This document shows, one piece after another, positions 1-37,829 of a DNA stretch of 37,829 nt. The stretch spans positions 1 through 37,829 of the IMG/VR virus record IMGVR_UViG_3300010383_000113; one strand, given 5' to 3'. Source of the DNA: a virus. Its lineage: Duplodnaviria > Heunggongvirae > Uroviricota > Caudoviricetes. The notes under the pieces were generated by a model, which worked only from the letters and a program-made list of their open reading frames with translations, was not told the origin of the DNA and did not search any database. Each line of letters opens with the position of its first letter. Positions within the stretch are counted from its first letter, which is position 1. The position numbers and the translations under genes are program-made.

Positions 1-366
1 GCGAAGCTCGGCCTCGTACTGCCTCGTCATGGACTCACGCTGCTGACGCTGGGCTTCAAGGACGTAGGGGGCCATCTTCCGCTCGTATTCAGCCTGTGCG
101 GCGGCTTCGGCCGCTTGTTCAGCGGCGAACTGGGCGTTGTGCCTCCGGTATCCAGCCCGCTTGTTCGCCTTGGGACGAGACGTCGTCGACGGGTACGCGG
201 CTGCCGGACGCATCGCTTCGACGGGAGGTCCGACCATGTCCGCCCTGTTGGACTTGGCGGCACGCTCGGCCTGGAGCTTGGCGATGAGGGCCTTCTGCTT
301 GTCGACCGGGGCCACCTGCGAGGCTCCGGACATGGCGAGCGTCAGGACGACCGAAGTGATCAGCAT
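1..366 (-). CDS. Secreted hypothetical protein, partial (runs off window start)
   Basis: Own translation MLITSVVLTLAMSGASQVAPVDKQKALIAK...; GAGGAG RBS, signal-peptide-like N-terminus, open to position 1. Confidence 0.75.
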   Translation of the reverse strand, partial: MLITSVVLTLAMSGASQVAPVDKQKALIAKLQAERAAKSNRADMVGPPVEAMRPAAAYPSTTSRPKANKRAGYRRHNAQFAAEQAAEAAAQAEYERKMAPYVLEAQRQQRESMTRQYEAELR

Positions 367-444
367 CGAATCTACTCCTCGCGGACGAGCGTGGGTTGTC
401 AGGGATGAGGCCCGGCCGGTCCCACGCAGACGACCGGGCTTGTT

Positions 445-1269
445 TCACTTCTTGCGGGCCTTGGCCTTCTTCGCCTGGGCCTCTTTCATCTCGGCGATCT
501 TGGCCGCGATGGAATCGGCCCTCCTGACGACCTTCTCGGCCGTGGATTTACCCCTGGCCTTGTCGACCCATTCCTCGGCCGAGAGGGGCTTTTCGAGCTT
601 CAGGAGACGCTCCGCCATTTCGAGGTCGCGGACGGCCGCCTTCTCAACCTCTTCCTTGCGGCGGCGGTCTTCGACCTCGTACCTCTGTAGCCGTTGCTGC
701 ACCCGCTCGCGTTCGGCGTCGATGACCTTGGCGTTCTCGGCCGCCTTCTCACGCCTCTCCAGTTCGTCGAGGTCGGCCGTCGAGGTCGTGAGCCGATTGC
801 AGAACTTCCGGATGAGATCTCGATCGCCCGGGAGGATCCGGAACGACACCGACCCGACGGCCATCTTGACGTCATCGGAGTTGGCGATCTTCTTCATCTC
901 GCCGATGGTGGTCGGATACATCAGCACTTCCGTGACGTGGCCGACATTGATGTCGCGATCGGCCTTGACCAGATTGAAGGATTTCCTCTGGCCGCTGAAG
1001 ACGATGGCCGTGTCGTTGTACTTGAGGAACTGCCAGGTCTCCGACACAGAGAAGACCGCGAGGACGATAGGCGTCTCCTCCGGCTTCGCCTCGCGTGACT
1101 GTCCCGTATAGGTGCTCCGCAGCCCGATGCCCACGAACAGGCTGTTTTCCGCCTGCTGATGGATGATCGGCTGGAGCATCTCCTCGGTCGTCACGTCTCG
1201 GACGTCGTCGTAGCTCGACGTGATCGTGCCTTGCATCGCGAAGGCGGCGGCCAGAGTGATGGCGAGCAT
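445..1269 (-). CDS. Secreted hypothetical protein with C-terminal coiled coil
   Basis: 274 aa; hydrophobic N-terminus MLAITLAAAFAMQG; E/K/R/A-rich tail; GGAG RBS. Confidence 0.8.
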   Translation of the reverse strand: MLAITLAAAFAMQGTITSSYDDVRDVTTEEMLQPIIHQQAENSLFVGIGLRSTYTGQSREAKPEETPIVLAVFSVSETWQFLKYNDTAIVFSGQRKSFNLVKADRDINVGHVTEVLMYPTTIGEMKKIANSDDVKMAVGSVSFRILPGDRDLIRKFCNRLTTSTADLDELERREKAAENAKVIDAERERVQQRLQRYEVEDRRRKEEVEKAAVRDLEMAERLLKLEKPLSAEEWVDKARGKSTAEKVVRRADSIAAKIAEMKEAQAKKAKARKK

Positions 1270-1309
1270 CAGGGGGCTCCCGTTGTGGAAGACGTCAAAT
1301 CAAGTCGAG

Positions 1310-1338
1310 ATGGTAGCAAGCTTGCTTACTGATCGCAA
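1310..1338 (-). promoter_or_regulatory. Sigma70-type promoter
   Basis: Minus strand TTGCGA-N17-TACCAT with TG upstream of the -10, ahead of ORF 445-1269. Confidence 0.55.
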
Positions 1339-1403
1339 GGGAAACATACTTCGCAACCTGATCTTTTGGTGTGCATGATGCGAGATTGCCGCCCGGGGTG
1401 GAC

Positions 1404-1431
1404 GGAGCAGGGAAGTCGCCCTCCCTGCTCC
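1404..1431. repeat. Hairpin of two inverted copies of the dispersed motif (possible terminator)
   Basis: GGAGCAGGGA-N8-TCCCTGCTCC, perfect 10-bp stem just downstream of ORF 1451-3790. Confidence 0.7.
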
Positions 1432-1450
1432 AAGCCTTGCCTCGCCTCTC

Positions 1451-3790
1451 TTAGTCCACGTCGGCGTTACAGACCTGGCCGAGGATACGGCTGTTGGTCT
1501 TCAGGAGTTCCACCGCTTCTTTTGACCGGAAGACCGCACCCATATGCACATTGAGGGCGTATCCATCGACGTCGTCGTTCCACTCTGACACGTTGCCGGT
1601 CCCGTTCTTGCTTCGCTGCCAGTTGTGGCACATGTTCAACTTCATTTCGTTGGAGAAAAGTTGGGCCTCATCCTGGATGCGTGCCCAGAGTTTCTCGCGA
1701 GGGGCCTTCGAAGTCTTGATGTCGGCGAACAGGATGCGGACTAGCTGATTGTTGATGTTGAGTTTCACCGTGTTGTTGCTGAACGAGACGTATCGGCCGT
1801 GCGGACTGGAGGCGTGGAACATGGAGACCCCACGCTTGGACTTGGCCTCTCCGGGGTCGCCGCCACTTCCGCCCGATCCTCCAGTGCTATTGGTGAACCT
1901 CTGCGGCAGGTCCACTTTGGTATTCAGCCGGTAGAGATCGTCGCCGTGCCTGAAGTGGAGATGAATATGAGGCAGGGTATTCTTCCGGACCCCCTCCTTA
2001 AGCCAGGTGTCCTCGTCCACCTTGACGTACTCGCCATCGTTGGTCTGAATGTGGTAATCGCCGACGGACAAGTACCACTGGCCCGACTTGCCGAGGCTGA
2101 TCAGTGTGTTGTCGCCATCTCCAACAGGCTCGAAAGACCAAGTCGCATCAACGACTTCTCCAGTATCGGCATGAGTCAACACGCCGCGAACTTCCCCGCC
2201 CGGACCGATCTTGACGATGGATTTGTTCGTCTTCGGGTCGACCAGCATGAGCCGATTGATCTTCGTCTTGCTGAAGATCGGGAGTTCCGCCATGCCGTCG
2301 AGACGTCGCGGCCACATGAGGTCGATCTCATTACGGATGTCGGTGATACCTTCGGCGTTCTCAGGGTCGTCGGCGGCCGTCTGGAAGATGTCGGTGACGC
2401 ACCTCATCAGATGGTTGCGATTCGAGACGCAGAACATCTCGTCGACATTCCCGAGGTACTGTCTCAGGCGTGCGTGGTCGTTCTGGTCTACGGCCTTGCC
2501 GTCGACGGAGAGGATCTCGGTGATACGCACTCGGATCCTGGCGAACGGATTCCGCCGGAAGATGAAGTTGTTCTTGCTGTTGGTTGCGTTGATGATCTCT
2601 CGAAGCTGAGGAAAGTTGTCGAAGTCGGTGAAAGTTTCGGAGTTGTCGCTGAGGCCCACGTTGAACGCCATGGCGAACTTCTCAAGCATCTTCCCGGCGA
2701 ATACCGGCTGCTCGTTCAGGCGTGAGAATCGACGGCTTTGCTGGTAGTCGAAGGAGACGAAGGTGTTGAATTCCGGCCTGGAAGCCACCATCAAGGCGTG
2801 CCCCGGCGAGTCGCCGTTAGTGCGGATTAGGGCCCTGCGGTTGGCGTTGAGGCCGACTTCGCCTCGCACAAGACCGTCATAGAGAGTCAGTTCAACCTCG
2901 GCGTTGAGGCGGATCTCTTCCGCGTCGTAGTTAATCTTGCAGTCGTTGGCCGGGATAGTCCACTTGTGACGGAATAGAATTTCATCGAAGTGATCGCACG
3001 ACATCATCTCCGAAGGGCGTACCGACGAGATTTTCATCCGGTCGTCGTAAACATCTCCCTCTTCGAGGACCAGGCTGTAGTGGTAGAAGACCTTGAAGTC
3101 TCGGCCGATCAGATTAGGGCAGAAATCTTTGAGCAGCATGAGCGTTTGCACGTTCAAGAAGCATTCGCTCTTGCCCAGCTTCACGTCGAAACGCGAGAGG
3201 TAGGCCACGTTGATCTTTCCCCACAACGACCCGAGTCGCTTCCGGATGTTGTCGATCAGATCGTCGTCGGCCACGGAGATTCGAGGCGTGCCGTCGTCGA
3301 GATGCGATTCGATGAGGTGAGTTGAGGCTCCGTCTTTACTGAGGATGAGGTGGTGATAGCGGCTTTGATTCTTGACGATCAGAAGAGGGGAGAGCATGCC
3401 TCCGCAGCCATTTGCTCCCTTACCTCCGGTTGAAGTGTTGGGCTGTAGGGCGGACACGATGCTCATTTGAGAAGGGAACGGATCGCCGTCGTGAGCATTG
3501 ACGACGTAAGCCTGGCCCCCGATCTTCATCGTGAACGACCACAGGTTTTTTGCGTTGTTGGCCTTGGCATTCTCGGCGTGCTCTCGGAAATAGATCGCCT
3601 TCGCGAGGTTGGGCGACGAGGAATACTGGGTCGTTAGCCCCTCTTGCGAACTGGTGATGCGGCGAGTCTCGTCGGTTAGATCGACGTGAGTGAGGACGGG
3701 CTTCTTCTGGATGTTGCTCTCGCGAGGAAGGCCGTGCAAATTGGCGGTGGACTTGCGGGAAGAGGGCTTGTTCTTGGTCTTCGTCGGCAT
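1451..3790 (-). CDS. Large protein with a putative N-terminal GHKL (HATPase_c-like) ATPase domain
   Basis: 779 aa; REHAENAKA (N-box), NAHDGDP (G1-like), GGKGANGCGG (G2-like) in the expected order. Confidence 0.55.
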   Translation of the reverse strand: MPTKTKNKPSSRKSTANLHGLPRESNIQKKPVLTHVDLTDETRRITSSQEGLTTQYSSSPNLAKAIYFREHAENAKANNAKNLWSFTMKIGGQAYVVNAHDGDPFPSQMSIVSALQPNTSTGGKGANGCGGMLSPLLIVKNQSRYHHLILSKDGASTHLIESHLDDGTPRISVADDDLIDNIRKRLGSLWGKINVAYLSRFDVKLGKSECFLNVQTLMLLKDFCPNLIGRDFKVFYHYSLVLEEGDVYDDRMKISSVRPSEMMSCDHFDEILFRHKWTIPANDCKINYDAEEIRLNAEVELTLYDGLVRGEVGLNANRRALIRTNGDSPGHALMVASRPEFNTFVSFDYQQSRRFSRLNEQPVFAGKMLEKFAMAFNVGLSDNSETFTDFDNFPQLREIINATNSKNNFIFRRNPFARIRVRITEILSVDGKAVDQNDHARLRQYLGNVDEMFCVSNRNHLMRCVTDIFQTAADDPENAEGITDIRNEIDLMWPRRLDGMAELPIFSKTKINRLMLVDPKTNKSIVKIGPGGEVRGVLTHADTGEVVDATWSFEPVGDGDNTLISLGKSGQWYLSVGDYHIQTNDGEYVKVDEDTWLKEGVRKNTLPHIHLHFRHGDDLYRLNTKVDLPQRFTNSTGGSGGSGGDPGEAKSKRGVSMFHASSPHGRYVSFSNNTVKLNINNQLVRILFADIKTSKAPREKLWARIQDEAQLFSNEMKLNMCHNWQRSKNGTGNVSEWNDDVDGYALNVHMGAVFRSKEAVELLKTNSRILGQVCNADVD

Positions 3791-3859
3791 GGAATTCTTC
3801 CTTTGGTAGAGGTCTCAAAACGATCTTGGTCTGTGGATGGTGAAAGTCTGGATCGGGAG

Positions 3860-4177
3860 TCAGACCTGCGGGAATTCGAGCCCCGGTTGGTCGACAAGCC
3901 CCAACTGCTCCATGACGGCCTCGCACTCGTCGAGGCTGACGATGAGGCTCTGGAGGGTGTGGCCGTTGGCGTCCTCCAAGCCCGCCCCCTCGCCACGCCC
4001 GAACAACTCTCTATATAGGACGGGGTTGACCTCGCCCCGCCGGATCCCGTCGGCCAACCACCGCTGCAACGGGACCTCCTCGACGATCCGACGCAGCAGG
4101 GCCGCCGCGTCCTCGCCGAGCTTGAACTGGACCATCTTGGTCTTGGTCGCACGACGCCGGAGTTCATTCAGGGTCAT
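3860..4177 (-). CDS. Hypothetical protein
   Basis: 105 aa ORF, overlaps upstream gene. Confidence 0.7.
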   Translation of the reverse strand: MTLNELRRRATKTKMVQFKLGEDAAALLRRIVEEVPLQRWLADGIRRGEVNPVLYRELFGRGEGAGLEDANGHTLQSLIVSLDECEAVMEQLGLVDQPGLEFPQV

Positions 4178-4364
4178 GATGCCTCACCATATCAAATAGG
4201 ACGATGGGCCAAAGGAAGATGCAGTAGAGGGCCGACTTGATCGAGGACACTTCGTCGTCTTCCCCGGCCTCGTCGAAGGATCGCCAGCATGACGCCAGCC
4301 CGGCGGCCGAGAGGATGACGCCGAAGAGGTACGACGAGATGAGGACGCGAAGGATCAGCATCAT
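4164..4364 (-). CDS. Small two-TM membrane protein
   Basis: MMLILRVLISSYLFGVIL...CIFLWPIVL; GGAGG RBS; similar pattern to neighbour 4361-4552. Confidence 0.7.
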   Translation of the reverse strand: MMLILRVLISSYLFGVILSAAGLASCWRSFDEAGEDDEVSSIKSALYCIFLWPIVLFDMVRHHDPE

Positions 4365-4552
4365 CGCATCACCTCCGAGCGAACGTACTGGAACACCCAG
4401 AGGGGCCACATCAGGCTGGCGTACAGCGTGAAGAAGCGATAGCCGGGGATCGGCCAGGCCGGGCGATTGAGGAGGAGCAGGGAGGCGAAGATCACACAGC
4501 CTGCCGCGTAAACCCCTAGGACGACCAGCAGCCCCAAAAGAATGGTGCTCAT
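4361..4552 (-). CDS. Small two-TM membrane protein
   Basis: 63 aa, hydrophobic, ASLMWPLWV motif; ATGA coupling. Confidence 0.7.
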   Translation of the reverse strand: MSTILLGLLVVLGVYAAGCVIFASLLLLNRPAWPIPGYRFFTLYASLMWPLWVFQYVRSEVMR

Positions 4553-4788
4553 CGGAAGTGCTCCGGCATCTTGTAGGGGGCCGCCAGGTGATTGATGAGG
4601 GAGCCGTCCGGCCTGAAGAAGAACTCCACGGTCGCCCCATCCCCTGCTCCTCCCCCGATGACCAGCGAGTTCTTCGTGGTCAGGTACTCGAAGTTGTACA
4701 GGAAGAAGTCGTCGTCGGAGAGGTTCCCCTCATTCTTCACGAGGTACTGGCTGAAGAGGCGTTCCAGCGTCTCTCTGTCCGTCATCAT
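4549..4788 (-). CDS. Hypothetical protein
   Basis: 79 aa, ATGA coupling. Confidence 0.65.
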   Translation of the reverse strand: MMTDRETLERLFSQYLVKNEGNLSDDDFFLYNFEYLTTKNSLVIGGGAGDGATVEFFFRPDGSLINHLAAPYKMPEHFR

Positions 4789-5383
4789 GCCACAGGCCCC
4801 TTTCGTGCAGTTTGGCGTCGGCCTCGGCCTCGGCGAAGGCCTTCATGAGGTCGGGGTTGAACTTGAACTTCCTGTAATAGCGGCCGTAGCCCTCGCGGAT
4901 GAGGTGTTCGTTGACGAGCCGGCCATCGAGGTAGACGTAGGCGATCAGCCGAGAGAAGCCGTCCAGCCGGTTCTTCTCGAACTCCAGGTGGACGTCCCGG
5001 CCTTCGAGCATGGCCTTGGTGTGGGCCGACGCCTCTTTGCCGAAGGGCTGGGGGCCACGATGGGTATCGACCGTCTCGGGAGTGTCGACGCCGATGAGCC
5101 TCACTTTGTATAGGACGTCGCCTCGGGCGACCTCGATGGTGTCGCCGTCGACGACCCGGATGACACGGACTTTGTCGAAGGCGGAAGGGCAGTCGCAGGA
5201 TTTGCAACACTGGCACGGGCCGGGCTTGGCACAGCAATCGTCGCCCGCGTAAGAGAGGAGTAGCAGGGAGATCAGGGCACTAAACACGATAAGGCCTCCT
5301 AGGTGGACTTGGGATGTTCCAGCTAGGAGACCTACACCGAAGGGCTTGACCCCCTCCCTGCTACGCACGCGAAGCGTGCTCAC
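4730..5383 (-). CDS. Thermonuclease (SNase) family protein with TM/signal anchor and Cys-rich linker
   Basis: VIRVVDGDTI, VRLIGVDTPET, FGKEAS, RLIAYVYLDGRLVNEHLIREGYG, AEADAKLHERGLW. Confidence 0.92.
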   Translation of the reverse strand: MSTLRVRSREGVKPFGVGLLAGTSQVHLGGLIVFSALISLLLLSYAGDDCCAKPGPCQCCKSCDCPSAFDKVRVIRVVDGDTIEVARGDVLYKVRLIGVDTPETVDTHRGPQPFGKEASAHTKAMLEGRDVHLEFEKNRLDGFSRLIAYVYLDGRLVNEHLIREGYGRYYRKFKFNPDLMKAFAEAEADAKLHERGLWHDDGQRDAGTPLQPVPREE

Positions 5384-6102
5384 GCATTGGTCGCTGTCGG
5401 ACGATTGTTCAAGATACAGACCGGCAAATCGCCATACTCCCGCTCGACCTCCCGGTCCAGGTACGCTAGATCGAACGAGGTTGGGTCGCCGGGCTTGGCG
5501 TGCCGATCCGTCACGGTGTCGAGCCGGTAGCCATCGTCGTCGCGGCGGATTCTCCAGACGATGTTCGACTTCCAGAAGATCGAGTCGGATGGGGAGTCGA
5601 GAAGGCTGTATCGTCCCCGTCCGCTCGAATTCGTCTGAATGGTCAGGAAGGCGAACTGATCGTTGTCTCGTGCGACCTGGTTGATCGCCCTGATCCCGTC
5701 GGAAATCTGTCGCAATTCGGGAGATTCGTCGCTGGTGAAGAAGTCGGGCTGGTCGATCATCCAGATCTTGCAGCGTGGCACGTTCTTCATCGTGGCGAGG
5801 ATTTTCTTAATCTGTCTCTTCTCGCGGAATCCCCCGACCATGAGTCCCGAGGAGTCATTGGCGTTCCTACTGATCGACCTCAGAAGCCGAGTCTTGCGAG
5901 ACTTGACAGGGGCGAGAATCGTGTAGAGGCCCGGATGCTCGATGGGCCGCATGCCGGGGATGCCGGTCGTGATCGAGAGGTGCCCAGGGTCTTCGACGAC
6001 GTCGCCGAGAACGCGGCCAGAGGTCGCGGCTGCCGCGAAGCCGCCCAGGCTGGCGGCGGCGGTGGTGCTTAGGCTCGTACGGATGAAGTCGCGTCGACGC
6101 AT
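5380..6102 (-). CDS. Tat-signal protein with degenerate DnaB/RecA-like domain
   Basis: MRRRDFIRTS twin-arginine signal; TILAPVKSRKT, IWMIDQPD, FLTIQTN, SDSIFWKSNIVWRIRRD resemble SF4 helicase motifs. Confidence 0.55.
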   Translation of the reverse strand: MRRRDFIRTSLSTTAAASLGGFAAAATSGRVLGDVVEDPGHLSITTGIPGMRPIEHPGLYTILAPVKSRKTRLLRSISRNANDSSGLMVGGFREKRQIKKILATMKNVPRCKIWMIDQPDFFTSDESPELRQISDGIRAINQVARDNDQFAFLTIQTNSSGRGRYSLLDSPSDSIFWKSNIVWRIRRDDDGYRLDTVTDRHAKPGDPTSFDLAYLDREVEREYGDLPVCILNNRPTATNA

Positions 6103-6109
6103 AGATGCC

Positions 6110-6658
6110 TCAGAGTTGGTAGGTGTGGAACTGCCGGTCCAGAGACTTCTGGGTGACTAGCTTGTCACCCTTGATGAGCCAGGCCGAAGAAGCCGAGTAT
6201 GAGGCGATTATGGGCCTGCATGTGTAGACTGAAGAGTGTTTCTGCCACTTGGTGCTGATGAAAAGCCTCCAGTCACGCAGTTCAGCCAGCTTCATCAGCC
6301 TGACACAACTACTATGACGGATCCGGTGATCTGCGGCGTACAGGAAGTCATCAGCGAAGACGGTCAATCCTTTTTGGCAAGGCAGTCTTTCAAAGTCCGG
6401 CTTTCTGTCGTGCTCGTGCTCGTAGGTCGACGACGTCCCGAGACAAAACTGACCTCCGATCTGTCGATGGAGCCTTCTCATCACAAACGAGGTGGCTACC
6501 GGGTTGTCGCCCGCGACGACGTAAATGCCGGGCTCTGCCGGTGCCTCGAACCCAACAATAGGCGGATAGAGCGTGGCGGCCTTTAGGGCTCCCCAGCCCA
6601 GGCTGGTCGTCAGAGGTACTGCTGCCCCGATGCGAATGAAGTCGCGTCGGTTGGTCAT
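6110..6658 (-). CDS. Tat-signal protein, likely divergent paralog of 5380-6102
   Basis: MTNRRDFIRIG signal; PGIYVVAG and TVFADDF at equivalent positions. Confidence 0.55.
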   Translation of the reverse strand: MTNRRDFIRIGAAVPLTTSLGWGALKAATLYPPIVGFEAPAEPGIYVVAGDNPVATSFVMRRLHRQIGGQFCLGTSSTYEHEHDRKPDFERLPCQKGLTVFADDFLYAADHRIRHSSCVRLMKLAELRDWRLFISTKWQKHSSVYTCRPIIASYSASSAWLIKGDKLVTQKSLDRQFHTYQL

Positions 6659-6661
6659 TTT

Positions 6662-6943
6662 TCAAGACTCCTCGTCGATGGTGATTCGAGTCCCGTCGGG
6701 AAGTTCGGCGTAGAGGACCGAGAACTTGCCGCTGCCGCATTCAGGCTCGACTTCGTCACCGTCGACGTCGACCCCTTCGGAGCGGAGCCATTCCAGCTCG
6801 CGGTTGCAGTCGCAGCCGAAGTTGCCGGTCGTCCACCAGAAGATACTGTAGTCATGCCATGAGAGGTTTTGGTCGATGACTCGGATCTCTCCGGTCTCGT
6901 TCTTCCGCATGGCGATCTTGTAGGACGGGGCGATCTCGTTCAT
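6662..6943 (-). CDS. Hypothetical protein (GNFGCDCNR motif)
   Basis: 93 aa ORF. Confidence 0.75.
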   Translation of the reverse strand: MNEIAPSYKIAMRKNETGEIRVIDQNLSWHDYSIFWWTTGNFGCDCNRELEWLRSEGVDVDGDEVEPECGSGKFSVLYAELPDGTRITIDEES

Positions 6944-6946
6944 GAT

Positions 6947-7234
6947 TCACCAGTAGGTTGCGGCCAGACATCCCGGGACGCCAATGAACTCGATCCACTG
7001 CTTGCAGGTCTTCTGAAGCCTTAGTTCAAGCCTGCCGCCTTCAGAGACCAAGGAGAAGACGGAATCGTCGTCGAGGCGTTCCACCCCGACGATTGAGAGA
7101 TCCTCGATGTCCTCGGCGAGGTTCTCGGCCAGGATGGCGACGGCATGTTCGGGCGACGTGGCGATCACCCAGGACTTTTCACCTATCTCGTCGATGAGAT
7201 AGACGGAGAGGGGAGTAGCAGGGAGGGCGGTCAT
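6947..7234 (-). CDS. Hypothetical protein
   Basis: 95 aa, ATGA coupling. Confidence 0.7.
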   Translation of the reverse strand: MTALPATPLSVYLIDEIGEKSWVIATSPEHAVAILAENLAEDIEDLSIVGVERLDDDSVFSLVSEGGRLELRLQKTCKQWIEFIGVPGCLAATYW

Positions 7235-7491
7235 ACGGTGCTCATCTCCTGGTCCGTGGCCTTGCCGGGGTTTTCATCTGGGTGGGATGGGGTGGTCGGA
7301 GGAGTCCTCTCAAGTCGACCGATGATTTTCTCTGCCTTGACGACCTCGACGATCTCTACGGATGTGACGTCATTCTGCTGAAGGAGAAAGTAAGCTTTCG
7401 CCATGGCGTCGTCCCGAGTGACGTCGTCATGCAGGGTGATCCGCCCTGGGTATTCACCTTGGCTTTCCTATCGGAGGAAGAACTCAGGCAT
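7231..7491 (-). pseudogene. Small gene with in-frame TAG at codon 8
   Basis: MPEFFLR*ESQGEYPGRITLHDD...EMSTV; RBS present, overlaps genes on both sides. Confidence 0.6.
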
Positions 7492-7651
7492 TTTGCCCTC
7501 CCTGCTCCCCGGCGGAGCCGGTTGTGAAATCCTGTCCGCACGTCAGACATCGCCAGTGATCGTAACAGCCGTACTGACCACGGTCCAGGATGCGGGTTCG
7601 TCGGTCTTCGCCGCATCCGTTGCAGTAGATCACCCCATTTTCGATCGGCAT
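7484..7651 (-). CDS. Small zinc-ribbon protein
   Basis: MPIENGVIYCNGC...WRCLTCG; GAGGAGG RBS. Confidence 0.7.
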   Translation of the reverse strand: MPIENGVIYCNGCGEDRRTRILDRGQYGCYDHWRCLTCGQDFTTGSAGEQGGQNA

Positions 7652-7827
7652 GCGGCCTCCTCGGCTCTCAAACAAGCCTTGCAGTCGGCGGGCGTAGGTT
7701 CGAGCCAAGCATGGACCCGGATGCCGGACTTGAAGATGTTGACTCCGCAATAGGCCCTGGGCAGACCTTCGCCCCCTTCTGTACGCGGGTCAATCTTGTG
7801 GACCGCCTTCTTCTTGGGCTTTGCCAT
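7630..7827 (-). CDS. Small Cys/His protein
   Basis: 65 aa; H...YCG...CKAC. Confidence 0.65.
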   Translation of the reverse strand: MAKPKKKAVHKIDPRTEGGEGLPRAYCGVNIFKSGIRVHAWLEPTPADCKACLRAEEAACRSKMG

Positions 7828-7845
7828 CAGAAAAGACTCCTAGAC

Positions 7846-8034
7846 TTACATCCTCTTTAGCCGTTCGACGTCGGCCCTCAAGAACTTCCCGGCCTGAACC
7901 CCGCCCTCGTAGGCTTGGCGATAGGGCTCGTTATAGAACTGGGGAGTTGGTGGCCAGTTATTTCGGCCGTCACGCACCCCCATGTCGAATGCTCGATGGA
8001 GATCTTTGTTGATCCCAGGGTCAATCGACCACAT
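7846..8034 (-). CDS. Hypothetical protein
   Basis: 62 aa; RBS supplied by the motif copy at 8043. Confidence 0.65.
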   Translation of the reverse strand: MWSIDPGINKDLHRAFDMGVRDGRNNWPPTPQFYNEPYRQAYEGGVQAGKFLRADVERLKRM

Positions 8035-8419
8035 TCTGCCCTCCCTGCTCCTCCGCCGCAGGCGGCTCGAACTTGGACTTCAGCCAGAGGTATTGCTGGT
8101 ACTGCCACTTCCGATTGTATTCTTCCTCGGCGGATTTCTCCGCTTCGTGTCGTTGACGTTTAACGACCTCGTCGCGAAGCTCATCATCGGTTCGCGTGTA
8201 GTCGGCCAACTTCTCGACATTCAGTCGCTCATCCTTCTCGCCCCAGTGATAGAACTGGACCTGGAAGTCGTCGAGACCTTCGGCGGCCTTGTGCTCCTCG
8301 ATGATCCGGACGATAAGGTTGGCGGAGGTCGGGGTCGGCAGATCTTCGGCGATCGGGTGTTCGTAATTCTTGATCACACGGTCGATCTTGTAGCACTCGA
8401 CCAGTTCGTCGAGGGTCAT
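8021..8419 (-). CDS. Hypothetical protein
   Basis: 132 aa; TAAGGAG RBS; ATGA overlap with the isrB stop. Confidence 0.75.
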   Translation of the reverse strand: MTLDELVECYKIDRVIKNYEHPIAEDLPTPTSANLIVRIIEEHKAAEGLDDFQVQFYHWGEKDERLNVEKLADYTRTDDELRDEVVKRQRHEAEKSAEEEYNRKWQYQQYLWLKSKFEPPAAEEQGGQNVVD

Positions 8420-9450
8420 GTTTTGATCTCCTTATGTAGGGTGAAGGTGGTTCTAAAGGAAAGGTAGGATAAAAACCTCAAGTCTTCTGGCCTGGCGTGT
8501 TGTGAAATCCGTTTTCCTGATACGAGATCGTGCAGGCTCACTCGGCCTTTCGAAGATCCGCCGACGAACGTTAGGCCGTGTTTTGGGTGTTCGACCAGAC
8601 TCCCTCGGTTGAATCCTAAACTACGTGTTCCGCCTTGTCGCCTTCGGAAGCCTCCTTTGGTTGGTTGTAATAGATGAAGTTGACGACGAGCATAATCAAA
8701 AGGTGTGGCTAACAACACTCCAATGAAATCGGGCTTGAAATGTCCGCCGACGATTGAGTTCGCCATCACCCAGGAATCGACGCAGTGGGCATGGAAGTCG
8801 TTGGACAGCTTGGCATTGATCTTCGTCAGGCCGTGTAGAGATCGTAGTTCGGCCGTCCTCTCACCTTCGACGAGCGTCAGGGCGGCGAACTTCTCCACTT
8901 CGGCATAGAGCCACTGCTTGCCGACCTGGAGAGGGCTGAAGGATTTGTTCCAGCGATATTTTCCTTTCTTCGTCTCGGCTTTAACGTCCTCGACGACGAC
9001 GTGCTTGATAGGATACATTTTGCAAAGCCAGTTCAGGACCCGCAACTTCCATTGCCAGCGAGCTTTGGTGGAAGGCGGGATTCGTCCTTCGGGGGCCGCT
9101 CGATTGAGTCTGCACTTGCGATAAGGAGTCTTTCGAGATCGCCTAGTTCTTCGCATGTTACGTCGAACTTCCATCTTCTCCTCGACGCCCGTACGGGCAT
9201 CGGCCTGGATGTTGAGGAAGGTCTTGTGACGTGACTTGACGGTGAATCCTTCCTTCTTCGATCCGGGATCGACGCCGACGACGACTGCCTGAGTGACGCG
9301 GGCCGAGGGCTCGACGTTGAGCCGGACACAGAACACGCCGTGCTTCCAGAACGGCGTCGCCTTGTCGGACTTGATCCAGGACGCAGCCCGGTTGGGTGTC
9401 GTGGGCATGAGCGGTTGTTGGTTTTGGTCAACGACGGGAACGCTGAGCAT
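8416..9450 (-). CDS. isrB: IsrB, OMEGA RNA-guided nickase (PLMP/RRXRR, split RuvC, no HNH)
   Basis: 344 aa; QPLMPT, RuvC-I VGVDPGSK, Arg-rich bridge helix RRNMRRTRRSRK, RuvC-II VVVEDVK, RuvC-III HAHCVDS; no HNH insert. Confidence 0.9.
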   Translation of the reverse strand: MLSVPVVDQNQQPLMPTTPNRAASWIKSDKATPFWKHGVFCVRLNVEPSARVTQAVVVGVDPGSKKEGFTVKSRHKTFLNIQADARTGVEEKMEVRRNMRRTRRSRKTPYRKCRLNRAAPEGRIPPSTKARWQWKLRVLNWLCKMYPIKHVVVEDVKAETKKGKYRWNKSFSPLQVGKQWLYAEVEKFAALTLVEGERTAELRSLHGLTKINAKLSNDFHAHCVDSWVMANSIVGGHFKPDFIGVLLATPFDYARRQLHLLQPTKGGFRRRQGGTRSLGFNRGSLVEHPKHGLTFVGGSSKGRVSLHDLVSGKRISQHARPEDLRFLSYLSFRTTFTLHKEIKT

Positions 9451-9661
9451 GGGCGGTAAGCCCTCCTGTGTACATCCCTTCGACGCTGGCGACCCGAGAG
9501 GAAGAAGACTAGGGAGGCATCCTCTACGTCGTTCGGCCTACCACGGCCAGGTCGCTAACTGGCGGTTCGAAACCGCCTCGTCTAGTCGCGTTTTAACTTG
9601 CTTCGGACGGCGGTCGGGCTTCCGTCTTGACAAGCCCCTTCCTTCAGGATGGGGTTATGAC
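8416..9661 (-). mobile_element. IS200/IS605-superfamily isrB element (omegaRNA + isrB), no tnpA
   Basis: End-like GTCATAACCCCATCCTGAAGGAAGGGGCTTG at the omegaRNA 5' end; more AT-rich than flanks; 3' boundary uncertain. Confidence 0.7.
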
Positions 9662-9681
9662 TCCGTTCGCGGTAGCAGGGA
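9451..9681 (-). ncRNA. omegaRNA (HEARO-like): scaffold about 9661-9451 plus 5' guide about 9681-9662
   Basis: Structured leader directly upstream of isrB with typical blocks ACCCC..CCTGAAGG..GGGGCTTG, GACTAG, GGATGCCTCCCTAGTC..CTCT, GTCGAAGGGA; internal hairpin GGCGGTTTCGAACCGCC. Confidence 0.8.
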
Positions 9682-9892
9682 GGGTCAACTCTTCAAGATG
9701 CTGCATCGCAGTGAAGTCGTCGGCTTCGACAACGGCCTTGGCCAATCTTCCAAGTCGTTCCGCCGGGAAGCCCTTCTTCTCCAGAAGCCAGATCAAATCA
9801 CCCATCACCATGTGGCGGCATACCTGGGGATAAGGGAAGTTGAGTAGGCCCTTGATGAGTTCGAAGATGTCGTCTTGGGTGATCGGTGTCAT
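9644..9892 (-). CDS. Hypothetical protein; last codons lie inside the IS end
   Basis: 82 aa; RBS supplied by the motif copy at 9899. Confidence 0.7.
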   Translation of the reverse strand: MTPITQDDIFELIKGLLNFPYPQVCRHMVMGDLIWLLEKKGFPAERLGRLAKAVVEADDFTAMQHLEELTLPATANGVITPS

Positions 9893-10098
9893 CGCCCTCC
9901 CTGCTCCTCTTTTGGATGTCCAATATGGTAGGCCTGGCAGATTTCGCAGCGGTACGCCTTCATCCCCTCTGGACTCTTCCAGGTGTTGTGGCTCCAGTGG
10001 AGCGTCTCAATCGCCAACTGGGCCTCGACCATGGAGTAGTAACGACGCTTCGCCCTGAAACACTGGCGGACCGGCTTGAGTCTGAGCTTGAATCCCAC
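9889..10098 (-). CDS. Small basic zinc-finger-like protein
   Basis: AYRCEICQAYHIGH. Confidence 0.7.
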   Translation of the reverse strand: MGFKLRLKPVRQCFRAKRRYYSMVEAQLAIETLHWSHNTWKSPEGMKAYRCEICQAYHIGHPKEEQGGR

Positions 10099-10130
10099 GA
10101 GAGCCTCCTATCAATCAAGGTGATCGAGAT

Positions 10131-10159
10131 ATGATAGAGGACCCTCGTGGAAAGATCAA
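10131..10159 (-). promoter_or_regulatory. Sigma70-type promoter
   Basis: Minus strand TTGATC-N17-TATCAT in an intergenic gap. Confidence 0.6.
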
Positions 10160-10182
10160 GCGACTTCGTCGGTAGCAGGGAG

Positions 10183-10452
10183 TCAGCACAAAAGGCCCGT
10201 AGTCACCACGAGGTCGAACAGGCGGCCTTCGAGGGGAAGGCTGACCTCCTCATGGCGGAAGCTGCCGTCTTCGTTGTAGAAGAAATCACTGATCGCGTCG
10301 GCGACCTCGTCGTCGGTCTGCATCGAGTTGATGAAATGGTAGTTCCAGGAGTGGAGACGGTCGGCCGTGGCCTTGTCGACGACCAACTCGTAGAAACGGA
10401 TCGATTCGGGGACTTCCTGGAAGATGACGAAGACCTTGAGCGTTTCGGTCAT
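10183..10452 (-). CDS. Hypothetical acidic protein
   Basis: MTETLKVFVIF...; AGGAG RBS. Confidence 0.7.
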   Translation of the reverse strand: MTETLKVFVIFQEVPESIRFYELVVDKATADRLHSWNYHFINSMQTDDEVADAISDFFYNEDGSFRHEEVSLPLEGRLFDLVVTTGLLC

Positions 10453-10460
10453 GGGGGCTC

Positions 10461-11003
10461 CTAGAGAATCCTGGGGTTTCGCAGGTTGGTTCCACACCAT
10501 GGGCAAAATGAGATTTCGACGGCCGACTGGCCGCCGTCATGGACGATCAGGCCGTAGGTCCCGCTGTTGGGCCAGTAGACCACCAATTTGTCAGGACAGT
10601 CGTATGGACTCTCGTGCTGGTCGCAGGTGTGCTGGAGGTTGGACCTCATGCGGTCGCAGCAGATGTGCTCGCTGGGATGCGGCCGTGGTTCGTCGACTGC
10701 CTCTTTCTTGACGCCCGAACGAACAACCTCTATGACATCTGCCACACGGCGGAAGTCCGGATATTTGTTCTGATTGTACTTCAAGAATCGTTCGACATTC
10801 TTGCCGATCGGCGAGTGAGGGCTGGCTACCATGACGACCTGAACATTTTCGTCGTCTGCGGTTTTCCAGACGGGGACGGACTCCCATCTCTTATCAGCCA
10901 GAATCTCCGAGTAGAACGCCAGGCGATAGTCGTCGACGTTATCGGCCAACACCCCCTGCTCCTCTTCTGAGGATTGAGAATTATCGACGTAGTTGGAAGC
11001 CAT
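10461..11003 (-). CDS. Hypothetical protein with Cys-rich C-terminal domain (DUF6980-like)
   Basis: Likely start MASNYVD coupled to the parB stop; CCDRM..CDQH..DCPD..YGLIVHDGG..ISFCPWCG. Confidence 0.7.
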   Translation of the reverse strand: MASNYVDNSQSSEEEQGVLADNVDDYRLAFYSEILADKRWESVPVWKTADDENVQVVMVASPHSPIGKNVERFLKYNQNKYPDFRRVADVIEVVRSGVKKEAVDEPRPHPSEHICCDRMRSNLQHTCDQHESPYDCPDKLVVYWPNSGTYGLIVHDGGQSAVEISFCPWCGTNLRNPRIL

Positions 11004-11914
11004 CAGGCCATCGCCTCCTTGAGCGAATCCATGTCCATATTGACGAACAGGAGGCCGTACTCGTTCCAGAGTCGTTCGACCTCGTCGTCGTTCACGGTGC
11101 CGTCGAGGTAGTCGAGCAGCAACGCGGCCATGTTCGACGCAACCTCTCCCTCCTGGGACATCTTCTTGAGGAAGTCCTTGAGTTGCTTGATGCCCCGCCT
11201 GACGGAGGCCCCACGCTCGCGACGTTCCTCGCGGACCGAATCGGCGGTGACGGGGCCGCCCTCCTCGCGGAGGCTCTCGAAGACCTCGACCTGGGCCTCC
11301 TCGTCGCCCACCTTGGTGAGTTCGAGGGCCGTGCTGACGGCGATCTCGCCGGAGTCGACGCTCTGTCGGATCGGGTCGGGCAGGCTGAGGAGGTCGAGGT
11401 GCCGGTAGCACCAGGAGACGTTCTGGTTGAACTGGTGGGCGATCTTGGCGATCGAGAAGCCCATGTCCTCGTGGAGCCGCCGGATGGCGTGGGCGATCTG
11501 GACGGGCTTGGGCTGGAGCCGGTGGAGGTTCTCGGCGACGTTGCAGAGGGCCGCCTCCGCCCGGTTCATCTTGGTCGTGACGCACTTGATCTTGAAGTCG
11601 GGGCAGGTGCCCGACTCGATCAGCCAGATGGCCGCCTTGAGCCGCCGATTGCCGATGGCCACCTGGTAGCGACCCTTGTCGACGTTGCGGACCAGGATCG
11701 GCTGGAGCTGGCCGACCGACCCCTGGTTCTCGTCGTCGGCCTCCGACCGGGGCCGCATGCTCATGGCGAGGGCGATCAGCTCGTCGTCGACCTCCAGCTT
11801 CTCGCCGAATCGGGAGAGGTTCTCCTCGTCGTCGAACAGGATGGCCCTGGGGTCGACCAGGAACATGTTGTGACGCTCGACCTCGTAATCATTCCACGTC
11901 GTGGGGCTTGCCAT
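11003..11914 (-). CDS. ParB/RepB/Spo0J family protein
   Basis: GQLQPILVR, QVAIGNRRLKAA (GxRR CTP-binding motif), AENLHR, then HTH-like SIAKIAHQFNQNVSWCYRHLDLL. Confidence 0.88.
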   Translation of the reverse strand: MASPTTWNDYEVERHNMFLVDPRAILFDDEENLSRFGEKLEVDDELIALAMSMRPRSEADDENQGSVGQLQPILVRNVDKGRYQVAIGNRRLKAAIWLIESGTCPDFKIKCVTTKMNRAEAALCNVAENLHRLQPKPVQIAHAIRRLHEDMGFSIAKIAHQFNQNVSWCYRHLDLLSLPDPIRQSVDSGEIAVSTALELTKVGDEEAQVEVFESLREEGGPVTADSVREERRERGASVRRGIKQLKDFLKKMSQEGEVASNMAALLLDYLDGTVNDDEVERLWNEYGLLFVNMDMDSLKEAMA

Positions 11915-11921
11915 GGGTGTC

Positions 11922-12044
11922 TCAGTAGGGCTTGTGATAGTTGGTGAAGAGGCTGACGTAGTCGGCGATCTGGACGGGCCAGGTGATGATGGCGTAGAGC
12001 CAGAAGAACCAGAAGATGAGGGAGAGGCCCTGCACGGTCGACAT
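11922..12044 (-). CDS. Small membrane protein
   Basis: Own translation MSTVQGLSLIFWFFWLYAIITWPVQIADYVSLFTNYHKPY. Confidence 0.5.
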   Translation of the reverse strand: MSTVQGLSLIFWFFWLYAIITWPVQIADYVSLFTNYHKPY

Positions 12045-12083
12045 GGGCTGATCTTTACCTTGAGCCATATTAAGCCTCGTGGT

Positions 12084-12113
12084 GAAAGAAGGGGCCCGAC
12101 GCGAGGCCGGGCC
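12084..12113 (-). terminator. Probable intrinsic terminator
   Basis: GGCCCG-N9-CGGGCC stem followed by CCTTCTTTC after ORF 12120-12374. Confidence 0.45.
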
Positions 12114-12119
12114 GATCGG

Positions 12120-12374
12120 TCAGAGAAGAATGGGGAAGTTCGGTCGGATGCCGGACGACTGGCTCACCACCTTGCGGTAGTTGCCGGTGCCGTCGTCGAC
12201 GAGGACGATCGTGCAGTTCTTCTTGTGGTTCTGGGCGACGATTCGGTCGGGGAACAGGTGGTTGCCGTAGACGTGCAGTCGGGCGTATTCCTCGACGTTC
12301 TGTACGCCGTAATAGTCGATGGCCCAGAAGCGGTCGGCGGGGTCGTCCAGGTCCATGGTGTCGGGCGTCGACAT
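12120..12374 (-). CDS. Hypothetical protein
   Basis: 84 aa; AGGAG RBS. Confidence 0.7.
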   Translation of the reverse strand: MSTPDTMDLDDPADRFWAIDYYGVQNVEEYARLHVYGNHLFPDRIVAQNHKKNCTIVLVDDGTGNYRKVVSQSSGIRPNFPILL

Positions 12375-12408
12375 CGGCTGTCTCCTGTGCGAGATGCTCT
12401 GGCCACGC

Positions 12409-12831
12409 TCATGCTCCGCCGAGGGGGACGAGTCTGAGACTCGCAGAGATGACCCCCTGGTCGGAAACGAACCACCCTTCGGCCTTCTCGGTGAGGGGGA
12501 AGGTGAGTCGTTGTCGACATCCTACAGTACGGATGTTCAGTGAACAAGGGTGCGTGGTGGGATTCTGATCGATAAAGATGGCGGCGTGGCAGGAACCCTT
12601 TTGGGCCTCGATCTCTACGACTTCCGGAGGGATTCCGTTCTCTTCGAGAGTTCTTAGGACATGCTGGCGGGCCACCGCGTCGGCCGAGCCCGGCGTCCGG
12701 CTCCAAACGGTCAGGTGGACGCCCTTCTCGTCGATTCGGATGTTTCGGCCCAGACGATATGGATGATTGCTTCGGACGATGAAGTCGGGCTGGAGCATCA
12801 AGCGGCGGACCAGCGTGTCGAAAGGCTTCAA
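12409..12831 (-). CDS. Hypothetical protein
   Basis: 140 aa ORF. Confidence 0.6.
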   Translation of the reverse strand: MKPFDTLVRRLMLQPDFIVRSNHPYRLGRNIRIDEKGVHLTVWSRTPGSADAVARQHVLRTLEENGIPPEVVEIEAQKGSCHAAIFIDQNPTTHPCSLNIRTVGCRQRLTFPLTEKAEGWFVSDQGVISASLRLVPLGGA

Positions 12832-13097
12832 GGCTTCTTCTCCTTGAGTTTGGCCACCTTCGCGTCGTGGCCGATCAGTTTCGTCGCCTTCACCTCGAAC
12901 TTCGTCGTCAGGTCGGGCTTGCCGCCCGGGAGGGGCTCCGTCACCCAGACTTTTTCGACATAGGCCGACGCGACCAGCTCACACCCCATCAGCGTCGTCA
13001 GGCTGATCAGCAGGAGGCCGCTTGCGACAAGCCTCGAACTGAAGGCAGCCGCCGTTGTAGTTCTCGCCGTAGAATCCGACCGTGATATCCGTTTCAT
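12828..13097 (-). CDS. Possible lipoprotein (start uncertain)
   Basis: Hydrophobic stretch ending LMGC (lipobox-like); overlaps upstream ORF. Confidence 0.45.
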   Translation of the reverse strand: MKRISRSDSTARTTTAAAFSSRLVASGLLLISLTTLMGCELVASAYVEKVWVTEPLPGGKPDLTTKFEVKATKLIGHDAKVAKLKEKKP

Positions 13098-13326
13098 CCT
13101 TGAAGCAGCTCCGCACTAGTTGCTTGAACTCGTAGTGGAGTTGGGAGTAGTCGAAGAAGTCGTGCTCGATCATGTAGGTGTCGGCGTAGGCGTTGCAGAC
13201 GGTGGCGTAGTCCTCGCTCCACTCGTCGACGCACTGCGGGGCGATGTCGGGGTAGCGAATGCCGCCAACACCCTCGTTGCGAAGGTGTTTGACTAGGGCC
13301 TTCATCTTCTCTGCGATATTGATCAC
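12979..13326 (-). CDS. Hypothetical protein
   Basis: GTGA-coupled start MINIAEKMKALV. Confidence 0.65.
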   Translation of the reverse strand: MINIAEKMKALVKHLRNEGVGGIRYPDIAPQCVDEWSEDYATVCNAYADTYMIEHDFFDYSQLHYEFKQLVRSCFKDETDITVGFYGENYNGGCLQFEACRKRPPADQPDDADGV

Positions 13327-13661
13327 GGCTGGAGCTTCCCCTTGATGAAGTCGGCGATCTCGAAGATGTCTTGGTGGGTGATGCAACGCTCGATTTCGTC
13401 GCCGTCCTCATCTACCTCATGAAGAACTCGCACGAAATATTGCGTCTTGGCGTGATTGCCCGTGATGCTGGCGATTTGTTCGCCGAGTTTGAAGACCTGA
13501 TAGCCGTTGTTAGAGCCCTCTGAGAACACCAGGCCGTCGCGGACCTGCCTGATGTACTCTTTGATCCTGGTTAGCGAATATGGGATCGCTGTCTTGTCCG
13601 TGTGACGTCGGAGTTCCTCGTCGACGACGGCTTGAATCTGATTTAGGACGACGATGGACAT
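13323..13661 (-). CDS. Hypothetical protein
   Basis: 112 aa ORF. Confidence 0.7.
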   Translation of the reverse strand: MSIVVLNQIQAVVDEELRRHTDKTAIPYSLTRIKEYIRQVRDGLVFSEGSNNGYQVFKLGEQIASITGNHAKTQYFVRVLHEVDEDGDEIERCITHQDIFEIADFIKGKLQP

Positions 13662-13662
13662 C

Positions 13663-14052
13663 TCAGAGGCCTTTCCAGAAGTAGAGTGCGACGACGGCCA
13701 GGGCGAAGGTGACGATGGAGGAAGGTTCGGGCACGGCCGTTTGCGGGCCTGGCGGCCCGCCGGGAGTAGCAGGGAGGGGCAATCCCACGATCGGCGTCGT
13801 GATCTGCGGGCAACTCGGCAGTTCGCCCACCTCCTGCTCCTCTTCTCGCGAAGCGAGGATCATGGCGGCGACGTTGGGATGATAGGACGTGAACCTATCG
13901 GGGTTGATCTCGAATCGCTGTTCGAGCATCTGCCAGATCGGCGTGTCGGGCAGGTCGCCCTCGTGGAGTTTCTGATAGACCTGGCTGCGGAAGAGGCCGG
14001 CGGCGTGCTCGACTTCCCATTTGGAGGGCGGAAGCGTGAAGGTGAAACCCAA
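13663..14052 (-). CDS. PEP-CTERM sorting-domain protein
   Basis: C-terminus AVPEPSSIVTFALAVVALYFWKGL after a Pro/Gly linker. Confidence 0.8.
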   Translation of the reverse strand: MGFTFTLPPSKWEVEHAAGLFRSQVYQKLHEGDLPDTPIWQMLEQRFEINPDRFTSYHPNVAAMILASREEEQEVGELPSCPQITTPIVGLPLPATPGGPPGPQTAVPEPSSIVTFALAVVALYFWKGL

Positions 14053-14127
14053 GGGGCGGTCCTCAATACCAAAGGCTGCGGCGGTTCTCGACGATCTTCT
14101 GGAGGATCACGATCAGTTCGTCGTCGC

Positions 14128-14394
14128 TCATGCCACCCCCTGCTCCGTGTTCATGATGAATTGCAGCCGGACGGTCGAGGTGTCGTCCCTCACGTCCTTC
14201 ACCTTGATGATATAGGACGAGCCGAACATCGTCGGGCTCAGGTGTTCGCGGATGGCCCGGGGGATGGCCTTCACGTCGGCCTCGCCCTCGAAGGGCACCT
14301 CCAACAACTGGGTCAGGATGCCGTTGTGGAAGTCGGCCTCGGCGGTGACGCGGCGGCCCCAGTGCAGCACGTTCTTCGACTTGGTGGCGACCAT
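14128..14394 (-). CDS. Hypothetical protein
   Basis: 88 aa; GAGGAG RBS. Confidence 0.7.
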   Translation of the reverse strand: MVATKSKNVLHWGRRVTAEADFHNGILTQLLEVPFEGEADVKAIPRAIREHLSPTMFGSSYIIKVKDVRDDTSTVRLQFIMNTEQGVA

Positions 14395-14398
14395 GATC

Positions 14399-14572
14399 TC
14401 ACTCCTCGTTCTGGGTCATTTGCTCGAACGTCTTGCGAAGCATCTCGTCGGTGATCCGACTGTTGGGGTTGCGGGCCCTCCAGTGGGCGACGGCCGCATT
14501 CCTCAACCCCCTGCTCCACTTCCTGAGTTCTTCCGGCCTGATCGAGATGGTCTTGTTGTTGGCGTTCAGATC
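14399..14572 (-). CDS. Open frame without a canonical 5' start (CTG start or +1 frameshift extension)
   Basis: DLNANNKTISIRPEELRKWSRGLRNAAVAHWRARNPNSRITDEMLRKTFEQMTQNEE fills the gap exactly. Confidence 0.45.
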   Translation of the reverse strand, partial: DLNANNKTISIRPEELRKWSRGLRNAAVAHWRARNPNSRITDEMLRKTFEQMTQNEE

Positions 14573-14738
14573 AAAGCTCCATCTTGGGGCCGGGCTTGAC
14601 GTCGCCGCGTTCGTCGACGATCAAGTAGCCCTCGTGGATCAGGCAGTTGACGATGGTGCGTTCCGTCGGGGTCAGCCTGACGAAAGGCAGCCCTGTCAGA
14701 TGATAGGACACCAGCCGGACGATCTCTTCGGGTATCAT
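14571..14738 (-). CDS. Small hypothetical protein
   Basis: Own translation MIPEEIVRLVSYHLTGLPFVRLTPTERTIVNCLIHEGYLIVDERGDVKPGPKMEL; ATGA-coupled to the sigma gene. Confidence 0.65.
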   Translation of the reverse strand: MIPEEIVRLVSYHLTGLPFVRLTPTERTIVNCLIHEGYLIVDERGDVKPGPKMEL

Positions 14739-15319
14739 GCCGCGACCATCTCCCTTCGAATGCGTTCTTCGGAGCTACGCTGGATCTGACGAACTCGTTC
14801 CTTGGAGATGCCCCTGATCTTCGCGATGCCCTCCAGGGTGCGGTATTTGAAGTATCTGTCGTACAGGATGCGTCTCTCGTGCTTCTTGAGTCGTTTCAAG
14901 ATCATCGCCACCCTCTGGCGGTTCATCAGGCGGTCGATCCCTTTGTCCTCGACGCCTTCTTCTCTGGTCGGGGGCGACTTCATGATCTTGTTGGCCTGGC
15001 GTCGCCTCTGAAGTTCCGTCGCGACGTCCTGGTAGACGATCCTCCAGGCGTACGTCATGAACTTGCAGCCCCTCGTGTGGTCGAAGAACTTCTTGGCACG
15101 AAGCAGGGCCATCATGGCGATCTGGCACATGTCGTCGTCCCAATGGGGATTGACGCCGAGATCCCTCATGATCCGGAAAGTCATGGGCTCGTACTGAAAA
15201 ACGTCGATGTCCGGCCCGGGAACGGGAGCAGGGAGGGTGATGGGGGTCGACGTCACGAACGAAGGGTGGGCCGGATCCGGCGGTTCGTAGATCAGGAAGA
15301 TGTGTGATGCAAAACTCAA
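14735..15319 (-). CDS. Sigma-70 family RNA polymerase sigma factor (regions 2 and 4)
   Basis: MALLRAKKFFDHTRGCKFMTYAWRIV (region 2), RTLEGIAKIRGISKERVRQIQRSSEERIR (region 4.2); start uncertain. Confidence 0.9.
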   Translation of the reverse strand: MSFASHIFLIYEPPDPAHPSFVTSTPITLPAPVPGPDIDVFQYEPMTFRIMRDLGVNPHWDDDMCQIAMMALLRAKKFFDHTRGCKFMTYAWRIVYQDVATELQRRRQANKIMKSPPTREEGVEDKGIDRLMNRQRVAMILKRLKKHERRILYDRYFKYRTLEGIAKIRGISKERVRQIQRSSEERIRREMVAA

Positions 15320-15342
15320 AGAAGTTCCTCCTGGTTAGGACT

Positions 15343-15555
15343 TCAGGCCCCGATCAACTTCTTGCAGATCCCATCAATCTGGTTGGCGTGTTCATGGGTC
15401 GAAGACTGAAAGTATCCCCAGTCGTCGTCGGTGGCGTCCTCGGCCAGCCTTCGGATGACGTCGGCCAGATGCCGGATCGTCTGAATGTCGCGTCGAGTCT
15501 CCTGCTCGATCGCCGAGAGGTCCTTCAGGATGCCGAACGGCCTGTCATGACTCAT
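15343..15555 (-). CDS. Hypothetical protein
   Basis: MSHDRPFG...; GAGG RBS. Confidence 0.6.
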   Translation of the reverse strand: MSHDRPFGILKDLSAIEQETRRDIQTIRHLADVIRRLAEDATDDDWGYFQSSTHEHANQIDGICKKLIGA

Positions 15556-15913
15556 CGTCTTCCTCATTTCGCAATTGCAGCAACTCAAGGGCTTCGACGC
15601 ACTCGACCAGCATCTCGCCGATCTCGTCGGCCGACATCTCTCGGCTCACCTCCATGCCGCGTCCGAGGTATTTGTACCAGCGGACCTCCAGGGTGCCCCA
15701 CTTGAAATTGGGTACGTCGTCGGAATCGTCGTCCCAGTCGAAGGCCTTCACGGAGAAAGCGTCGCACGAGAATCGATTGCCCGTGTTCGCGAAGGGGCTC
15801 GGGTATTCGCCGAAAGACTGCCCGGCGGCGTCACTCGAACACGACATGAGCCGACAAAGCTTTCTGTCGATCATCTGAAGGGCGGCGAGGAGCAGGAGGT
15901 CGTTCATGGCCAC
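15545..15913 (-). CDS. Hypothetical protein
   Basis: 122 aa; PNFKW..VRWYKYLGRGM. Confidence 0.75.
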   Translation of the reverse strand: MAMNDLLLLAALQMIDRKLCRLMSCSSDAAGQSFGEYPSPFANTGNRFSCDAFSVKAFDWDDDSDDVPNFKWGTLEVRWYKYLGRGMEVSREMSADEIGEMLVECVEALELLQLRNEEDDES

Positions 15914-16193
15914 ACTCTTCCATCAAAATTCGAAGCCGGGCCTGGTAGATCTCCATGTCACGCTGTATCTGCTCTTTGAAAGCCACGACGCCTCGCTCAC
16001 GAAGTTCTTTGCGGAGTCTCGTCTCCAACGCAAGGGCTGAGTTGCATGCCTTGCAATAGTGGTTGAAGGTCGTCTTTGAGGACTTTCGACGATCGAATTC
16101 CTCGCGAGGCTTCGTCTCCGCACATCGCGTGCAGCGAAGTTCCAGAGGGCAGTCGTCCGGAACCGGGAGGCCTTCGAGTTTACGTCCGGCCAT
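15831..16193 (-). CDS. Zinc-finger protein
   Basis: RCTRCAETKPREEF...YCKAC, like the N-terminal Zn finger of phage HNH/EndoVII proteins, without an evident nuclease domain. Confidence 0.65.
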   Translation of the reverse strand: MAGRKLEGLPVPDDCPLELRCTRCAETKPREEFDRRKSSKTTFNHYCKACNSALALETRLRKELRERGVVAFKEQIQRDMEIYQARLRILMEECGHERPPAPRRPSDDRQKALSAHVVFE

Positions 16194-16548
16194 TGGGCGA
16201 TTCCTCCATCGCTTCGAGTCTATTCTTCCACTCATCGTGCTCGTAGGCGGCCTCTTCGAGTTCCTGCTCGATGCGTTGGCACCTATTGGCCAGGGACTCG
16301 ACGTAGGCGGCCGTGGCTTCCTTCAGGGTGCCGTGGCAATCTTGCGGCCTGACGAAGCAGCTCGCGTTGGTGTCGTTGTCGACCGTGCCGTCTTGTTTCA
16401 GGCGTGAAGCGTAGAAGAGGTCGGGCCCTCCCTGCTCCCGAACCAACTTCATCCGTCGGGGAGGAACGGCGTTGAAGTCGGCGTAGCAGGCCGACTCCAC
16501 CGTCCCCTTGATGATCCAGAACACGTCTCCGACCTTCGGAACGCTCAT
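16180..16548 (-). CDS. Hypothetical protein
   Basis: 122 aa ORF. Confidence 0.7.
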   Translation of the reverse strand: MSVPKVGDVFWIIKGTVESACYADFNAVPPRRMKLVREQGGPDLFYASRLKQDGTVDNDTNASCFVRPQDCHGTLKEATAAYVESLANRCQRIEQELEEAAYEHDEWKNRLEAMEESPNGRT

Positions 16549-17027
16549 TGGGAGTCCTCGTCATACTTGGTCGATGGCACGTAGAAGGGCGTATTTCGAT
16601 CAAGCTCGAAGTACACTCGGCCGCCGTCCTGATAGGTGACGTCGAAGACGTCCGCCGCCTTCACGACGCGGGCCGGCAGGGTGTCGGCGGCCTCGACCCA
16701 CTCGTCCGCGTCGGTCTCGACGTCGAACCAGCGGAATCGGTGAAGGGCCGAGCCGGGAATCCCGAGGATCCCGAAGAACCCCGAGAGGTCCGAGCCGTCG
16801 CGGACGACCTTCTCCTCGTCGTACTCTCCGGCCGGGATCAGCCTGTCCTCGTCGAAGTGGGTCTCGATCGAAAAGCCTTCGCTGCTCGAAGCGACTAGGA
16901 TGTGATCGTCGCCCAGGCGAATGGCTTCATCGCCGGCAGTGACCCCGAATTCGTCCACCCAGATGTGGACAGTCGCTCCGGCGGCCGTCATCGCGTCCCA
17001 GACTTCGGAAAGTTCGAGATTCGACAT
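16545..17027 (-). CDS. Acidic hypothetical protein
   Basis: MSNLELSEVW...; D/E-rich. Confidence 0.7.
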   Translation of the reverse strand: MSNLELSEVWDAMTAAGATVHIWVDEFGVTAGDEAIRLGDDHILVASSSEGFSIETHFDEDRLIPAGEYDEEKVVRDGSDLSGFFGILGIPGSALHRFRWFDVETDADEWVEAADTLPARVVKAADVFDVTYQDGGRVYFELDRNTPFYVPSTKYDEDSQ

Positions 17028-17040
17028 GGCATCACCCCTT

Positions 17041-17340
17041 TCAGTCATACTGGAGTTCGTCGGCCGCCTCTTCCCGTCCCATCGCGAAGTAGTCGAATTC
17101 GACGCTGTCGGGGTCGAAGGGGTTGGTGTCGACGGTCGTGGTCAGGAAGGTCTCATCGTAACCCATTTGATGGGCCAATTCGAGCTTCCGTTCGTCGATT
17201 TGGCTTTGCAGCAGGTCGTAGAGTTCGCGGCACTCGGATTCGGGTAGGTGGGCCTTGTCGAGGTGCATCCTCCAGATCTCTTCGACATCCACCAGCGTGG
17301 TCTTCATGAGCTGACGCAAGAACTCGGACGTCTTCTCCAC
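17041..17340 (-). CDS. Acidic hypothetical protein
   Basis: 99 aa; GGAGG RBS, GTG start. Confidence 0.7.
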   Translation of the reverse strand: MEKTSEFLRQLMKTTLVDVEEIWRMHLDKAHLPESECRELYDLLQSQIDERKLELAHQMGYDETFLTTTVDTNPFDPDSVEFDYFAMGREEAADELQYD

Positions 17341-17543
17341 GGGAACCTCCGGAGAGTAGCAGGGGGTTAAACGAAGACGGCCTCGGCGACACGTCCGCCC
17401 TCCCTGCTCCTCTTCTCTTCGGCCGAGGGGGATGAGCGGGCTTTGCGGTGGTCGACGAGGCGTATCGGCTTGCAGTCGGGACTTCGGTGGTCGATCGGCG
17501 GATGGATGTAGAAGGGGTTTATCGACCCCTGTTCTCTCGGCAT

Positions 17544-17810
17544 TCAGAAGCCTCGATAGAAGATTTCATGCCAGGGATAGTCTTCGTGGCCAGGCGGGAG
17601 GATGGTTTCGACCGTCTCGTCGATCACGAGTGGTATCGGACCTCCCGTCGGCCCGTAGTTCTCCCATTTGGGGCTGCTGGCCCGCGACGCATTCGCATAG
17701 GCTGCGTCCAGGTCCACGGTCAAGGTCGACCTTAACCAGTATAGCCCACAGAGGCCCAGGGCGACCACGACATATCCGGCCAGGCTTTTCAAGGTCATCG
17801 GGACTTTCAT
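17544..17810 (-). CDS. Membrane-anchored hypothetical protein
   Basis: MKVPMTLKSLAGYVVVALGLCGLYW. Confidence 0.6.
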   Translation of the reverse strand: MKVPMTLKSLAGYVVVALGLCGLYWLRSTLTVDLDAAYANASRASSPKWENYGPTGGPIPLVIDETVETILPPGHEDYPWHEIFYRGF

Positions 17811-17842
17811 CGTCGGCCCCCTGATTAAGCGTGAGTGCAAGA

Positions 17843-17871
17843 AAGCTATCACTGCGGGATTCCTCCGTCAA
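17843..17871 (-). promoter_or_regulatory. Sigma70-type promoter
   Basis: Minus strand TTGACG-N17-TAGCTT with TG upstream of the -10. Confidence 0.55.
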
Positions 17872-17903
17872 GTCAAAAGGCCGGCACGCGACAAAGATGA
17901 GCG

Positions 17904-18326
17904 TCAGCGACTTTCGGCGAACGTCCTGGTCGAGCGACGGCGGTGCAGGTAGACGGGCTGGTAGACGGCCTGGCGGCACTTGTCGAGCAGGTCGATCGTG
18001 TGGTCGACGCCGTTGTTGCTGATCGTATAGGCGATCTTCTGGGCGGTCAGGCGGTCGACGATGTAGGGCCGCACGTCGAGCTGGTTCATCGTCAGGGCGA
18101 GCATCTTGTGGCCGTTGCTGACCGTCTCGCCGAGGTGGCGTCCGGCGGGAACGACGCCCGTCAGGGAATACTTGACCAGGATGTTGACCAGGTGGAGCCG
18201 GTAGTGCTTCAGGGCGGCGTTCAGGCGGATGGCGTTCTGGCCGAAGACCTGCTCGGCGTTCGGCGACTTGGGGCAGCGGAAGTTCACGGCGAACGTCCCG
18301 TCGTCCTTGACCACGTAATCTCGCAT
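17904..18326 (-). CDS. Hypothetical protein
   Basis: 140 aa ORF. Confidence 0.7.
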   Translation of the reverse strand: MRDYVVKDDGTFAVNFRCPKSPNAEQVFGQNAIRLNAALKHYRLHLVNILVKYSLTGVVPAGRHLGETVSNGHKMLALTMNQLDVRPYIVDRLTAQKIAYTISNNGVDHTIDLLDKCRQAVYQPVYLHRRRSTRTFAESR

Positions 18327-18327
18327 C

Positions 18328-18726
18328 TCAGTCCCCCTTTCGGGCCAGTTGGCGGGTGGTTTCCACTACGGTATACATAGGACGGGTCCACACTAGATGG
18401 GCGGCGGCCGTCATCAGGGCTAGGTGGGCCAGGATCAAGCCGGCCCACAGGTAGTCCATCCGTCGACATCGACGGCGATACTCGTCCTGGACGCTCTGCA
18501 TGGCCTCCAGGTGCCGCCTCTCCCTCTCGTCGGCCTTCCGGAGGACTTCGTCCAGGCCGGGCAACGCCCGCTCGTAGTGCTCGATCATGTCCTCGAAGGG
18601 CTCCTCGATGCTCGGGCCGAACGACAGCGGAGAGAGCGTGTCGTGAAGGTCATGGAGGATCGCTGGAAGGTACTTCGGGTCGCGGGGGTTGTCGAATCGT
18701 TCTTCAGCCACCTGTTCGGTCATCAT
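18328..18726 (-). CDS. Hypothetical protein with C-terminal TM helix
   Basis: 132 aa; LWAGLILAHLALMTAAAHLVW. Confidence 0.7.
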   Translation of the reverse strand: MMTEQVAEERFDNPRDPKYLPAILHDLHDTLSPLSFGPSIEEPFEDMIEHYERALPGLDEVLRKADERERRHLEAMQSVQDEYRRRCRRMDYLWAGLILAHLALMTAAAHLVWTRPMYTVVETTRQLARKGD

Positions 18727-18970
18727 GTGTCGCTCCGCTCCACTTTAGTGGACGATGCTCGTTGATCTTGGGCATGGACTGGTGCGGGATGGAGACTACC
18801 CGGCCGCAACGCTCGCAGACGCCGACCAGCACGTCCGGGACCGTGACGTCCCACCCCGACGGGGTGTAGTCGCGACGCTCCATTCGGACGGGGACTGCGG
18901 CCTTGCAGTTCTCGCAGACGGCCGCCGAACGATCGCCTTCTTTGTAAGGCCTCTTGATGCTCTCGCTCAT
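18704..18970 (-). CDS. YgiT/MqsA-type zinc-finger protein lacking an HTH
   Basis: CENC...VTVPDVLVGVCERCG. Confidence 0.65.
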   Translation of the reverse strand: MSESIKRPYKEGDRSAAVCENCKAAVPVRMERRDYTPSGWDVTVPDVLVGVCERCGRVVSIPHQSMPKINEHRPLKWSGATHDDRTGG

Positions 18971-18978
18971 GATGGTAG

Positions 18979-19581
18979 TTAGACGGCGGCTTTCGCTCGC
19001 TTGCCGCCCTTGGCCTTGAGGAATCCGTGCTGGACGAGCACCTCTCGGAGAATCGCTTTGATGTTGACCTCCTGGCCTTCCAGGAGTGAGATGCGTTCTT
19101 GCACCAGGTTCTCCGCGTCCATCAGGGCAACATCGGCCTCGGTGCGGCGATCCTTGGGGATTCGATTCAGGACCGCCTCCTCGTCGTCGTGGGGGATGAC
19201 GATAGCGTTGCGGTCGTATCCCTCGGCGGACACCAGGTAGTCCCTGACAACCTCCAGGTGGCCGACCTTGACCCCCTCTCGATCGACGACGTCCTGGCGT
19301 GCGGCCTTCTGGCCACAGTCCAACATGGGCCAGCCGCAGACGTTCTCTTTGATCAGCGAGAGCAGGTTATCCTCCCAGACGTGGGTCCAGGGGAGAAACC
19401 TGTAGCACATGTCGAGGAAGTCTTGTCTGCTGGGCGGTTTGTCGAAATGGAACGTGTGGCTTCGATAGTGCGAAGGTTCGTGTTCTTCGGGATATTCACA
19501 AACCTCGATGGGCTTGACACCGGCCTCGGCGGCCTCCGGATAGTAGTGGACGGTCAGAGTGAACATCTCTCGTCGGCCCAT
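18979..19581 (-). CDS. Hypothetical protein
   Basis: 200 aa; TAAGGAG RBS. Confidence 0.75.
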   Translation of the reverse strand: MGRREMFTLTVHYYPEAAEAGVKPIEVCEYPEEHEPSHYRSHTFHFDKPPSRQDFLDMCYRFLPWTHVWEDNLLSLIKENVCGWPMLDCGQKAARQDVVDREGVKVGHLEVVRDYLVSAEGYDRNAIVIPHDDEEAVLNRIPKDRRTEADVALMDAENLVQERISLLEGQEVNIKAILREVLVQHGFLKAKGGKRAKAAV

Positions 19582-19614
19582 TCGTCGGTCTCCTTAATCA
19601 GCCCTTGCTTCGTT

Positions 19615-19851
19615 TCAGTCGATGAGCCCCACGTCTTTCAAGACGCTTCGATAGACGGCGACGAACGAGTCGATCGTGAGTTGACCCGCCAACTCATCGT
19701 CCTGCGATACCATGAGCCTCATGACCTCTTCGGCCACGAGGGCGTCCTTGACCCCGTCGCCGACCAACCAGCGGGCCTGCGGCGTCATCTTGCGGCGATA
19801 GGCGTCGGCGGCGATCTTCGTCCACTGCTTCAGTTGCTTGTCGCTGACCAT
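19615..19851 (-). CDS. Hypothetical protein
   Basis: MVSDKQLKQW...; GGAGG RBS. Confidence 0.7.
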   Translation of the reverse strand: MVSDKQLKQWTKIAADAYRRKMTPQARWLVGDGVKDALVAEEVMRLMVSQDDELAGQLTIDSFVAVYRSVLKDVGLID

Positions 19852-19852
19852 C

Positions 19853-20206
19853 TCAGTCCTCCCGCTCGTCGTCTGCGTCGTCTGGAACGAAGTCCGCCCA
19901 TTCCCCAGCCCCGTTCCAATAAGGGCTCTTGTCGTCGTCGAGGAAGATCTCGTCCAACAAGGACCATACGTCGTTCGGGCCGAGAGCTTCGACGACGCCG
20001 TTGGTGAGTTCGGCCCGAAGTTTGTCGTGTAGATCCCAGAGATCATGAAACTGCTCGACCGACGCGAACCCCGGCGGCGGGCCATACTCCTGCAAGTCTT
20101 CCTCGACTCCTTCGGGGATGTCGATCATGCGTTCCCCGAGCCGCCACGGGATCTTCGGGAAGTCTTTGATTGGGACGACGAGGGCCCGGATGTCGTCAAG
20201 AGTCAT
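19853..20206 (-). CDS. Acidic hypothetical protein
   Basis: 117 aa ORF. Confidence 0.7.
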   Translation of the reverse strand: MTLDDIRALVVPIKDFPKIPWRLGERMIDIPEGVEEDLQEYGPPPGFASVEQFHDLWDLHDKLRAELTNGVVEALGPNDVWSLLDEIFLDDDKSPYWNGAGEWADFVPDDADDERED

Positions 20207-20216
20207 CGCCCACCTC

Positions 20217-20759
20217 TTAGTAAGTCTGGAGAAGGTCGTTGATGAGCCGTTCCATCTCGGCCTTGGCGGATTCCAGAGCGGCCTTCGAGTAGTCCGACTC
20301 GGTGAGGCACTCGGCGGCCTGATAGATCTCGATGGTCTTCTGGAGGTCGTCGTCCTTGGCCAGTTCTCGGAGCTTCTCGTGGATCAGGCCTACGACGGCA
20401 TTGCCATAGGTCAGGGCCGCCTGGACAGAGATGGCTCGTTGAGGTTCCAGTCCCTCCCAAAGGCCATCGTCCGTCTCTTCGTAGTCTCTCATTTGGTCGA
20501 GGAGTTCGGCCGATTCCTGGAGGCTGTAGTCTCTGTCGTTATGGTTTGCATGATGATAGTCATCGAAGCCCGACAGGTCGTTCATTGGATCGACGGGGAC
20601 TTCACCATAGCTTGTGATGTGCTCGATGATCTCGTCGAGATGATGCTCGATGGCCGTGGTCGCGTCGTCATGGGCGTCGTTGCGATAGTTCGACTTCGTC
20701 ACTTTGTTCGTCTCCTTAATTCGGGCTAGGAAGTTGGCTTCGCAGTTACACCAAGCCAT
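20217..20759 (-). CDS. Acidic protein, possible Ocr-like DNA mimic
   Basis: Very D/E-rich; YEETDDGLWEG..AISVQAALTY loosely parallels T7 Ocr EFEDSGL..RILQARIY (by eye). Confidence 0.4.
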   Translation of the reverse strand: MAWCNCEANFLARIKETNKVTKSNYRNDAHDDATTAIEHHLDEIIEHITSYGEVPVDPMNDLSGFDDYHHANHNDRDYSLQESAELLDQMRDYEETDDGLWEGLEPQRAISVQAALTYGNAVVGLIHEKLRELAKDDDLQKTIEIYQAAECLTESDYSKAALESAKAEMERLINDLLQTY

Positions 20760-21033
20760 CGTCGACCTCATCGAAAGAGCACGTCGCCAGGTGGTCGATC
20801 CGATCTTCGAGCCACTTTACGACGTCCGGCAAAGTAAAGGGATCGGCGTTGAGTTCGTCGAGGAACTGTCGGTAGGCCGGCGGCTTGAGGCACGCGAGGT
20901 GGGCCCAGGCCGAGGGCGAAAGGTGGACGATGCCGTGTGGCTTCACCAAGATCCTGAAGATCTCGTAGGTGCCGTCGTCGTGCTGCTCATACTCGATCTC
21001 GAAGCCAGTGGGGCTCAGCCAGGTCTTTCTCAT
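20746..21033 (-). CDS. Hypothetical protein
   Basis: 95 aa ORF. Confidence 0.65.
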   Translation of the reverse strand: MRKTWLSPTGFEIEYEQHDDGTYEIFRILVKPHGIVHLSPSAWAHLACLKPPAYRQFLDELNADPFTLPDVVKWLEDRIDHLATCSFDEVDDGLV

Positions 21034-21042
21034 GGGGGCCCC

Positions 21043-21465
21043 TCAGTAGCAGACTCCGTTGCCGCGACAGTATTCCGACCACTTCTCAAGCACTTCGTGC
21101 CAGGCGGCTTCTTCGTCGCCGTCGGCATCCCGCAGGAACTTCGCCCAGTCTTCGTCGGACGTCTCCACCCTCTCGCAGTCGTCGACGGAGACGTATCTCG
21201 TGTGGACGTAGATTACGTCGTGATTTTCGACGATGCCGCCCAGGATGTCCTCGAAGAGTTTCTGATCCTCGTCCTCATCCTCGGGCGACAGGGTCCACAT
21301 CGGCCCCAGATAGTGCATCTCGAATGACGGGGCGATCTCGCAGCAGTTGACGGTCTTGTTGCAATCGAAGATGTAGAGGTCGAAGATCTGACCGGCTTTC
21401 TTGCGGATCTCCTCGACCCAATACTCGGTGACGTCTCGCTTGTAGAGGCGGAAGTCAGGTTTCAT
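21043..21465 (-). CDS. Acidic hypothetical protein
   Basis: 140 aa; GAGG RBS. Confidence 0.75.
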   Translation of the reverse strand: MKPDFRLYKRDVTEYWVEEIRKKAGQIFDLYIFDCNKTVNCCEIAPSFEMHYLGPMWTLSPEDEDEDQKLFEDILGGIVENHDVIYVHTRYVSVDDCERVETSDEDWAKFLRDADGDEEAAWHEVLEKWSEYCRGNGVCY

Positions 21466-21691
21466 GCGAGTTCCTCGCTTGTCTGAGACGTGCCAGAATC
21501 GCCCGACTCTTCCCGACGAAGGTGCGGCGACGTGTCCTGCGACGCTCCAGCCCTTCCCTGGTGATGTTCTCGATGGCTTCTGCGTCGTCTTCGTCGTTCA
21601 GGAGGCCTTCAGCCTTGTTGGCTTCCTCGAAGGCGTCCTCCCAGTTAGGGTCGTTGTCCCAGTCCCAGTAGTTCTTTTCGTAGTGGCCCAT
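21455..21691 (-). CDS. Hypothetical protein
   Basis: MGHYEKNYW...; acidic N-half, basic C-half. Confidence 0.65.
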   Translation of the reverse strand: MGHYEKNYWDWDNDPNWEDAFEEANKAEGLLNDEDDAEAIENITREGLERRRTRRRTFVGKSRAILARLRQARNSHET

Positions 21692-21698
21692 GAGCCCC

Positions 21699-22052
21699 TC
21701 AGTCGACTTCGAGATTGATCCCGAAGACTTCGTAGATCTTCTGTCGAATCGCCCCGTCGGCTTGTTTGATCGTGCTTTGGAGTTCATCCAGCCCTTTTAG
21801 AGATGCCGTCTCATAAGCGATCTCGGCTGCTCTCTGCTGGATGTTGGTCTCAAACCTTCGGTAGATATCCTCGATCGTGTCCTGAAAAGGGACTTCGACT
21901 CCGTTGACGATCAGGGAAACCTCGAAATGGGCTCCTGGTACGTGCTTCTCGATAATCTCTGGGTGCTTAGCCTTGGCGGCGACTAACGCCGCAAGAGCAA
22001 ATCGACCGGCGGGCTTGTCTCGAACTTCCCTAAGCGAGATGTATTCAGGCAT
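21699..22052 (-). CDS. Hypothetical protein
   Basis: 117 aa; GGAGG RBS. Confidence 0.7.
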   Translation of the reverse strand: MPEYISLREVRDKPAGRFALAALVAAKAKHPEIIEKHVPGAHFEVSLIVNGVEVPFQDTIEDIYRRFETNIQQRAAEIAYETASLKGLDELQSTIKQADGAIRQKIYEVFGINLEVD

Positions 22053-22079
22053 AAGGGGCCTCCAAAGAGTAGCAGGGGG

Positions 22080-22388
22080 TCACAGGGGAAGTGCCGTGAC
22101 GCCCCTGGCCTTCAATCCGGTCAGGGTCGCCCACACCTTGGCGGGACGGCGTCCGGAACACCACTCCGCCAATCCTACACGCTCGATGACGGGGAGGTCT
22201 TCCAGGGCGTCTTCGTACCAGTTCAGGATTCGCTGCATGGCGATGACGTCCCATTCGGACGGGGTGCCGCCCAGGGATTCGCGGACGGCGTCGGCCTCGG
22301 CTCGAAGGGCTTCCGAGGCCCTCAGTGGATTCGCGTCGGGAATGTAGTCCAGCACCCAGACGGGCGAGGTGATCGTTCTCGTCGGCAT
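22080..22388 (-). CDS. Hypothetical protein bracketed by an inverted motif pair
   Basis: 102 aa; motif copies at 22069 and 22397. Confidence 0.7.
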   Translation of the reverse strand: MPTRTITSPVWVLDYIPDANPLRASEALRAEADAVRESLGGTPSEWDVIAMQRILNWYEDALEDLPVIERVGLAEWCSGRRPAKVWATLTGLKARGVTALPL

Positions 22389-22408
22389 GATGACCTCCCT
22401 GCTACTCT

Positions 22409-22825
22409 TTACTTCTGGGCGTCTTCCATCGCGGCCTGGTAAACAGTCTTACCAAACCGATCGATCGAATTTCGTTCCTCTAACTCCATCCTGAACCGCT
22501 TAGCCTGACACAGGGCACGAATAACGGCGTAACTGACGTCCTCGTATTCGGCCATCGCTTTCGAGTACAACGATCCGAATTTGTCACCGGGTTCTAGGTA
22601 ACTGGCACTGGAGTAATCTCCGGCTATCACGATCCGGTCTCCGACCCAAGACCTGGTGACGGCATGATCGTGGATCGGCGTTTCGGTTGCCAGGAGAATG
22701 GTCAAGCCGAGCATGGTGCCGTTGCCCGAAGCACCGAACTCAAACAGTTTGAGACCATCGCCGAACTTGTGGGGGTCGAGGTACTGCTTCTTGTCAAGAT
22801 TCACGACGTAGTAATACTGGCCCAT
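22409..22825 (-). CDS. Hypothetical protein
   Basis: MGQYYYVVNLDKKQYLDPHKFGDGLKL...SWVGDRIVIAGDY. Confidence 0.8.
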   Translation of the reverse strand: MGQYYYVVNLDKKQYLDPHKFGDGLKLFEFGASGNGTMLGLTILLATETPIHDHAVTRSWVGDRIVIAGDYSSASYLEPGDKFGSLYSKAMAEYEDVSYAVIRALCQAKRFRMELEERNSIDRFGKTVYQAAMEDAQK

Positions 22826-22888
22826 GTCAACCCCTTCAGGACTTGTTGAGAGAAATCACGAACGACCAGCCCCGCCCCCTGCTCCTCT

Positions 22889-23101
22889 TCAGTTCTCCCA
22901 CATGGCGGCGTCGTGCCAAGTTGAGTCCGGATAGGTCTTGGCGACCATCGACTTGAGAGGCTTGATGGTGAGGCGACGGACTTCGCGGGGGCGGTCATCC
23001 GGAGGACTCATCCACTCCAGGACGAACTTCCCGGCGTCGTCGGTCGACAGAGTCGCCACCGTCTGGAGGTCAGGGGTTTTGGCGTACTGAAGAACTCTCA
23101 T
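22889..23101 (-). CDS. Hypothetical protein
   Basis: 70 aa, ATGA coupling. Confidence 0.65.
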   Translation of the reverse strand: MRVLQYAKTPDLQTVATLSTDDAGKFVLEWMSPPDDRPREVRRLTIKPLKSMVAKTYPDSTWHDAAMWEN

Positions 23102-23307
23102 GGGCGACTCCTGAAGATCATCTTGCGGCGATACATCTCGTCAAAGAGCTGGTCGAGGGCCGTGTACCAGCCGGGACAGACGAGCCGAAGCGTCGCCCAG
23201 TCGATGCCGTACTGGTCGCCGCCCTGGAAAGCCCGTCTCATGCGGCCGTGGGCCTTCCTGTAGATCCTTTCGAGCAGGTCGTCGGAGACGCTATCTATAT
23301 AGGACAA
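23098..23307 (-). CDS. Hypothetical protein
   Basis: 69 aa; GGAG RBS, TTG start. Confidence 0.65.
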   Translation of the reverse strand: MSYIDSVSDDLLERIYRKAHGRMRRAFQGGDQYGIDWATLRLVCPGWYTALDQLFDEMYRRKMIFRSRP

Positions 23308-23338
23308 GCACTCACTCCGTTCGTATGGAGCACGGAGG

Positions 23339-23674
23339 TCAGCCCTTGCCGGTGTCGATCGTCAGTTTGTCGAGATGGGGCTTGAACCGCTCGGAGGTAA
23401 GATCGGCCAAGGGGTAACAAGACAACTCCTCGTCGGCCCGCTCTTTGAATCGCGACCAGGCTTTGGCCTGAATCTCATCAGGGGTGCTGCTGAAGATGGG
23501 CATCCAGTTTCCGTCTTGGAGGGTCGACCGCCCTGTCTCATCGACGCACTGTTTCTGAACGACGAATTCGCGAGGTGTTCCGTTGGCGTCTCGTATCAGT
23601 GACAGGGTGATGCGGCGGGCCTGCATGCCATTGCCGGGGTTCACGAAAGGGCTCGTAGCCAGGAGATCTGCCAT
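23339..23674 (-). CDS. Hypothetical protein
   Basis: 111 aa ORF. Confidence 0.7.
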   Translation of the reverse strand: MADLLATSPFVNPGNGMQARRITLSLIRDANGTPREFVVQKQCVDETGRSTLQDGNWMPIFSSTPDEIQAKAWSRFKERADEELSCYPLADLTSERFKPHLDKLTIDTGKG

Positions 23675-23696
23675 TCTGTCTTCCCCCTAGAATGTC

Positions 23697-23897
23697 TTAG
23701 TCGACCACGAGGACTTCGTCGCCTCTCGGCTCACCTTCGTTGACCCATCCGATGCCGACCCACTGATAGCGATTCCCATCCAGCTCGATCGTCCACGGAA
23801 GTTTGGTGCTATTGCAGAACGCCAGCCGGGCCAGTTCTTCGCGGCCGATAGTCCGACGATCGGTCACTTTTGAGATCGTCTTCTTGTGCTTGGGCAT
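23697..23897 (-). CDS. Hypothetical protein
   Basis: MPKHKK...YQWVGIGWV; RBS from the motif copy at 23905. Confidence 0.7.
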   Translation of the reverse strand: MPKHKKTISKVTDRRTIGREELARLAFCNSTKLPWTIELDGNRYQWVGIGWVNEGEPRGDEVLVVD

Positions 23898-23929
23898 CAC
23901 CCCTCCCTGCTCCACGAGCGGAGCGAGTC

Positions 23930-24145
23930 CTACTGAATGATGGTGGTCTTACAGCCCAGTTCATGCCTGACCGACCTGTAGCACTGGATGATCTCGGCGA
24001 ACGACCATCCGAAGTGCTTGGCGATCTTCCTGACGGCTTCCTCGCGAGAGTCGGCCGAGGCGAATCCGACTTCAATCTCCCATCCCGGCTCCCCAGTCGT
24101 TGGGTTTCTCGTGTAGATCTCGAAGAAGTAGATTTCACTCTTCAT
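23930..24145 (-). CDS. Hypothetical protein
   Basis: 71 aa ORF. Confidence 0.65.
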   Translation of the reverse strand: MKSEIYFFEIYTRNPTTGEPGWEIEVGFASADSREEAVRKIAKHFGWSFAEIIQCYRSVRHELGCKTTIIQ

Positions 24146-24311
24146 TGGGGATATTCTCCAGAGTGCCGCGATGCGTCATTCGTTCACGTCGATGTTCCGC
24201 AAGGCGTTCTTCGACGACGGCTTTCTCTTCATCGGTGAGGCCCAGGAAATCTCCAGCATCCCCGAAGACGTAGCCGGCATCCTCCAGGGCTTTCTTCAAA
24301 GTCTCTTCCAC
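24135..24311 (-). CDS. Small protein resembling the N-terminus of XRE/HigA-like antitoxins, without the HTH
   Basis: Own translation MEETLKKALEDAGYVFGDAGDFLGLTDEEKAVVEERL...; GGAG RBS, GTG start. Confidence 0.6.
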   Translation of the reverse strand: MEETLKKALEDAGYVFGDAGDFLGLTDEEKAVVEERLAEHRRERMTHRGTLENIPNEE

Positions 24312-24325
24312 TGCGTCGCTCCGCG

Positions 24326-24577
24326 TTAAGTCCCGGCCAAAACACCCTCGACCTTTCTGAGGATCAGCCGGTCGTAGTATTCGTTGTCCCAGCGATTCTT
24401 CCTCGCCATCCAGTAGCGAAGATCGTCCGGGGCGGGCTCATACCAACCGAGTTCATTCCGGGCGTCGTCGAAGAAGTAGACGTAGGTTTCGCCCGGGGCC
24501 TGGCCCATCCAGATGGCCCCACGTTCCTTCATTCGCTGGATGTGGCGGACGGGGACTTCAGTCAGGGCAATGGTCAT
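24326..24577 (-). CDS. Hypothetical protein
   Basis: 83 aa, coupled. Confidence 0.65.
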   Translation of the reverse strand: MTIALTEVPVRHIQRMKERGAIWMGQAPGETYVYFFDDARNELGWYEPAPDDLRYWMARKNRWDNEYYDRLILRKVEGVLAGT

Positions 24578-24807
24578 GAGTCATTCTCTTCGTTGACGGC
24601 GGGAGACTTGATCTGACAGACGATGGCAATGGCTCGTTCGAGAGTGATTATCATGTCAGCCAGCCTCCTCATGGTGTGTTGGACGTGACGTTCTTCACTA
24701 CTGCCCTGCGTGACTAAGGCTAATTCCTCCGTTTTTAGTTCTTCGTGCTGTTTCTCGTACTTGTGTTTCATAGTCGAGAGTTCGCAGATCGCTTCGTCGA
24801 CGGTCAT
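24574..24807 (-). CDS. Hypothetical coiled-coil protein
   Basis: 77 aa, coupled. Confidence 0.65.
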   Translation of the reverse strand: MTVDEAICELSTMKHKYEKQHEELKTEELALVTQGSSEERHVQHTMRRLADMIITLERAIAIVCQIKSPAVNEENDS

Positions 24808-25061
24808 GGGATACTCCCTAAACTTTCAGCCTTCACCACAATCCGCTCGAACACGCTGGCGTCAGGATCTTCTAGATAGCGTTCGACAGCGTCGTCTCCG
24901 CCGTAAGCCCTTGCCCCCGCTTCGCTGTAAACAAGCACGTCGAAATGGACGTCCTTGCCGGTCAACAGTGCCAGGTCTAAAGCTCTACCGGCGGCCTGGT
25001 TGGCGTCTGAGAAGTCCGATTCACGCCCGTATGCGGACACGACGTATTCGACGTCTTTCAC
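24804..25061 (-). CDS. Hypothetical protein
   Basis: 85 aa, coupled. Confidence 0.7.
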   Translation of the reverse strand: MKDVEYVVSAYGRESDFSDANQAAGRALDLALLTGKDVHFDVLVYSEAGARAYGGDDAVERYLEDPDASVFERIVVKAESLGSIP

Positions 25062-25561
25062 CGCTCATCCTCCTTCGCCGCTTCCCAGCCGTCGAACCAC
25101 TCGTCCCACTCATGATTCTGTTGGTTGGGATGGAACGGATTGTCGTCGAGTTCGTCGCCGTCGTAGAAGCCGTAGTAGCCCCTCACGAAGGCGTTGTCGC
25201 ACAGGGGGTGGTCTCGGCGGTAGTTGTCCATCCAGAGGCGTGTGATGCCGCTACGGCCCTCCTTGAAGGCCTCCAGGACGTAGTCGTAGCCGTGGGAAGT
25301 CAGAGGGTTGGCCAGGAATTTGCCGGCCTTGGAGCCGTCGGGTAGTTCGGTTGCTTCCAGGCAGTCGTCATGCGACCCGCAGTGCTGGGGCGTATCCGCC
25401 TCTTCGTTGTCGTAGGGGCCTTTAGGGTAGTCGTCTGAGTCGTAGGAGGCTTCGTCTTCCGGCGTGGATGGGGCCTTTCCTTCGGCCTCGATCCTTCGCT
25501 TGATGTCCTCTCCGCACGACTCGCACCACACGTCAGCCGCGTAGATGTAGAAACTCGACAT
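25058..25561 (-). CDS. Acidic Cys-containing hypothetical protein
   Basis: YAADVWCESCG...PQHC; C-terminal NPF...W..GW motif. Confidence 0.75.
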   Translation of the reverse strand: MSSFYIYAADVWCESCGEDIKRRIEAEGKAPSTPEDEASYDSDDYPKGPYDNEEADTPQHCGSHDDCLEATELPDGSKAGKFLANPLTSHGYDYVLEAFKEGRSGITRLWMDNYRRDHPLCDNAFVRGYYGFYDGDELDDNPFHPNQQNHEWDEWFDGWEAAKEDER

Positions 25562-25579
25562 GCGACCTCCGGTCGTGGG

Positions 25580-25906
25580 TTAGTCGTGGTTCGACTTCAT
25601 TTTTCTCCGCCAGATTTGACTACGCAAACGTCTCTCTCGGACGAAGAATGGAAGCAAGGCCCAGTCGTCGACCCCGTCGGGGGTTTCGGAATCGTAAAAT
25701 CGGCCCTTGTACTCCACAAAGGCGTGGTCGAATCCGTCTTCATTGGACTTCAACGACCAGAGTATGGTGTCACTTACGAGATTGGCGTCAGGAATGAGTT
25801 TGCAGATCTCCTTGGCGAACCACTCACAGTTTCCGTCGTTCGTCGCCTGGGGGTCGATGCCTTCCCGGATGATAAAATCGCGGATAACCACGCTGATCTC
25901 GGTCAT
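25580..25906 (-). CDS. Hypothetical protein (possible papain/transglutaminase-like Cys-His-Asp)
   Basis: NDGNCEWFA...HAFVEYKGRFYD. Confidence 0.6.
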   Translation of the reverse strand: MTEISVVIRDFIIREGIDPQATNDGNCEWFAKEICKLIPDANLVSDTILWSLKSNEDGFDHAFVEYKGRFYDSETPDGVDDWALLPFFVRERRLRSQIWRRKMKSNHD

Positions 25907-26464
25907 TTAGTCTCTCAGGGTTAATTCGTAGACGCTCGAAAGGGCCAGGTGCTTGACGATCTCGTCCGTCGGGTTGATGTATCCGTGGCCGTGTTCTTCG
26001 ATGAGTTCGGTCACAATCTCTTTGATCCGATTGACGCCCATGCCGGATTCCCAGCCGTCCTCGTACTCATCGCGAATCCAGATGAGTTGATCGGCATGGA
26101 AGATGGTAAGTCGTTTTCGGATCTCTTGGACGATGTAGAGGATCTGATGAGGTATCACCCTGACGTTCATCCAAGGCTTCAGGATGTACTGATTACGCCT
26201 CCATTCCGAGACAACGTCGGGTTTGTAACGGTCGGAAACGAAGAAGTCGAAGTGGGGCACGTCAGTCTCCCCCACCCAGTCATACCAGGCGATTAGGCAA
26301 GACCCCCGAGTCACCTTACCGTCGCCCCACTGCCATTCGTCGACCCGCTGTCCTCGGCAGTACAACTCCAGGGCTTTGATGATTCGATGCCCGCCACGAC
26401 CACGCTGAGTCTCGATCAGCGACATTCCGATCATCTCATGTTCCTTTACTGTGATGGACGACAT
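25907..26464 (-). CDS. Hypothetical protein
   Basis: 185 aa ORF. Confidence 0.7.
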   Translation of the reverse strand: MSSITVKEHEMIGMSLIETQRGRGGHRIIKALELYCRGQRVDEWQWGDGKVTRGSCLIAWYDWVGETDVPHFDFFVSDRYKPDVVSEWRRNQYILKPWMNVRVIPHQILYIVQEIRKRLTIFHADQLIWIRDEYEDGWESGMGVNRIKEIVTELIEEHGHGYINPTDEIVKHLALSSVYELTLRD

Positions 26465-26684
26465 GCGGGATTCGACGTCCTCGCATCTTGCAGAGGGCGT
26501 AGAGGGCGATCAGGAGCCCCGTGGCGAGGCCCATGAGCCCGAAGGTGGCCGAGAACACGGCCAAGATCAGGTTGCCTTCCGTGCTGGAAACAGGCCCTAT
26601 GAGGTGAGGGGCGATCAAAGCCCCCAGGCCGGTCCCCGTCGTCATGCCGAGGTTGTTCAGCAGGAACCTCTCTTCGTCATCCAC
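26436..26684 (-). CDS. Small membrane protein
   Basis: Two hydrophobic segments. Confidence 0.6.
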   Translation of the reverse strand: MDDEERFLLNNLGMTTGTGLGALIAPHLIGPVSSTEGNLILAVFSATFGLMGLATGLLIALYALCKMRGRRIPHVVHHSKGT

Positions 26685-26818
26685 CCCCTGCTCCTCCTAA
26701 TGCCCAAGGCGTTCATCGCACGGCCACCGTTGATTGTAGGACAGCGAACTCGTCGTCATCGTGGAATGCCCGAAGAGTAGCAGGGAGGGGCCGACCTCAC
26801 ACCTCGGCCCCGACTCGA

Positions 26819-27397
26819 TCACTTCCGGCGAAGGCCCAGGCCTGCGACACCGATCAGGCCGCCCGCCATCATGAGGGCCGACGTCGGTTCCGGCACGACG
26901 GGGTTGCCCCCTTGGGGAGCCGTCAAGATGAGGCTTCCCGAAAGGATGTCCGTGGTCGAGAGGCCGTAATTGAAGCTGGGGGCGTTGAAGCGGATCGAGA
27001 TGTACCCGGTCGCCGCCTCCCCCGTCGCCCAGTTCCCGGCGATCTTCGTGGCCAGCATCAGGTAGTCGTCGCCCGCCTGGCGTGTCACGGTCACGCGGTC
27101 GATGAAAGCCCCCGAGAAAATGCTGTCGCCGGCCGCGTTCGCCAGGACGATGGATCCTCCGCTGTCGAAGATCCTCGCCCCCAGGGACGCGAGGAAGTCC
27201 CCGGTGGCGAAGTCGAGCGTGTAGGCCTCGGGGCCGCCGTCCACGTTGAAGTCGAGCCCGAACAAGGGTGATTCCGCCCCATCCCAGGCCAATCCGCCGT
27301 CGCTGGACCCGAGACTCAAGACGACGTCCCCGGCCCGGACCATGCCCGTGCAGAGAGCCGTCGCCACCAAGAATGCCGCAAACCTCATCATCGCCAC
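26819..27397 (-). CDS. Secreted PEP-CTERM sorting-domain protein
   Basis: Signal peptide MMRFAAFLVATALCTGMVRAG; C-terminus VVPEPTSALMMAGGLIGVAGLGLRRK. Confidence 0.9.
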   Translation of the reverse strand: MAMMRFAAFLVATALCTGMVRAGDVVLSLGSSDGGLAWDGAESPLFGLDFNVDGGPEAYTLDFATGDFLASLGARIFDSGGSIVLANAAGDSIFSGAFIDRVTVTRQAGDDYLMLATKIAGNWATGEAATGYISIRFNAPSFNYGLSTTDILSGSLILTAPQGGNPVVPEPTSALMMAGGLIGVAGLGLRRK

Positions 27398-27459
27398 CTC
27401 CTAGGTTTGAGAGAACCCTAAGAGCCTAGCGACGTGGACCCAGGGCCACAAGGATGTCC

Positions 27460-27915
27460 TCATGAATCAACGTCGGCTTCGTCGTCCTCATCCGCCAGTT
27501 CTTCGAGCTTCTGCACGACCAGGCCGAAGACCTCCTCATACTCGGTGGCCATGCCCATGAGCAGGGCGTCTAGGATTGGACGAACTTCAGATCCGTAGTC
27601 CTCGACAGCCCGGTCGACGTACCCGTACCGATCGACCCGGCTGTGTAGCCATCCCGTCCGCCGATGCGTGTAGATCTCATCGAAGTTCGACCTGGCTTCG
27701 TCCAAATCGCTCAGTTCGGCGATGTTGTCCACCACCATCTCGATGAACTCATACCTCCAGTCGTCTGGGAGCATGTCTCCGTGGGCGTGGTGGCAGACGT
27801 CCGTCATCCACTGCGGACTACCATCCTTCAGTGTGACGAATTCCTGATCGTCATTTCTCTTGCGACGCTCGAACGCCCGGCTCATCTCTTCGGCGAGACT
27901 CTTGACTGTCGACAT
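27460..27915 (-). CDS. Acidic hypothetical protein (possible DNA mimic)
   Basis: HGDMLPDDWRYE...DEIYTHRRTGWL...EELADEDDEADVDS. Confidence 0.7.
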   Translation of the reverse strand: MSTVKSLAEEMSRAFERRKRNDDQEFVTLKDGSPQWMTDVCHHAHGDMLPDDWRYEFIEMVVDNIAELSDLDEARSNFDEIYTHRRTGWLHSRVDRYGYVDRAVEDYGSEVRPILDALLMGMATEYEEVFGLVVQKLEELADEDDEADVDS

Positions 27916-27959
27916 GGCTAAGTCCTTGGTCGGCTTCGCCGACGGTAGCAGAGAGGACC

Positions 27960-28466
27960 TTACAGGTGGTTGATCAGCGTGCCCAGGGCTAACAATCCGC
28001 CGATCGCGGCGACCAGGATGATCAAGGCCTTGAGACAACCATCCAGGGCCGTTTCACGAACAGCCTCAACCTTAACCTTCCGGCCCTGCGGCTTGAAGTC
28101 ATCATAACGGCCCGAGTGGTGGATGTCGTAGTGCCACGTCCGGTTCTTCTTGATCTTCTCGATGTCCAGGAAGACCCCGAAGTTCTCGCCGGGTCGCCCG
28201 CCCACGATGATGGCGTCCACCAAGAAACTCTGATCGGGAATACCGTCTCGATTCAGGAATTTGCGAAACTCGGCGGCCTCCTGTCTTGGGAAGTGGCCGA
28301 CGTCCAAACCACAGATCATCACCTTGACCGCGTTCCTGTCGTGGGAATTGTCGTCTTCCAGGACGACTTCCGCCGTACACTTCTGACGATGGCCGCCGAA
28401 CGCCCACCCGACGAGCTTGACGAAACTCTTGGTGTGGAAGGATTCGCCCACGACTTCAAAGTACAC
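27960..28466 (-). CDS. HIRAN-domain protein with C-terminal TM helix
   Basis: FEVVGESFH, LEDDNSHDRNAVKV, VGHFPRQEA; hydrophobic tail. Confidence 0.8.
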   Translation of the reverse strand: MYFEVVGESFHTKSFVKLVGWAFGGHRQKCTAEVVLEDDNSHDRNAVKVMICGLDVGHFPRQEAAEFRKFLNRDGIPDQSFLVDAIIVGGRPGENFGVFLDIEKIKKNRTWHYDIHHSGRYDDFKPQGRKVKVEAVRETALDGCLKALIILVAAIGGLLALGTLINHL

Positions 28467-28493
28467 TCGCTGCTCCTGTCCTGTTCGGGCTGT

Positions 28494-28862
28494 TCATGAG
28501 GGCAGATCAATCTCTACGATTTCCCCCTTGAAGTAGCCGAGGTACTCGTCCAGGTATGCGTCTCGCCCGACCTTCTTATTGCTGGGCTTAGTAAAACTGT
28601 AAGTCCCCGTAAATCGGAAGAGTTTGCCGTCCTCAAGGTCAAGATTGTTGATGTACTCACACAGATGGTCGTAGTACCACGGATTGGACTCCATCCCCTC
28701 AAACTCGTCTTGAATGACTGTCCATCCTAGTCCCGAGTAGGGCGAGGTAGCAATCAGAATGAATCCCTTGTACTTCCTGCCGATCTTTGGGGCCAGATGG
28801 CCCCAGGTGTCCTGCCGGACTTCCATGAACTTGCGTTCGCCGTAAGCGTCAACCAATGGCAT
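28494..28862 (-). CDS. Hypothetical protein
   Basis: 122 aa ORF. Confidence 0.7.
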   Translation of the reverse strand: MPLVDAYGERKFMEVRQDTWGHLAPKIGRKYKGFILIATSPYSGLGWTVIQDEFEGMESNPWYYDHLCEYINNLDLEDGKLFRFTGTYSFTKPSNKKVGRDAYLDEYLGYFKGEIVEIDLPS

Positions 28863-28958
28863 CGCTTATACCTCGATTGTTGGCTGGATGGTGCATCCTC
28901 GCAGCCCTCCTCGGTCGGCTTTGCCGACGGCAGCCGGGAGGGCCTTAAGGGCCGTTGA

Positions 28959-29273
28959 TCAACACTCGTCCTTTGCCGGCGGTTGCTGATCTCGTAAGGT
29001 CATGGCCGCCAGCATACCTTCCAGTAGCGTACGGGACGACTGGTCAGCGGCCCGAACGTAGGAGGTTACTAGCTCCCCGTAGGCTTTGGCGTAGATCTCC
29101 TCGGCCGTCCCGATCAGTCCGGCGATCTTGGCCAACTCGTCAGCCAGTTCTCTCTGATAGACCCTCCGGCAGTTGTTAGACAAGAACTCCAGACATTGCT
29201 GGGCGTGCCCCAGCAGCTCTACGGCCCTCCTCGGTGAAGCCAACTCGCCAGGCGTTTCTTCGACAGTCGACAT
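28959..29273 (-). CDS. Hypothetical helical protein
   Basis: MSTVEETPG...; GGAGG RBS. Confidence 0.7.
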   Translation of the reverse strand: MSTVEETPGELASPRRAVELLGHAQQCLEFLSNNCRRVYQRELADELAKIAGLIGTAEEIYAKAYGELVTSYVRAADQSSRTLLEGMLAAMTLRDQQPPAKDEC

Positions 29274-29314
29274 GATTCCTCCAAGGGTGTTGGGGATCGC
29301 CCTACCTGCTCCTC

Positions 29315-29731
29315 TTAGATGTCTTCCCACTCAGGTGCGTCGTCCGACGAGGATGAGATCGTTCTGATGGTGACGCCCTGCCCCATCTCCCCTTCAGGCG
29401 GTATGGCACCAATGGCGAAGTCCCGACACTCGCGTTCGGCCATCAATAGGGCTTTGTTGATCCGAACCAAGCCGTCCTTGGACGTCACCATTCCCGCGTT
29501 CTTGGGGTCGTTGTTTATCCTCTTCATGACCATGCGGTGGAGGGCGTGCTCGGCGACCCCTTCGACGCCCCTCATGATCATCTCGGTGTTCAGGCCGTAA
29601 CGCCCCTCATCCCAATTTCGCAGGCTGTTCTCGAACTCGGCCGCGAACTCTTCATCAGGGACGGATCCCATATAGCCGTCGATAATGAAGGTGATCGTCA
29701 GTTCGCGTCTGTCGTAGTGGCGTTTGCCCAT
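29315..29731 (-). CDS. Hypothetical protein
   Basis: 138 aa ORF. Confidence 0.7.
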   Translation of the reverse strand: MGKRHYDRRELTITFIIDGYMGSVPDEEFAAEFENSLRNWDEGRYGLNTEMIMRGVEGVAEHALHRMVMKRINNDPKNAGMVTSKDGLVRINKALLMAERECRDFAIGAIPPEGEMGQGVTIRTISSSSDDAPEWEDI

Positions 29732-29734
29732 CCG

Positions 29735-29953
29735 TCAGCCCTTTTTCGACAGTGGAAACCCGCAGCCCACACAATCTTTGTCGGCGTGCTGAGTCAAGGA
29801 GTCGTATTCACGAGAAAACTGACCCGACTCGAAGGCCCCCGAGTAGAGGCTCATCGCATACATCCCGCAGGCCTCGCAGCAGAAAGGCCACACTTCCCCG
29901 GTGGCCTCGCCGTCTTCGTCCAGGAAGAAGACTACTGGGATCATTTCGTCCAC
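29735..29953 (-). CDS. Small Cys-rich protein
   Basis: CCEAC...CVGC; GGAGG RBS. Confidence 0.6.
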   Translation of the reverse strand: MDEMIPVVFFLDEDGEATGEVWPFCCEACGMYAMSLYSGAFESGQFSREYDSLTQHADKDCVGCGFPLSKKG

Positions 29954-29972
29954 GGCCGCCACCTCCGAAGTT

Positions 29973-30194
29973 CTAACTATCGTCCCTGATGATCGAAACC
30001 GTGACGTCGCCGTCTGTGTACTCCTGATCGACCATGAGGCGTTCCCTGAGTTCTTCACGACTTTCAAGGGCCGGGATGACCCCGTTGTCTTCGGCGTCGT
30101 CCAGGCAGCATTCGACGGCCTCCTCGATCGTCTCGGTCTTGGTCAGGATCCTCCGTTCGCCGTCTCGTTCCTCGATCACGATGTAGCCTAGCAT
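29973..30194 (-). CDS. Acidic hypothetical protein
   Basis: 73 aa ORF. Confidence 0.65.
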   Translation of the reverse strand: MLGYIVIEERDGERRILTKTETIEEAVECCLDDAEDNGVIPALESREELRERLMVDQEYTDGDVTVSIIRDDS

Positions 30195-30251
30195 GGTCGC
30201 CTTTCGGTCGGCTTCGCCGACGTAGCAGGGAGGGCTGTCTACAAACGCCGC

Positions 30252-30599
30252 CTAGATACTAACATCGACTTTGGCCGTCGGGTACTTCTCGCACGCCTCC
30301 AGGAGTCTTTTGAGCCACGGCAGGAAGTTCTTGTAGGTGTCCCATCCGTTTGGCGAATCGTGGCTCCGGAAGTGGTCGGGATTGGCTTCCATCGCGGCGA
30401 TCCCGTCCCGCAGCGTGGAGATGAGTTGATCGGCCTGCGTGATGCCGAGTTCTTCGGGGTGCCAGAGCGGAGTGTAGAGGCCCGCTTCCTCGGCCATGCG
30501 TGTGAGGTTGTGGGTGATGTTGGCGTCGAAGACGATGGTCTCGAACCGCTCGCCGTCATCGTAGGTGCCGGAACGGATCAACGAGATGTCGAGGGACAT
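30252..30599 (-). CDS. Hypothetical protein
   Basis: MSLDISL..ANITHNLTRMAEEAGLY..LW.PEE..PNGW..Y; AAGGAG RBS. Confidence 0.8.
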   Translation of the reverse strand: MSLDISLIRSGTYDDGERFETIVFDANITHNLTRMAEEAGLYTPLWHPEELGITQADQLISTLRDGIAAMEANPDHFRSHDSPNGWDTYKNFLPWLKRLLEACEKYPTAKVDVSI

Positions 30600-30615
30600 A
30601 GGGGCTCCTTTTACT

Positions 30616-30894
30616 TCAAGGGGCGGGGCGAGACTCTAGGACTTCCCGGATAGAGGTTTCAGAATACCCGGACTCGATCAGGAATTGAATCTGGGACTGG
30701 AATCCGCCGTTGTTGATCTCGGACGCTTTGTGCTCGGCCCGACCGATGATCTCTTCTTGCTCGGCCTCATCGTCGGTGGAATTGAGGGCCTCTTCCACGT
30801 CCGATTGACAGGTGGTGTGAACCAGCTCGTCCAAGGCGTCCTCATCACACCCCTCGGCCCTCTTTAGAAGATGAACCACTCTCTCGTCTGACAT
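30616..30894 (-). CDS. Acidic hypothetical protein
   Basis: LDELVH...ASEINNGG..SQIQFL. Confidence 0.75.
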   Translation of the reverse strand: MSDERVVHLLKRAEGCDEDALDELVHTTCQSDVEEALNSTDDEAEQEEIIGRAEHKASEINNGGFQSQIQFLIESGYSETSIREVLESRPAP

Positions 30895-30963
30895 ACGATC
30901 AATCTCCAGCCAGTAGGATGATGCCCCCTGCCCTCCCTGCTACTCTCCACGCCGCAGGCGTGC

Positions 30964-31251
30964 TCAGTGGGTATAGGCCGGATGGTTCAGGGGACTGTCG
31001 GCGTCCATCCAGTGAGTACCACAATGGCCGCATCGCCACTCGAAGCCGCTACAGCATCCGATGTGGGCCACCATGCCCGGGGACGGCTTGTCGTCGTAGT
31101 CGTCGCAGTCATCCCAGGCGTAAGCCGAGAGTTCGCGGCACCCAGGGCAGATTTCGATGAAGCCCGAGAGGATCAGTCGGCGAACTTCGAACCCATTCCT
31201 CCGAATCAAATCACCATACTCGGACAACCAGTCGTCCGAACGCTGGCCCAT
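30964..31251 (-). CDS. Zinc-ribbon protein
   Basis: CPGC...CGHC; AAGGA RBS. Confidence 0.7.
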   Translation of the reverse strand: MGQRSDDWLSEYGDLIRRNGFEVRRLILSGFIEICPGCRELSAYAWDDCDDYDDKPSPGMVAHIGCCSGFEWRCGHCGTHWMDADSPLNHPAYTH

Positions 31252-31488
31252 AATGAGAGTCCTTAAGGCCCCACTTGAGAAGTAGTCGATACCTCACACG
31301 AAGTTGTCTGGGTGGTGGGAGCAGGAGGCCCCATGAATGGTATTGACGATCGACACATCGCCAGGGATCGTCGCCCCGCATTCGTCGCAGATAACCTCGC
31401 CATCCTCGATGTCGTCGAACACGTCCGCATCGTCTTGGAGTGGCTCATGAAAAGTCCTTAAGGCCCCATATGAAGAAGTAATGGGGCC
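31252..31488. repeat. Imperfect direct repeat of about 30 bp upstream of two adjacent genes; second copy forms a hairpin
   Basis: AGTCCTTAAGGCCCCA at 31258 and 31453, each followed by a GAAGTA block; GGCCCCAT-N11-ATGGGGCC at 31462-31488. Confidence 0.75.
31294..31422 (-). CDS. Small Zn-binding protein (start uncertain)
   Basis: Frame MFDDIEDGEVICDECGATIPGDVSIVNTIHGASCSHHPDNFV. Confidence 0.45.
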   Translation of the reverse strand: MFDDIEDGEVICDECGATIPGDVSIVNTIHGASCSHHPDNFV

Positions 31489-31840
31489 GTAATCTCAAAG
31501 TATGAAGGGGTTAATCCCCAGGGAATGGCCGCGAAGTCCACGCGATTGTCGCATGGGGTTGGAGAATGGCCTGGGGGATGTTCGGTGACGTCTCACGCCC
31601 TACTAGATAGGACGAAGACCGTCAGGAGTGAGGGGAAAGGTGAGAGATCGCGAGAGGTTGGTATCGACGTAAGTCGTTTGCCTGTCAGGCGATTATAGAG
31701 AGGTCCTTTCTGGGGATGATAATAAAACCCAATAAACAACACAGTAACCATAGAAGGAGACAGCGAAAGGGGGCTTGAGAGGGTTGCACCTCGTCCCCCC
31801 TTCCTGCTCCACCTAGGATTTTAGGTGGTTGCCTAGGCAT

Positions 31841-32059
31841 CTATCTCCTCTGTAGTCGCTTCCTCCAAAGTCCATGATATCCGCCGGAAGTCCATGCGTA
31901 ATCTTGACTTACGAACGCTCCGCGAGTGATATCCCAGAACCCGACCTGGACGCAGGGCTTCGTGAAGCAGTAGATCCTGAGCCCATCATCGTTACGTCCC
32001 AGGATGGTGACGCCGTGCGAGATGAGGTTTTCTAGCTCGCGATCGGGGATGTAGGACAC
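31841..32059 (-). CDS. Hypothetical protein
   Basis: 72 aa ORF. Confidence 0.6.
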   Translation of the reverse strand: MSYIPDRELENLISHGVTILGRNDDGLRIYCFTKPCVQVGFWDITRGAFVSQDYAWTSGGYHGLWRKRLQRR

Positions 32060-32245
32060 GTTCGGAGCCCTCGTTAAATGGGTTTTTGACCCTAGGGAAA
32101 ACCTACGCCATCAAAACTGTACTATCGATCTAGCACACTCAGCGTAACATCATGAAATACAATGAGTTACGCCGAGATTTGTGGTTTGGAAGGGCTGGGA
32201 GTTCAGAACATTAAACTACCGAAAACAACATTAAACTACGTCCGA

Positions 32246-32473
32246 TCAGCCTCCGACACCGATCTTGATGCCCGTTCTGGTGCTGGCACGGCGATGGTTG
32301 CGTCCCGAGGTTCCGAGACGATGCGTCCGCAGGGTTTTGCTCTTGTGGTTCTTGGTGTGACCTCCACGCCCGCCCCAGCGATCCGGCCTGACGCAGAACG
32401 GGCAGCAGACGAAGGCGTAGTACCAGCCAACCGACATCTTATCATCGCGGAGCGGGGCGTATCCGATCTTCAT
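32246..32473 (-). CDS. Small basic hypothetical protein
   Basis: 75 aa; CCPFC; GAGGA RBS. Confidence 0.5.
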   Translation of the reverse strand: MKIGYAPLRDDKMSVGWYYAFVCCPFCVRPDRWGGRGGHTKNHKSKTLRTHRLGTSGRNHRRASTRTGIKIGVGG

Positions 32474-32474
32474 T

Positions 32475-32732
32475 TTAGTCGTCCTCGACCCTCTCTTGCT
32501 CCCAGTGTTCGGCGATCTCGCTCCAGTCCACCTTATTGTAGTCGGCCGCCCCGTCCATGTCCGGGGTGCCGTTGGGCATCAGCTCGCGGACGAACTCCTC
32601 GACGTCGTCGGCCGTGATCTCGTTGTACCGCCGACGCATCCAGCGTATCCGCTCGCGGTACATCGGCTCGTCGTTGTCGATCCAGAGGGCGACGTTCCAG
32701 GTCTCCCAGTTGGTCCAGCCGTTATACGACAT
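32475..32732 (-). CDS. Phage-type hypothetical protein (YNGWTN.ETW family)
   Basis: MSYNGWTNWETWNVALWIDNDE...VDWSEIAE. Confidence 0.8.
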   Translation of the reverse strand: MSYNGWTNWETWNVALWIDNDEPMYRERIRWMRRRYNEITADDVEEFVRELMPNGTPDMDGAADYNKVDWSEIAEHWEQERVEDD

Positions 32733-32738
32733 GCGTCG

Positions 32739-32963
32739 TCACTCCTTCGGAGTGGGAGCAGGGAGGGTGATCTCGATGAAGACGGGCCAATCGTAGGTGA
32801 TGACTTCGTCTTGGTACATGGAGAGGAAGGCGTTACCGATGGCTTCTTCTACGGTGCGGCCGAAGTGTCCGTCCCTGTAAGGAGGATCGTCGACCACGGC
32901 CCTCGCGTTGTATCCTCCCGGACACTCCTTGACCGTGATCTTGACGTTAGATGTGATCGCCAT
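32739..32963 (-). CDS. Small protein, HicB-like fold possible
   Basis: ITVKECPGGYNARA...FGRTVEEAIGNA. Confidence 0.6.
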   Translation of the reverse strand: MAITSNVKITVKECPGGYNARAVVDDPPYRDGHFGRTVEEAIGNAFLSMYQDEVITYDWPVFIEITLPAPTPKE

Positions 32964-32973
32964 CTCACCCCTG

Positions 32974-33330
32974 CTACTCTTCAATCTTCTCCCTGATGGG
33001 AGACAGGCTTTCGTGGCTGACGCAGAACAGCTCGCCGGCCGGGTATCCATCTTCGGCGATCCTGACGTAGTAGTGCAAGTCGTCGCCGTCGACTTCGATC
33101 TCGACGCCTTCGTTGATGTCCAGGGCTTCGCGGATGTCGTCGTCGCTTAGTCCGTAGCCATAGACCGTCGTCGGGATCCCGTCGATCTCGCGGACGATCT
33201 CGGAGATGATCTCGGCGTCGAGTTCGATTTCCCCTTTGCCGTAGACGTCGTTCACGTCGTATCCGTCTTCGGCGTTCCCCCACACGTCGTAGGTGCGGAC
33301 TTCCCATCGGGTCGTGATCTTCACCTTCAC
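32974..33330 (-). CDS. Acidic hypothetical protein
   Basis: YDVWGNAEDGYDVND motif. Confidence 0.75.
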   Translation of the reverse strand: MKVKITTRWEVRTYDVWGNAEDGYDVNDVYGKGEIELDAEIISEIVREIDGIPTTVYGYGLSDDDIREALDINEGVEIEVDGDDLHYYVRIAEDGYPAGELFCVSHESLSPIREKIEE

Positions 33331-33359
33331 TCCTTCCAGTCGTGGAGAGTAGCAGGGGG

Positions 33360-33632
33360 TTACCTGATGGAATACCCGATTTGACGTAGTGCGTCGGAGT
33401 GGCTGAGTGTTCCTTTGGATCCTCCTATGGGGAAGTGATCTGTTTCTTGTCCTTTCTCATTGGCGGCAAAAATCAAGACTTCCGTGTCGCCACGCCTGAA
33501 GGCGGCGGAAACGACGACGTACTCATAACGAGAGCCGTCGCGTGCTTTCATCGGAGGCTTGAGTCGGTAGAGGACCGCGTCTCCCTTGTGGCAGCCGGCA
33601 GGTCTACAACCCATGACCTTGGCGATTCTCAT
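33360..33632 (-). CDS. Hypothetical protein
   Basis: LYRLKPP..YVVVSA..EVLIF..SH..AL..IGY. Confidence 0.75.
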   Translation of the reverse strand: MRIAKVMGCRPAGCHKGDAVLYRLKPPMKARDGSRYEYVVVSAAFRRGDTEVLIFAANEKGQETDHFPIGGSKGTLSHSDALRQIGYSIR

Positions 33633-34047
33633 TGTCTCTCCGCCTCATTTCATTGGTGTGTGGGAGGAGGTTTCCGTCTGGCATTTTGTAGGCGTGGGTA
33701 CTCTCTTCCGTATTGATGTCCTGGAAGCGATCGGCCGGGACATCCATCGCCAGAATCCGCTTGCCGTCCAGGACATGCGTCCAGACCAGGCGGTTCTCCC
33801 AGATGTCGTACAGGACGTCGAGGATGCCCATGCACCGGCCGCGATAGTGAGCCGACATGGCCTTCCAGGGCGGGGAACTCATGATGGCCGAACGCTGTTC
33901 CAGGATCTCTTCTTGCGGCAAGCCCTCCTCGAAGGCCACCATGTAGAGGTTTCGGAGGCTGGACTTGACGCTACAGTACGCCTTGTAGTCCTTCTCCCAT
34001 CGCAGTTCAGCCCGACGCTTCCTCTTCTCCTCGATTGTCATGGGCAT
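33604..34047 (-). CDS. Hypothetical protein
   Basis: MPMTIEEKRK...; GGAG RBS. Confidence 0.7.
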   Translation of the reverse strand: MPMTIEEKRKRRAELRWEKDYKAYCSVKSSLRNLYMVAFEEGLPQEEILEQRSAIMSSPPWKAMSAHYRGRCMGILDVLYDIWENRLVWTHVLDGKRILAMDVPADRFQDINTEESTHAYKMPDGNLLPHTNEMRRRDNENRQGHGL

Positions 34048-34103
34048 GGTCGTTACGCTCCGGCTATCGGACAGTGGGATTGTAATGGGATCGCCCCTCC
34101 CTG

Positions 34104-34352
34104 CTACTCTTTGTCGATCAGATGGGGAAAGTAGACAGTCAGCGTCTCGTCCTCGTCGACGTTGAGCATATCTTCCCACCTGGGGATGAGACTGGGATCC
34201 CCCGCCGGAATGGGGGAGATCCCTCTAGCCGCGTCGCTCGCCTCACCCCCAAAGACCATGTCCACCCCGTCCCCCATCGGATGTTCTTCCCCGGTGGGGT
34301 TGTGGCGTACGGCGTAGAAGCTGGAATACTCGATCACGCTGAAAGTCTTCAT
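34104..34352 (-). CDS. Hypothetical protein
   Basis: 82 aa; GGAG RBS. Confidence 0.7.
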   Translation of the reverse strand: MKTFSVIEYSSFYAVRHNPTGEEHPMGDGVDMVFGGEASDAARGISPIPAGDPSLIPRWEDMLNVDEDETLTVYFPHLIDKE

Positions 34353-34573
34353 GACGACTCACTCCGTTCGTCGGGAGCAGGGAGGGGTTCGAGCCAGATC
34401 TCATGGATCACGATTTGTGGCCCATCTTGGAGTTCGGCCAGGAAGATGTGCGGTTGTCGCGGGTGGTATCGGACGATGGCGTGGGCGTCCCCGGTGGGGC
34501 TGTAATTGAATCTCATCTTGAGGTATTCGAGATAGTGGGGATTGATCCTCACTCGGTCGCCGGCCTTGAACAT
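34349..34573 (-). CDS. Small SH3/KOW-like protein
   Basis: MFKAGDRVRI; bracketed by motif pair 34374/34581. Confidence 0.65.
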   Translation of the reverse strand: MFKAGDRVRINPHYLEYLKMRFNYSPTGDAHAIVRYHPRQPHIFLAELQDGPQIVIHEIWLEPLPAPDERSESS

Positions 34574-34603
34574 CGCCCCTCCCTGCTCCTCTTCTCGTGG
34601 TAT

Positions 34604-34774
34604 TCAGTGGGAGCGGGCCTGGATCATCTCCCGGACGCAGGCGGCCCGGAACAAATCTCCCATGTCGACGGACAGTTCGTGCTCCTGATAGAGTTCGTCG
34701 ATGGTGGCGTCCTCCAGGAACCGGCGGATGTTGGTGCGGACCTGGAGGTGATAGGCGGTCATGAAATAGGGCAC
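34604..34774 (-). CDS. Small protein, paralog of 37536-37688
   Basis: Own translation MPYFMTAYHLQVRTNIRRFLEDATIDELYQEHELSVDMGDLFRAACVREMIQARSH. Confidence 0.75.
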   Translation of the reverse strand: MPYFMTAYHLQVRTNIRRFLEDATIDELYQEHELSVDMGDLFRAACVREMIQARSH

Positions 34775-34808
34775 GGTCGTCTCCTAATGGGGAGGAGCAG
34801 GGAGGGGA

Positions 34809-35288
34809 TCACTGGTAAATCGGCTTGATGATCAGGTCTCCGGTCGTCTTGGCGGTCTTGGTGGGTTGTCGTTCGGTGATGATGAAGGCCATGAGGTGAT
34901 TGGGGAATGGCGTATGTCTGTAGGTGTCCGGATAGTGCGGGGGGACGTATCCCCCGGGGTTTCCGATATAGCCGGCCGGCTTGACGTCGAATGTCCGGTC
35001 TTCGCCGCGAATCGGGACGACCAGCGGCTTGACGTTCATGGTGCGGAGGGCTTCAGGCGAGGCGAACAGGTATCCTCGGCTGTAGTCGGGATCGCCCTTA
35101 GGCCCCTTCCAGACGACCGAGGCCCGAGCGTCCATCGGCGTCCCGGACGAATCGAAACCCGGACCAAGCTCGAAGACCGCCATTACGACGACGTCGTCAG
35201 GCAGGCCGTAAGTCTGGTTGTACCACACGATCGAATCTCCAATGGGGAGTAGCAGGGAGGGCCGCCCCTGAATATAGGACAGCCCCAC
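34809..35288 (-). CDS. Hypothetical protein (true start probably a GTG near 35228)
   Basis: Open frame; GGAG RBS near 35237. Confidence 0.55.
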   Translation of the reverse strand: MGLSYIQGRPSLLLPIGDSIVWYNQTYGLPDDVVVMAVFELGPGFDSSGTPMDARASVVWKGPKGDPDYSRGYLFASPEALRTMNVKPLVVPIRGEDRTFDVKPAGYIGNPGGYVPPHYPDTYRHTPFPNHLMAFIITERQPTKTAKTTGDLIIKPIYQ

Positions 35289-35304
35289 CCCCTGCTCCGG
35301 TTTT

Positions 35305-35571
35305 TCAGGCTGCTTTGGCCCTGCGGACGATGGTCAGGGCTTCCCTTTCCCTTCGGTTCAGCGTCCAGTCGATCGGTCGGCCCGACACCATGACCCTGAT
35401 GTCCGCGTCCATCCCCATCCTCTTGAGGGCCCGGCGGAGCCGCTTGACGTCCGCATGGTTCCGGTCGTGGTTCAGGGAGGAGTATCCGAGGGTTTCCAAA
35501 TTCCATTGGTCGGATGTCGTCGTGCCGTACAGTCGTCCGCTTTCGTCTCGGGAAAGGCTTATCGTGATCAT
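35305..35571 (-). CDS. Hypothetical protein
   Basis: 88 aa ORF. Confidence 0.65.
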   Translation of the reverse strand: MITISLSRDESGRLYGTTTSDQWNLETLGYSSLNHDRNHADVKRLRRALKRMGMDADIRVMVSGRPIDWTLNRREREALTIVRRAKAA

Positions 35572-35590
35572 CGTCCGGCCCTCTCGTCGA

Positions 35591-35773
35591 TCAGGTGAAT
35601 TTCAAACGTCCCGACGCGGTCGCGGTCTTGAGCCGGGATCCCACCAGGCGGATCGGCTTCGCGTCCGGGTGGTCGCATGGGGGACGCGGGACGTCGAGCG
35701 AAGTGCCGAACACGGACGCCATCCTGACCAGCCGCCTTTGCACGTCTTGTCGGACCTTGTCGCGATAGTGCAT
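35591..35773 (-). CDS. Small basic protein
   Basis: MHYRDKVRQD...; AGGAG RBS. Confidence 0.55.
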   Translation of the reverse strand: MHYRDKVRQDVQRRLVRMASVFGTSLDVPRPPCDHPDAKPIRLVGSRLKTATASGRLKFT

Positions 35774-35804
35774 GTTGGAGACTCCTAAAGAGGTTCCGAG
35801 GGGA

Positions 35805-35999
35805 TCAGGCGAAGACCACGCCCACCCCGTCGCCTTCCCGCCAACGGATCCGCTCCACCATCTCGGACGCATCCGACGCATAGTGGAACGGCGTGGCGTT
35901 GTAGCTGCGATTCGTCCAGCGATAGAACCGGACGCCCGACCGCCTAATCTGGCGGAAATAGACCTTGCGACCGTTCCTCAAGAGCTTGACCAGGTACAT
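35805..35999 (-). CDS. Small basic protein
   Basis: 64 aa ORF. Confidence 0.6.
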   Translation of the reverse strand: MYLVKLLRNGRKVYFRQIRRSGVRFYRWTNRSYNATPFHYASDASEMVERIRWREGDGVGVVFA

Positions 36000-36072
36000 G
36001 AGAGACCCTTAAACGAAATCAGCCGACGTCCCTTTCGAGAAGCCGGCCGCACCGCGTCGAATTGGCGAAACC

Positions 36073-36315
36073 CTATCCCGCCCGCTTGCCCTTGCCCTCC
36101 CGATAGTCGCGTTCCATCTCGGCCAGCTCGGCTTCCGTGGCGAGCCCCTTCCGCACGACGGTCAGGACGACGCGACACACGCCGCTATTGTTCTGGAACG
36201 GATTGAGCGGCCCCTTGACGTGGTCGATCCGGATGACATGCCCCCTATGGTTGAAGTGTCTCCCCCTGACTGCATTCTCACGGCCGACGAGGTCGATTTG
36301 CATGGTGGTACGCAT
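36073..36315 (-). CDS. Hypothetical protein
   Basis: MRTTMQIDL... Confidence 0.6.
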   Translation of the reverse strand: MRTTMQIDLVGRENAVRGRHFNHRGHVIRIDHVKGPLNPFQNNSGVCRVVLTVVRKGLATEAELAEMERDYREGKGKRAG

Positions 36316-36343
36316 CTCCGACGGTTTGCCCTCCCTGCTACTC

Positions 36344-36574
36344 TCACAACGCCCAGGACGGATGATCGGCCGCATCTTCGACGGTTCGGCATCGGGTCGA
36401 CTTATGAATCGGAATCTTACGGCGGGTGAAACGCTCCCAGGCATAAACTTGATCATCGTCGTGTCCACACGGTTGTCCGACCCTGACGATCCGGCCGGAC
36501 GCCACCCATTGGCCAAAGGCCCGATAGACCAGCTCCACTATCTGCCCGATCTCGGCCTCACCTACCGTCATCAC
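36344..36574 (-). CDS. Hypothetical protein
   Basis: MTVGEAEIGQIVEL... Confidence 0.55.
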   Translation of the reverse strand: MMTVGEAEIGQIVELVYRAFGQWVASGRIVRVGQPCGHDDDQVYAWERFTRRKIPIHKSTRCRTVEDAADHPSWAL

Positions 36575-36614
36575 GGACTTTCCCTTTCGCAAATTGAGAA
36601 GAGTAGCAGGGAGG

Positions 36615-36878
36615 TCAGGGGAGATCGGGGACCGCATCTCGGTTGCCGGTCAGGACGCCGTATCGCGTCCCTAGGCTGGCGTAGACGAGATCCCCGGGCT
36701 TGTCGCCAACCATCGGCTCGTATCCTCCCCGGCGTCGCCACGATGCGTAGCTCTGCATGGCGTTGATGAAACCCTCGAAATCGGCGTCATCCCCATGCAG
36801 GCCATCCATGAGGACGGACGCCCCCTCTAAACACACTTTCGGATCCAACGTCGTAACCCCCACAAGCGGATTTCCCAA
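36615..36878 (-). CDS. Hypothetical protein
   Basis: DP..CL...Y.SWRRRGGYEP motif; bracketed by motif pair 36603/36902. Confidence 0.7.
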   Translation of the reverse strand: MGNPLVGVTTLDPKVCLEGASVLMDGLHGDDADFEGFINAMQSYASWRRRGGYEPMVGDKPGDLVYASLGTRYGVLTGNRDAVPDLP

Positions 36879-36923
36879 GGGGAGGGACGAACGCCGCCCC
36901 TCCCTGCTACCGGCGAAGCCGAC

Positions 36924-37151
36924 TCAATAGTCGGTGTCGGCCCGGACCCTTTCCCGGACGAGGTTCTCGGCCTTCTCGGGATCGGCCGAATCGTGGACGC
37001 GATGCCCCCATAGCACCATGACCAGGCCCGAATCGACGTGGTGGACGATCCCCTGGCATGATGGATACAGACCCCGGGCCAGGCACTCCGAATCCACCAA
37101 TCGGACCACGTTTCCGACGCTCAACTTCCGACCGTACGGATCCCTTTGCAT
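36924..37151 (-). CDS. Small SH3-like protein
   Basis: MQRDPYGRKLSVGNVVRL...GIV..V.VLW...AENLV. Confidence 0.7.
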   Translation of the reverse strand: MQRDPYGRKLSVGNVVRLVDSECLARGLYPSCQGIVHHVDSGLVMVLWGHRVHDSADPEKAENLVRERVRADTDY

Positions 37152-37234
37152 CCCACCAGACCTCCCACTAGACGGACCTTCCAAGTCAGATGGTAAGGCG
37201 GACGATCGCCCCTCCCTGCTACACGCCGAAGGCG

Positions 37235-37465
37235 TCAGACCTCTTGCGAGATGCGGTCTTTGCGGACGAGATTCGCGGTATTGACGCGGGACGGAATGTC
37301 GCCGTTCTTCCAATCGACGTCGGCAATGGTCATCGGGCCGACGTCCTTCAGGCTCAGGATCACGCCCCGGGCATGGGGGAGATCCCCCGAGTAGGCACCG
37401 ATGGAACGCAGCCATCCGGCCGAGTAGGCGACCTGATCCCCAACCTCAAACCTACGCTTCGCCAT
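37235..37465 (-). CDS. Small SH3-like protein
   Basis: FEVGDQVAY..ARGVI..ADVDW..VNTANLV. Confidence 0.75.
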   Translation of the reverse strand: MAKRRFEVGDQVAYSAGWLRSIGAYSGDLPHARGVILSLKDVGPMTIADVDWKNGDIPSRVNTANLVRKDRISQEV

Positions 37466-37535
37466 CGTCGAAAACCCCCTAGGCAGAACACCAGACGGAA
37501 TATCCCCACGCCGACCCGACGATCCGCCCCGTCCG

Positions 37536-37688
37536 TCAAGACTCCTCGATCAGTTCCCGGATGCAAGCCGCCCGGAAGGCGTCGCCTTTATCCAGGGAGA
37601 TTTGCAACTCCCGCCGGAGTTCGTCCATCGTCGCGACCATCAGGAACGCACGAATGTCCCGACGAATGGCCTTTTCACGATCGGTCAT
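37536..37688 (-). CDS. Small protein, paralog of 34604-34774
   Basis: IRRDIRAFLMVATMDELRRELQISLDKGDAFRAACIRELI. Confidence 0.75.
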   Translation of the reverse strand: MTDREKAIRRDIRAFLMVATMDELRRELQISLDKGDAFRAACIRELIEES

Positions 37689-37770
37689 CACAATCCCCCT
37701 TGTCTGTAGACGTACCTTCCAAGGGCCGGGATGGGACGTCCACCCAGGAACCCTCTCACACGGACGCAAT

Positions 37771-37829
37771 GTCCCCACGCCGGAATCGAACCGGCCGGGC
37801 CGAACGTGCGGCCCTACCCGCAAGGGGAC
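37771..37829 (-). ncRNA. tRNA-like structured element (not a canonical tRNA)
   Basis: GTCCCC...GGGGAC acceptor-like stem, GCCGG-TTCGATT-CCGGC T-arm, one internal stem GGGCCG/CGGCCC; sits at the window edge. Confidence 0.4.

Follow-up and report, generated by a model that had tools for sequence, protein, structure and literature searches.

Characterized DnaG primases recognize sites of 3–5 bases, such as 5′-CTG-3′ in Escherichia coli and 5′-(G/T)2GTC-3′ in T7 (PMC2978363, PMC12839067). In the classic CTG site the third base is not copied and the primers start with pppAG (PMC2978363), and in T7 the choice of site is sharpened by 3′ flanks (PMC12839067). What leads a primase to use just a few of the thousands of trinucleotides on offer has yet to be settled (PMC12839067), and the Okazaki fragments that result measure 1–2 kb in bacteria (PMC2978363) and 1–6 kb in T7 (PMC12839067). 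Two further systems involve longer or structured signals. The NrS-1 primase-polymerase, an archaeo-eukaryotic-type enzyme, reads a phage-specific 8-nt site and also a short GTG site (PMC8718748). The phage G4 primase origin and the RSF1010 ssiA signal, which number one or two per replicon, place a short conserved word of single-stranded DNA beside a C-GNA-G mini-hairpin, a DNA-specific structure that binds SSB poorly and withstands 3′ exonuclease and SSB (PMC13037366).

Here we describe a word that shares features with all of these, found in the first 38 kb (the window, 37,829 nucleotides) of a 166-kb phage-plasmid that encodes DnaE, DnaB, a DnaG primase, RepA and ParAB. Like known DnaG sites, it has a CTG core, pyrimidines 5′ of a lone purine and an informative 3′ flank, and it occurs in a genome with its own DnaG, at a per-strand spacing near Okazaki-fragment length. 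It differs in being 12–13 bases long, under strong intragenic selection and equally present on both strands, and priming from it is a prediction. As in NrS-1, a phage priming enzyme would read a long phage-specific word, although the present phage has DnaG, DnaB and DnaE instead of an archaeo-eukaryotic-type enzyme. As at G4 and ssiA, mini-hairpins and convergent opposite-strand pairs occur, but the sites are dispersed (~148), with one in six bearing a hairpin.

A dispersed asymmetric word

The word, CC(T/C)CCCTGCT(C/A)C, is 13 nt long, asymmetric and holds ~20 bits of information. Its array in the window extends over positions 1404..37222 on both strands (41 exact 9-bp cores, 23 on + and 18 on −; 46–48 profile sites) and is part of a genome-wide set of 138 exact cores and 148 profile sites, 82 on + and 66 on −, that covers the whole contig. 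The 41 cores and their 23/18 split had been counted by eye in a sequence-only reading of the window, and an exact recount reproduced both figures. Of the near-copies listed there, three (13832, 29304 and 31802) reach the score of a full site, whereas those at 23327, 27945, 28930 and 31318 are degenerate. The degenerate copy at 27945 still carries a perfect mini-hairpin, with a 6-bp stem (27930..27957, −).

Order-2 Markov genomes contain 0–5 cores per 166 kb, where the phage has 138, in agreement with the earlier estimate of ~1 chance copy in the window; that estimate assumed ~62% GC, which is close to the whole genome (62.6%), and the window itself has 59%. Enrichment holds under a codon-aware null as well: codon-preserving shuffles gave ~2.4 copies in the window CDSs, where 16 are seen, and ~18 genome-wide, where 92 are seen. 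Two relatives that are 88% identical keep 29 of 30 sites, and synonymous changes number 3 where 21.5 would be expected. The shuffles and this conservation agree with the proposal that selection acts on the nucleic acid. The signal also appears to be the element’s own, as had been suggested, with no phage-like density in sampled candidate hosts: a 12-mer of the word occurs 71 times in the 166 kb and at most ~4 times per Mb in 151 Planctomycetota genomes, where it does not exceed a reversed control, and the density of the word in the phage is more than 100-fold that in the same genomes. Absence of the word from isrB (8416-9450) and from a 779-aa gene (1451-3790) was correctly noted, but both gaps fall within normal spacing; the longest site-free gap in the window is 17402-22069.

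Spacing, orientation and mini-hairpins

Each strand, taken separately, carries an evenly spaced set of sites, with medians of 1.9 and 2.5 kb and a maximum of 6.9 kb. The spacing is under-dispersed (CV 0.69 and 0.55 versus 0.98, p<=0.00015), with CV down to 0.34 in the densely coding core, and nine control words gave CVs of 0.86–1.28. With both strands pooled the array is much less regular (CV 0.89). Even per-strand spacing recurs in relatives: in G004 both strands show it, in G001 and G002 one strand each. Inside genes, essential ones among them, the sites lie in all frames and are split 49 to 49 with respect to transcription, and hairpin-free sites as a whole are split 63 to 61. Around the RepA iterons the strand balance is 47+/37− to the right and 35+/29− to the left, with no switch, and the sites are not polarized along replichores. 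The analogies to stoperators and KOPS that the sequence-only reading had offered are therefore not sustained, the former for want of any tie to transcription direction and the latter because the strands do not switch at the plasmid origin.

Close pairs of sites (<70 bp apart) are predominantly convergent (8 versus 1 in the genome, p=0.02). They include a pair 19 bp apart with a perfect hairpin (1404..1431), and a further convergent pair lies 41 bp apart (35249..35298). In the window, G002 and G004, convergent neighbours also typically lie nearer to each other than divergent ones do, a bias that is significant there but does not reach significance in the structural and core region. These observations weakly suggest that convergent pairs could act as mini-origins.

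On the pyrimidine strand, 24 of the 148 sites are followed 3′ by a GNA-loop hairpin, where ~1 would be expected, and the opposite strand has 0. Stem sequences vary yet remain fully paired, and 23 of the 26 triloops 3′ of sites are C-GNA-G. In the window, C-GAA-G mini-hairpins have 6-bp stems at 5352..5379 (+), 30207..30234 (−) and 32740..32767 (−), a 5-bp stem at 37210..37235 (+) and 4-bp stems at 10161..10184 (−) and 36898..36921 (+). A C-GGA-G loop closes a 5-bp stem at 7496..7521 (+), and C-GCA-G loops occur at 8039..8065 (+), where the purine strand is Shine-Dalgarno-like before ORF 7846-8034, and at 30931..30962 (+), where a 4-nt spacer separates motif and hairpin. The same spacer is seen with a variant motif at 13828..13857 (+). 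Relative to the start site, the hairpins of G4 and ssiA occupy the opposite side from those described here, which are 3′ of the word. In relatives such hairpins are rare (4 of 143 sites). An RNA tetraloop reading of the hairpins was rejected, as the loops have three bases, obey the GNA rule and occur on one strand. Because the hairpin is strand-specific, we infer with some force that the word is read as single-stranded DNA, on the pyrimidine strand.

Candidate readers of the word

We put the probability at about one half that the reader is the phage’s own DnaG-type primase (G000:93621-94805, − strand, outside the window), with the word as an extended recognition and start site. Priming was among the options listed in the sequence-only reading, and we retain it as the best of them. 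The protein has a DnaG fold with a zinc-binding domain, the acidic residues of a TOPRIM domain and an extra Cys/His insert; it is apparently intact, and a partner helicase is encoded too. By sequence match, every dialect of the word contains a C(T/C)G core with 5′ pyrimidines, and the per-strand spacing fits Okazaki fragments. On an unwound template reading 5′-YYYYC-C-T-G-C-T-M-C-3′, the primase would bind the C(T/C)G core, leaving the G uncopied, while the 3′ CTMC would give it additional recognition. The pyrimidine run would be copied into a G-rich primer starting pppAG, or pppGG in the CCG dialects. Good sites being rare, selection would retain about one per Okazaki-fragment length on each strand, and both strands would need them if lytic replication, which is probably recombination-driven, sends forks in both directions. 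At the one site in six that has it, the 3′ C-GNA-G mini-hairpin may keep SSB off and so strengthen starting or restarting there.

Several observations temper the assignment of the word to DnaG. Characterized enzymes of this type read much shorter sites, the core is hardly enriched in AT-rich relatives that share the primase family, no primase residue was seen to follow the dialects, and the hairpins are rare in relatives and differ in position from those of G4 and ssiA. All core genes are linked, so co-occurrence cannot pick out the primase, and the absence of a strand switch at the RepA iterons means that two-directional forks must be assumed. More tentatively, DnaG may read the 12–13-base word as a private one in a two-tier grid, in which plain words would fix every Okazaki start on either strand and hairpin words would serve as SSB-resistant start or restart sites. 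Were this so, priming would be limited to the phage’s own DNA, and the sequence by itself would suffice to predict where it starts.

The most serious competitor, which we consider appreciably less probable than the primase, holds that the word directs a different phage replication or recombination protein, as a loading or stop signal on single-stranded DNA. It could resemble a primosome-assembly site at which DnaB is loaded, or it could be a Chi-like self mark where the phage PD-(D/E)XK exonuclease stops and DNA passes to RecA or an annealing protein. Even per-strand spacing would suit any enzyme travelling along one strand, an origin-linked polarity is unnecessary, GNA hairpins resist both 3′ exonuclease and SSB, and DnaB, RecA, the PD-(D/E)XK nuclease and SSB are conserved alongside the primase in all relatives. 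However, no AddAB/RecBCD-type helicase-nuclease or known loader appears among the matches listed for the larger proteins scanned, a hairpin directly 3′ of a Chi-type site would presumably be lost in processing, and the free choice of C or T on the 5′ side is more in keeping with a template that is copied than with a site that is contacted. A duplex binding site that organizes, partitions or protects the genome is unlikely, despite an information content typical of protein sites, the shorter distances between convergent neighbours, and the presence of two ParB proteins, one of them an orphan without adjacent parA (11003..11914, −), and a weak DndB-like protein. The regularity within strands is largely lost on pooling, a strand-specific GNA loop would be useless to a duplex binder, and the convergent bias loses significance in the structural and core region. 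The word is asymmetric, unlike palindromic parS, Noc and KorB sites; parAB comes with four parS-like palindromes on its flanks, and RepA with iterons of its own. Per-strand spacing, the strand-specific hairpin and the separate parAB sites thus disfavour the Noc/KorB/ParB type of binding proposed earlier and make ParB and the sigma factor, named then as examples of proteins to assay, poor first candidates beside the primase.

A slightly weaker proposition still is that one strand of the virion DNA is nicked at the word in a programmed way, as happens in T5, phiKMV-like phages, tf and Rembedalsseter. The nick motif of the Pseudomonas phages tf and Rembedalsseter is likewise asymmetric, found within and between genes and conserved across divergent phages, but known nick words lie on one strand in ~9–13 uneven copies per genome (~13 in these two phages; PMC11780129). 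The word here occupies both strands, and nicking all eight opposite pairs <70 bp apart would break the chromosome. We regard a transcription or translation signal as improbable, whether stoperator, N4-like hairpin promoter or ribosome-binding site with antisense partner. Its appeal lies in the Shine-Dalgarno-like purine strand, with 10 of 79 sense-strand copies preceding a called start, in the template orientation of hairpin-bearing sites (16 to 8) and in the sigma factors encoded by the phage; ribosome-site use of the word looks secondary. The balanced orientation of plain and intragenic sites and the seven sites within the tape-measure gene speak against it. Cluster A mycobacteriophage stoperators are also 13-bp asymmetric words in many copies per genome, but they follow transcription direction and are mostly intergenic (PMC9283540), and the phage word does neither. 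N4 virion RNA polymerase promoters share the template-strand GNA-loop hairpin and the C-rich start region that precedes it on the 5′ side (PMC13037366); here most sites have no hairpin, half are antisense, and no virion RNA polymerase was found, the 2872-aa protein being the tape measure. Least probable of all is a host signal copied by the phage, such as an uptake sequence, host Chi or a REP-like repeat. REP feet begin with GTAG or GGAG, as does the purine strand of the word. Against this, the dialects follow the phage tree, and the 151 Planctomycetota genomes sampled as candidate hosts show no enrichment; nor is there the replichore polarity of KOPS.

Dialects, relatives and host

Related phages carry dialects of the word. 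In each, a run of pyrimidines finishes with C(T/C)G-C, in which the G stands alone; C and T are interchangeable on the 5′ side across lineages, and the dialects track the phage tree. No primase residue tracking the dialects was found in the comparison. The primases of AT-rich relatives belong to the same family and have the insert too, and in these phages the core is enriched at most 1.2–1.5-fold. On the primase reading, selection has apparently written chosen start sites into the genome, and the natural dialects, with CTG or CCG cores and different 3′ tails matched to divergent primases, offer a ready in vitro specificity series. Should another protein turn out to read it, the word would nonetheless be a self signal of a strand-specific kind, undescribed so far, in a large family of uncultured phages whose host probably belongs to the Planctomycetota.

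An exact-pattern scan of IMG/VR gave 61 matches, mostly single chance ones, and a motif-plus-hairpin scan gave 19, with two true relatives; the word can serve as a simple marker that assigns contigs to the family. A first metagenome scan with DnaE had no match, and two soil runs yielded short low-depth pieces of one relative only. No close cultured phage was found. The best plasmid matches of the phage-plasmid are Planctomycetota, which are probably its hosts judging from gene similarity; this assignment is based on RepA and ParA matches because a scan of genome contigs returned weak TOPRIM matches and no real prophage copy. Genes were called with a simple in-house caller that missed some, for example isrB, around which no Rfam match was obtained; no tRNAs were found, and a 595-aa orphan protein had no atlas match. 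Genes present in strong-motif relatives and undetected in AT-rich ones are g124, g131-133, g160 and g163-165, among which no DNA reader is evident. The product of g132 is glycosyltransferase-like and that of g133 kinase-like, and g131 looks, by eye, like an annealing protein.

A selected word and its spacing

Throughout the 165,829-bp virus record (G000), of which the window comprises bases 1–37,829, we find the 13-nt word CC(T/C)CCCTGCT(C/A)C. The sequence-only reading had counted 41 copies of its 9-bp core, CCCTGCTMC, in the window, and this count is borne out, with 23 on the plus strand and 18 on the minus strand. Genome-wide there are 138 exact cores and 148 profile sites, with clearly bimodal scores and approximately 20 bits of information. 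The enrichment persists under a codon-aware null model, with 92 in-gene copies compared with approximately 18 expected from synonymous-codon shuffling; all frames are represented, and sense and antisense orientations stand at 49:49. A 12-mer of the word occurs 71 times in the genome and its reversed control once, whereas 151 Planctomycetota genomes, from which the actual host may differ, contain at most about 4 per Mb with no excess over the reversed control. Neither outcome named in the sequence-only reading as refuting it, a lack of codon-aware enrichment or an equal density in the host chromosome, was seen in these comparisons. The word is real, selected and element-specific, as had been proposed from the sequence.

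Neighbouring sites alternate in orientation in 111 of 147 pairs (73 expected), mostly because spacing is even within each strand. The per-strand spacing CV is 0.69 and 0.55, compared with 0.98 at random and 0.89 with both strands pooled; medians are 1.9 and 2.5 kb, and no gap exceeds 6.9 kb on one strand or 6.2 kb on the other. Across the structural and core region, where coding is dense, the minus-strand CV is down to 0.34; comparably abundant control words lack regular spacing. No strand switch of the word was found at the plasmid origin. There is also a weaker tendency for convergent neighbours to lie close together, in the window and some relatives but not in the core.

The isrB (RRXRR) gene and its upstream non-coding region occupy window:8416-9685, with a motif copy at 9672 placed at the very edge of the element. 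In the relative L069, an RRXRR gene (from 15331) is inserted just past a motif copy (15246), which may hint that RRXRR elements insert beside motif sites.

Dialects among relatives

The element's primase is a member of a large, uncultured family whose gene order is conserved. Relatives in the same clade and a sister clade carry lineage-specific forms, or dialects, of the word: CTTCCCTGCCCC in L069, CCCCCCGCCCC in L070, TTCCCTGCYCC in G001 and G002, TTCCCTGCCT plus CCG variants in G004, and shorter YYCCTGCY forms in L071, L075 and the L257 clade. Every dialect follows a common plan of a pyrimidine run, a lone G and then C. Of 30 sites, 29 persist between G001 and G002, which are 88.5% identical, with 3 synonymous changes in cores versus 21.5 expected (p about 1e-6). 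At the greater distance between G000 and G001 (~40% protein identity), just 2 of 12 sites hold a homologous position, although density is similar; over evolution, site positions turn over while spacing persists. In AT-rich aquatic relatives the word is enriched weakly or not at all. Two AT-rich relatives instead show modest enrichment of other words on both strands, TAAGTCCTT in G006 and ACTTACG in G007, which are perhaps regulatory sites.

A single-stranded signal and its candidate reader

Directly 3′ of 24 of the 148 sites, on the pyrimidine strand (approximately 1 expected), lies a perfectly paired hairpin whose three-base loop, G-N-A, is closed by C-G; none of the 148 has one on the opposite strand. 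The stems vary in sequence without losing their pairing, and of the 26 triloops located there, 23 obey the C-GNA-G rule. In DNA, GNA triloops are exceptionally stable, bind SSB poorly and occur in the G4 primase origin, RSF1010 ssiA and N4 promoters (PMC13037366). We regard this hairpin signature as good evidence for reading of the pyrimidine strand in its single-stranded state. Four motif-plus-hairpin units share a near-identical stem (window:27930-27957, 28915-28945 and 30207-30234; G000:132737), two with a decayed motif; duplication seems to have carried some of the units to new places among small accessory genes. The relative L077 / G001:1-19291 has approximately 13 C-GNA-G hairpins in 18 kb, most away from the motif, which may be a second, separate signal.

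The phage primase (G000:93621-94805, minus strand) has a DnaG fold, conserved zinc and TOPRIM residues, and an Aquifex primase as best match. In its family, the polymerase domain contains an additional CxxC-x2-H-x5-C insert (P0001 residues about 233-247), which a few marine clades (L240, L261, P0008) have lost. Classic DnaG starts at CTG, leaving the third base uncopied and yielding pppAG primers, and Okazaki fragments are 1–2 kb (PMC2978363); T7 primase likewise relies on 3′ flanking bases, selecting few sites (PMC12839067). A strand-specific, single-stranded word recurring every 2–2.5 kb could be a DnaG start site, and its spacing, C(T/C)G core and 5′ pyrimidines give it the expected look. 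We infer with a probability of about 0.5 that the phage DnaG-type primase reads the word. Against this, known DnaG sites are far shorter, AT-rich relatives retain the primase without the long word, forks must travel both directions across the genome, and no primase residue was found to track the dialects.

Another single-strand replication or recombination factor is a possible, if doubtful, reader. A duplex binder is unlikely beside the one-sided hairpin; the sequence-only analogy to stoperators breaks down at their defining test (PMC9283540), as does a palindromic parS site. A nick site is quite improbable, and the word fails the defining test of a one-strand nick motif (PMC11780129). Approximately ten copies also serve as ribosome-binding sites, a use that is probably secondary, and a transcription or translation signal is highly improbable given equal sense and antisense counts. 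A host signal fails its defining test in the 151 Planctomycetota genomes, and classic ssi is ruled out by too many sites. The word otherwise behaves like primase/ssi signals, with priming putative. Our literature search, of incomplete coverage, found no papers on the word or phage family; what sets the word apart is its DnaG setting, a series of CTG/CCG dialects, purifying selection that has been measured, and the GNA hairpin.

The element and its probable host

The record encodes terminase and tape-measure protein; a split DnaE polymerase, proofreading exonuclease, DnaB, TOPRIM primase and SSB; and RecA, a PD-(D/E)XK nuclease, sigma factors and nucleotide enzymes. It also carries a plasmid-type RepA initiator (G000:127035-128710; L005:14038-15710) with approximately 8 iteron-like repeats upstream, near 128.5-128.7 kb, and a parAB pair (G000:123632-125560) with four palindromic parS-like sites at 125.4-125.6 kb; the element is therefore a phage-plasmid. 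RepA and ParA best match Planctomycetota plasmids, and from these matches a planctomycete is the probable host. We found no described phage-plasmid of Planctomycetota.

DnaE is encoded by two genes, one for a PHP/NTPase part and one for a finger/HhH part, which flank the exonuclease gene (G000:83048-88633); L071, L075 and L177 share the split. A conserved protein without Pfam match (G000:79573-80298; L003:4576-5298, minus strand) resembles, by eye, Rad52/Sak-type annealing proteins and adjoins a glycosyltransferase-like protein (80285-81175). A weak DndB-like match marks a 467-aa protein (G000:115487-116890) as a possible third ParB-superfamily protein. A three-gene island on the strand opposite to its neighbours (G000:119324-122210), whose leading gene encodes a 595-aa orphan that matched no family and nothing in the atlas, still contains motif copies. 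One low-depth soil-run contig skips a 512-bp, one-gene stretch (window:25951-26464), suggesting a variant that lacks it.

Follow-up and report, generated by a model that had tools for sequence, protein, structure and literature searches.

The SAS/ESAS elements of Cluster K mycobacteriophages are 13-bp asymmetric words that contain the ribosome-binding site and lie 3 to 7 bp before the starts of non-structural genes. An inverted repeat lies ahead of about half of the copies, the word is absent from the host and its function is unknown. Nearly all of the 11 to 19 copies share one orientation, and they are confined to sites before starts within the non-structural half of the genome (PMC3203893). 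The stoperators of Cluster A mycobacteriophages are also 13-bp asymmetric sites, with more than 20 copies per genome, mostly in short spacers near starts and stops. They are read on the DNA by a monomeric phage protein and have a polar action; the site varies by phage lineage and its orientation tracks the direction of transcription (PMC9283540). GTAG-tagged REP elements, including REPIN and BIME, comprise a small hairpin with a conserved body and an unpaired 5' tag. Among REP dimers, head-to-head or tail-to-tail arrangements predominate and tandem ones are rare, the spacer is variable and some copies are intragenic (PMC3733652). In the PeSL cassettes of T4-type phages, small novel ORFs of plastic regions are flanked by repeated motifs composed of a promoter and a stem-loop; these direct repeats of about 70 bp, found in early regions only, are proposed to mediate the shuffling of single genes (PMC2839356). 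Finally, uptake sequences are short asymmetric words with a density of about one per kb and no fixed orientation, and many of them lie in ORFs whose codon or peptide choice is bent to accommodate them. About 10% are in inverted pairs, and some close pairs follow genes (PMC1939737).

Here we describe a word of 13 bases, GKAGCAGGGRGKG, in the 166-kb record of an uncultured phage from soil. The initial 38 kb (37,829 nucleotides) of this record are referred to as the window. The word resembles SAS in being asymmetric, 13 bases long and associated with a ribosome-binding site, with a hairpin that precedes sense copies. Unlike SAS, it is present in 138 copies, half of them reversed, which alternate in orientation over the whole genome and also lie inside long ORFs. 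With stoperators it shares the 13-base asymmetric site, the many copies and the position in short spacers beside starts and stops, but its orientation alternates independently of transcription. The phage looks lytic, with neither an integrase nor an immunity repressor identified in its record, which also differs from the stoperator phages. As in REP/REPIN, there is a hairpin with a tag, inverted dimers dominate, spacing is variable and some copies are intragenic. Here, in contrast, the tag is the conserved part and lies 3', most copies are hairpin-free, pair spacing reaches kilobases and no RAYT was found; the stems vary, whereas REP has a conserved palindromic body with a 5' GTAG tag. The word also differs from PeSLs in that it alternates and occurs within structural genes. 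Chi is a short asymmetric bacterial word comparable to uptake sequences. Chi and uptake words are bacterial, 5 to 12 bases long, with no reported alternation of orientation and no adjoining hairpin, and the phage word differs from them in these respects. To our knowledge, there is no comparable Chi- or uptake-like case in a phage.

Results

Distribution and orientation of the word

A preliminary description of the window had pointed to an abundant 9-mer, and we indeed counted 41 copies (18 forward, 23 reverse), versus 0.46 expected from dinucleotide shuffles. The genes of the window are all on the minus strand, so that reverse copies are sense and forward copies antisense in the mRNA. The 138 copies of the whole record amount to about one per 1.2 kb. 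Their consensus is identical for sense and antisense copies, which are nearly equal in number (73 and 65, respectively), in contrast to the single orientation that characterizes SAS/ESAS. The copies of the window are as follows (coordinates, strand, feature).

1404..1431, both strands, convergent pair, 19 bp gap, local hairpin form
4474..4650, both strands, convergent pair, 168 bp gap
5260..5364, both strands, convergent pair, 96 bp gap; reverse copy with a hairpin (6-bp stem, TTC loop)
7215..7508, both strands, convergent pair, 285 bp gap; stop 7 nt ahead of the antisense copy; sense copy with a hairpin and without a long ORF behind it
8043..8051, minus, unpaired sense copy with a hairpin; start 8 nt downstream
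9672..9907, both strands, convergent pair around ORF 9644-9892; forward copy also within the guide portion of the omega RNA of IsrB
10172..10962, both strands, convergent pair, 782 bp gap; stop 2 nt ahead of the antisense copy, which has a hairpin
13766..14146, both strands, convergent pair, 372 bp gap; degenerate reverse copy at 13832
14509..14517, minus, unpaired sense copy
15225..16438, both strands, convergent pair, 1205 bp gap; forward copy within the sigma-factor gene
17356..17410, both strands, convergent pair, 46 bp gap, gene-free interior
22069..22405, both strands, tight bracket of gene 22080-22388; sense copy 8 nt before the start, antisense copy 2 nt after the stop
22877..22885, minus, unpaired sense copy
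23905..23913, minus, unpaired sense copy; start 7 nt downstream
26686..26694, minus, unpaired sense copy; GTG start immediately after
26777..26785, plus, forward copy; closest reverse partner is a degenerate copy at 29304
30222..30943, both strands, convergent pair, 713 bp gap, two genes enclosed; both copies with hairpins
32755..32977, both strands, bracket of the gene starting at 32963; TAG within the sense copy doubles as the upstream gene's stop codon
33349..34107, both strands, convergent pair, 750 bp gap, two genes enclosed; TAG of the sense copy is the upstream stop codon
34374..34589, both strands, bracket of gene 34349-34573; antisense copy within the last 30 nt of the gene
34794..34802, plus, unpaired antisense copy, 6 nt after a stop
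35249..35298, both strands, convergent pair, 41 bp gap, local hairpin form
36333..36341, minus, unpaired sense copy
36603..36910, both strands, convergent pair, 299 bp gap; antisense copy 3 nt after a stop; sense copy with a hairpin
37214..37222, minus, unpaired sense copy with a hairpin

As initially reported, 16 of the 18 forward copies of the window have a reverse copy next, and a runs test of the orientation order gave 32 runs versus 21.2 expected (z 3.5, permutation p 3e-4). The difference in median spacing was also confirmed, with 256 bp for forward-then-reverse and 716 bp for the opposite order (Mann-Whitney p 0.008). As the preliminary description had required of it, the order is significant genome-wide, with 106 runs versus 68.6 expected (z 6.5), and position-weight-matrix definitions of the word gave z values of 6.1 to 6.6. 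Alternation is present inside one-directional gene blocks and within the structural-gene block, long structural genes included (z 3.1). Neighbouring copies have opposite orientations in 105 pairs and the same orientation in 32, inverted dimers thus outnumbering tandem ones as they do in REP/REPIN, and same-orientation neighbours are scarce at short range (2 of 30 pairs below 300 bp). Convergent gaps are shorter than divergent ones over the genome (545 bp versus 1108 bp, p 0.002), and consecutive gaps are negatively correlated (r -0.24). The even spacing of same-strand copies (CV 0.60 and 0.62) was rejected as separate evidence for a polar signal, being mostly a consequence of alternation. Intrinsic terminators have a local GC hairpin with a U tract behind it. 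Seven pairs are less than 60 bp apart, two of which (38055/38080 and 155417/155442) are followed by a T-rich tail; the tails after most antisense copies are C-rich rather than U-rich.

ORFs of at least 900 nt harbor 37 copies (15 sense, 22 antisense), versus 2.0 expected from a codon-order shuffle or 7.2 from a synonymous shuffle, and these copies occupy all three reading frames. The nucleotide word itself is thus selected, independently of translation signals. Such an enrichment beyond codon usage, in both orientations, is a trait of Chi- and uptake-type words. An exact-word scan of IMG/VR returned 61 contigs with a single match each, which is compatible with chance, and no other word-rich contig.

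Position of the copies relative to genes

It had been proposed that inverted pairs bracket single genes. Four of the eight pairs listed in support do so tightly at both ends (22069/22397, 9672/9899, 32755/32969 and 34374/34581), whereas in the remaining four no start codon lies at ribosome-binding distance behind the sense copy. Similarly, the placement of sense copies near ribosome-binding sites and of antisense copies near gene ends applies to part of the window only, where a usable start follows 9 of the 23 sense copies and a stop precedes 10 of the 18 antisense copies. Across the genome, 24 of the 73 sense copies are followed by a start codon with an ORF of 35 codons or more, which, together with the reversed copies, differs from the strictly start-upstream position of SAS/ESAS. 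Sense copies at starts carry a Shine-Dalgarno sequence 5 to 10 nt upstream of the start codon. Antisense copies at stops are localized 2 to 8 nt 3' of the stop codon, inside the footprint of the terminating ribosome. The possibility that antisense copies are ribosome-binding sites of plus-strand genes was ruled out, as no start codons are found at the proper distance.

The adjoining hairpin

A GC hairpin was observed next to about 30 of the 138 copies, or about a quarter, the other three quarters having none. The hairpin lies 5' of the word, which forms a 3' tag, with GTAG present in one third of the copies. The stems covary, their sequence being variable and their pairing kept. On the strand of the word, the triloop is TNC in 20 cases and GNA in none. 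TNC loops are found in sense (13) and antisense (7) copies alike, so that their polarity is independent of the direction of transcription. Hairpin and word thus flip as a unit relative to transcription, which is unlike a single-function RNA signal. Rfam and tRNA scans of the window revealed nothing at the gathering score and no tRNA. An IS200/IS605-type OMEGA element (IsrB) adjoins one copy. IsrB was rejected as a general reader of the word: only about 10 bases of its guide, on the side away from the scaffold, overlap with a single copy, and those next to the scaffold are unique.

Comparison with related phages

A megablast search of 12 kb against isolated phages gave no match, and protein searches revealed only distant terminase and DnaE relatives. 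Terminase relatives among genome contigs consisted of 16 phage contigs, binned into MAGs of many phyla, from which no host could be inferred. A relative whose terminase is 50% identical contains the same core with a different flank, in 35 copies in 40 kb. Alternation is weaker there and only marginally significant (24 runs versus 18.4 expected, p 0.04), and convergent gaps are 414 bp versus 1617 bp for divergent ones (p 0.002). Two further, more distant relatives have shifted variants of the core. Copy positions are mostly unconserved between the phage and the first relative, with one shared site among the 7 to 9 copies compared in their common structural genes. The sequence surrounding the portal-gene copy aligns gap-free to the relative, so this copy is not an insertion, and the interior of the portal-gene pair is conserved as well.

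Four small genes are common to the phage and this relative, in scrambled order. Two strains of the relative differ by a 209-bp insertion that comprises one 76-aa gene and starts 3 columns past a copy; in the same two strains, the point at which identity changes from 100% to about 60% is about 250 bp away from the closest copy. Additional strain variants of the small-gene array have the same gene coordinates, are apparently identical and revealed no more indels. Three soil sequencing runs contained at most 10% of the words, in short low-coverage contigs of related strains, and provided no usable joints, ends or inversions. They thus speak neither for nor against invertible segments (invertons), which are marked by a site-specific invertase and by reads in both orientations.

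Discussion

Gene-cassette ends, long-range mRNA stems and convergent DNA-looping sites had been put forward to explain the inverted pairs. The pairing is real and genome-wide; the case for cassette ends is weak, RNA stems are possible, and paired sites at the DNA level fit best because the loop polarity follows the word and not transcription. We thus tentatively favor a DNA-level signal that is strand-specific and maintained in the form of convergent half-site pairs. GKAGCAGGGRGKG would be read on the DNA in a strand-specific manner, with a short GC hairpin attached to about a quarter of the copies, its triloop being GNA on the C-rich strand, and convergent half-site pairs across the entire genome would cause the orientation to alternate. 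Where free spacer is available, the two halves would lie 19 to 54 bp apart. Among small packed genes, with one copy per spacer, the halves would end up in adjacent spacers, with one or two genes between them, and in long genes the word would form part of the coding sequence itself. Spacer copies in the sense orientation would double as Shine-Dalgarno sequences via their G-rich tail, and the TAG of the T-variant sometimes provides the stop codon of the upstream gene. A putative phage-encoded reader that evolves with the word may act on single-stranded or extruded DNA, in replication, in recombination or in the polar blocking of a tracking enzyme. In its fullest form, which is possible although somewhat doubtful, this reading would define genome-wide two-part convergent boundary elements, some with a GNA-triloop DNA hairpin, that are read by a co-evolving phage factor on single-stranded or extruded DNA and, in small-gene arrays, are split around single genes and double as translation signals. 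The tight placement of copies at starts and stops also suits an RNA model.

In such a model, which we consider rather unlikely but a serious rival, the sense copy at a ribosome-binding site would pair with the next antisense copy past the stop in a long-range stem of 9 to 20 bp in the polycistronic mRNA. The stem would close the ribosome-binding site after the first round of translation, couple read-through to translation, or form an RNase III site. The Shine-Dalgarno sequences supplied by sense copies and the antisense copies just after stops are consistent with this gating, and pairwise use would directly account for the alternation. Sense-then-antisense is the closer order in two phages and would permit a burst of translation before stem closure. 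Of 23 brackets, 18 have their cores paired in MFE folds, and the 22069/22397 pair is able to form 19 of 20 bp, but the reverse order folds equally, with cores paired in 15 of 16 cases. Covariation between partners is absent, their variable positions matching like those of shuffled partners (p 0.46). The initial observation that the A/C (G/T) position matches only about half the time was correct: 9 of 16 pairs matched in the window and 33 of 53 over the genome, versus 54% expected, leaving 20 of the 53 mismatched. Moreover, 32 neighbouring pairs share their orientation, the hairpin loop polarity tracks the word rather than transcription, and long ORFs are equally enriched in copies, whichever the frame, and stems located there would have no start or stop to act on.

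The word could also act as a recombination linker or cassette end, the spacer copies providing short homology for the exchange, gain or loss of single genes among co-infecting relatives and the inverted layout avoiding deletions within one genome. We regard this as clearly unlikely, since the word is conserved, equally enriched and alternating inside long conserved ORFs. The scrambled order of the four shared small genes and the rarity of same-orientation neighbours at short range agree with such a role. An association of indels with the motif was seen in the single informative case, where the 209-bp insertion abuts a copy that fills most of its spacer; any gene-sized indel necessarily falls into a spacer taken up mostly by the word. 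In contrast, the identity switch of the same strains lies away from the nearest copy, partners resemble each other no more than randomly paired copies do, and bracket interiors lack the homology to each other expected of a mobile cassette or MITE. No recombinase for such sites is encoded in the record, be it an integrase, a resolvase, or a tyrosine or serine recombinase. More generally, "gene cassettes" flanked by inverted repeats can come from a genome-wide signal pressed into short spacers.

A REP/REPIN-like selfish repeat, that is, a tagged hairpin spread by a single-stranded DNA transposase, with inverted dimers later separated by inserted DNA, is highly improbable. The hairpin with its unpaired tag, the inverted dimers, the rare tandems and the intragenic copies recall this class (PMC3733652), and the IsrB element beside one copy is of the IS200/IS605 type. 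However, the conserved part is the tag, whereas the stems differ and covary, which points to selection for structure and not to copying. The 3' position of the tag, the three quarters of copies that are hairpin-free and the portal-gene copy, which is not an insertion, also argue against it. Y1 transposase (PF01797) is absent from the phage record, control genomes being positive.

Phage N4 has hairpin promoters, which the hairpin, conserved word and G-rich leader may resemble, and two sigma-70-family genes are encoded, but a role in transcription, as a promoter or another signal recognised by one of these sigma factors or by a hairpin-reading polymerase, is the least probable reading of all, as half of the copies would drive antisense transcripts in one-directional arrays, 37 copies lie within long ORFs, no second conserved block was found at promoter spacing from the word, and a single-subunit polymerase was not found in a search without a working control.

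Dispersed asymmetric phage words such as stoperators and SAS are rare windows on phage-specific regulation. The word described here is distinguished by its coverage of the whole genome including structural genes, by the nearly perfect alternation of its orientation and by a shared core with drifting flanks, this core being common to a large family of environmental phages of 150 to 240 kb, which is uncultured. If the DNA-level reading is true, two-part boundary elements would represent a genome-wide punctuation that has not been described for any phage; the RNA version, if true, would imply genome-wide long-range stems that gate each enclosed gene. Should a reader protein or RNA pairing be found, the word would reveal a new way in which a large phage organises its replication, recombination or expression, and would also provide a sequence signature for recognising members of the clade.

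Distribution and placement of the word

The 9-mer GKAGCAGGG (forward) or CCCTGCTMC (reverse) is present in 41 copies in the window, against 0.46 expected. Beyond the 9-mer, sense and antisense copies alike share four further positions (R, G, K, G), together with a 5' flank weakly enriched in purines; the resulting word, of 13 bases rather than nine, is used symmetrically. The preliminary description had reported inverted pairs of copies that bracket single genes, and all its numbers for the window were reproduced: a reverse copy comes next after 16 of 18 forward copies (32 runs versus 21.2 expected, p 3e-4), the median spacing is 256 bp in this order versus 716 bp in the opposite one (p 0.008), and the G/T position (described there as A/C) agrees within about half of the pairs. 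The order holds genome-wide. The 138 copies of the whole record are evenly spread, about 1 per 1.2 kb, and their orientations alternate (106 runs versus 68.6 expected, z 6.5), including within the plus-strand structural block (z 3.1). Defining the word by position-weight matrices leaves this result unchanged.

Reverse copies are sense in mRNA, because the window genes lie on the minus strand. A start codon opening at least 35 codons is found 2-15 nt downstream of 9 of the window's 23 sense copies, and a stop codon precedes 10 of the 18 forward, antisense copies, in several cases by only 2-8 nt. Tight bracketing of genes by the eight pairs first listed was confirmed at both ends for four, but at one end only for the others. 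In the T-variant sense copies 32969 and 34099, the upstream gene stops at the TAG inside the word. In this GTAG variant (TAG at window positions 32974-32976 and 34104-34106), the 13-mer comprises both the stop and the ribosome-binding site of the next gene.

The ORFs of at least 900 nt, 60 kb in total, harbor 15 sense and 22 antisense copies, in all three frames, where 2.0 are expected from a codon-order shuffle and 7.2 from a synonymous-codon shuffle. The word is selected inside long ORFs and therefore does not behave as one needed at gene boundaries only.

Phage record and gene layout

The IMG/VR virus record, of which the window is bases 1-37829, comprises 165,829 bp, is labelled a provirus and 86% complete. 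It encodes a large terminase, a DnaB helicase, a ribonucleotide reductase, a nicotinate phosphoribosyltransferase, a DnaE polymerase in two pieces and two sigma-70-family factors. Genes were called with our own frame-comparison gene caller. They lie almost all on the minus strand from 1 to 40.1 kb, on the plus strand from 40.2 to 76.8 kb (large structural genes) and on the minus strand in the remainder. By its terminase the phage falls into a very large group of environmental phages, whose contigs measure 150-240 kb, and no close relative was found among isolated phages. Individual loci include the following.

Window 5380-6658, minus strand: two neighbouring ORFs with weak N-terminal twin-arginine signal matches, below the Pfam cut-off
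Window 8416-9450, minus strand: IsrB homologue (PDB 8DMB, E 6e-41, residues 3-327; Pfam RRXRR), its stop overlapping the start of the next gene
Window 9661-9422: full-length HEARO/omega-RNA match directly upstream of isrB (28.5 bits, below the gathering score), the guide region containing antisense copy 9672 and 10 unique bases
Window 11003-11914: ParB-like gene, without parA nearby
Window 14735-15319, minus strand: first sigma-70-family gene, ECF-like, 194 aa, containing forward copy 15225
Genome 83048-88801, minus strand (6149-11902 of L072, a handle within the same record): split DnaE polymerase III alpha, one ORF with the PHP and NTPase part and one with the finger and HhH part; the gap of about 1.85 kb between them holds the convergent word pair 86360/86578
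Genome 122.7 kb: second sigma-70-family gene, an open frame of 374 aa

Judged by these matches, window 8416-9661 (minus strand) looks like an OMEGA element within a phage operon.

A hairpin oriented with the word

Immediately on the 5' side of the word, about 30 copies carry a GC stem of 4-7 bp with a triloop. Stem sequence varies from copy to copy, with pairing fully kept. On the word's strand, 20 copies (13 sense, 7 antisense) have TTC, TGC, TAC or TCC as triloop; loops of the complementary GNA type were never observed on this strand among hairpin-bearing copies. Loop polarity is the same in sense and antisense copies, so the composite of hairpin and word has a single orientation and turns over as a unit with respect to transcription. 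On the C-rich strand, the same loops belong to the C-GNA-G class, which is unusually stable in DNA.

Spacing of convergent pairs

Genome-wide, gaps are 545 bp for convergent pairs (forward then reverse) versus 1108 bp for divergent ones (p 0.002), successive gaps are negatively correlated, and seven convergent pairs are only 19-54 bp apart. Two independent regular arrays would yield 89 ± 4 runs, fewer than the 106 observed. The pair thus seems to be the unit. Same-strand spacing is also more regular than random placement (CV 0.60 and 0.62 versus 0.97), but keeping the label order and shuffling the gaps already gives 0.67 and 0.75; this regularity is mostly a product of alternation and was rejected as separate evidence. 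Inverted neighbours do not co-evolve: their variable positions and flanks match only as well as after partners are shuffled (p 0.46).

The word in related phages

We analysed about 61 kb (Logan contigs L077 and L182-L190) of the nearest phage with fetchable long contigs, whose terminase is 50% identical. Its core is identical, with the 5' flank TTTG instead of AGAG. The 40-kb early region contains 35 copies in 24 runs versus 18.4 expected (p 0.04), with median gaps of 414 bp (convergent) and 1617 bp (divergent; p 0.002). This second genome thus repeats the main features, though with weaker alternation. Among shared structural genes, where 7 to 9 copies were compared, one copy occupies the same place in both phages, in the portal gene, where it encodes Pro-Leu-Leu. 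That positions are mostly not conserved points to a turnover of sites under constraint on their arrangement. Four small genes are common to the relative and the window, in scrambled order.

Two further relatives (terminase identity 47-48%) have shifted variants of the word, GGGGGCAGGGAG in one and AAGGCAGGGGAAA in the other, both present in both orientations. The word is absent from more distant AT-rich members of the terminase family. In many of these (L132, L153, L124, L118, L099 and others), short palindromes peculiar to them recur many times; one such 15-mer, with the pattern CTGCCA-AAA-TGGCAG, reaches 13 copies in 22 kb.

L184 (reverse complement) and L077, which represent two strains of the relative, show 100% identity across 7.6 kb of early genes, after which it falls to about 60-85%. 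This fall (alignment columns 7550-7630) begins immediately past a GC hairpin whose loop is TGC, in a divergent control region, and looks like a sharp recombination joint in this alignment. On L190 (15962-17317), an ISL3-family transposase gene adjoins a ParB-HTH gene.

Comparison with described motifs

The sense half of the word resembles the Cluster K start-associated sequences with upstream inverted repeats (PMC3203893), and the word is like Cluster A stoperators (PMC9283540) in its size and asymmetry, in how densely its copies occur and in their location in spacers. Both of these are co-oriented with transcription (PMC3203893, PMC9283540), whereas the word is not. REP elements (PMC3733652) share the inverted-dimer preference and the tagged hairpin, but here the conserved and variable parts are swapped and the tag is on the opposite side; unlike in REP systems, no RAYT was found in the record. 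Uptake sequences (PMC1939737) and Chi are likewise enriched inside ORFs, but the alternation seen here is not reported for them. Since each likeness is partial and each comparison fails in some feature, we place the word in none of these families; it is probably a dispersed asymmetric phage motif of new form.

Possible role of the word

Our tentative preference is for the word as a DNA-level signal. It explains where copies lie relative to starts and stops, the order of copies, the absent covariation, the copies within ORFs and the hairpin polarity. One convergent unit would consist of two inverted half-sites, adjacent wherever room exists. Among packed genes the half-sites would be forced into neighbouring spacers and so flank single genes; in long genes they would be embedded in coding sequence. 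Sense copies would be doubly used as ribosome-binding sites.

Gating by sense-antisense pairing of copies in mRNA, proposed in the preliminary description, appears less likely. The stems are thermodynamically possible, and pairing accounts for both the start and stop placement and the preferred order, but it leaves unexplained the absent covariation, the intra-ORF copies in all frames and a hairpin polarity independent of transcription direction. What probability remains is shared by a REP-like repeat, a promoter and recombination linkers. The last, proposed earlier as cassette ends, have poor support: the word fits equally well into conserved long genes, the segments enclosed by pairs show no homology to one another, no tyrosine or serine recombinase is encoded among the record's proteins, and although a 76-aa gene insertion between the relative's two strains starts 3 columns after a copy, this lone informative indel looks like any gene-sized change in a word-filled spacer.

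For the DNA-level signal, the hairpin suggests reading on single-stranded or extruded DNA, and the drift of the word between lineages suggests a putative phage-encoded reader. Candidate DNA-binding proteins of the phage are the ParB-like protein, both sigma factors and small basic proteins that the relative also has. Lineage-specific dispersed words may be a trait of the terminase family.

Follow-up and report, generated by a model that had tools for sequence, protein, structure and literature searches.

A sharp, strand-oriented word with optional DNA mini-hairpins is evenly spaced on each strand of an uncultured phage genome and is a possible priming signal

A sharp word with an optional mini-hairpin

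The window analyzed here (the whole 37,829-nt stretch of the viral record IMGVR_UViG_3300010383_000113) raises the question of what might read CCCTGCTMC, a nine-base word that recurs on both strands and is in places followed by a small hairpin. The initial annotation described this combination of motif and hairpin, which is confirmed by our analysis, but the family is far larger genome-wide, and both the even spacing of its copies and the optional nature of the hairpin had been missed. The 166-kb genome of this uncultured phage contains 138 perfect cores (79 plus, 59 minus). Nine bases of the word are invariant and about seven more are preferred, which yields an extended consensus of C-M-C-Y plus the core, with either TCY or a hairpin as the 3' flank. 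The word is also sharp, its one-mismatch neighbors numbering only 0 to 10 copies each. A C-GNA-G hairpin accompanies 16% of the genome's cores and is thus an optional 3' flank of a wider signal. Searches for Rfam families and tRNAs found none. The following sites lie in the window:

1404-37222, both strands: dispersed motif family, 41 of the 138 perfect CCCTGCTMC cores (23 plus, 18 minus)
5352-5379, plus: 13-mer with 6-bp GAA mini-hairpin, offset 0
7496-7521, plus: 13-mer with 5-bp GGA mini-hairpin, offset 0
8039-8065, plus: 13-mer with 5-bp GCA mini-hairpin, offset 1
9662-9684, minus: core with the first half of a second-class hairpin, interrupted by an IscB/IsrB-type element
10161-10184, minus: core with 4-bp GAA mini-hairpin, offset 0
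13828-13857, plus: one-mismatch core with 5-bp GAA hairpin, offset 4
23310-23339, minus: second-class hairpin with one-mismatch core
23901-23928, plus: second class; core, then offset-0 stem, tandem GA mismatch, 2 bp and GGA loop
27929-27957, minus: one-mismatch core with 6-bp GAA hairpin
28914-28942, minus: paralogous to the 27929 site (81% over 54 nt) but decayed, degenerate core with AAA loop
30207-30234, minus: 13-mer with 6-bp GAA mini-hairpin, offset 0
30931-30962, plus: 13-mer, TCTC spacer and 6-bp GCA hairpin, offset 4
32740-32767, minus: 13-mer with 6-bp GAA mini-hairpin, offset 0
34355-34386, minus: second class with 4-bp outer stem, offset 0
36898-36921, plus: 13-mer with 4-bp GAA mini-hairpin, offset 0
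37210-37235, plus: 13-mer with 5-bp GAA mini-hairpin, offset 0

All twelve of the originally listed hairpins were recovered at their positions and on their strands, although only nine of them follow a perfect core; those at 13845 and 27929 follow a core with one mismatch, and the core at 28914 is decayed. For the genome-wide count, we required a C-GNA-G hairpin with a stem of at least 4 bp and its loop 4-12 nt 3' of the core on the same strand. We counted 4-7 bp stems directly; ViennaRNA includes no GNA bonus and scored both strands alike. Qualifying hairpins were found at 22 of the 138 cores, compared with 0.29 expected (binomial p 1.6e-34), all 3' of the core and none on its 5' side. Away from the motif, C-GNA-G sequences are no richer in stems than other triloops, as 5-bp stems occur at 0.58% of C-GNA-G versus 0.71% of other C-NNN-G. 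The loop was proposed to follow the motif strand rather than the mRNA strand, and indeed no loop occurs on the other strand, while relative to genes 15 hairpins are on the template strand and 7 are sense. Placement just 3' of the core also stands, except that the fixed element is the stem base (offset 0 in 20/22), with a loop distance of 4-7 nt. Likewise, all 22 stems are distinct and fully paired, but they are less free than was supposed: counting from the loop, pair three is G:C in 19/22 stems and pair four is C:G in 18/22. Conservation is seen 5' of the hairpin but not 3' of it. In a second class of DNA-type hairpin, tandem GA mismatches flank C-GGA-G. We also considered RNA cUUCGg and GNRA loops and rejected them, because these sequences are unable to fold into either type and the loop keeps to the motif strand.

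Strand-locked DNA mini-hairpins are evidence for a signal read on single-stranded DNA, and the GNA loops with their C:G closing pair, together with the second hairpin class, support the original proposal of a sequence-plus-hairpin signal of this kind. More broadly, the phage replication or recombination machinery probably reads the word as a strand-specific signal while the DNA is single-stranded. One known precedent for such a reader is the N4 virion RNA polymerase, whose promoters likewise present a short stem and a C-GNA-G triloop on the would-be template 3' of conserved bases. A promoter function, either as an N4-like hairpin recognized by a phage RNA polymerase or as an element used by phage sigma factors, would fit the 4-7 bp stems, GNA triloop and C:G closing pair lying 3' of a putative start on the template, the majority of hairpins on the template strand, several of them 9-110 nt ahead of a start codon, and the 2-3 sigma-70-family genes of the phage. 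However, the template bias is not significant (p 0.16) and seven sites point away from the local genes; moreover, it is the stem base that is fixed while the loop distance varies, and only 1/22 loops is GGA. Pfam, PHROGs and motif searches of the record, which is 86% complete, detected no single-subunit or virion RNA polymerase, with the PF00940 control remaining silent. The promoter reading proposed at the outset also leaves unexplained the even spacing of the word on both strands and inside genes of both orientations, and we consider it very unlikely.

Each strand separately carries evenly spaced copies

Spacing was far more regular within a strand than expected by chance, with coefficients of variation of 0.62 and 0.60 on the two strands versus 0.98 for random placement (p <=5e-5), and 0.89 when both strands were combined. 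Same-strand distances have medians of 2.0 and 2.5 kb and a maximum of 6.6-6.9 kb. Beyond 40 kb, only 8 same-strand pairs lie within 700 nt versus 25 expected, whereas opposite-strand pairs number 26 versus 24.5 expected. Because same-strand pairs are depleted while opposite-strand pairs are near expectation, the two strands behave independently. Opposite-strand copies do cluster overall (58% within 400 nt), but this effect is lost between 40 and 100 kb, in the core where genes are dense (p 0.34), and it probably reflects shared intergenic space. The spacing is maintained within coding sequence, where 88 copies are found versus 13.4 expected from codon usage and control words match expectation; these cores occupy all frames, 43 sense and 45 antisense. 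The median distance to the next same-strand site is 1668 nt for used sites versus 504 nt for unused synonymous opportunities, and the eight best imperfect copies are placed in the middle of the largest same-strand gaps. Overall, selection at the DNA level maintains an oriented word at intervals of 2-3 kb on either strand by itself, and the best copies of this word terminate in a mini-hairpin on their own strand. A KOPS-like polarity was rejected, as the motif has no ori/ter (replichore) skew. Evenly spaced words of other phages (crAss-like, TGTGGGCA) lack strand-locked mini-hairpins, so the hairpin is new here, and the literature searched contained no account of such an evenly spaced signal.

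This arrangement bears upon two further candidates. A duplex binding site, through which a ParB-like or RepA protein organizes or partitions the genome, is suggested by the ParA/ParB, RepA (PF10134) and second ParB-like gene (window 11003-11914) that the phage carries. Such an organizer would ignore orientation, yet opposite-strand sites do not repel, and the strand-locked GNA loops would be unexplained; iterons and parS are also clustered, rather than dispersed. This possibility seems quite remote. HUH enzymes recognize sequence at a hairpin foot, and an HUH nuclease or recombinase site (or a DGR hairpin) had been proposed initially; neither a Y1 transposase nor a reverse transcriptase was found in the phage, although the search controls were positive, and the even spacing on both strands is left without explanation. 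The N4-promoter and HUH readings therefore fail for lack of a detectable phage RNA polymerase, reverse transcriptase or Y1 transposase. Nick sites in virion DNA offer a closer resemblance, as the nick motifs of T5, phiKMV, tf and Rembedalsseter are sharp 9-mers enriched across a clade and located largely in genes, as is the word here (PMC11780129, PMC3517423). The described nick motifs, however, are one-stranded and uneven, while the phage word is even and on both strands, and seven opposite-strand pairs are separated by only 11-46 nt, such that nicking would break the DNA. Nicking, whether of the T5, phiKMV and tf type or by an HUH nuclease, is accordingly improbable.

A possible priming site for the phage primase

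The majority of phage genes are unannotated. A DnaG-type primase gene is present at genome 93621-94805 with DnaB, RecA, a split DnaE and a bacterial-type SSB as neighbors. The DnaG fold of its 394-residue product is complete, with Aquifex primase 2au3 as the best match (E 5e-14), and the Zn and Toprim residues are conserved. Of the three candidates originally put forward, a primase site survives as the best, although it is unproven, and we tentatively favor the reading that this DnaG-type enzyme of the phage uses the motif as a long priming site. The primase would read the pyrimidine tract ending in GCY to make a purine-rich primer, which would be pppGCAGGG... should the triplet be used in the manner of the T4 GCT. 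Forks moving in both directions, as happens when phage replication is driven by recombination, could make either strand the lagging-strand template, and the motif spacing would then set Okazaki fragment length. The spacing does provide Okazaki-scale availability on each possible lagging template, and it matches the T7 fragments, which average ~3 kb with a range of 1-6 kb (PMC12839067).

Sites of T7 gp4, T4 gp61 and bacterial DnaG are likewise one-directional single-strand signals in which the 3' flank matters, with flanks of 7-10 nt influencing priming (PMC12839067, PMC10359460). The GCY of the phage word also has counterparts among the start sites of T4 (GTT/GCT; PMC10359460) and of M. tuberculosis DnaG (GC(G/C), including GCC), although this is weak evidence because many primase triplets are known. 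A 3' flank consisting of a TCY tract, or of a hairpin touching the core, may exclude SSB or mimic a fork junction and so create a stronger site. In support of such a role, mini-hairpins mark the priming signals of the G4 complementary-strand origin and RSF1010 ssiA/ssiB, where a GNA- or GAAA-loop hairpin adjoins a specific single-stranded sequence as in the phage (PMC13037366, PMC8567376). CGGCGAAAGCCG is a poor SSB binder (PMC13037366), and the hairpin stem consensus of the phage is near-identical to it. In ssiA, as in the phage, the recognized bases immediately adjoin the hairpin base on its 5' side, yet primers begin on the 3' side of the hairpin (PMC8567376). The opposite hairpin geometry, along with the presence of a hairpin at so few sites, argues against the primase reading. 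The geometry of the G4 origin is likewise opposite to that of the phage, and G4 and ssi systems have one or two sites per replicon, whereas the phage has 138 dispersed sites with an optional hairpin.

Specificity is a further difficulty. Known DnaG primases recognize 3-5 nt at sites that are not evenly spaced, while the phage word is long and persists on both strands despite codon usage, its priming role being putative. It is conceivable, though doubtful, that a DnaG-family primase evolved a 9-13 nt site templating a fixed-sequence primer, such that all Okazaki starts are hard-coded on both strands and some are reinforced by SSB-excluding mini-hairpins. The choice among short triplets by a primase and the determinants of Okazaki length are open questions in T7 and E. 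coli as well (PMC12839067). If the primase reading is true, then a priming map could be read from a genome sequence in which codons and residues are bent to keep the sites.

A Chi-like self-mark is a different use of an oriented word, in which a resecting phage nuclease or helicase-nuclease would halt at the word from either direction, sparing the phage DNA and passing a 3' tail to the phage RecA, with the hairpin capping or protecting the 3' side. It needs precisely what is observed, namely a sharp word, both orientations and capped gaps, and in addition to RecA the phage encodes a PD-(D/E)XK nuclease, an ERCC4-domain protein and nucleotide salvage genes. RecBCD/AddAB Chi is similarly an oriented, non-degenerate and density-selected word. 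Unlike Chi, the phage consensus is longer, has hairpins and lacks replichore polarity; known Chi sites are 5-8 nt and without hairpins. No cognate RecB/AddA-like helicase-nuclease was found among the phage genes. Mimicry of a host Chi is also unsupported, as 121 genomes of Planctomycetota, a candidate host phylum that may not be the actual host, show no enrichment of the word. The apparent enrichment in one Planctomycetia MAG (L189) was rejected, since its copies have unrelated contexts and the genome is at control level. Altogether, a Chi-like stop is unlikely, but if the reader were a nuclease, the word would be a phage-encoded Chi-like self-mark, which is undescribed in the literature searched.

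Dialects of the word among relatives

Relatives are known from 13-65 kb pieces alone. All seven members of the primase clade (support 0.997) carry a dialect of the word, evenly spaced where testable, and every dialect retains 5'-GCY-3' after a pyrimidine tract. One relative has a same-strand gap of 11 kb. The primase, DnaB, RecA, DnaE and PD-(D/E)XK nuclease trees all yield the same clade, and because the core genes share it, co-inheritance with the word fails to single out the primase. The same primase family, DnaB and DnaE also occur in seven large relatives that are AT-rich, but these have no enriched, evenly spaced word and no YYCCTGY-like remnant. A search for AT-rich dialects of shorter length, such as TTCCTGY, was likewise negative. 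Thus, the primase reading requires a clade-specific gain of long specificity. A lineage-specific reader in a Chi-like system would account for the missing word in these relatives, although they too possess the PD-(D/E)XK nuclease. The same distribution could also point to a site for a clade-specific phage protein acting orientation-dependently, such as a helicase/primosome loader or translocase. Several small genes (e.g. genome 98650-99060) are common to the motif-bearing phages and undetected in the seven motif-free genomes, but these candidates lack a recognizable fold or domain and their absence by tblastn may merely reflect divergence; we regard this explanation as unlikely as well.

An INPHARED search returned no cultured relative of the phage, neither exact look-up of a 779-aa protein from the window nor a primase scan with a single protein gave a match, and the motif-plus-loop pattern in viral_contigs produced 13 single matches, which is at chance, with no enrichment of the motif. 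A weak pooled TGCT excess was also noted, which may be codon-pair bias. Two soil sequencing runs contained short contigs of a related strain, which shed no light on the mechanism. Among the relatives, hairpins occur at 2/67 sites, with the offset-0 GNA hairpin present in both L021 and L028.

A word evenly spaced on each strand

There are 41 copies of the core word CCCTGCTMC in the window and 138 (79 plus, 59 minus) in the full virus record, which spans 165,829 bp at 62.6% GC, is 86% complete and holds the window as its bases 1-37829. The core is sharp, as its one-mismatch neighbors number only 0-10 copies, and the bases C-M-C-Y are preferred 5' of it. Motif density is 1.08 per kb in the window versus 0.75 elsewhere. 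Some copies form back-to-back inverted pairs, whose members lie 11-38 nt apart with the minus copy always first and could pair with each other:

Window 1404-1431, minus then plus, inverted motif pair
Window 17356-17410, minus then plus, inverted motif pair
Window 35249-35298, minus then plus, inverted motif pair
Genome 38055-38088, minus then plus, inverted motif pair
Genome 62973-63007, minus then plus, inverted motif pair
Genome 155417-155450, minus then plus, inverted motif pair

Same-strand gaps (medians 2.0 and 2.5 kb) have coefficients of variation of 0.62 and 0.60, compared with 0.98 under random placement. Beyond 40 kb, same-strand pairs ≤700 nt apart are avoided (8 vs. 25 expected), while opposite-strand pairs at this distance are treated with indifference (26 vs. 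24.5 expected). Genes contain 88 cores, although codon usage predicts 13.4 and six control words match expectation, and these cores occupy all frames (43 sense, 45 antisense). Synonymous opportunities that are used lie a median of 1668 nt from the nearest same-strand copy, whereas unused ones lie 504 nt away, and in the largest gaps the best imperfect copies are located mid-gap. The even same-strand spacing, the in-gene excess, and the gap-filling copies therefore indicate selection on the DNA, which sets a limit, strand by strand, on how far apart the copies lie. The initial annotation missed this even punctuation of each strand.

Such spacing bears upon two readings. A nick site, or the HUH/recombinase site that had been suggested, seems improbable: the nick motifs of known phages are confined to one strand and unevenly spread (PMC11780129, PMC3517423), unlike this word; close opposite-strand pairs would lead to cuts in both strands; and no Y1 transposase or reverse transcriptase gene was found in the record. 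A ParB or RepA site is slightly less probable still, as strand independence is not expected of such sites.

A hairpin locked to the strand of the word

All 12 hairpins originally listed 3' of the core are present at the positions given. Genome-wide, 22 cores are followed on the same strand by a C-GNA-G triloop hairpin (0.29 expected); no core has such a hairpin on its 5' side or with its loop on the opposite strand. The stems differ yet remain paired as claimed, since all 22 are distinct and fully paired (consensus CG-S-C-GNA-G-S-CG; loops GAA 13, GCA 6, GTA 2, GGA 1). At 20 of the 22 sites, the stem base sits directly against the core's final C, whereas loop distance varies from 4 to 7 nt. 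Hairpin sites are mostly at gene borders and carry the perfect 13-mer in 18 of 22 cases, versus 38 of the 116 remaining cores; TCY comes next 3' in 39 of the 56 other gene-border sites. Four further motif copies precede a second hairpin class, which combines a C-GGA-G loop with tandem GA mismatches. Tandem GA pairs, like the triloops, are stable in DNA. For C-GNA-G-type loops, this stability is established (PMC13037366).

An N4-like promoter had also been proposed, which now appears very unlikely: no RNA polymerase was found in the 86% complete record (the PF00940 control was silent), and template-strand bias was not significant. On the features tested, the word belongs neither with N4 promoters or nick motifs nor with ssi signals or HUH/DGR targets.

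An IscB/IsrB-type element (RRXRR, PF14239; window 8416-9661, minus) is inserted directly after a motif copy and splits a second-class hairpin into halves. Separately, in a 54-nt duplication (window 27923-27976 and 28908-28961, 81% identity), core and GNA loop decayed together.

Dialects of the word in related phages

Primase homology yielded ~160 loci, seven of which form a clade with this genome's primase (support 0.997). All seven carry a dialect of the word on both strands, a pyrimidine tract ending CC(C/T)GC(C/T); a weaker form is seen in two loci, L023 and L027. Wherever it could be tested, the copies are evenly spaced (p = 0.003 and 0.007 over 40 kb in the L021 phage, 0.19 and 0.02 in the L022 phage, 0.065 and 0.003 in the L043 contig, and at most 2e-4 for the pooled short loci). 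The word is a real, selected, clade-wide cis signal, and no description of such a signal was found in the literature searched. Site positions mostly turn over among phages, the exceptions being one in dnaE and one in the primase gene. The latter, kept at the same position in six of seven clade members, falls on Pro-Cys codons, the cysteine being the final one in a second zinc finger that forms an insertion within the catalytic domain:

Genome 94070, minus, motif copy in the primase gene
L021 10733, L022 10727, L028 10736, L109 10700, L191 2894, the same copy in related loci

Offset-0 GNA hairpins, with the stem directly abutting the core, occur once each in L021 and L028 (2 of 67 sites; 0.18 expected) and at 2 of 46 sites in the comparable core region of this genome. 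Away from the motif in L028 (1-18353), free C-GNA-G hairpins (12/218) are ~3x as frequent as other C-NNN-G hairpins (42/2485; stem ≥5).

Trees of five replication genes recover the same clade in each, and therefore do not single out the reader of the word. A 136-aa gene upstream of recA (genome 98650-99060, minus) is found in L021, L022, L028, L109, and L027, was not detected in seven motif-free genomes, and has neither a family nor an Atlas match. The word was not enriched in 121 genomes of Planctomycetota, a candidate host phylum.

Priming as the favored reading

A kilobase-interval need on each strand together with a strand-locked, DNA-specific hairpin points to a bidirectional, genome-wide process exposing single strands, namely lagging-strand priming or end resection. 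The word most likely functions like a primase site, the one originally suggested candidate that we favor, those whose enzymes were not found having fallen away. It would serve lagging-strand priming, and we tentatively regard it as a putative priming site of the phage's own DnaG-type primase. This primase has a complete DnaG fold, the gaps fit T7 Okazaki lengths (PMC12839067), and every dialect retains a GCY triplet resembling those recognized by the T4 (PMC10359460) and M. tuberculosis primases. In other systems, 3' flanks of primase sites modulate priming, and mini-hairpins near-identical to these exclude SSB at the G4 origin (PMC13037366). Against priming, the hairpin geometry of ssiA is opposite (PMC8567376), sites are short in all known DnaG enzymes, and seven large relatives, AT-rich and equipped with the same replication module, had no such word, either by targeted patterns or by an unbiased scan that recovered it in both positive controls. 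A Chi-like stop would explain the spacing as well as priming does, as would a clade-specific reader of another, unnamed kind; no enzyme was identified in the phage for the former or for the latter, and we consider each a less probable, equally weighted alternative.

Gene content of the virus

Outside the window, the virus encodes a bacterial-style replisome (split DnaE, DnaB, DnaG-type primase, SSB, RecA, and a PD-(D/E)XK nuclease), sigma factors, and, at 40-76 kb, virion genes including terminase and tape measure. Its partition and replication genes are as follows:

Genome 123632-128435, ParA/ParB and RepA (PF10134)
Window 11003-11914, second ParB-like gene

The ParA/ParB and RepA genes suggest a phage-plasmid lifestyle, and the virus looks like a phage-plasmid from an uncultured clade; an INPHARED comparison found no cultured relative. 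No tRNA genes were found across the whole genome, and the largest window ORF (779 aa, 1451-3790, minus) has no match in Pfam or PHROG. A DndB-like protein is encoded at genome 115487-116890 (minus), its PF14072 match being below cut-off. Across the whole genome, GC skew tracks only the direction of the genes and shows no origin-terminus pattern. GC content climbs from ~58% in the regions of small genes to 71% across the virion module.

Follow-up and report, generated by a model that had tools for sequence, protein, structure and literature searches.

An IsrB–omegaRNA element in the early-gene region of a 166-kb tailed phage: a predicted flank-derived guide with a copy of a dispersed junction motif

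Introduction

A gene for an IsrB protein, preceded by an omegaRNA-like region, lies among the early genes of a large tailed phage. The OMEGA IsrB nickase elements, reportedly described by Altae-Tran 2021, belong to the ISC1 group of IS200/IS605. The 20 nt that would serve as the guide of this omegaRNA include a copy of a short motif which recurs throughout the phage genome, and the locus thus raises the question of whether the guide addresses repeated sites or is simply the flank of the place where the element landed. A preliminary description of this DNA had offered both readings: either a member of a repeated family of motif and ribosome binding site (RBS) was the insertion site of the element, or the element was co-opted to nick or bind, guided by RNA, repeated sites in its own or related genomes. 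Here, we delimit the protein, the omegaRNA, the element and the motif family, and search for targets of the guide.

Phage record and window

The window, i.e. the whole stretch of 37,829 nt analyzed here, corresponds to the initial 37.8 kb of an IMG/VR record of 165,829 bp that is classed as a provirus and is 86% complete. The record is that of a tailed phage. The gene of the large terminase is located at 42.4–44.4 kb and is followed downstream by a block of large plus-strand genes, including an ORF of 2884 aa. With the terminase as query, no close relatives were found in the viral contigs. Nearly all genes of the window are small and encoded on the minus strand, and among the products that could be recognized are an SNase-like nuclease, a ParB-like protein and a sigma-70-type factor. 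The sigma-70-type factor (14735–15319, minus strand) matches the Pfam models of regions 2 and 4 (E 6e-9 and 2e-10) and is a candidate reader of a phage-specific promoter. A 192-aa product (26819–27397, minus strand) carries a C-terminal PEP-CTERM sorting motif (Pfam E 7.7e-5), a hint that the host is Gram-negative and has an exosortase system. There is a strong compositional split inside this single phage record: the plus-strand block of large genes at 45–75 kb has a G+C content of 70–73% and a GC3 of 0.94–0.99, while the early-gene region including the window has 57–60% and 0.7–0.8, respectively.

The IsrB protein

8416–9450, minus strand: isrB (P0001), 344 aa; its stop codon TGA forms part of the putative TAM

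Judged from its sequence, P0001 is an intact IsrB with a split RuvC domain, no HNH domain and a TAM-interacting domain. Residues 4–162 match the RRXRR/PLMP domain (Pfam PF14239, E 1.8e-40), with PLMPTTP at residues 13–19. The protein aligns with the DtIsrB structure 8dmb (E 6e-41) colinearly over residues 3–327 and without an HNH insert, and IscB chains align to only its N-terminal part (residues 4–119/168). An HNH domain, the absence of which separates IsrB from IscB, gave no Pfam match in the 344 aa at E ≤ 0.1. More than 4000 homologues were found, the best of them with 61–64% identity. In an alignment of 16 homologues (alignment A1), D61, E154, D155, H222 and D225 are invariant columns, and they line up with the RuvC motifs of 8dmb; the RuvC D/E/D residues that the preliminary description had regarded as intact correspond to D61, E154 and D225. 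The catalytic residues among the invariant ones are assigned after the family. The stretch GKRISQ (R314, Q317) aligns with GKRIGQ of DtIsrB (R323, Q326), and R314 is invariant in alignment A1. The conserved part of the protein stops near residue 336 in the homologue alignment. The GC3 of isrB is 0.63 versus 0.68–0.93 in neighboring genes, which is consistent with acquisition.

The omegaRNA scaffold and its guide

9422–9661, minus strand: scaffold of a HEARO-type omegaRNA; matches RF02033, starts GTCATAACCCC and runs 29 nt into isrB
9662–9681, minus strand: predicted 20-nt omegaRNA guide; reads TCCCTGCTACCGCGAACGGA, followed by GTCATAACCCC at 9661
9674–9686, minus strand: copy of the motif cccTCCCTGCT[AC]c, filling the TAM-distal 8 nt of the guide
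9644–9892, minus strand: upstream ORF P0122, 82 aa, co-oriented with isrB; crosses the guide and stops 16–18 nt into the scaffold

For the start of the scaffold, which the preliminary description had presumed and had proposed to define with a HEARO model, several lines of evidence were obtained. The Rfam HEARO model (RF02033) matched 9422–9661 on the minus strand over its full length (model positions 1–211), with model position 1 at 9661. The match is weak (28.5 bits, E 0.0018, versus a gathering score of 83); at the gathering threshold Rfam returned nothing for the whole window, and HEARO emerged only with an E-value threshold. In nearly all of 80 related loci, the pattern GTCA..CCC is found 200–270 nt upstream of the ORF, and here it is 211 nt upstream. 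In an alignment of 31 relatives with the window (alignment A2), GTCA is invariant at columns 21–24, the 20 preceding columns are unconserved, and 29 of the 33 pairs predicted by RNAalifold have compensatory changes. Relative copies residing in the same genome (e.g. L036 and L039, 99.8% identical) turn alike exactly at GTCAC. On the basis of the HEARO match, the alignment of relatives and the same-genome copies, the scaffold starts at 9661, as had been presumed, and the guide is the flank 9662–9681. These 20 nt read as described previously and do include a motif copy. The statement that the guide contains the motif hinges on a guide of ~20 nt, since a 16-nt guide holds only 4 nt of the core.

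The guide falls in the last codons of P0122, an ORF with a motif-type Shine-Dalgarno (SD) sequence, GGAGCAGGGAGGG, 2 nt upstream of its ATG. Where the element is in place, GTCA comes next to the guide, and therefore the element does not target itself. The guides of IscB/IsrB elements are the DNA just outside the omegaRNA end; transcription enters the omegaRNAs from outside, and the elements favor sites behind co-oriented genes (bioRxiv 10.1101/2023.03.14.532601). Very likely, the guide of the phage element likewise is phage DNA that abuts the omegaRNA end and was fixed by the landing site, i.e. a matter of ordinary transposon biology.

Predicted extent of the element and its putative TAM

8420–9661, minus strand: IsrB element, non-autonomous, IS200/IS605-type; 1242 bp, predicted extent
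8416–8419, minus strand: putative TAM ATGA, which is also the ATG start of P0121 and the TGA stop of isrB
8420–8440, minus strand: element end with AAGGAG, 8 nt before the ATG; gives P0121 a ribosome binding site
8021–8419, minus strand: downstream ORF P0121, 132 aa, orphan

The record contains one copy of the element. Its boundary at the omegaRNA end was set by the family alignment and HEARO, and the ATGA end by homology with relatives. The ATGA at 8419–8416 is the only NTGA past the conserved end of IsrB in the window, with AAGGAG ahead of it at a spacing of 8 nt. Where a relative has several copies in one genome, these agree up to ...|ATGA(A) and diverge beyond. An ATGA is found at the equivalent place in 65 of 78 relatives, 3–45 nt past a conserved GGTTTC box, and in 48 of these 65 its ATG opens an ORF of at least 80 codons, compared to 25% of the other ATGA sites in the same loci. 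Among the closest relatives retrieved, the |ATGA end coincides with the start codon of dnaE, of polA or of an NTPase gene, and the N-terminus of the dnaE product there reads ...LHGHSWFSMLDG. An SD-like stretch within the element just before ATGA is also present in the relatives L018, L049, L032, L081 and L103, and L103, the nearest clade-mate, ends ...AGGAGTGTG|ATGA. Elements of this IsrB clade seem to insert at start codons, replacing the 5′-UTR without silencing the gene. Many of the related loci L002–L081 and L097–L103 carry an SD-like or T-rich leader right before ATGA.

HEARO elements were reportedly described in a 2009 paper as integrating before ATGA or GTGA. DtIsrB reads G3 of the TAM with R323 and A4 with Q326, and its TAM is NTGA, with TTGA at 60 °C (PMC9581776), in agreement with the NTG(A)-type TAM that the preliminary description had given for this enzyme; a later assay found a preference for WTGA (PMC12188381). 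The element's own TAM is most likely the ATGA at 8419–8416 and not GTGA. An element-free relative of the phage was found neither with P0121, P0122 or the terminase in viral contigs nor in exact flank scans of viral and metagenome contigs, and the ATGA boundary therefore rests on homology and on the TAM-reading residues. With these, we consider it highly probable that the element comprises 8420–9661 and has the TAM ATGA.

Removal of 8420–9661 brings the guide and ATGA together and thereby reconstructs the cognate donor joint, i.e. the empty site. With the ATGA boundary, the element-free allele would read ...CGAACGGA|ATGACC.... By the same removal, the first 76 codons of P0122 and the 132 codons of P0121 form one open frame of 208 codons, whichever of the two boundaries discussed here is chosen. 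The insertion may have split a 208-codon orphan gene, the C-terminal part of which was kept translatable by the SD of the element; the single P0122–P0121 frame accords less well with insertion into a gene than with insertion between two genes. Both ORFs are orphans. Neither P0121 nor P0122 led to a related locus in the viral contigs, a protein search with P0121 returned only P0121 itself, and paralogues of the two are absent from the genome.

The other boundary places the element end 11 nt earlier (...CATAAGGA|GATCAAAACATG), with a GATC-like TAM. The cut point is formally ambiguous, as GGA is present at both junctions, and the resulting empty site, ...CGAACGGA|GATCAAAACATG, would bring back a native GGAG SD, spaced 8 nt from the ATG of P0121, in a leader resembling other modules of the genome, e.g. 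GGAGATTCGATCGTG (35251) and GGAGATCCGATCGTG (146998). However, GATC lacks both the G of TAM position 3 and the A of position 4, though the DtIsrB-type readers are conserved; moreover, the relatives have their SD-like stretch inside the element, their copies are alike up to ATGA, and 65 of 78 have ATGA at the equivalent place. We regard this boundary as improbable and retain ATGA as the probable TAM.

A Y1 transposase (TnpA, PF01797) is absent from the 166-kb record, and the element is therefore non-autonomous. Only ~1.5% of IscB/IsrB elements have tnpA nearby, and most are mobilized in trans (10.1101/2023.03.14.532601). The first scaffold stem provides the hairpin of the omegaRNA end. At the ATGA end, the terminal 85 nt are predicted to form no stable hairpin (MFE −3.2 kcal/mol, no better than shuffled sequences). 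The relatives L100 and L101 have a clear hairpin at this end, and the closest relative, L103, has a 5-bp stem only. The element may be poorly excisable, or the clade may have a short end, as in L103. The latter locus, on a Logan contig of 2.6 kb, lies amid small phage-like ORFs followed by a RecA/KaiC-like ATPase, and its scaffold starts with GTTAATCCCCC in place of GTCA. The sub-clade formed by L103 and the window IsrB may be phage-associated.

The dispersed motif

The core of the motif, TCCCTGCT, occurs 30 times in the window versus 1.5 expected. The 165.8-kb record holds 81 copies, which have both orientations and are spread over its entire length. The copies of the window range from 1404 to 37222 and are located at gene junctions. 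The full motif reads cccTCCCTGCT[AC]c, and a short G+C stem closed by a GAA-type loop often comes after it. In one orientation on the mRNA strand, it presents G[GT]AGCAGGGAGGG 2–5 nt before start codons, and this orientation appears to act as the SD sequence. In the other orientation, it is found 12–35 nt before starts or just within genes. The guide copy belongs to this opposite-to-SD type and has a CCG-CGAA-CGG mini-hairpin. Copies inside ORFs are distributed over all three reading frames without frame bias; consequently, a peptide motif (LPAT) was rejected, and it is as DNA or RNA that the motif acts. Copies of the SD type and of the opposite type tend to alternate in mRNA order and to bracket small ORFs, e.g. 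the pairs 9898/9674, 34580/34376, 7499/7217 and 36901/36605. Candidate functions of the motif are an SAS-like role, an REP-like role, or that of a site for a phage DNA-binding protein.

The motif is part of the guide because the element landed 12 nt downstream of one copy of this genome-wide junction motif. Counted from the TAM, the motif occupies guide positions 13–20, and 79 of the 81 copies have no match to the TAM-proximal positions 1–12. Since it covers nothing but the TAM-distal part of the guide, the repeat cannot be what directs targeting. A motif core is present ≤20 nt upstream in only 7 of the 1259 ATGA sites of the genome (~0.6%). Landing beside the motif would accordingly be improbable if ATGA sites were hit at random, which implies a targeting bias, a selection for junctions or a choice of the case after the fact. 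As this is a single event that was picked after the fact, the association is given little weight.

Near-cognate sites and search for other targets

34359–34383, minus strand: near-cognate site 1; motif, CCG-ACGAA-CGG mini-hairpin, GGAG (SD) and GTGA, with the ATG of the next gene at 34352
23312–23336, minus strand: near-cognate site 2; stop codon, degenerate motif TCCGTGCT, then ACGAACGGAGTGAGT, with a TTG start at 23307

Both GTGA-flanked near-cognate sites that had been described are present. On the minus strand, site 1 (34383..34359) reads TCCCTGCTCCCGACGAACGGA followed by GTGA and differs from the guide by 1 substitution and a 1-nt insertion. Site 2 (23336..23312) reads TCCGTGCTCCATACGAACGGA followed by GTGA and has 4 substitutions and a 1-nt insertion. 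In each case, the 8 TAM-proximal nt are identical to the guide and the insertion is at position 9 from the TAM. At site 1, an upstream 74-aa ORF crosses the motif and ends in an ATGA overlap. The GGAG of ...CGAACGGAGTGA is located 9 nt before the ATG (34352) at site 1 and 7 nt before the TTG (23307) at site 2, and by its position it is the predicted SD of the next gene at both. The two sites have 15 nt (ACGAACGGAGTGAGT) in common, which exceeds the match of either to the guide. The 8-nt seed followed by NTGA (CGAACGGANTGA) occurs twice in the window versus 0.05 expected, and twice in the whole genome versus about 0.07 expected, both occurrences being the near-cognate sites. The likeness to the guide is thus real, yet it comes from paralogy of a repeated leader module of motif, hairpin and SD. 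DtIsrB discriminates single mid-guide mismatches, nicks 8–11 bp from the TAM and prefers WTGA over GTGA (PMC12188381). By analogy, the near-cognate sites would not be nicked efficiently and would at most be weak, transient binding sites.

A search for further perfect targets, proposed in the preliminary description for the genome and relatives, yielded none in the genome and none in the public collections that were scanned. The 165.8-kb genome contains no second perfect target, and in the window the guide is unique at ≤3 mismatches. In exact scans, neither the full guide nor the 23-nt flank occurred in viral contigs or metagenome contigs, and the 5′ end of P0121 as well as the 16-nt guide with NTG were absent from viral contigs. 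Among metagenome contigs, the 16-nt guide with NTG had 14 matches, none of which extends into the 5′ TCCC of the guide, and there was no enrichment of the motif; by a rough estimate, 14 is the number that chance would give for a collection of this size.

Possible working of the element

Very probably, the locus is an element of IsrB and omegaRNA in the early-gene operon of the 166-kb phage, with a guide that is its flank and includes a motif copy. Read-through transcription from the co-oriented P0122 would yield an RNA consisting of guide and scaffold. The complex of IsrB and this RNA would then recognize DNA complementary to the guide and followed by ATGA. This combination would exist only in an element-free allele, i.e. 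after excision or in a co-infecting sibling phage, and in a phage the likeliest such allele would be a co-infecting sibling genome. Nicking of the non-target strand there by IsrB would favor recombinational copying of the element. Homing of this kind into a co-infecting sibling genome has been termed non-restorative homing (PMC13565253).

Two other interpretations of the intact gene and its guide were weighed. The phage might keep IsrB and omegaRNA as a nickase or binder acting on the repeated motif modules in its own or related genomes, for example for starting recombination or replication or for gene regulation. Such a co-option would agree with a guide overlapping a motif that is present 81 times and with two sites which combine an exact 8-nt TAM-proximal match with an NTGA-type TAM (0.07 expected). 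An ATGA end without the hairpin of relatives and the missing tnpA are what one would see for an immobilized, retained copy, and the landing next to a motif is improbable under random choice of ATGA. On the other hand, the motif is at guide positions 13–20 and 79 of the 81 copies do not match the TAM-proximal 12 nt, while the best two sites match there in 8 nt only and have, besides the 1-nt insertion at position 9, 1–4 substitutions, to be set against an enzyme family member, DtIsrB, that discriminates mid-guide mismatches (PMC12188381). Furthermore, the guide exactly equals the flank, as in every mobile relative, and is not uncoupled from it, the catalytic residues are intact, unlike those of nuclease-dead domesticated relatives, and there is just one element copy with one guide. 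We consider co-option very improbable; the small residual probability kept for it is due chiefly to the motif association being unlikely under random ATGA choice. A specific form of it, in which an immobilized IsrB was retained, the seed with NTGA makes the RNP dwell on or nick 34359–34383 and 23312–23336, and the landing beside the motif was targeted, appears extremely improbable. If true, IsrB dwelling at the two leader modules would amount to RNA-guided control of recombination or expression within the phage's own genome. Of the two readings in the preliminary description, insertion into a member of the motif and RBS family is upheld by a guide that is the outside flank and a flank that is a motif copy with mini-hairpin, while co-option for repeated sites is not supported, given the lack of TAM-proximal matches in all but two motif copies and of a second perfect target in the genome or the collections scanned.

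A stranded relic, which can no longer move or act and in which the guide is without present function and the likeness to other sites irrelevant, is unlikely. It would explain the absence of tnpA from the record, the ATGA end without hairpin, the single copy and the element-free target that was found nowhere in the collections scanned. Yet the ORF has full length and all invariant family residues, the omegaRNA conforms to the covarying consensus, tnpA is lacking from most IscB/IsrB elements, which are mobilized in trans, and the closest relative L103 is also short-ended without a large hairpin, so that a short end may typify the clade. An element with a flank-derived guide remains the preferred reading.

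Comparison with known systems

The protein resembles DtIsrB (Hirano 2022, PMC9581776) in its PLMP/RRXRR domain, its split RuvC without HNH and a TAM-interacting domain with the R and Q for G3 and A4. As in DtIsrB elements, a HEARO-type omegaRNA of ~210 nt is located directly upstream of the ORF and overlaps it, the guide is 5′ of the scaffold and outside the element, and the putative TAM is of the NTGA type. In contrast, the phage protein is distant from DtIsrB (E 6e-41, 325 residues colinear, many substitutions), is carried by a phage and is known here from sequence. A further difference is the ATGA end, which is short and lacks the hairpin seen in relatives. With the IscB/IsrB elements studied in 10.1101/2023.03.14.532601, the phage element has in common that it is non-autonomous, with a guide from the flank and read-through from a co-oriented gene, and that its cognate target is the donor joint of flank and TAM. 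It departs from the model given there in that IsrB only nicks and in that the element-free allele is likelier a co-infecting sibling genome than a sister chromosome.

The motif family has two parallels. Insertion sequences located in REP/BIME repeats likewise lie beside a short hairpin-containing junction repeat, and this position is the reason why the flank of the phage element resembles many other loci. REP/BIME extragenic repeats were reportedly described as IS targets by Tobes and Pareja in 2006. Unlike these, the repeat described here is a 13-mer specific to the phage, carries a GAA-loop hairpin and in one orientation serves as SD, and a RAYT/Y1 gene was not found in the record. The SAS/ESAS of cluster K mycobacteriophages are SD-containing 13-mers a few nt before many starts, often following an inverted repeat. 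The motif is similar in being a conserved, SD-bearing 13-mer close upstream of many start codons of a single phage; it differs in that it is also inverted, 12–35 nt before starts or within genes, and in that its pairs bracket small genes.

Conclusions

The locus is a worked example of how a flank-derived guide mimics multi-site targeting when an element lands in a dispersed repeat, and the position of the repeat within the guide, TAM-proximal or TAM-distal, is the test for such mimicry. This well-formed IsrB element of a large phage matches the predictions of the published model. In this IsrB clade, the position right before ATGA start codons, with a ribosome binding site brought along by the element, would explain how such elements persist in operons, with the next gene unsilenced. 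A phage-borne IsrB is a candidate RNA-guided homing device between co-infecting phages.
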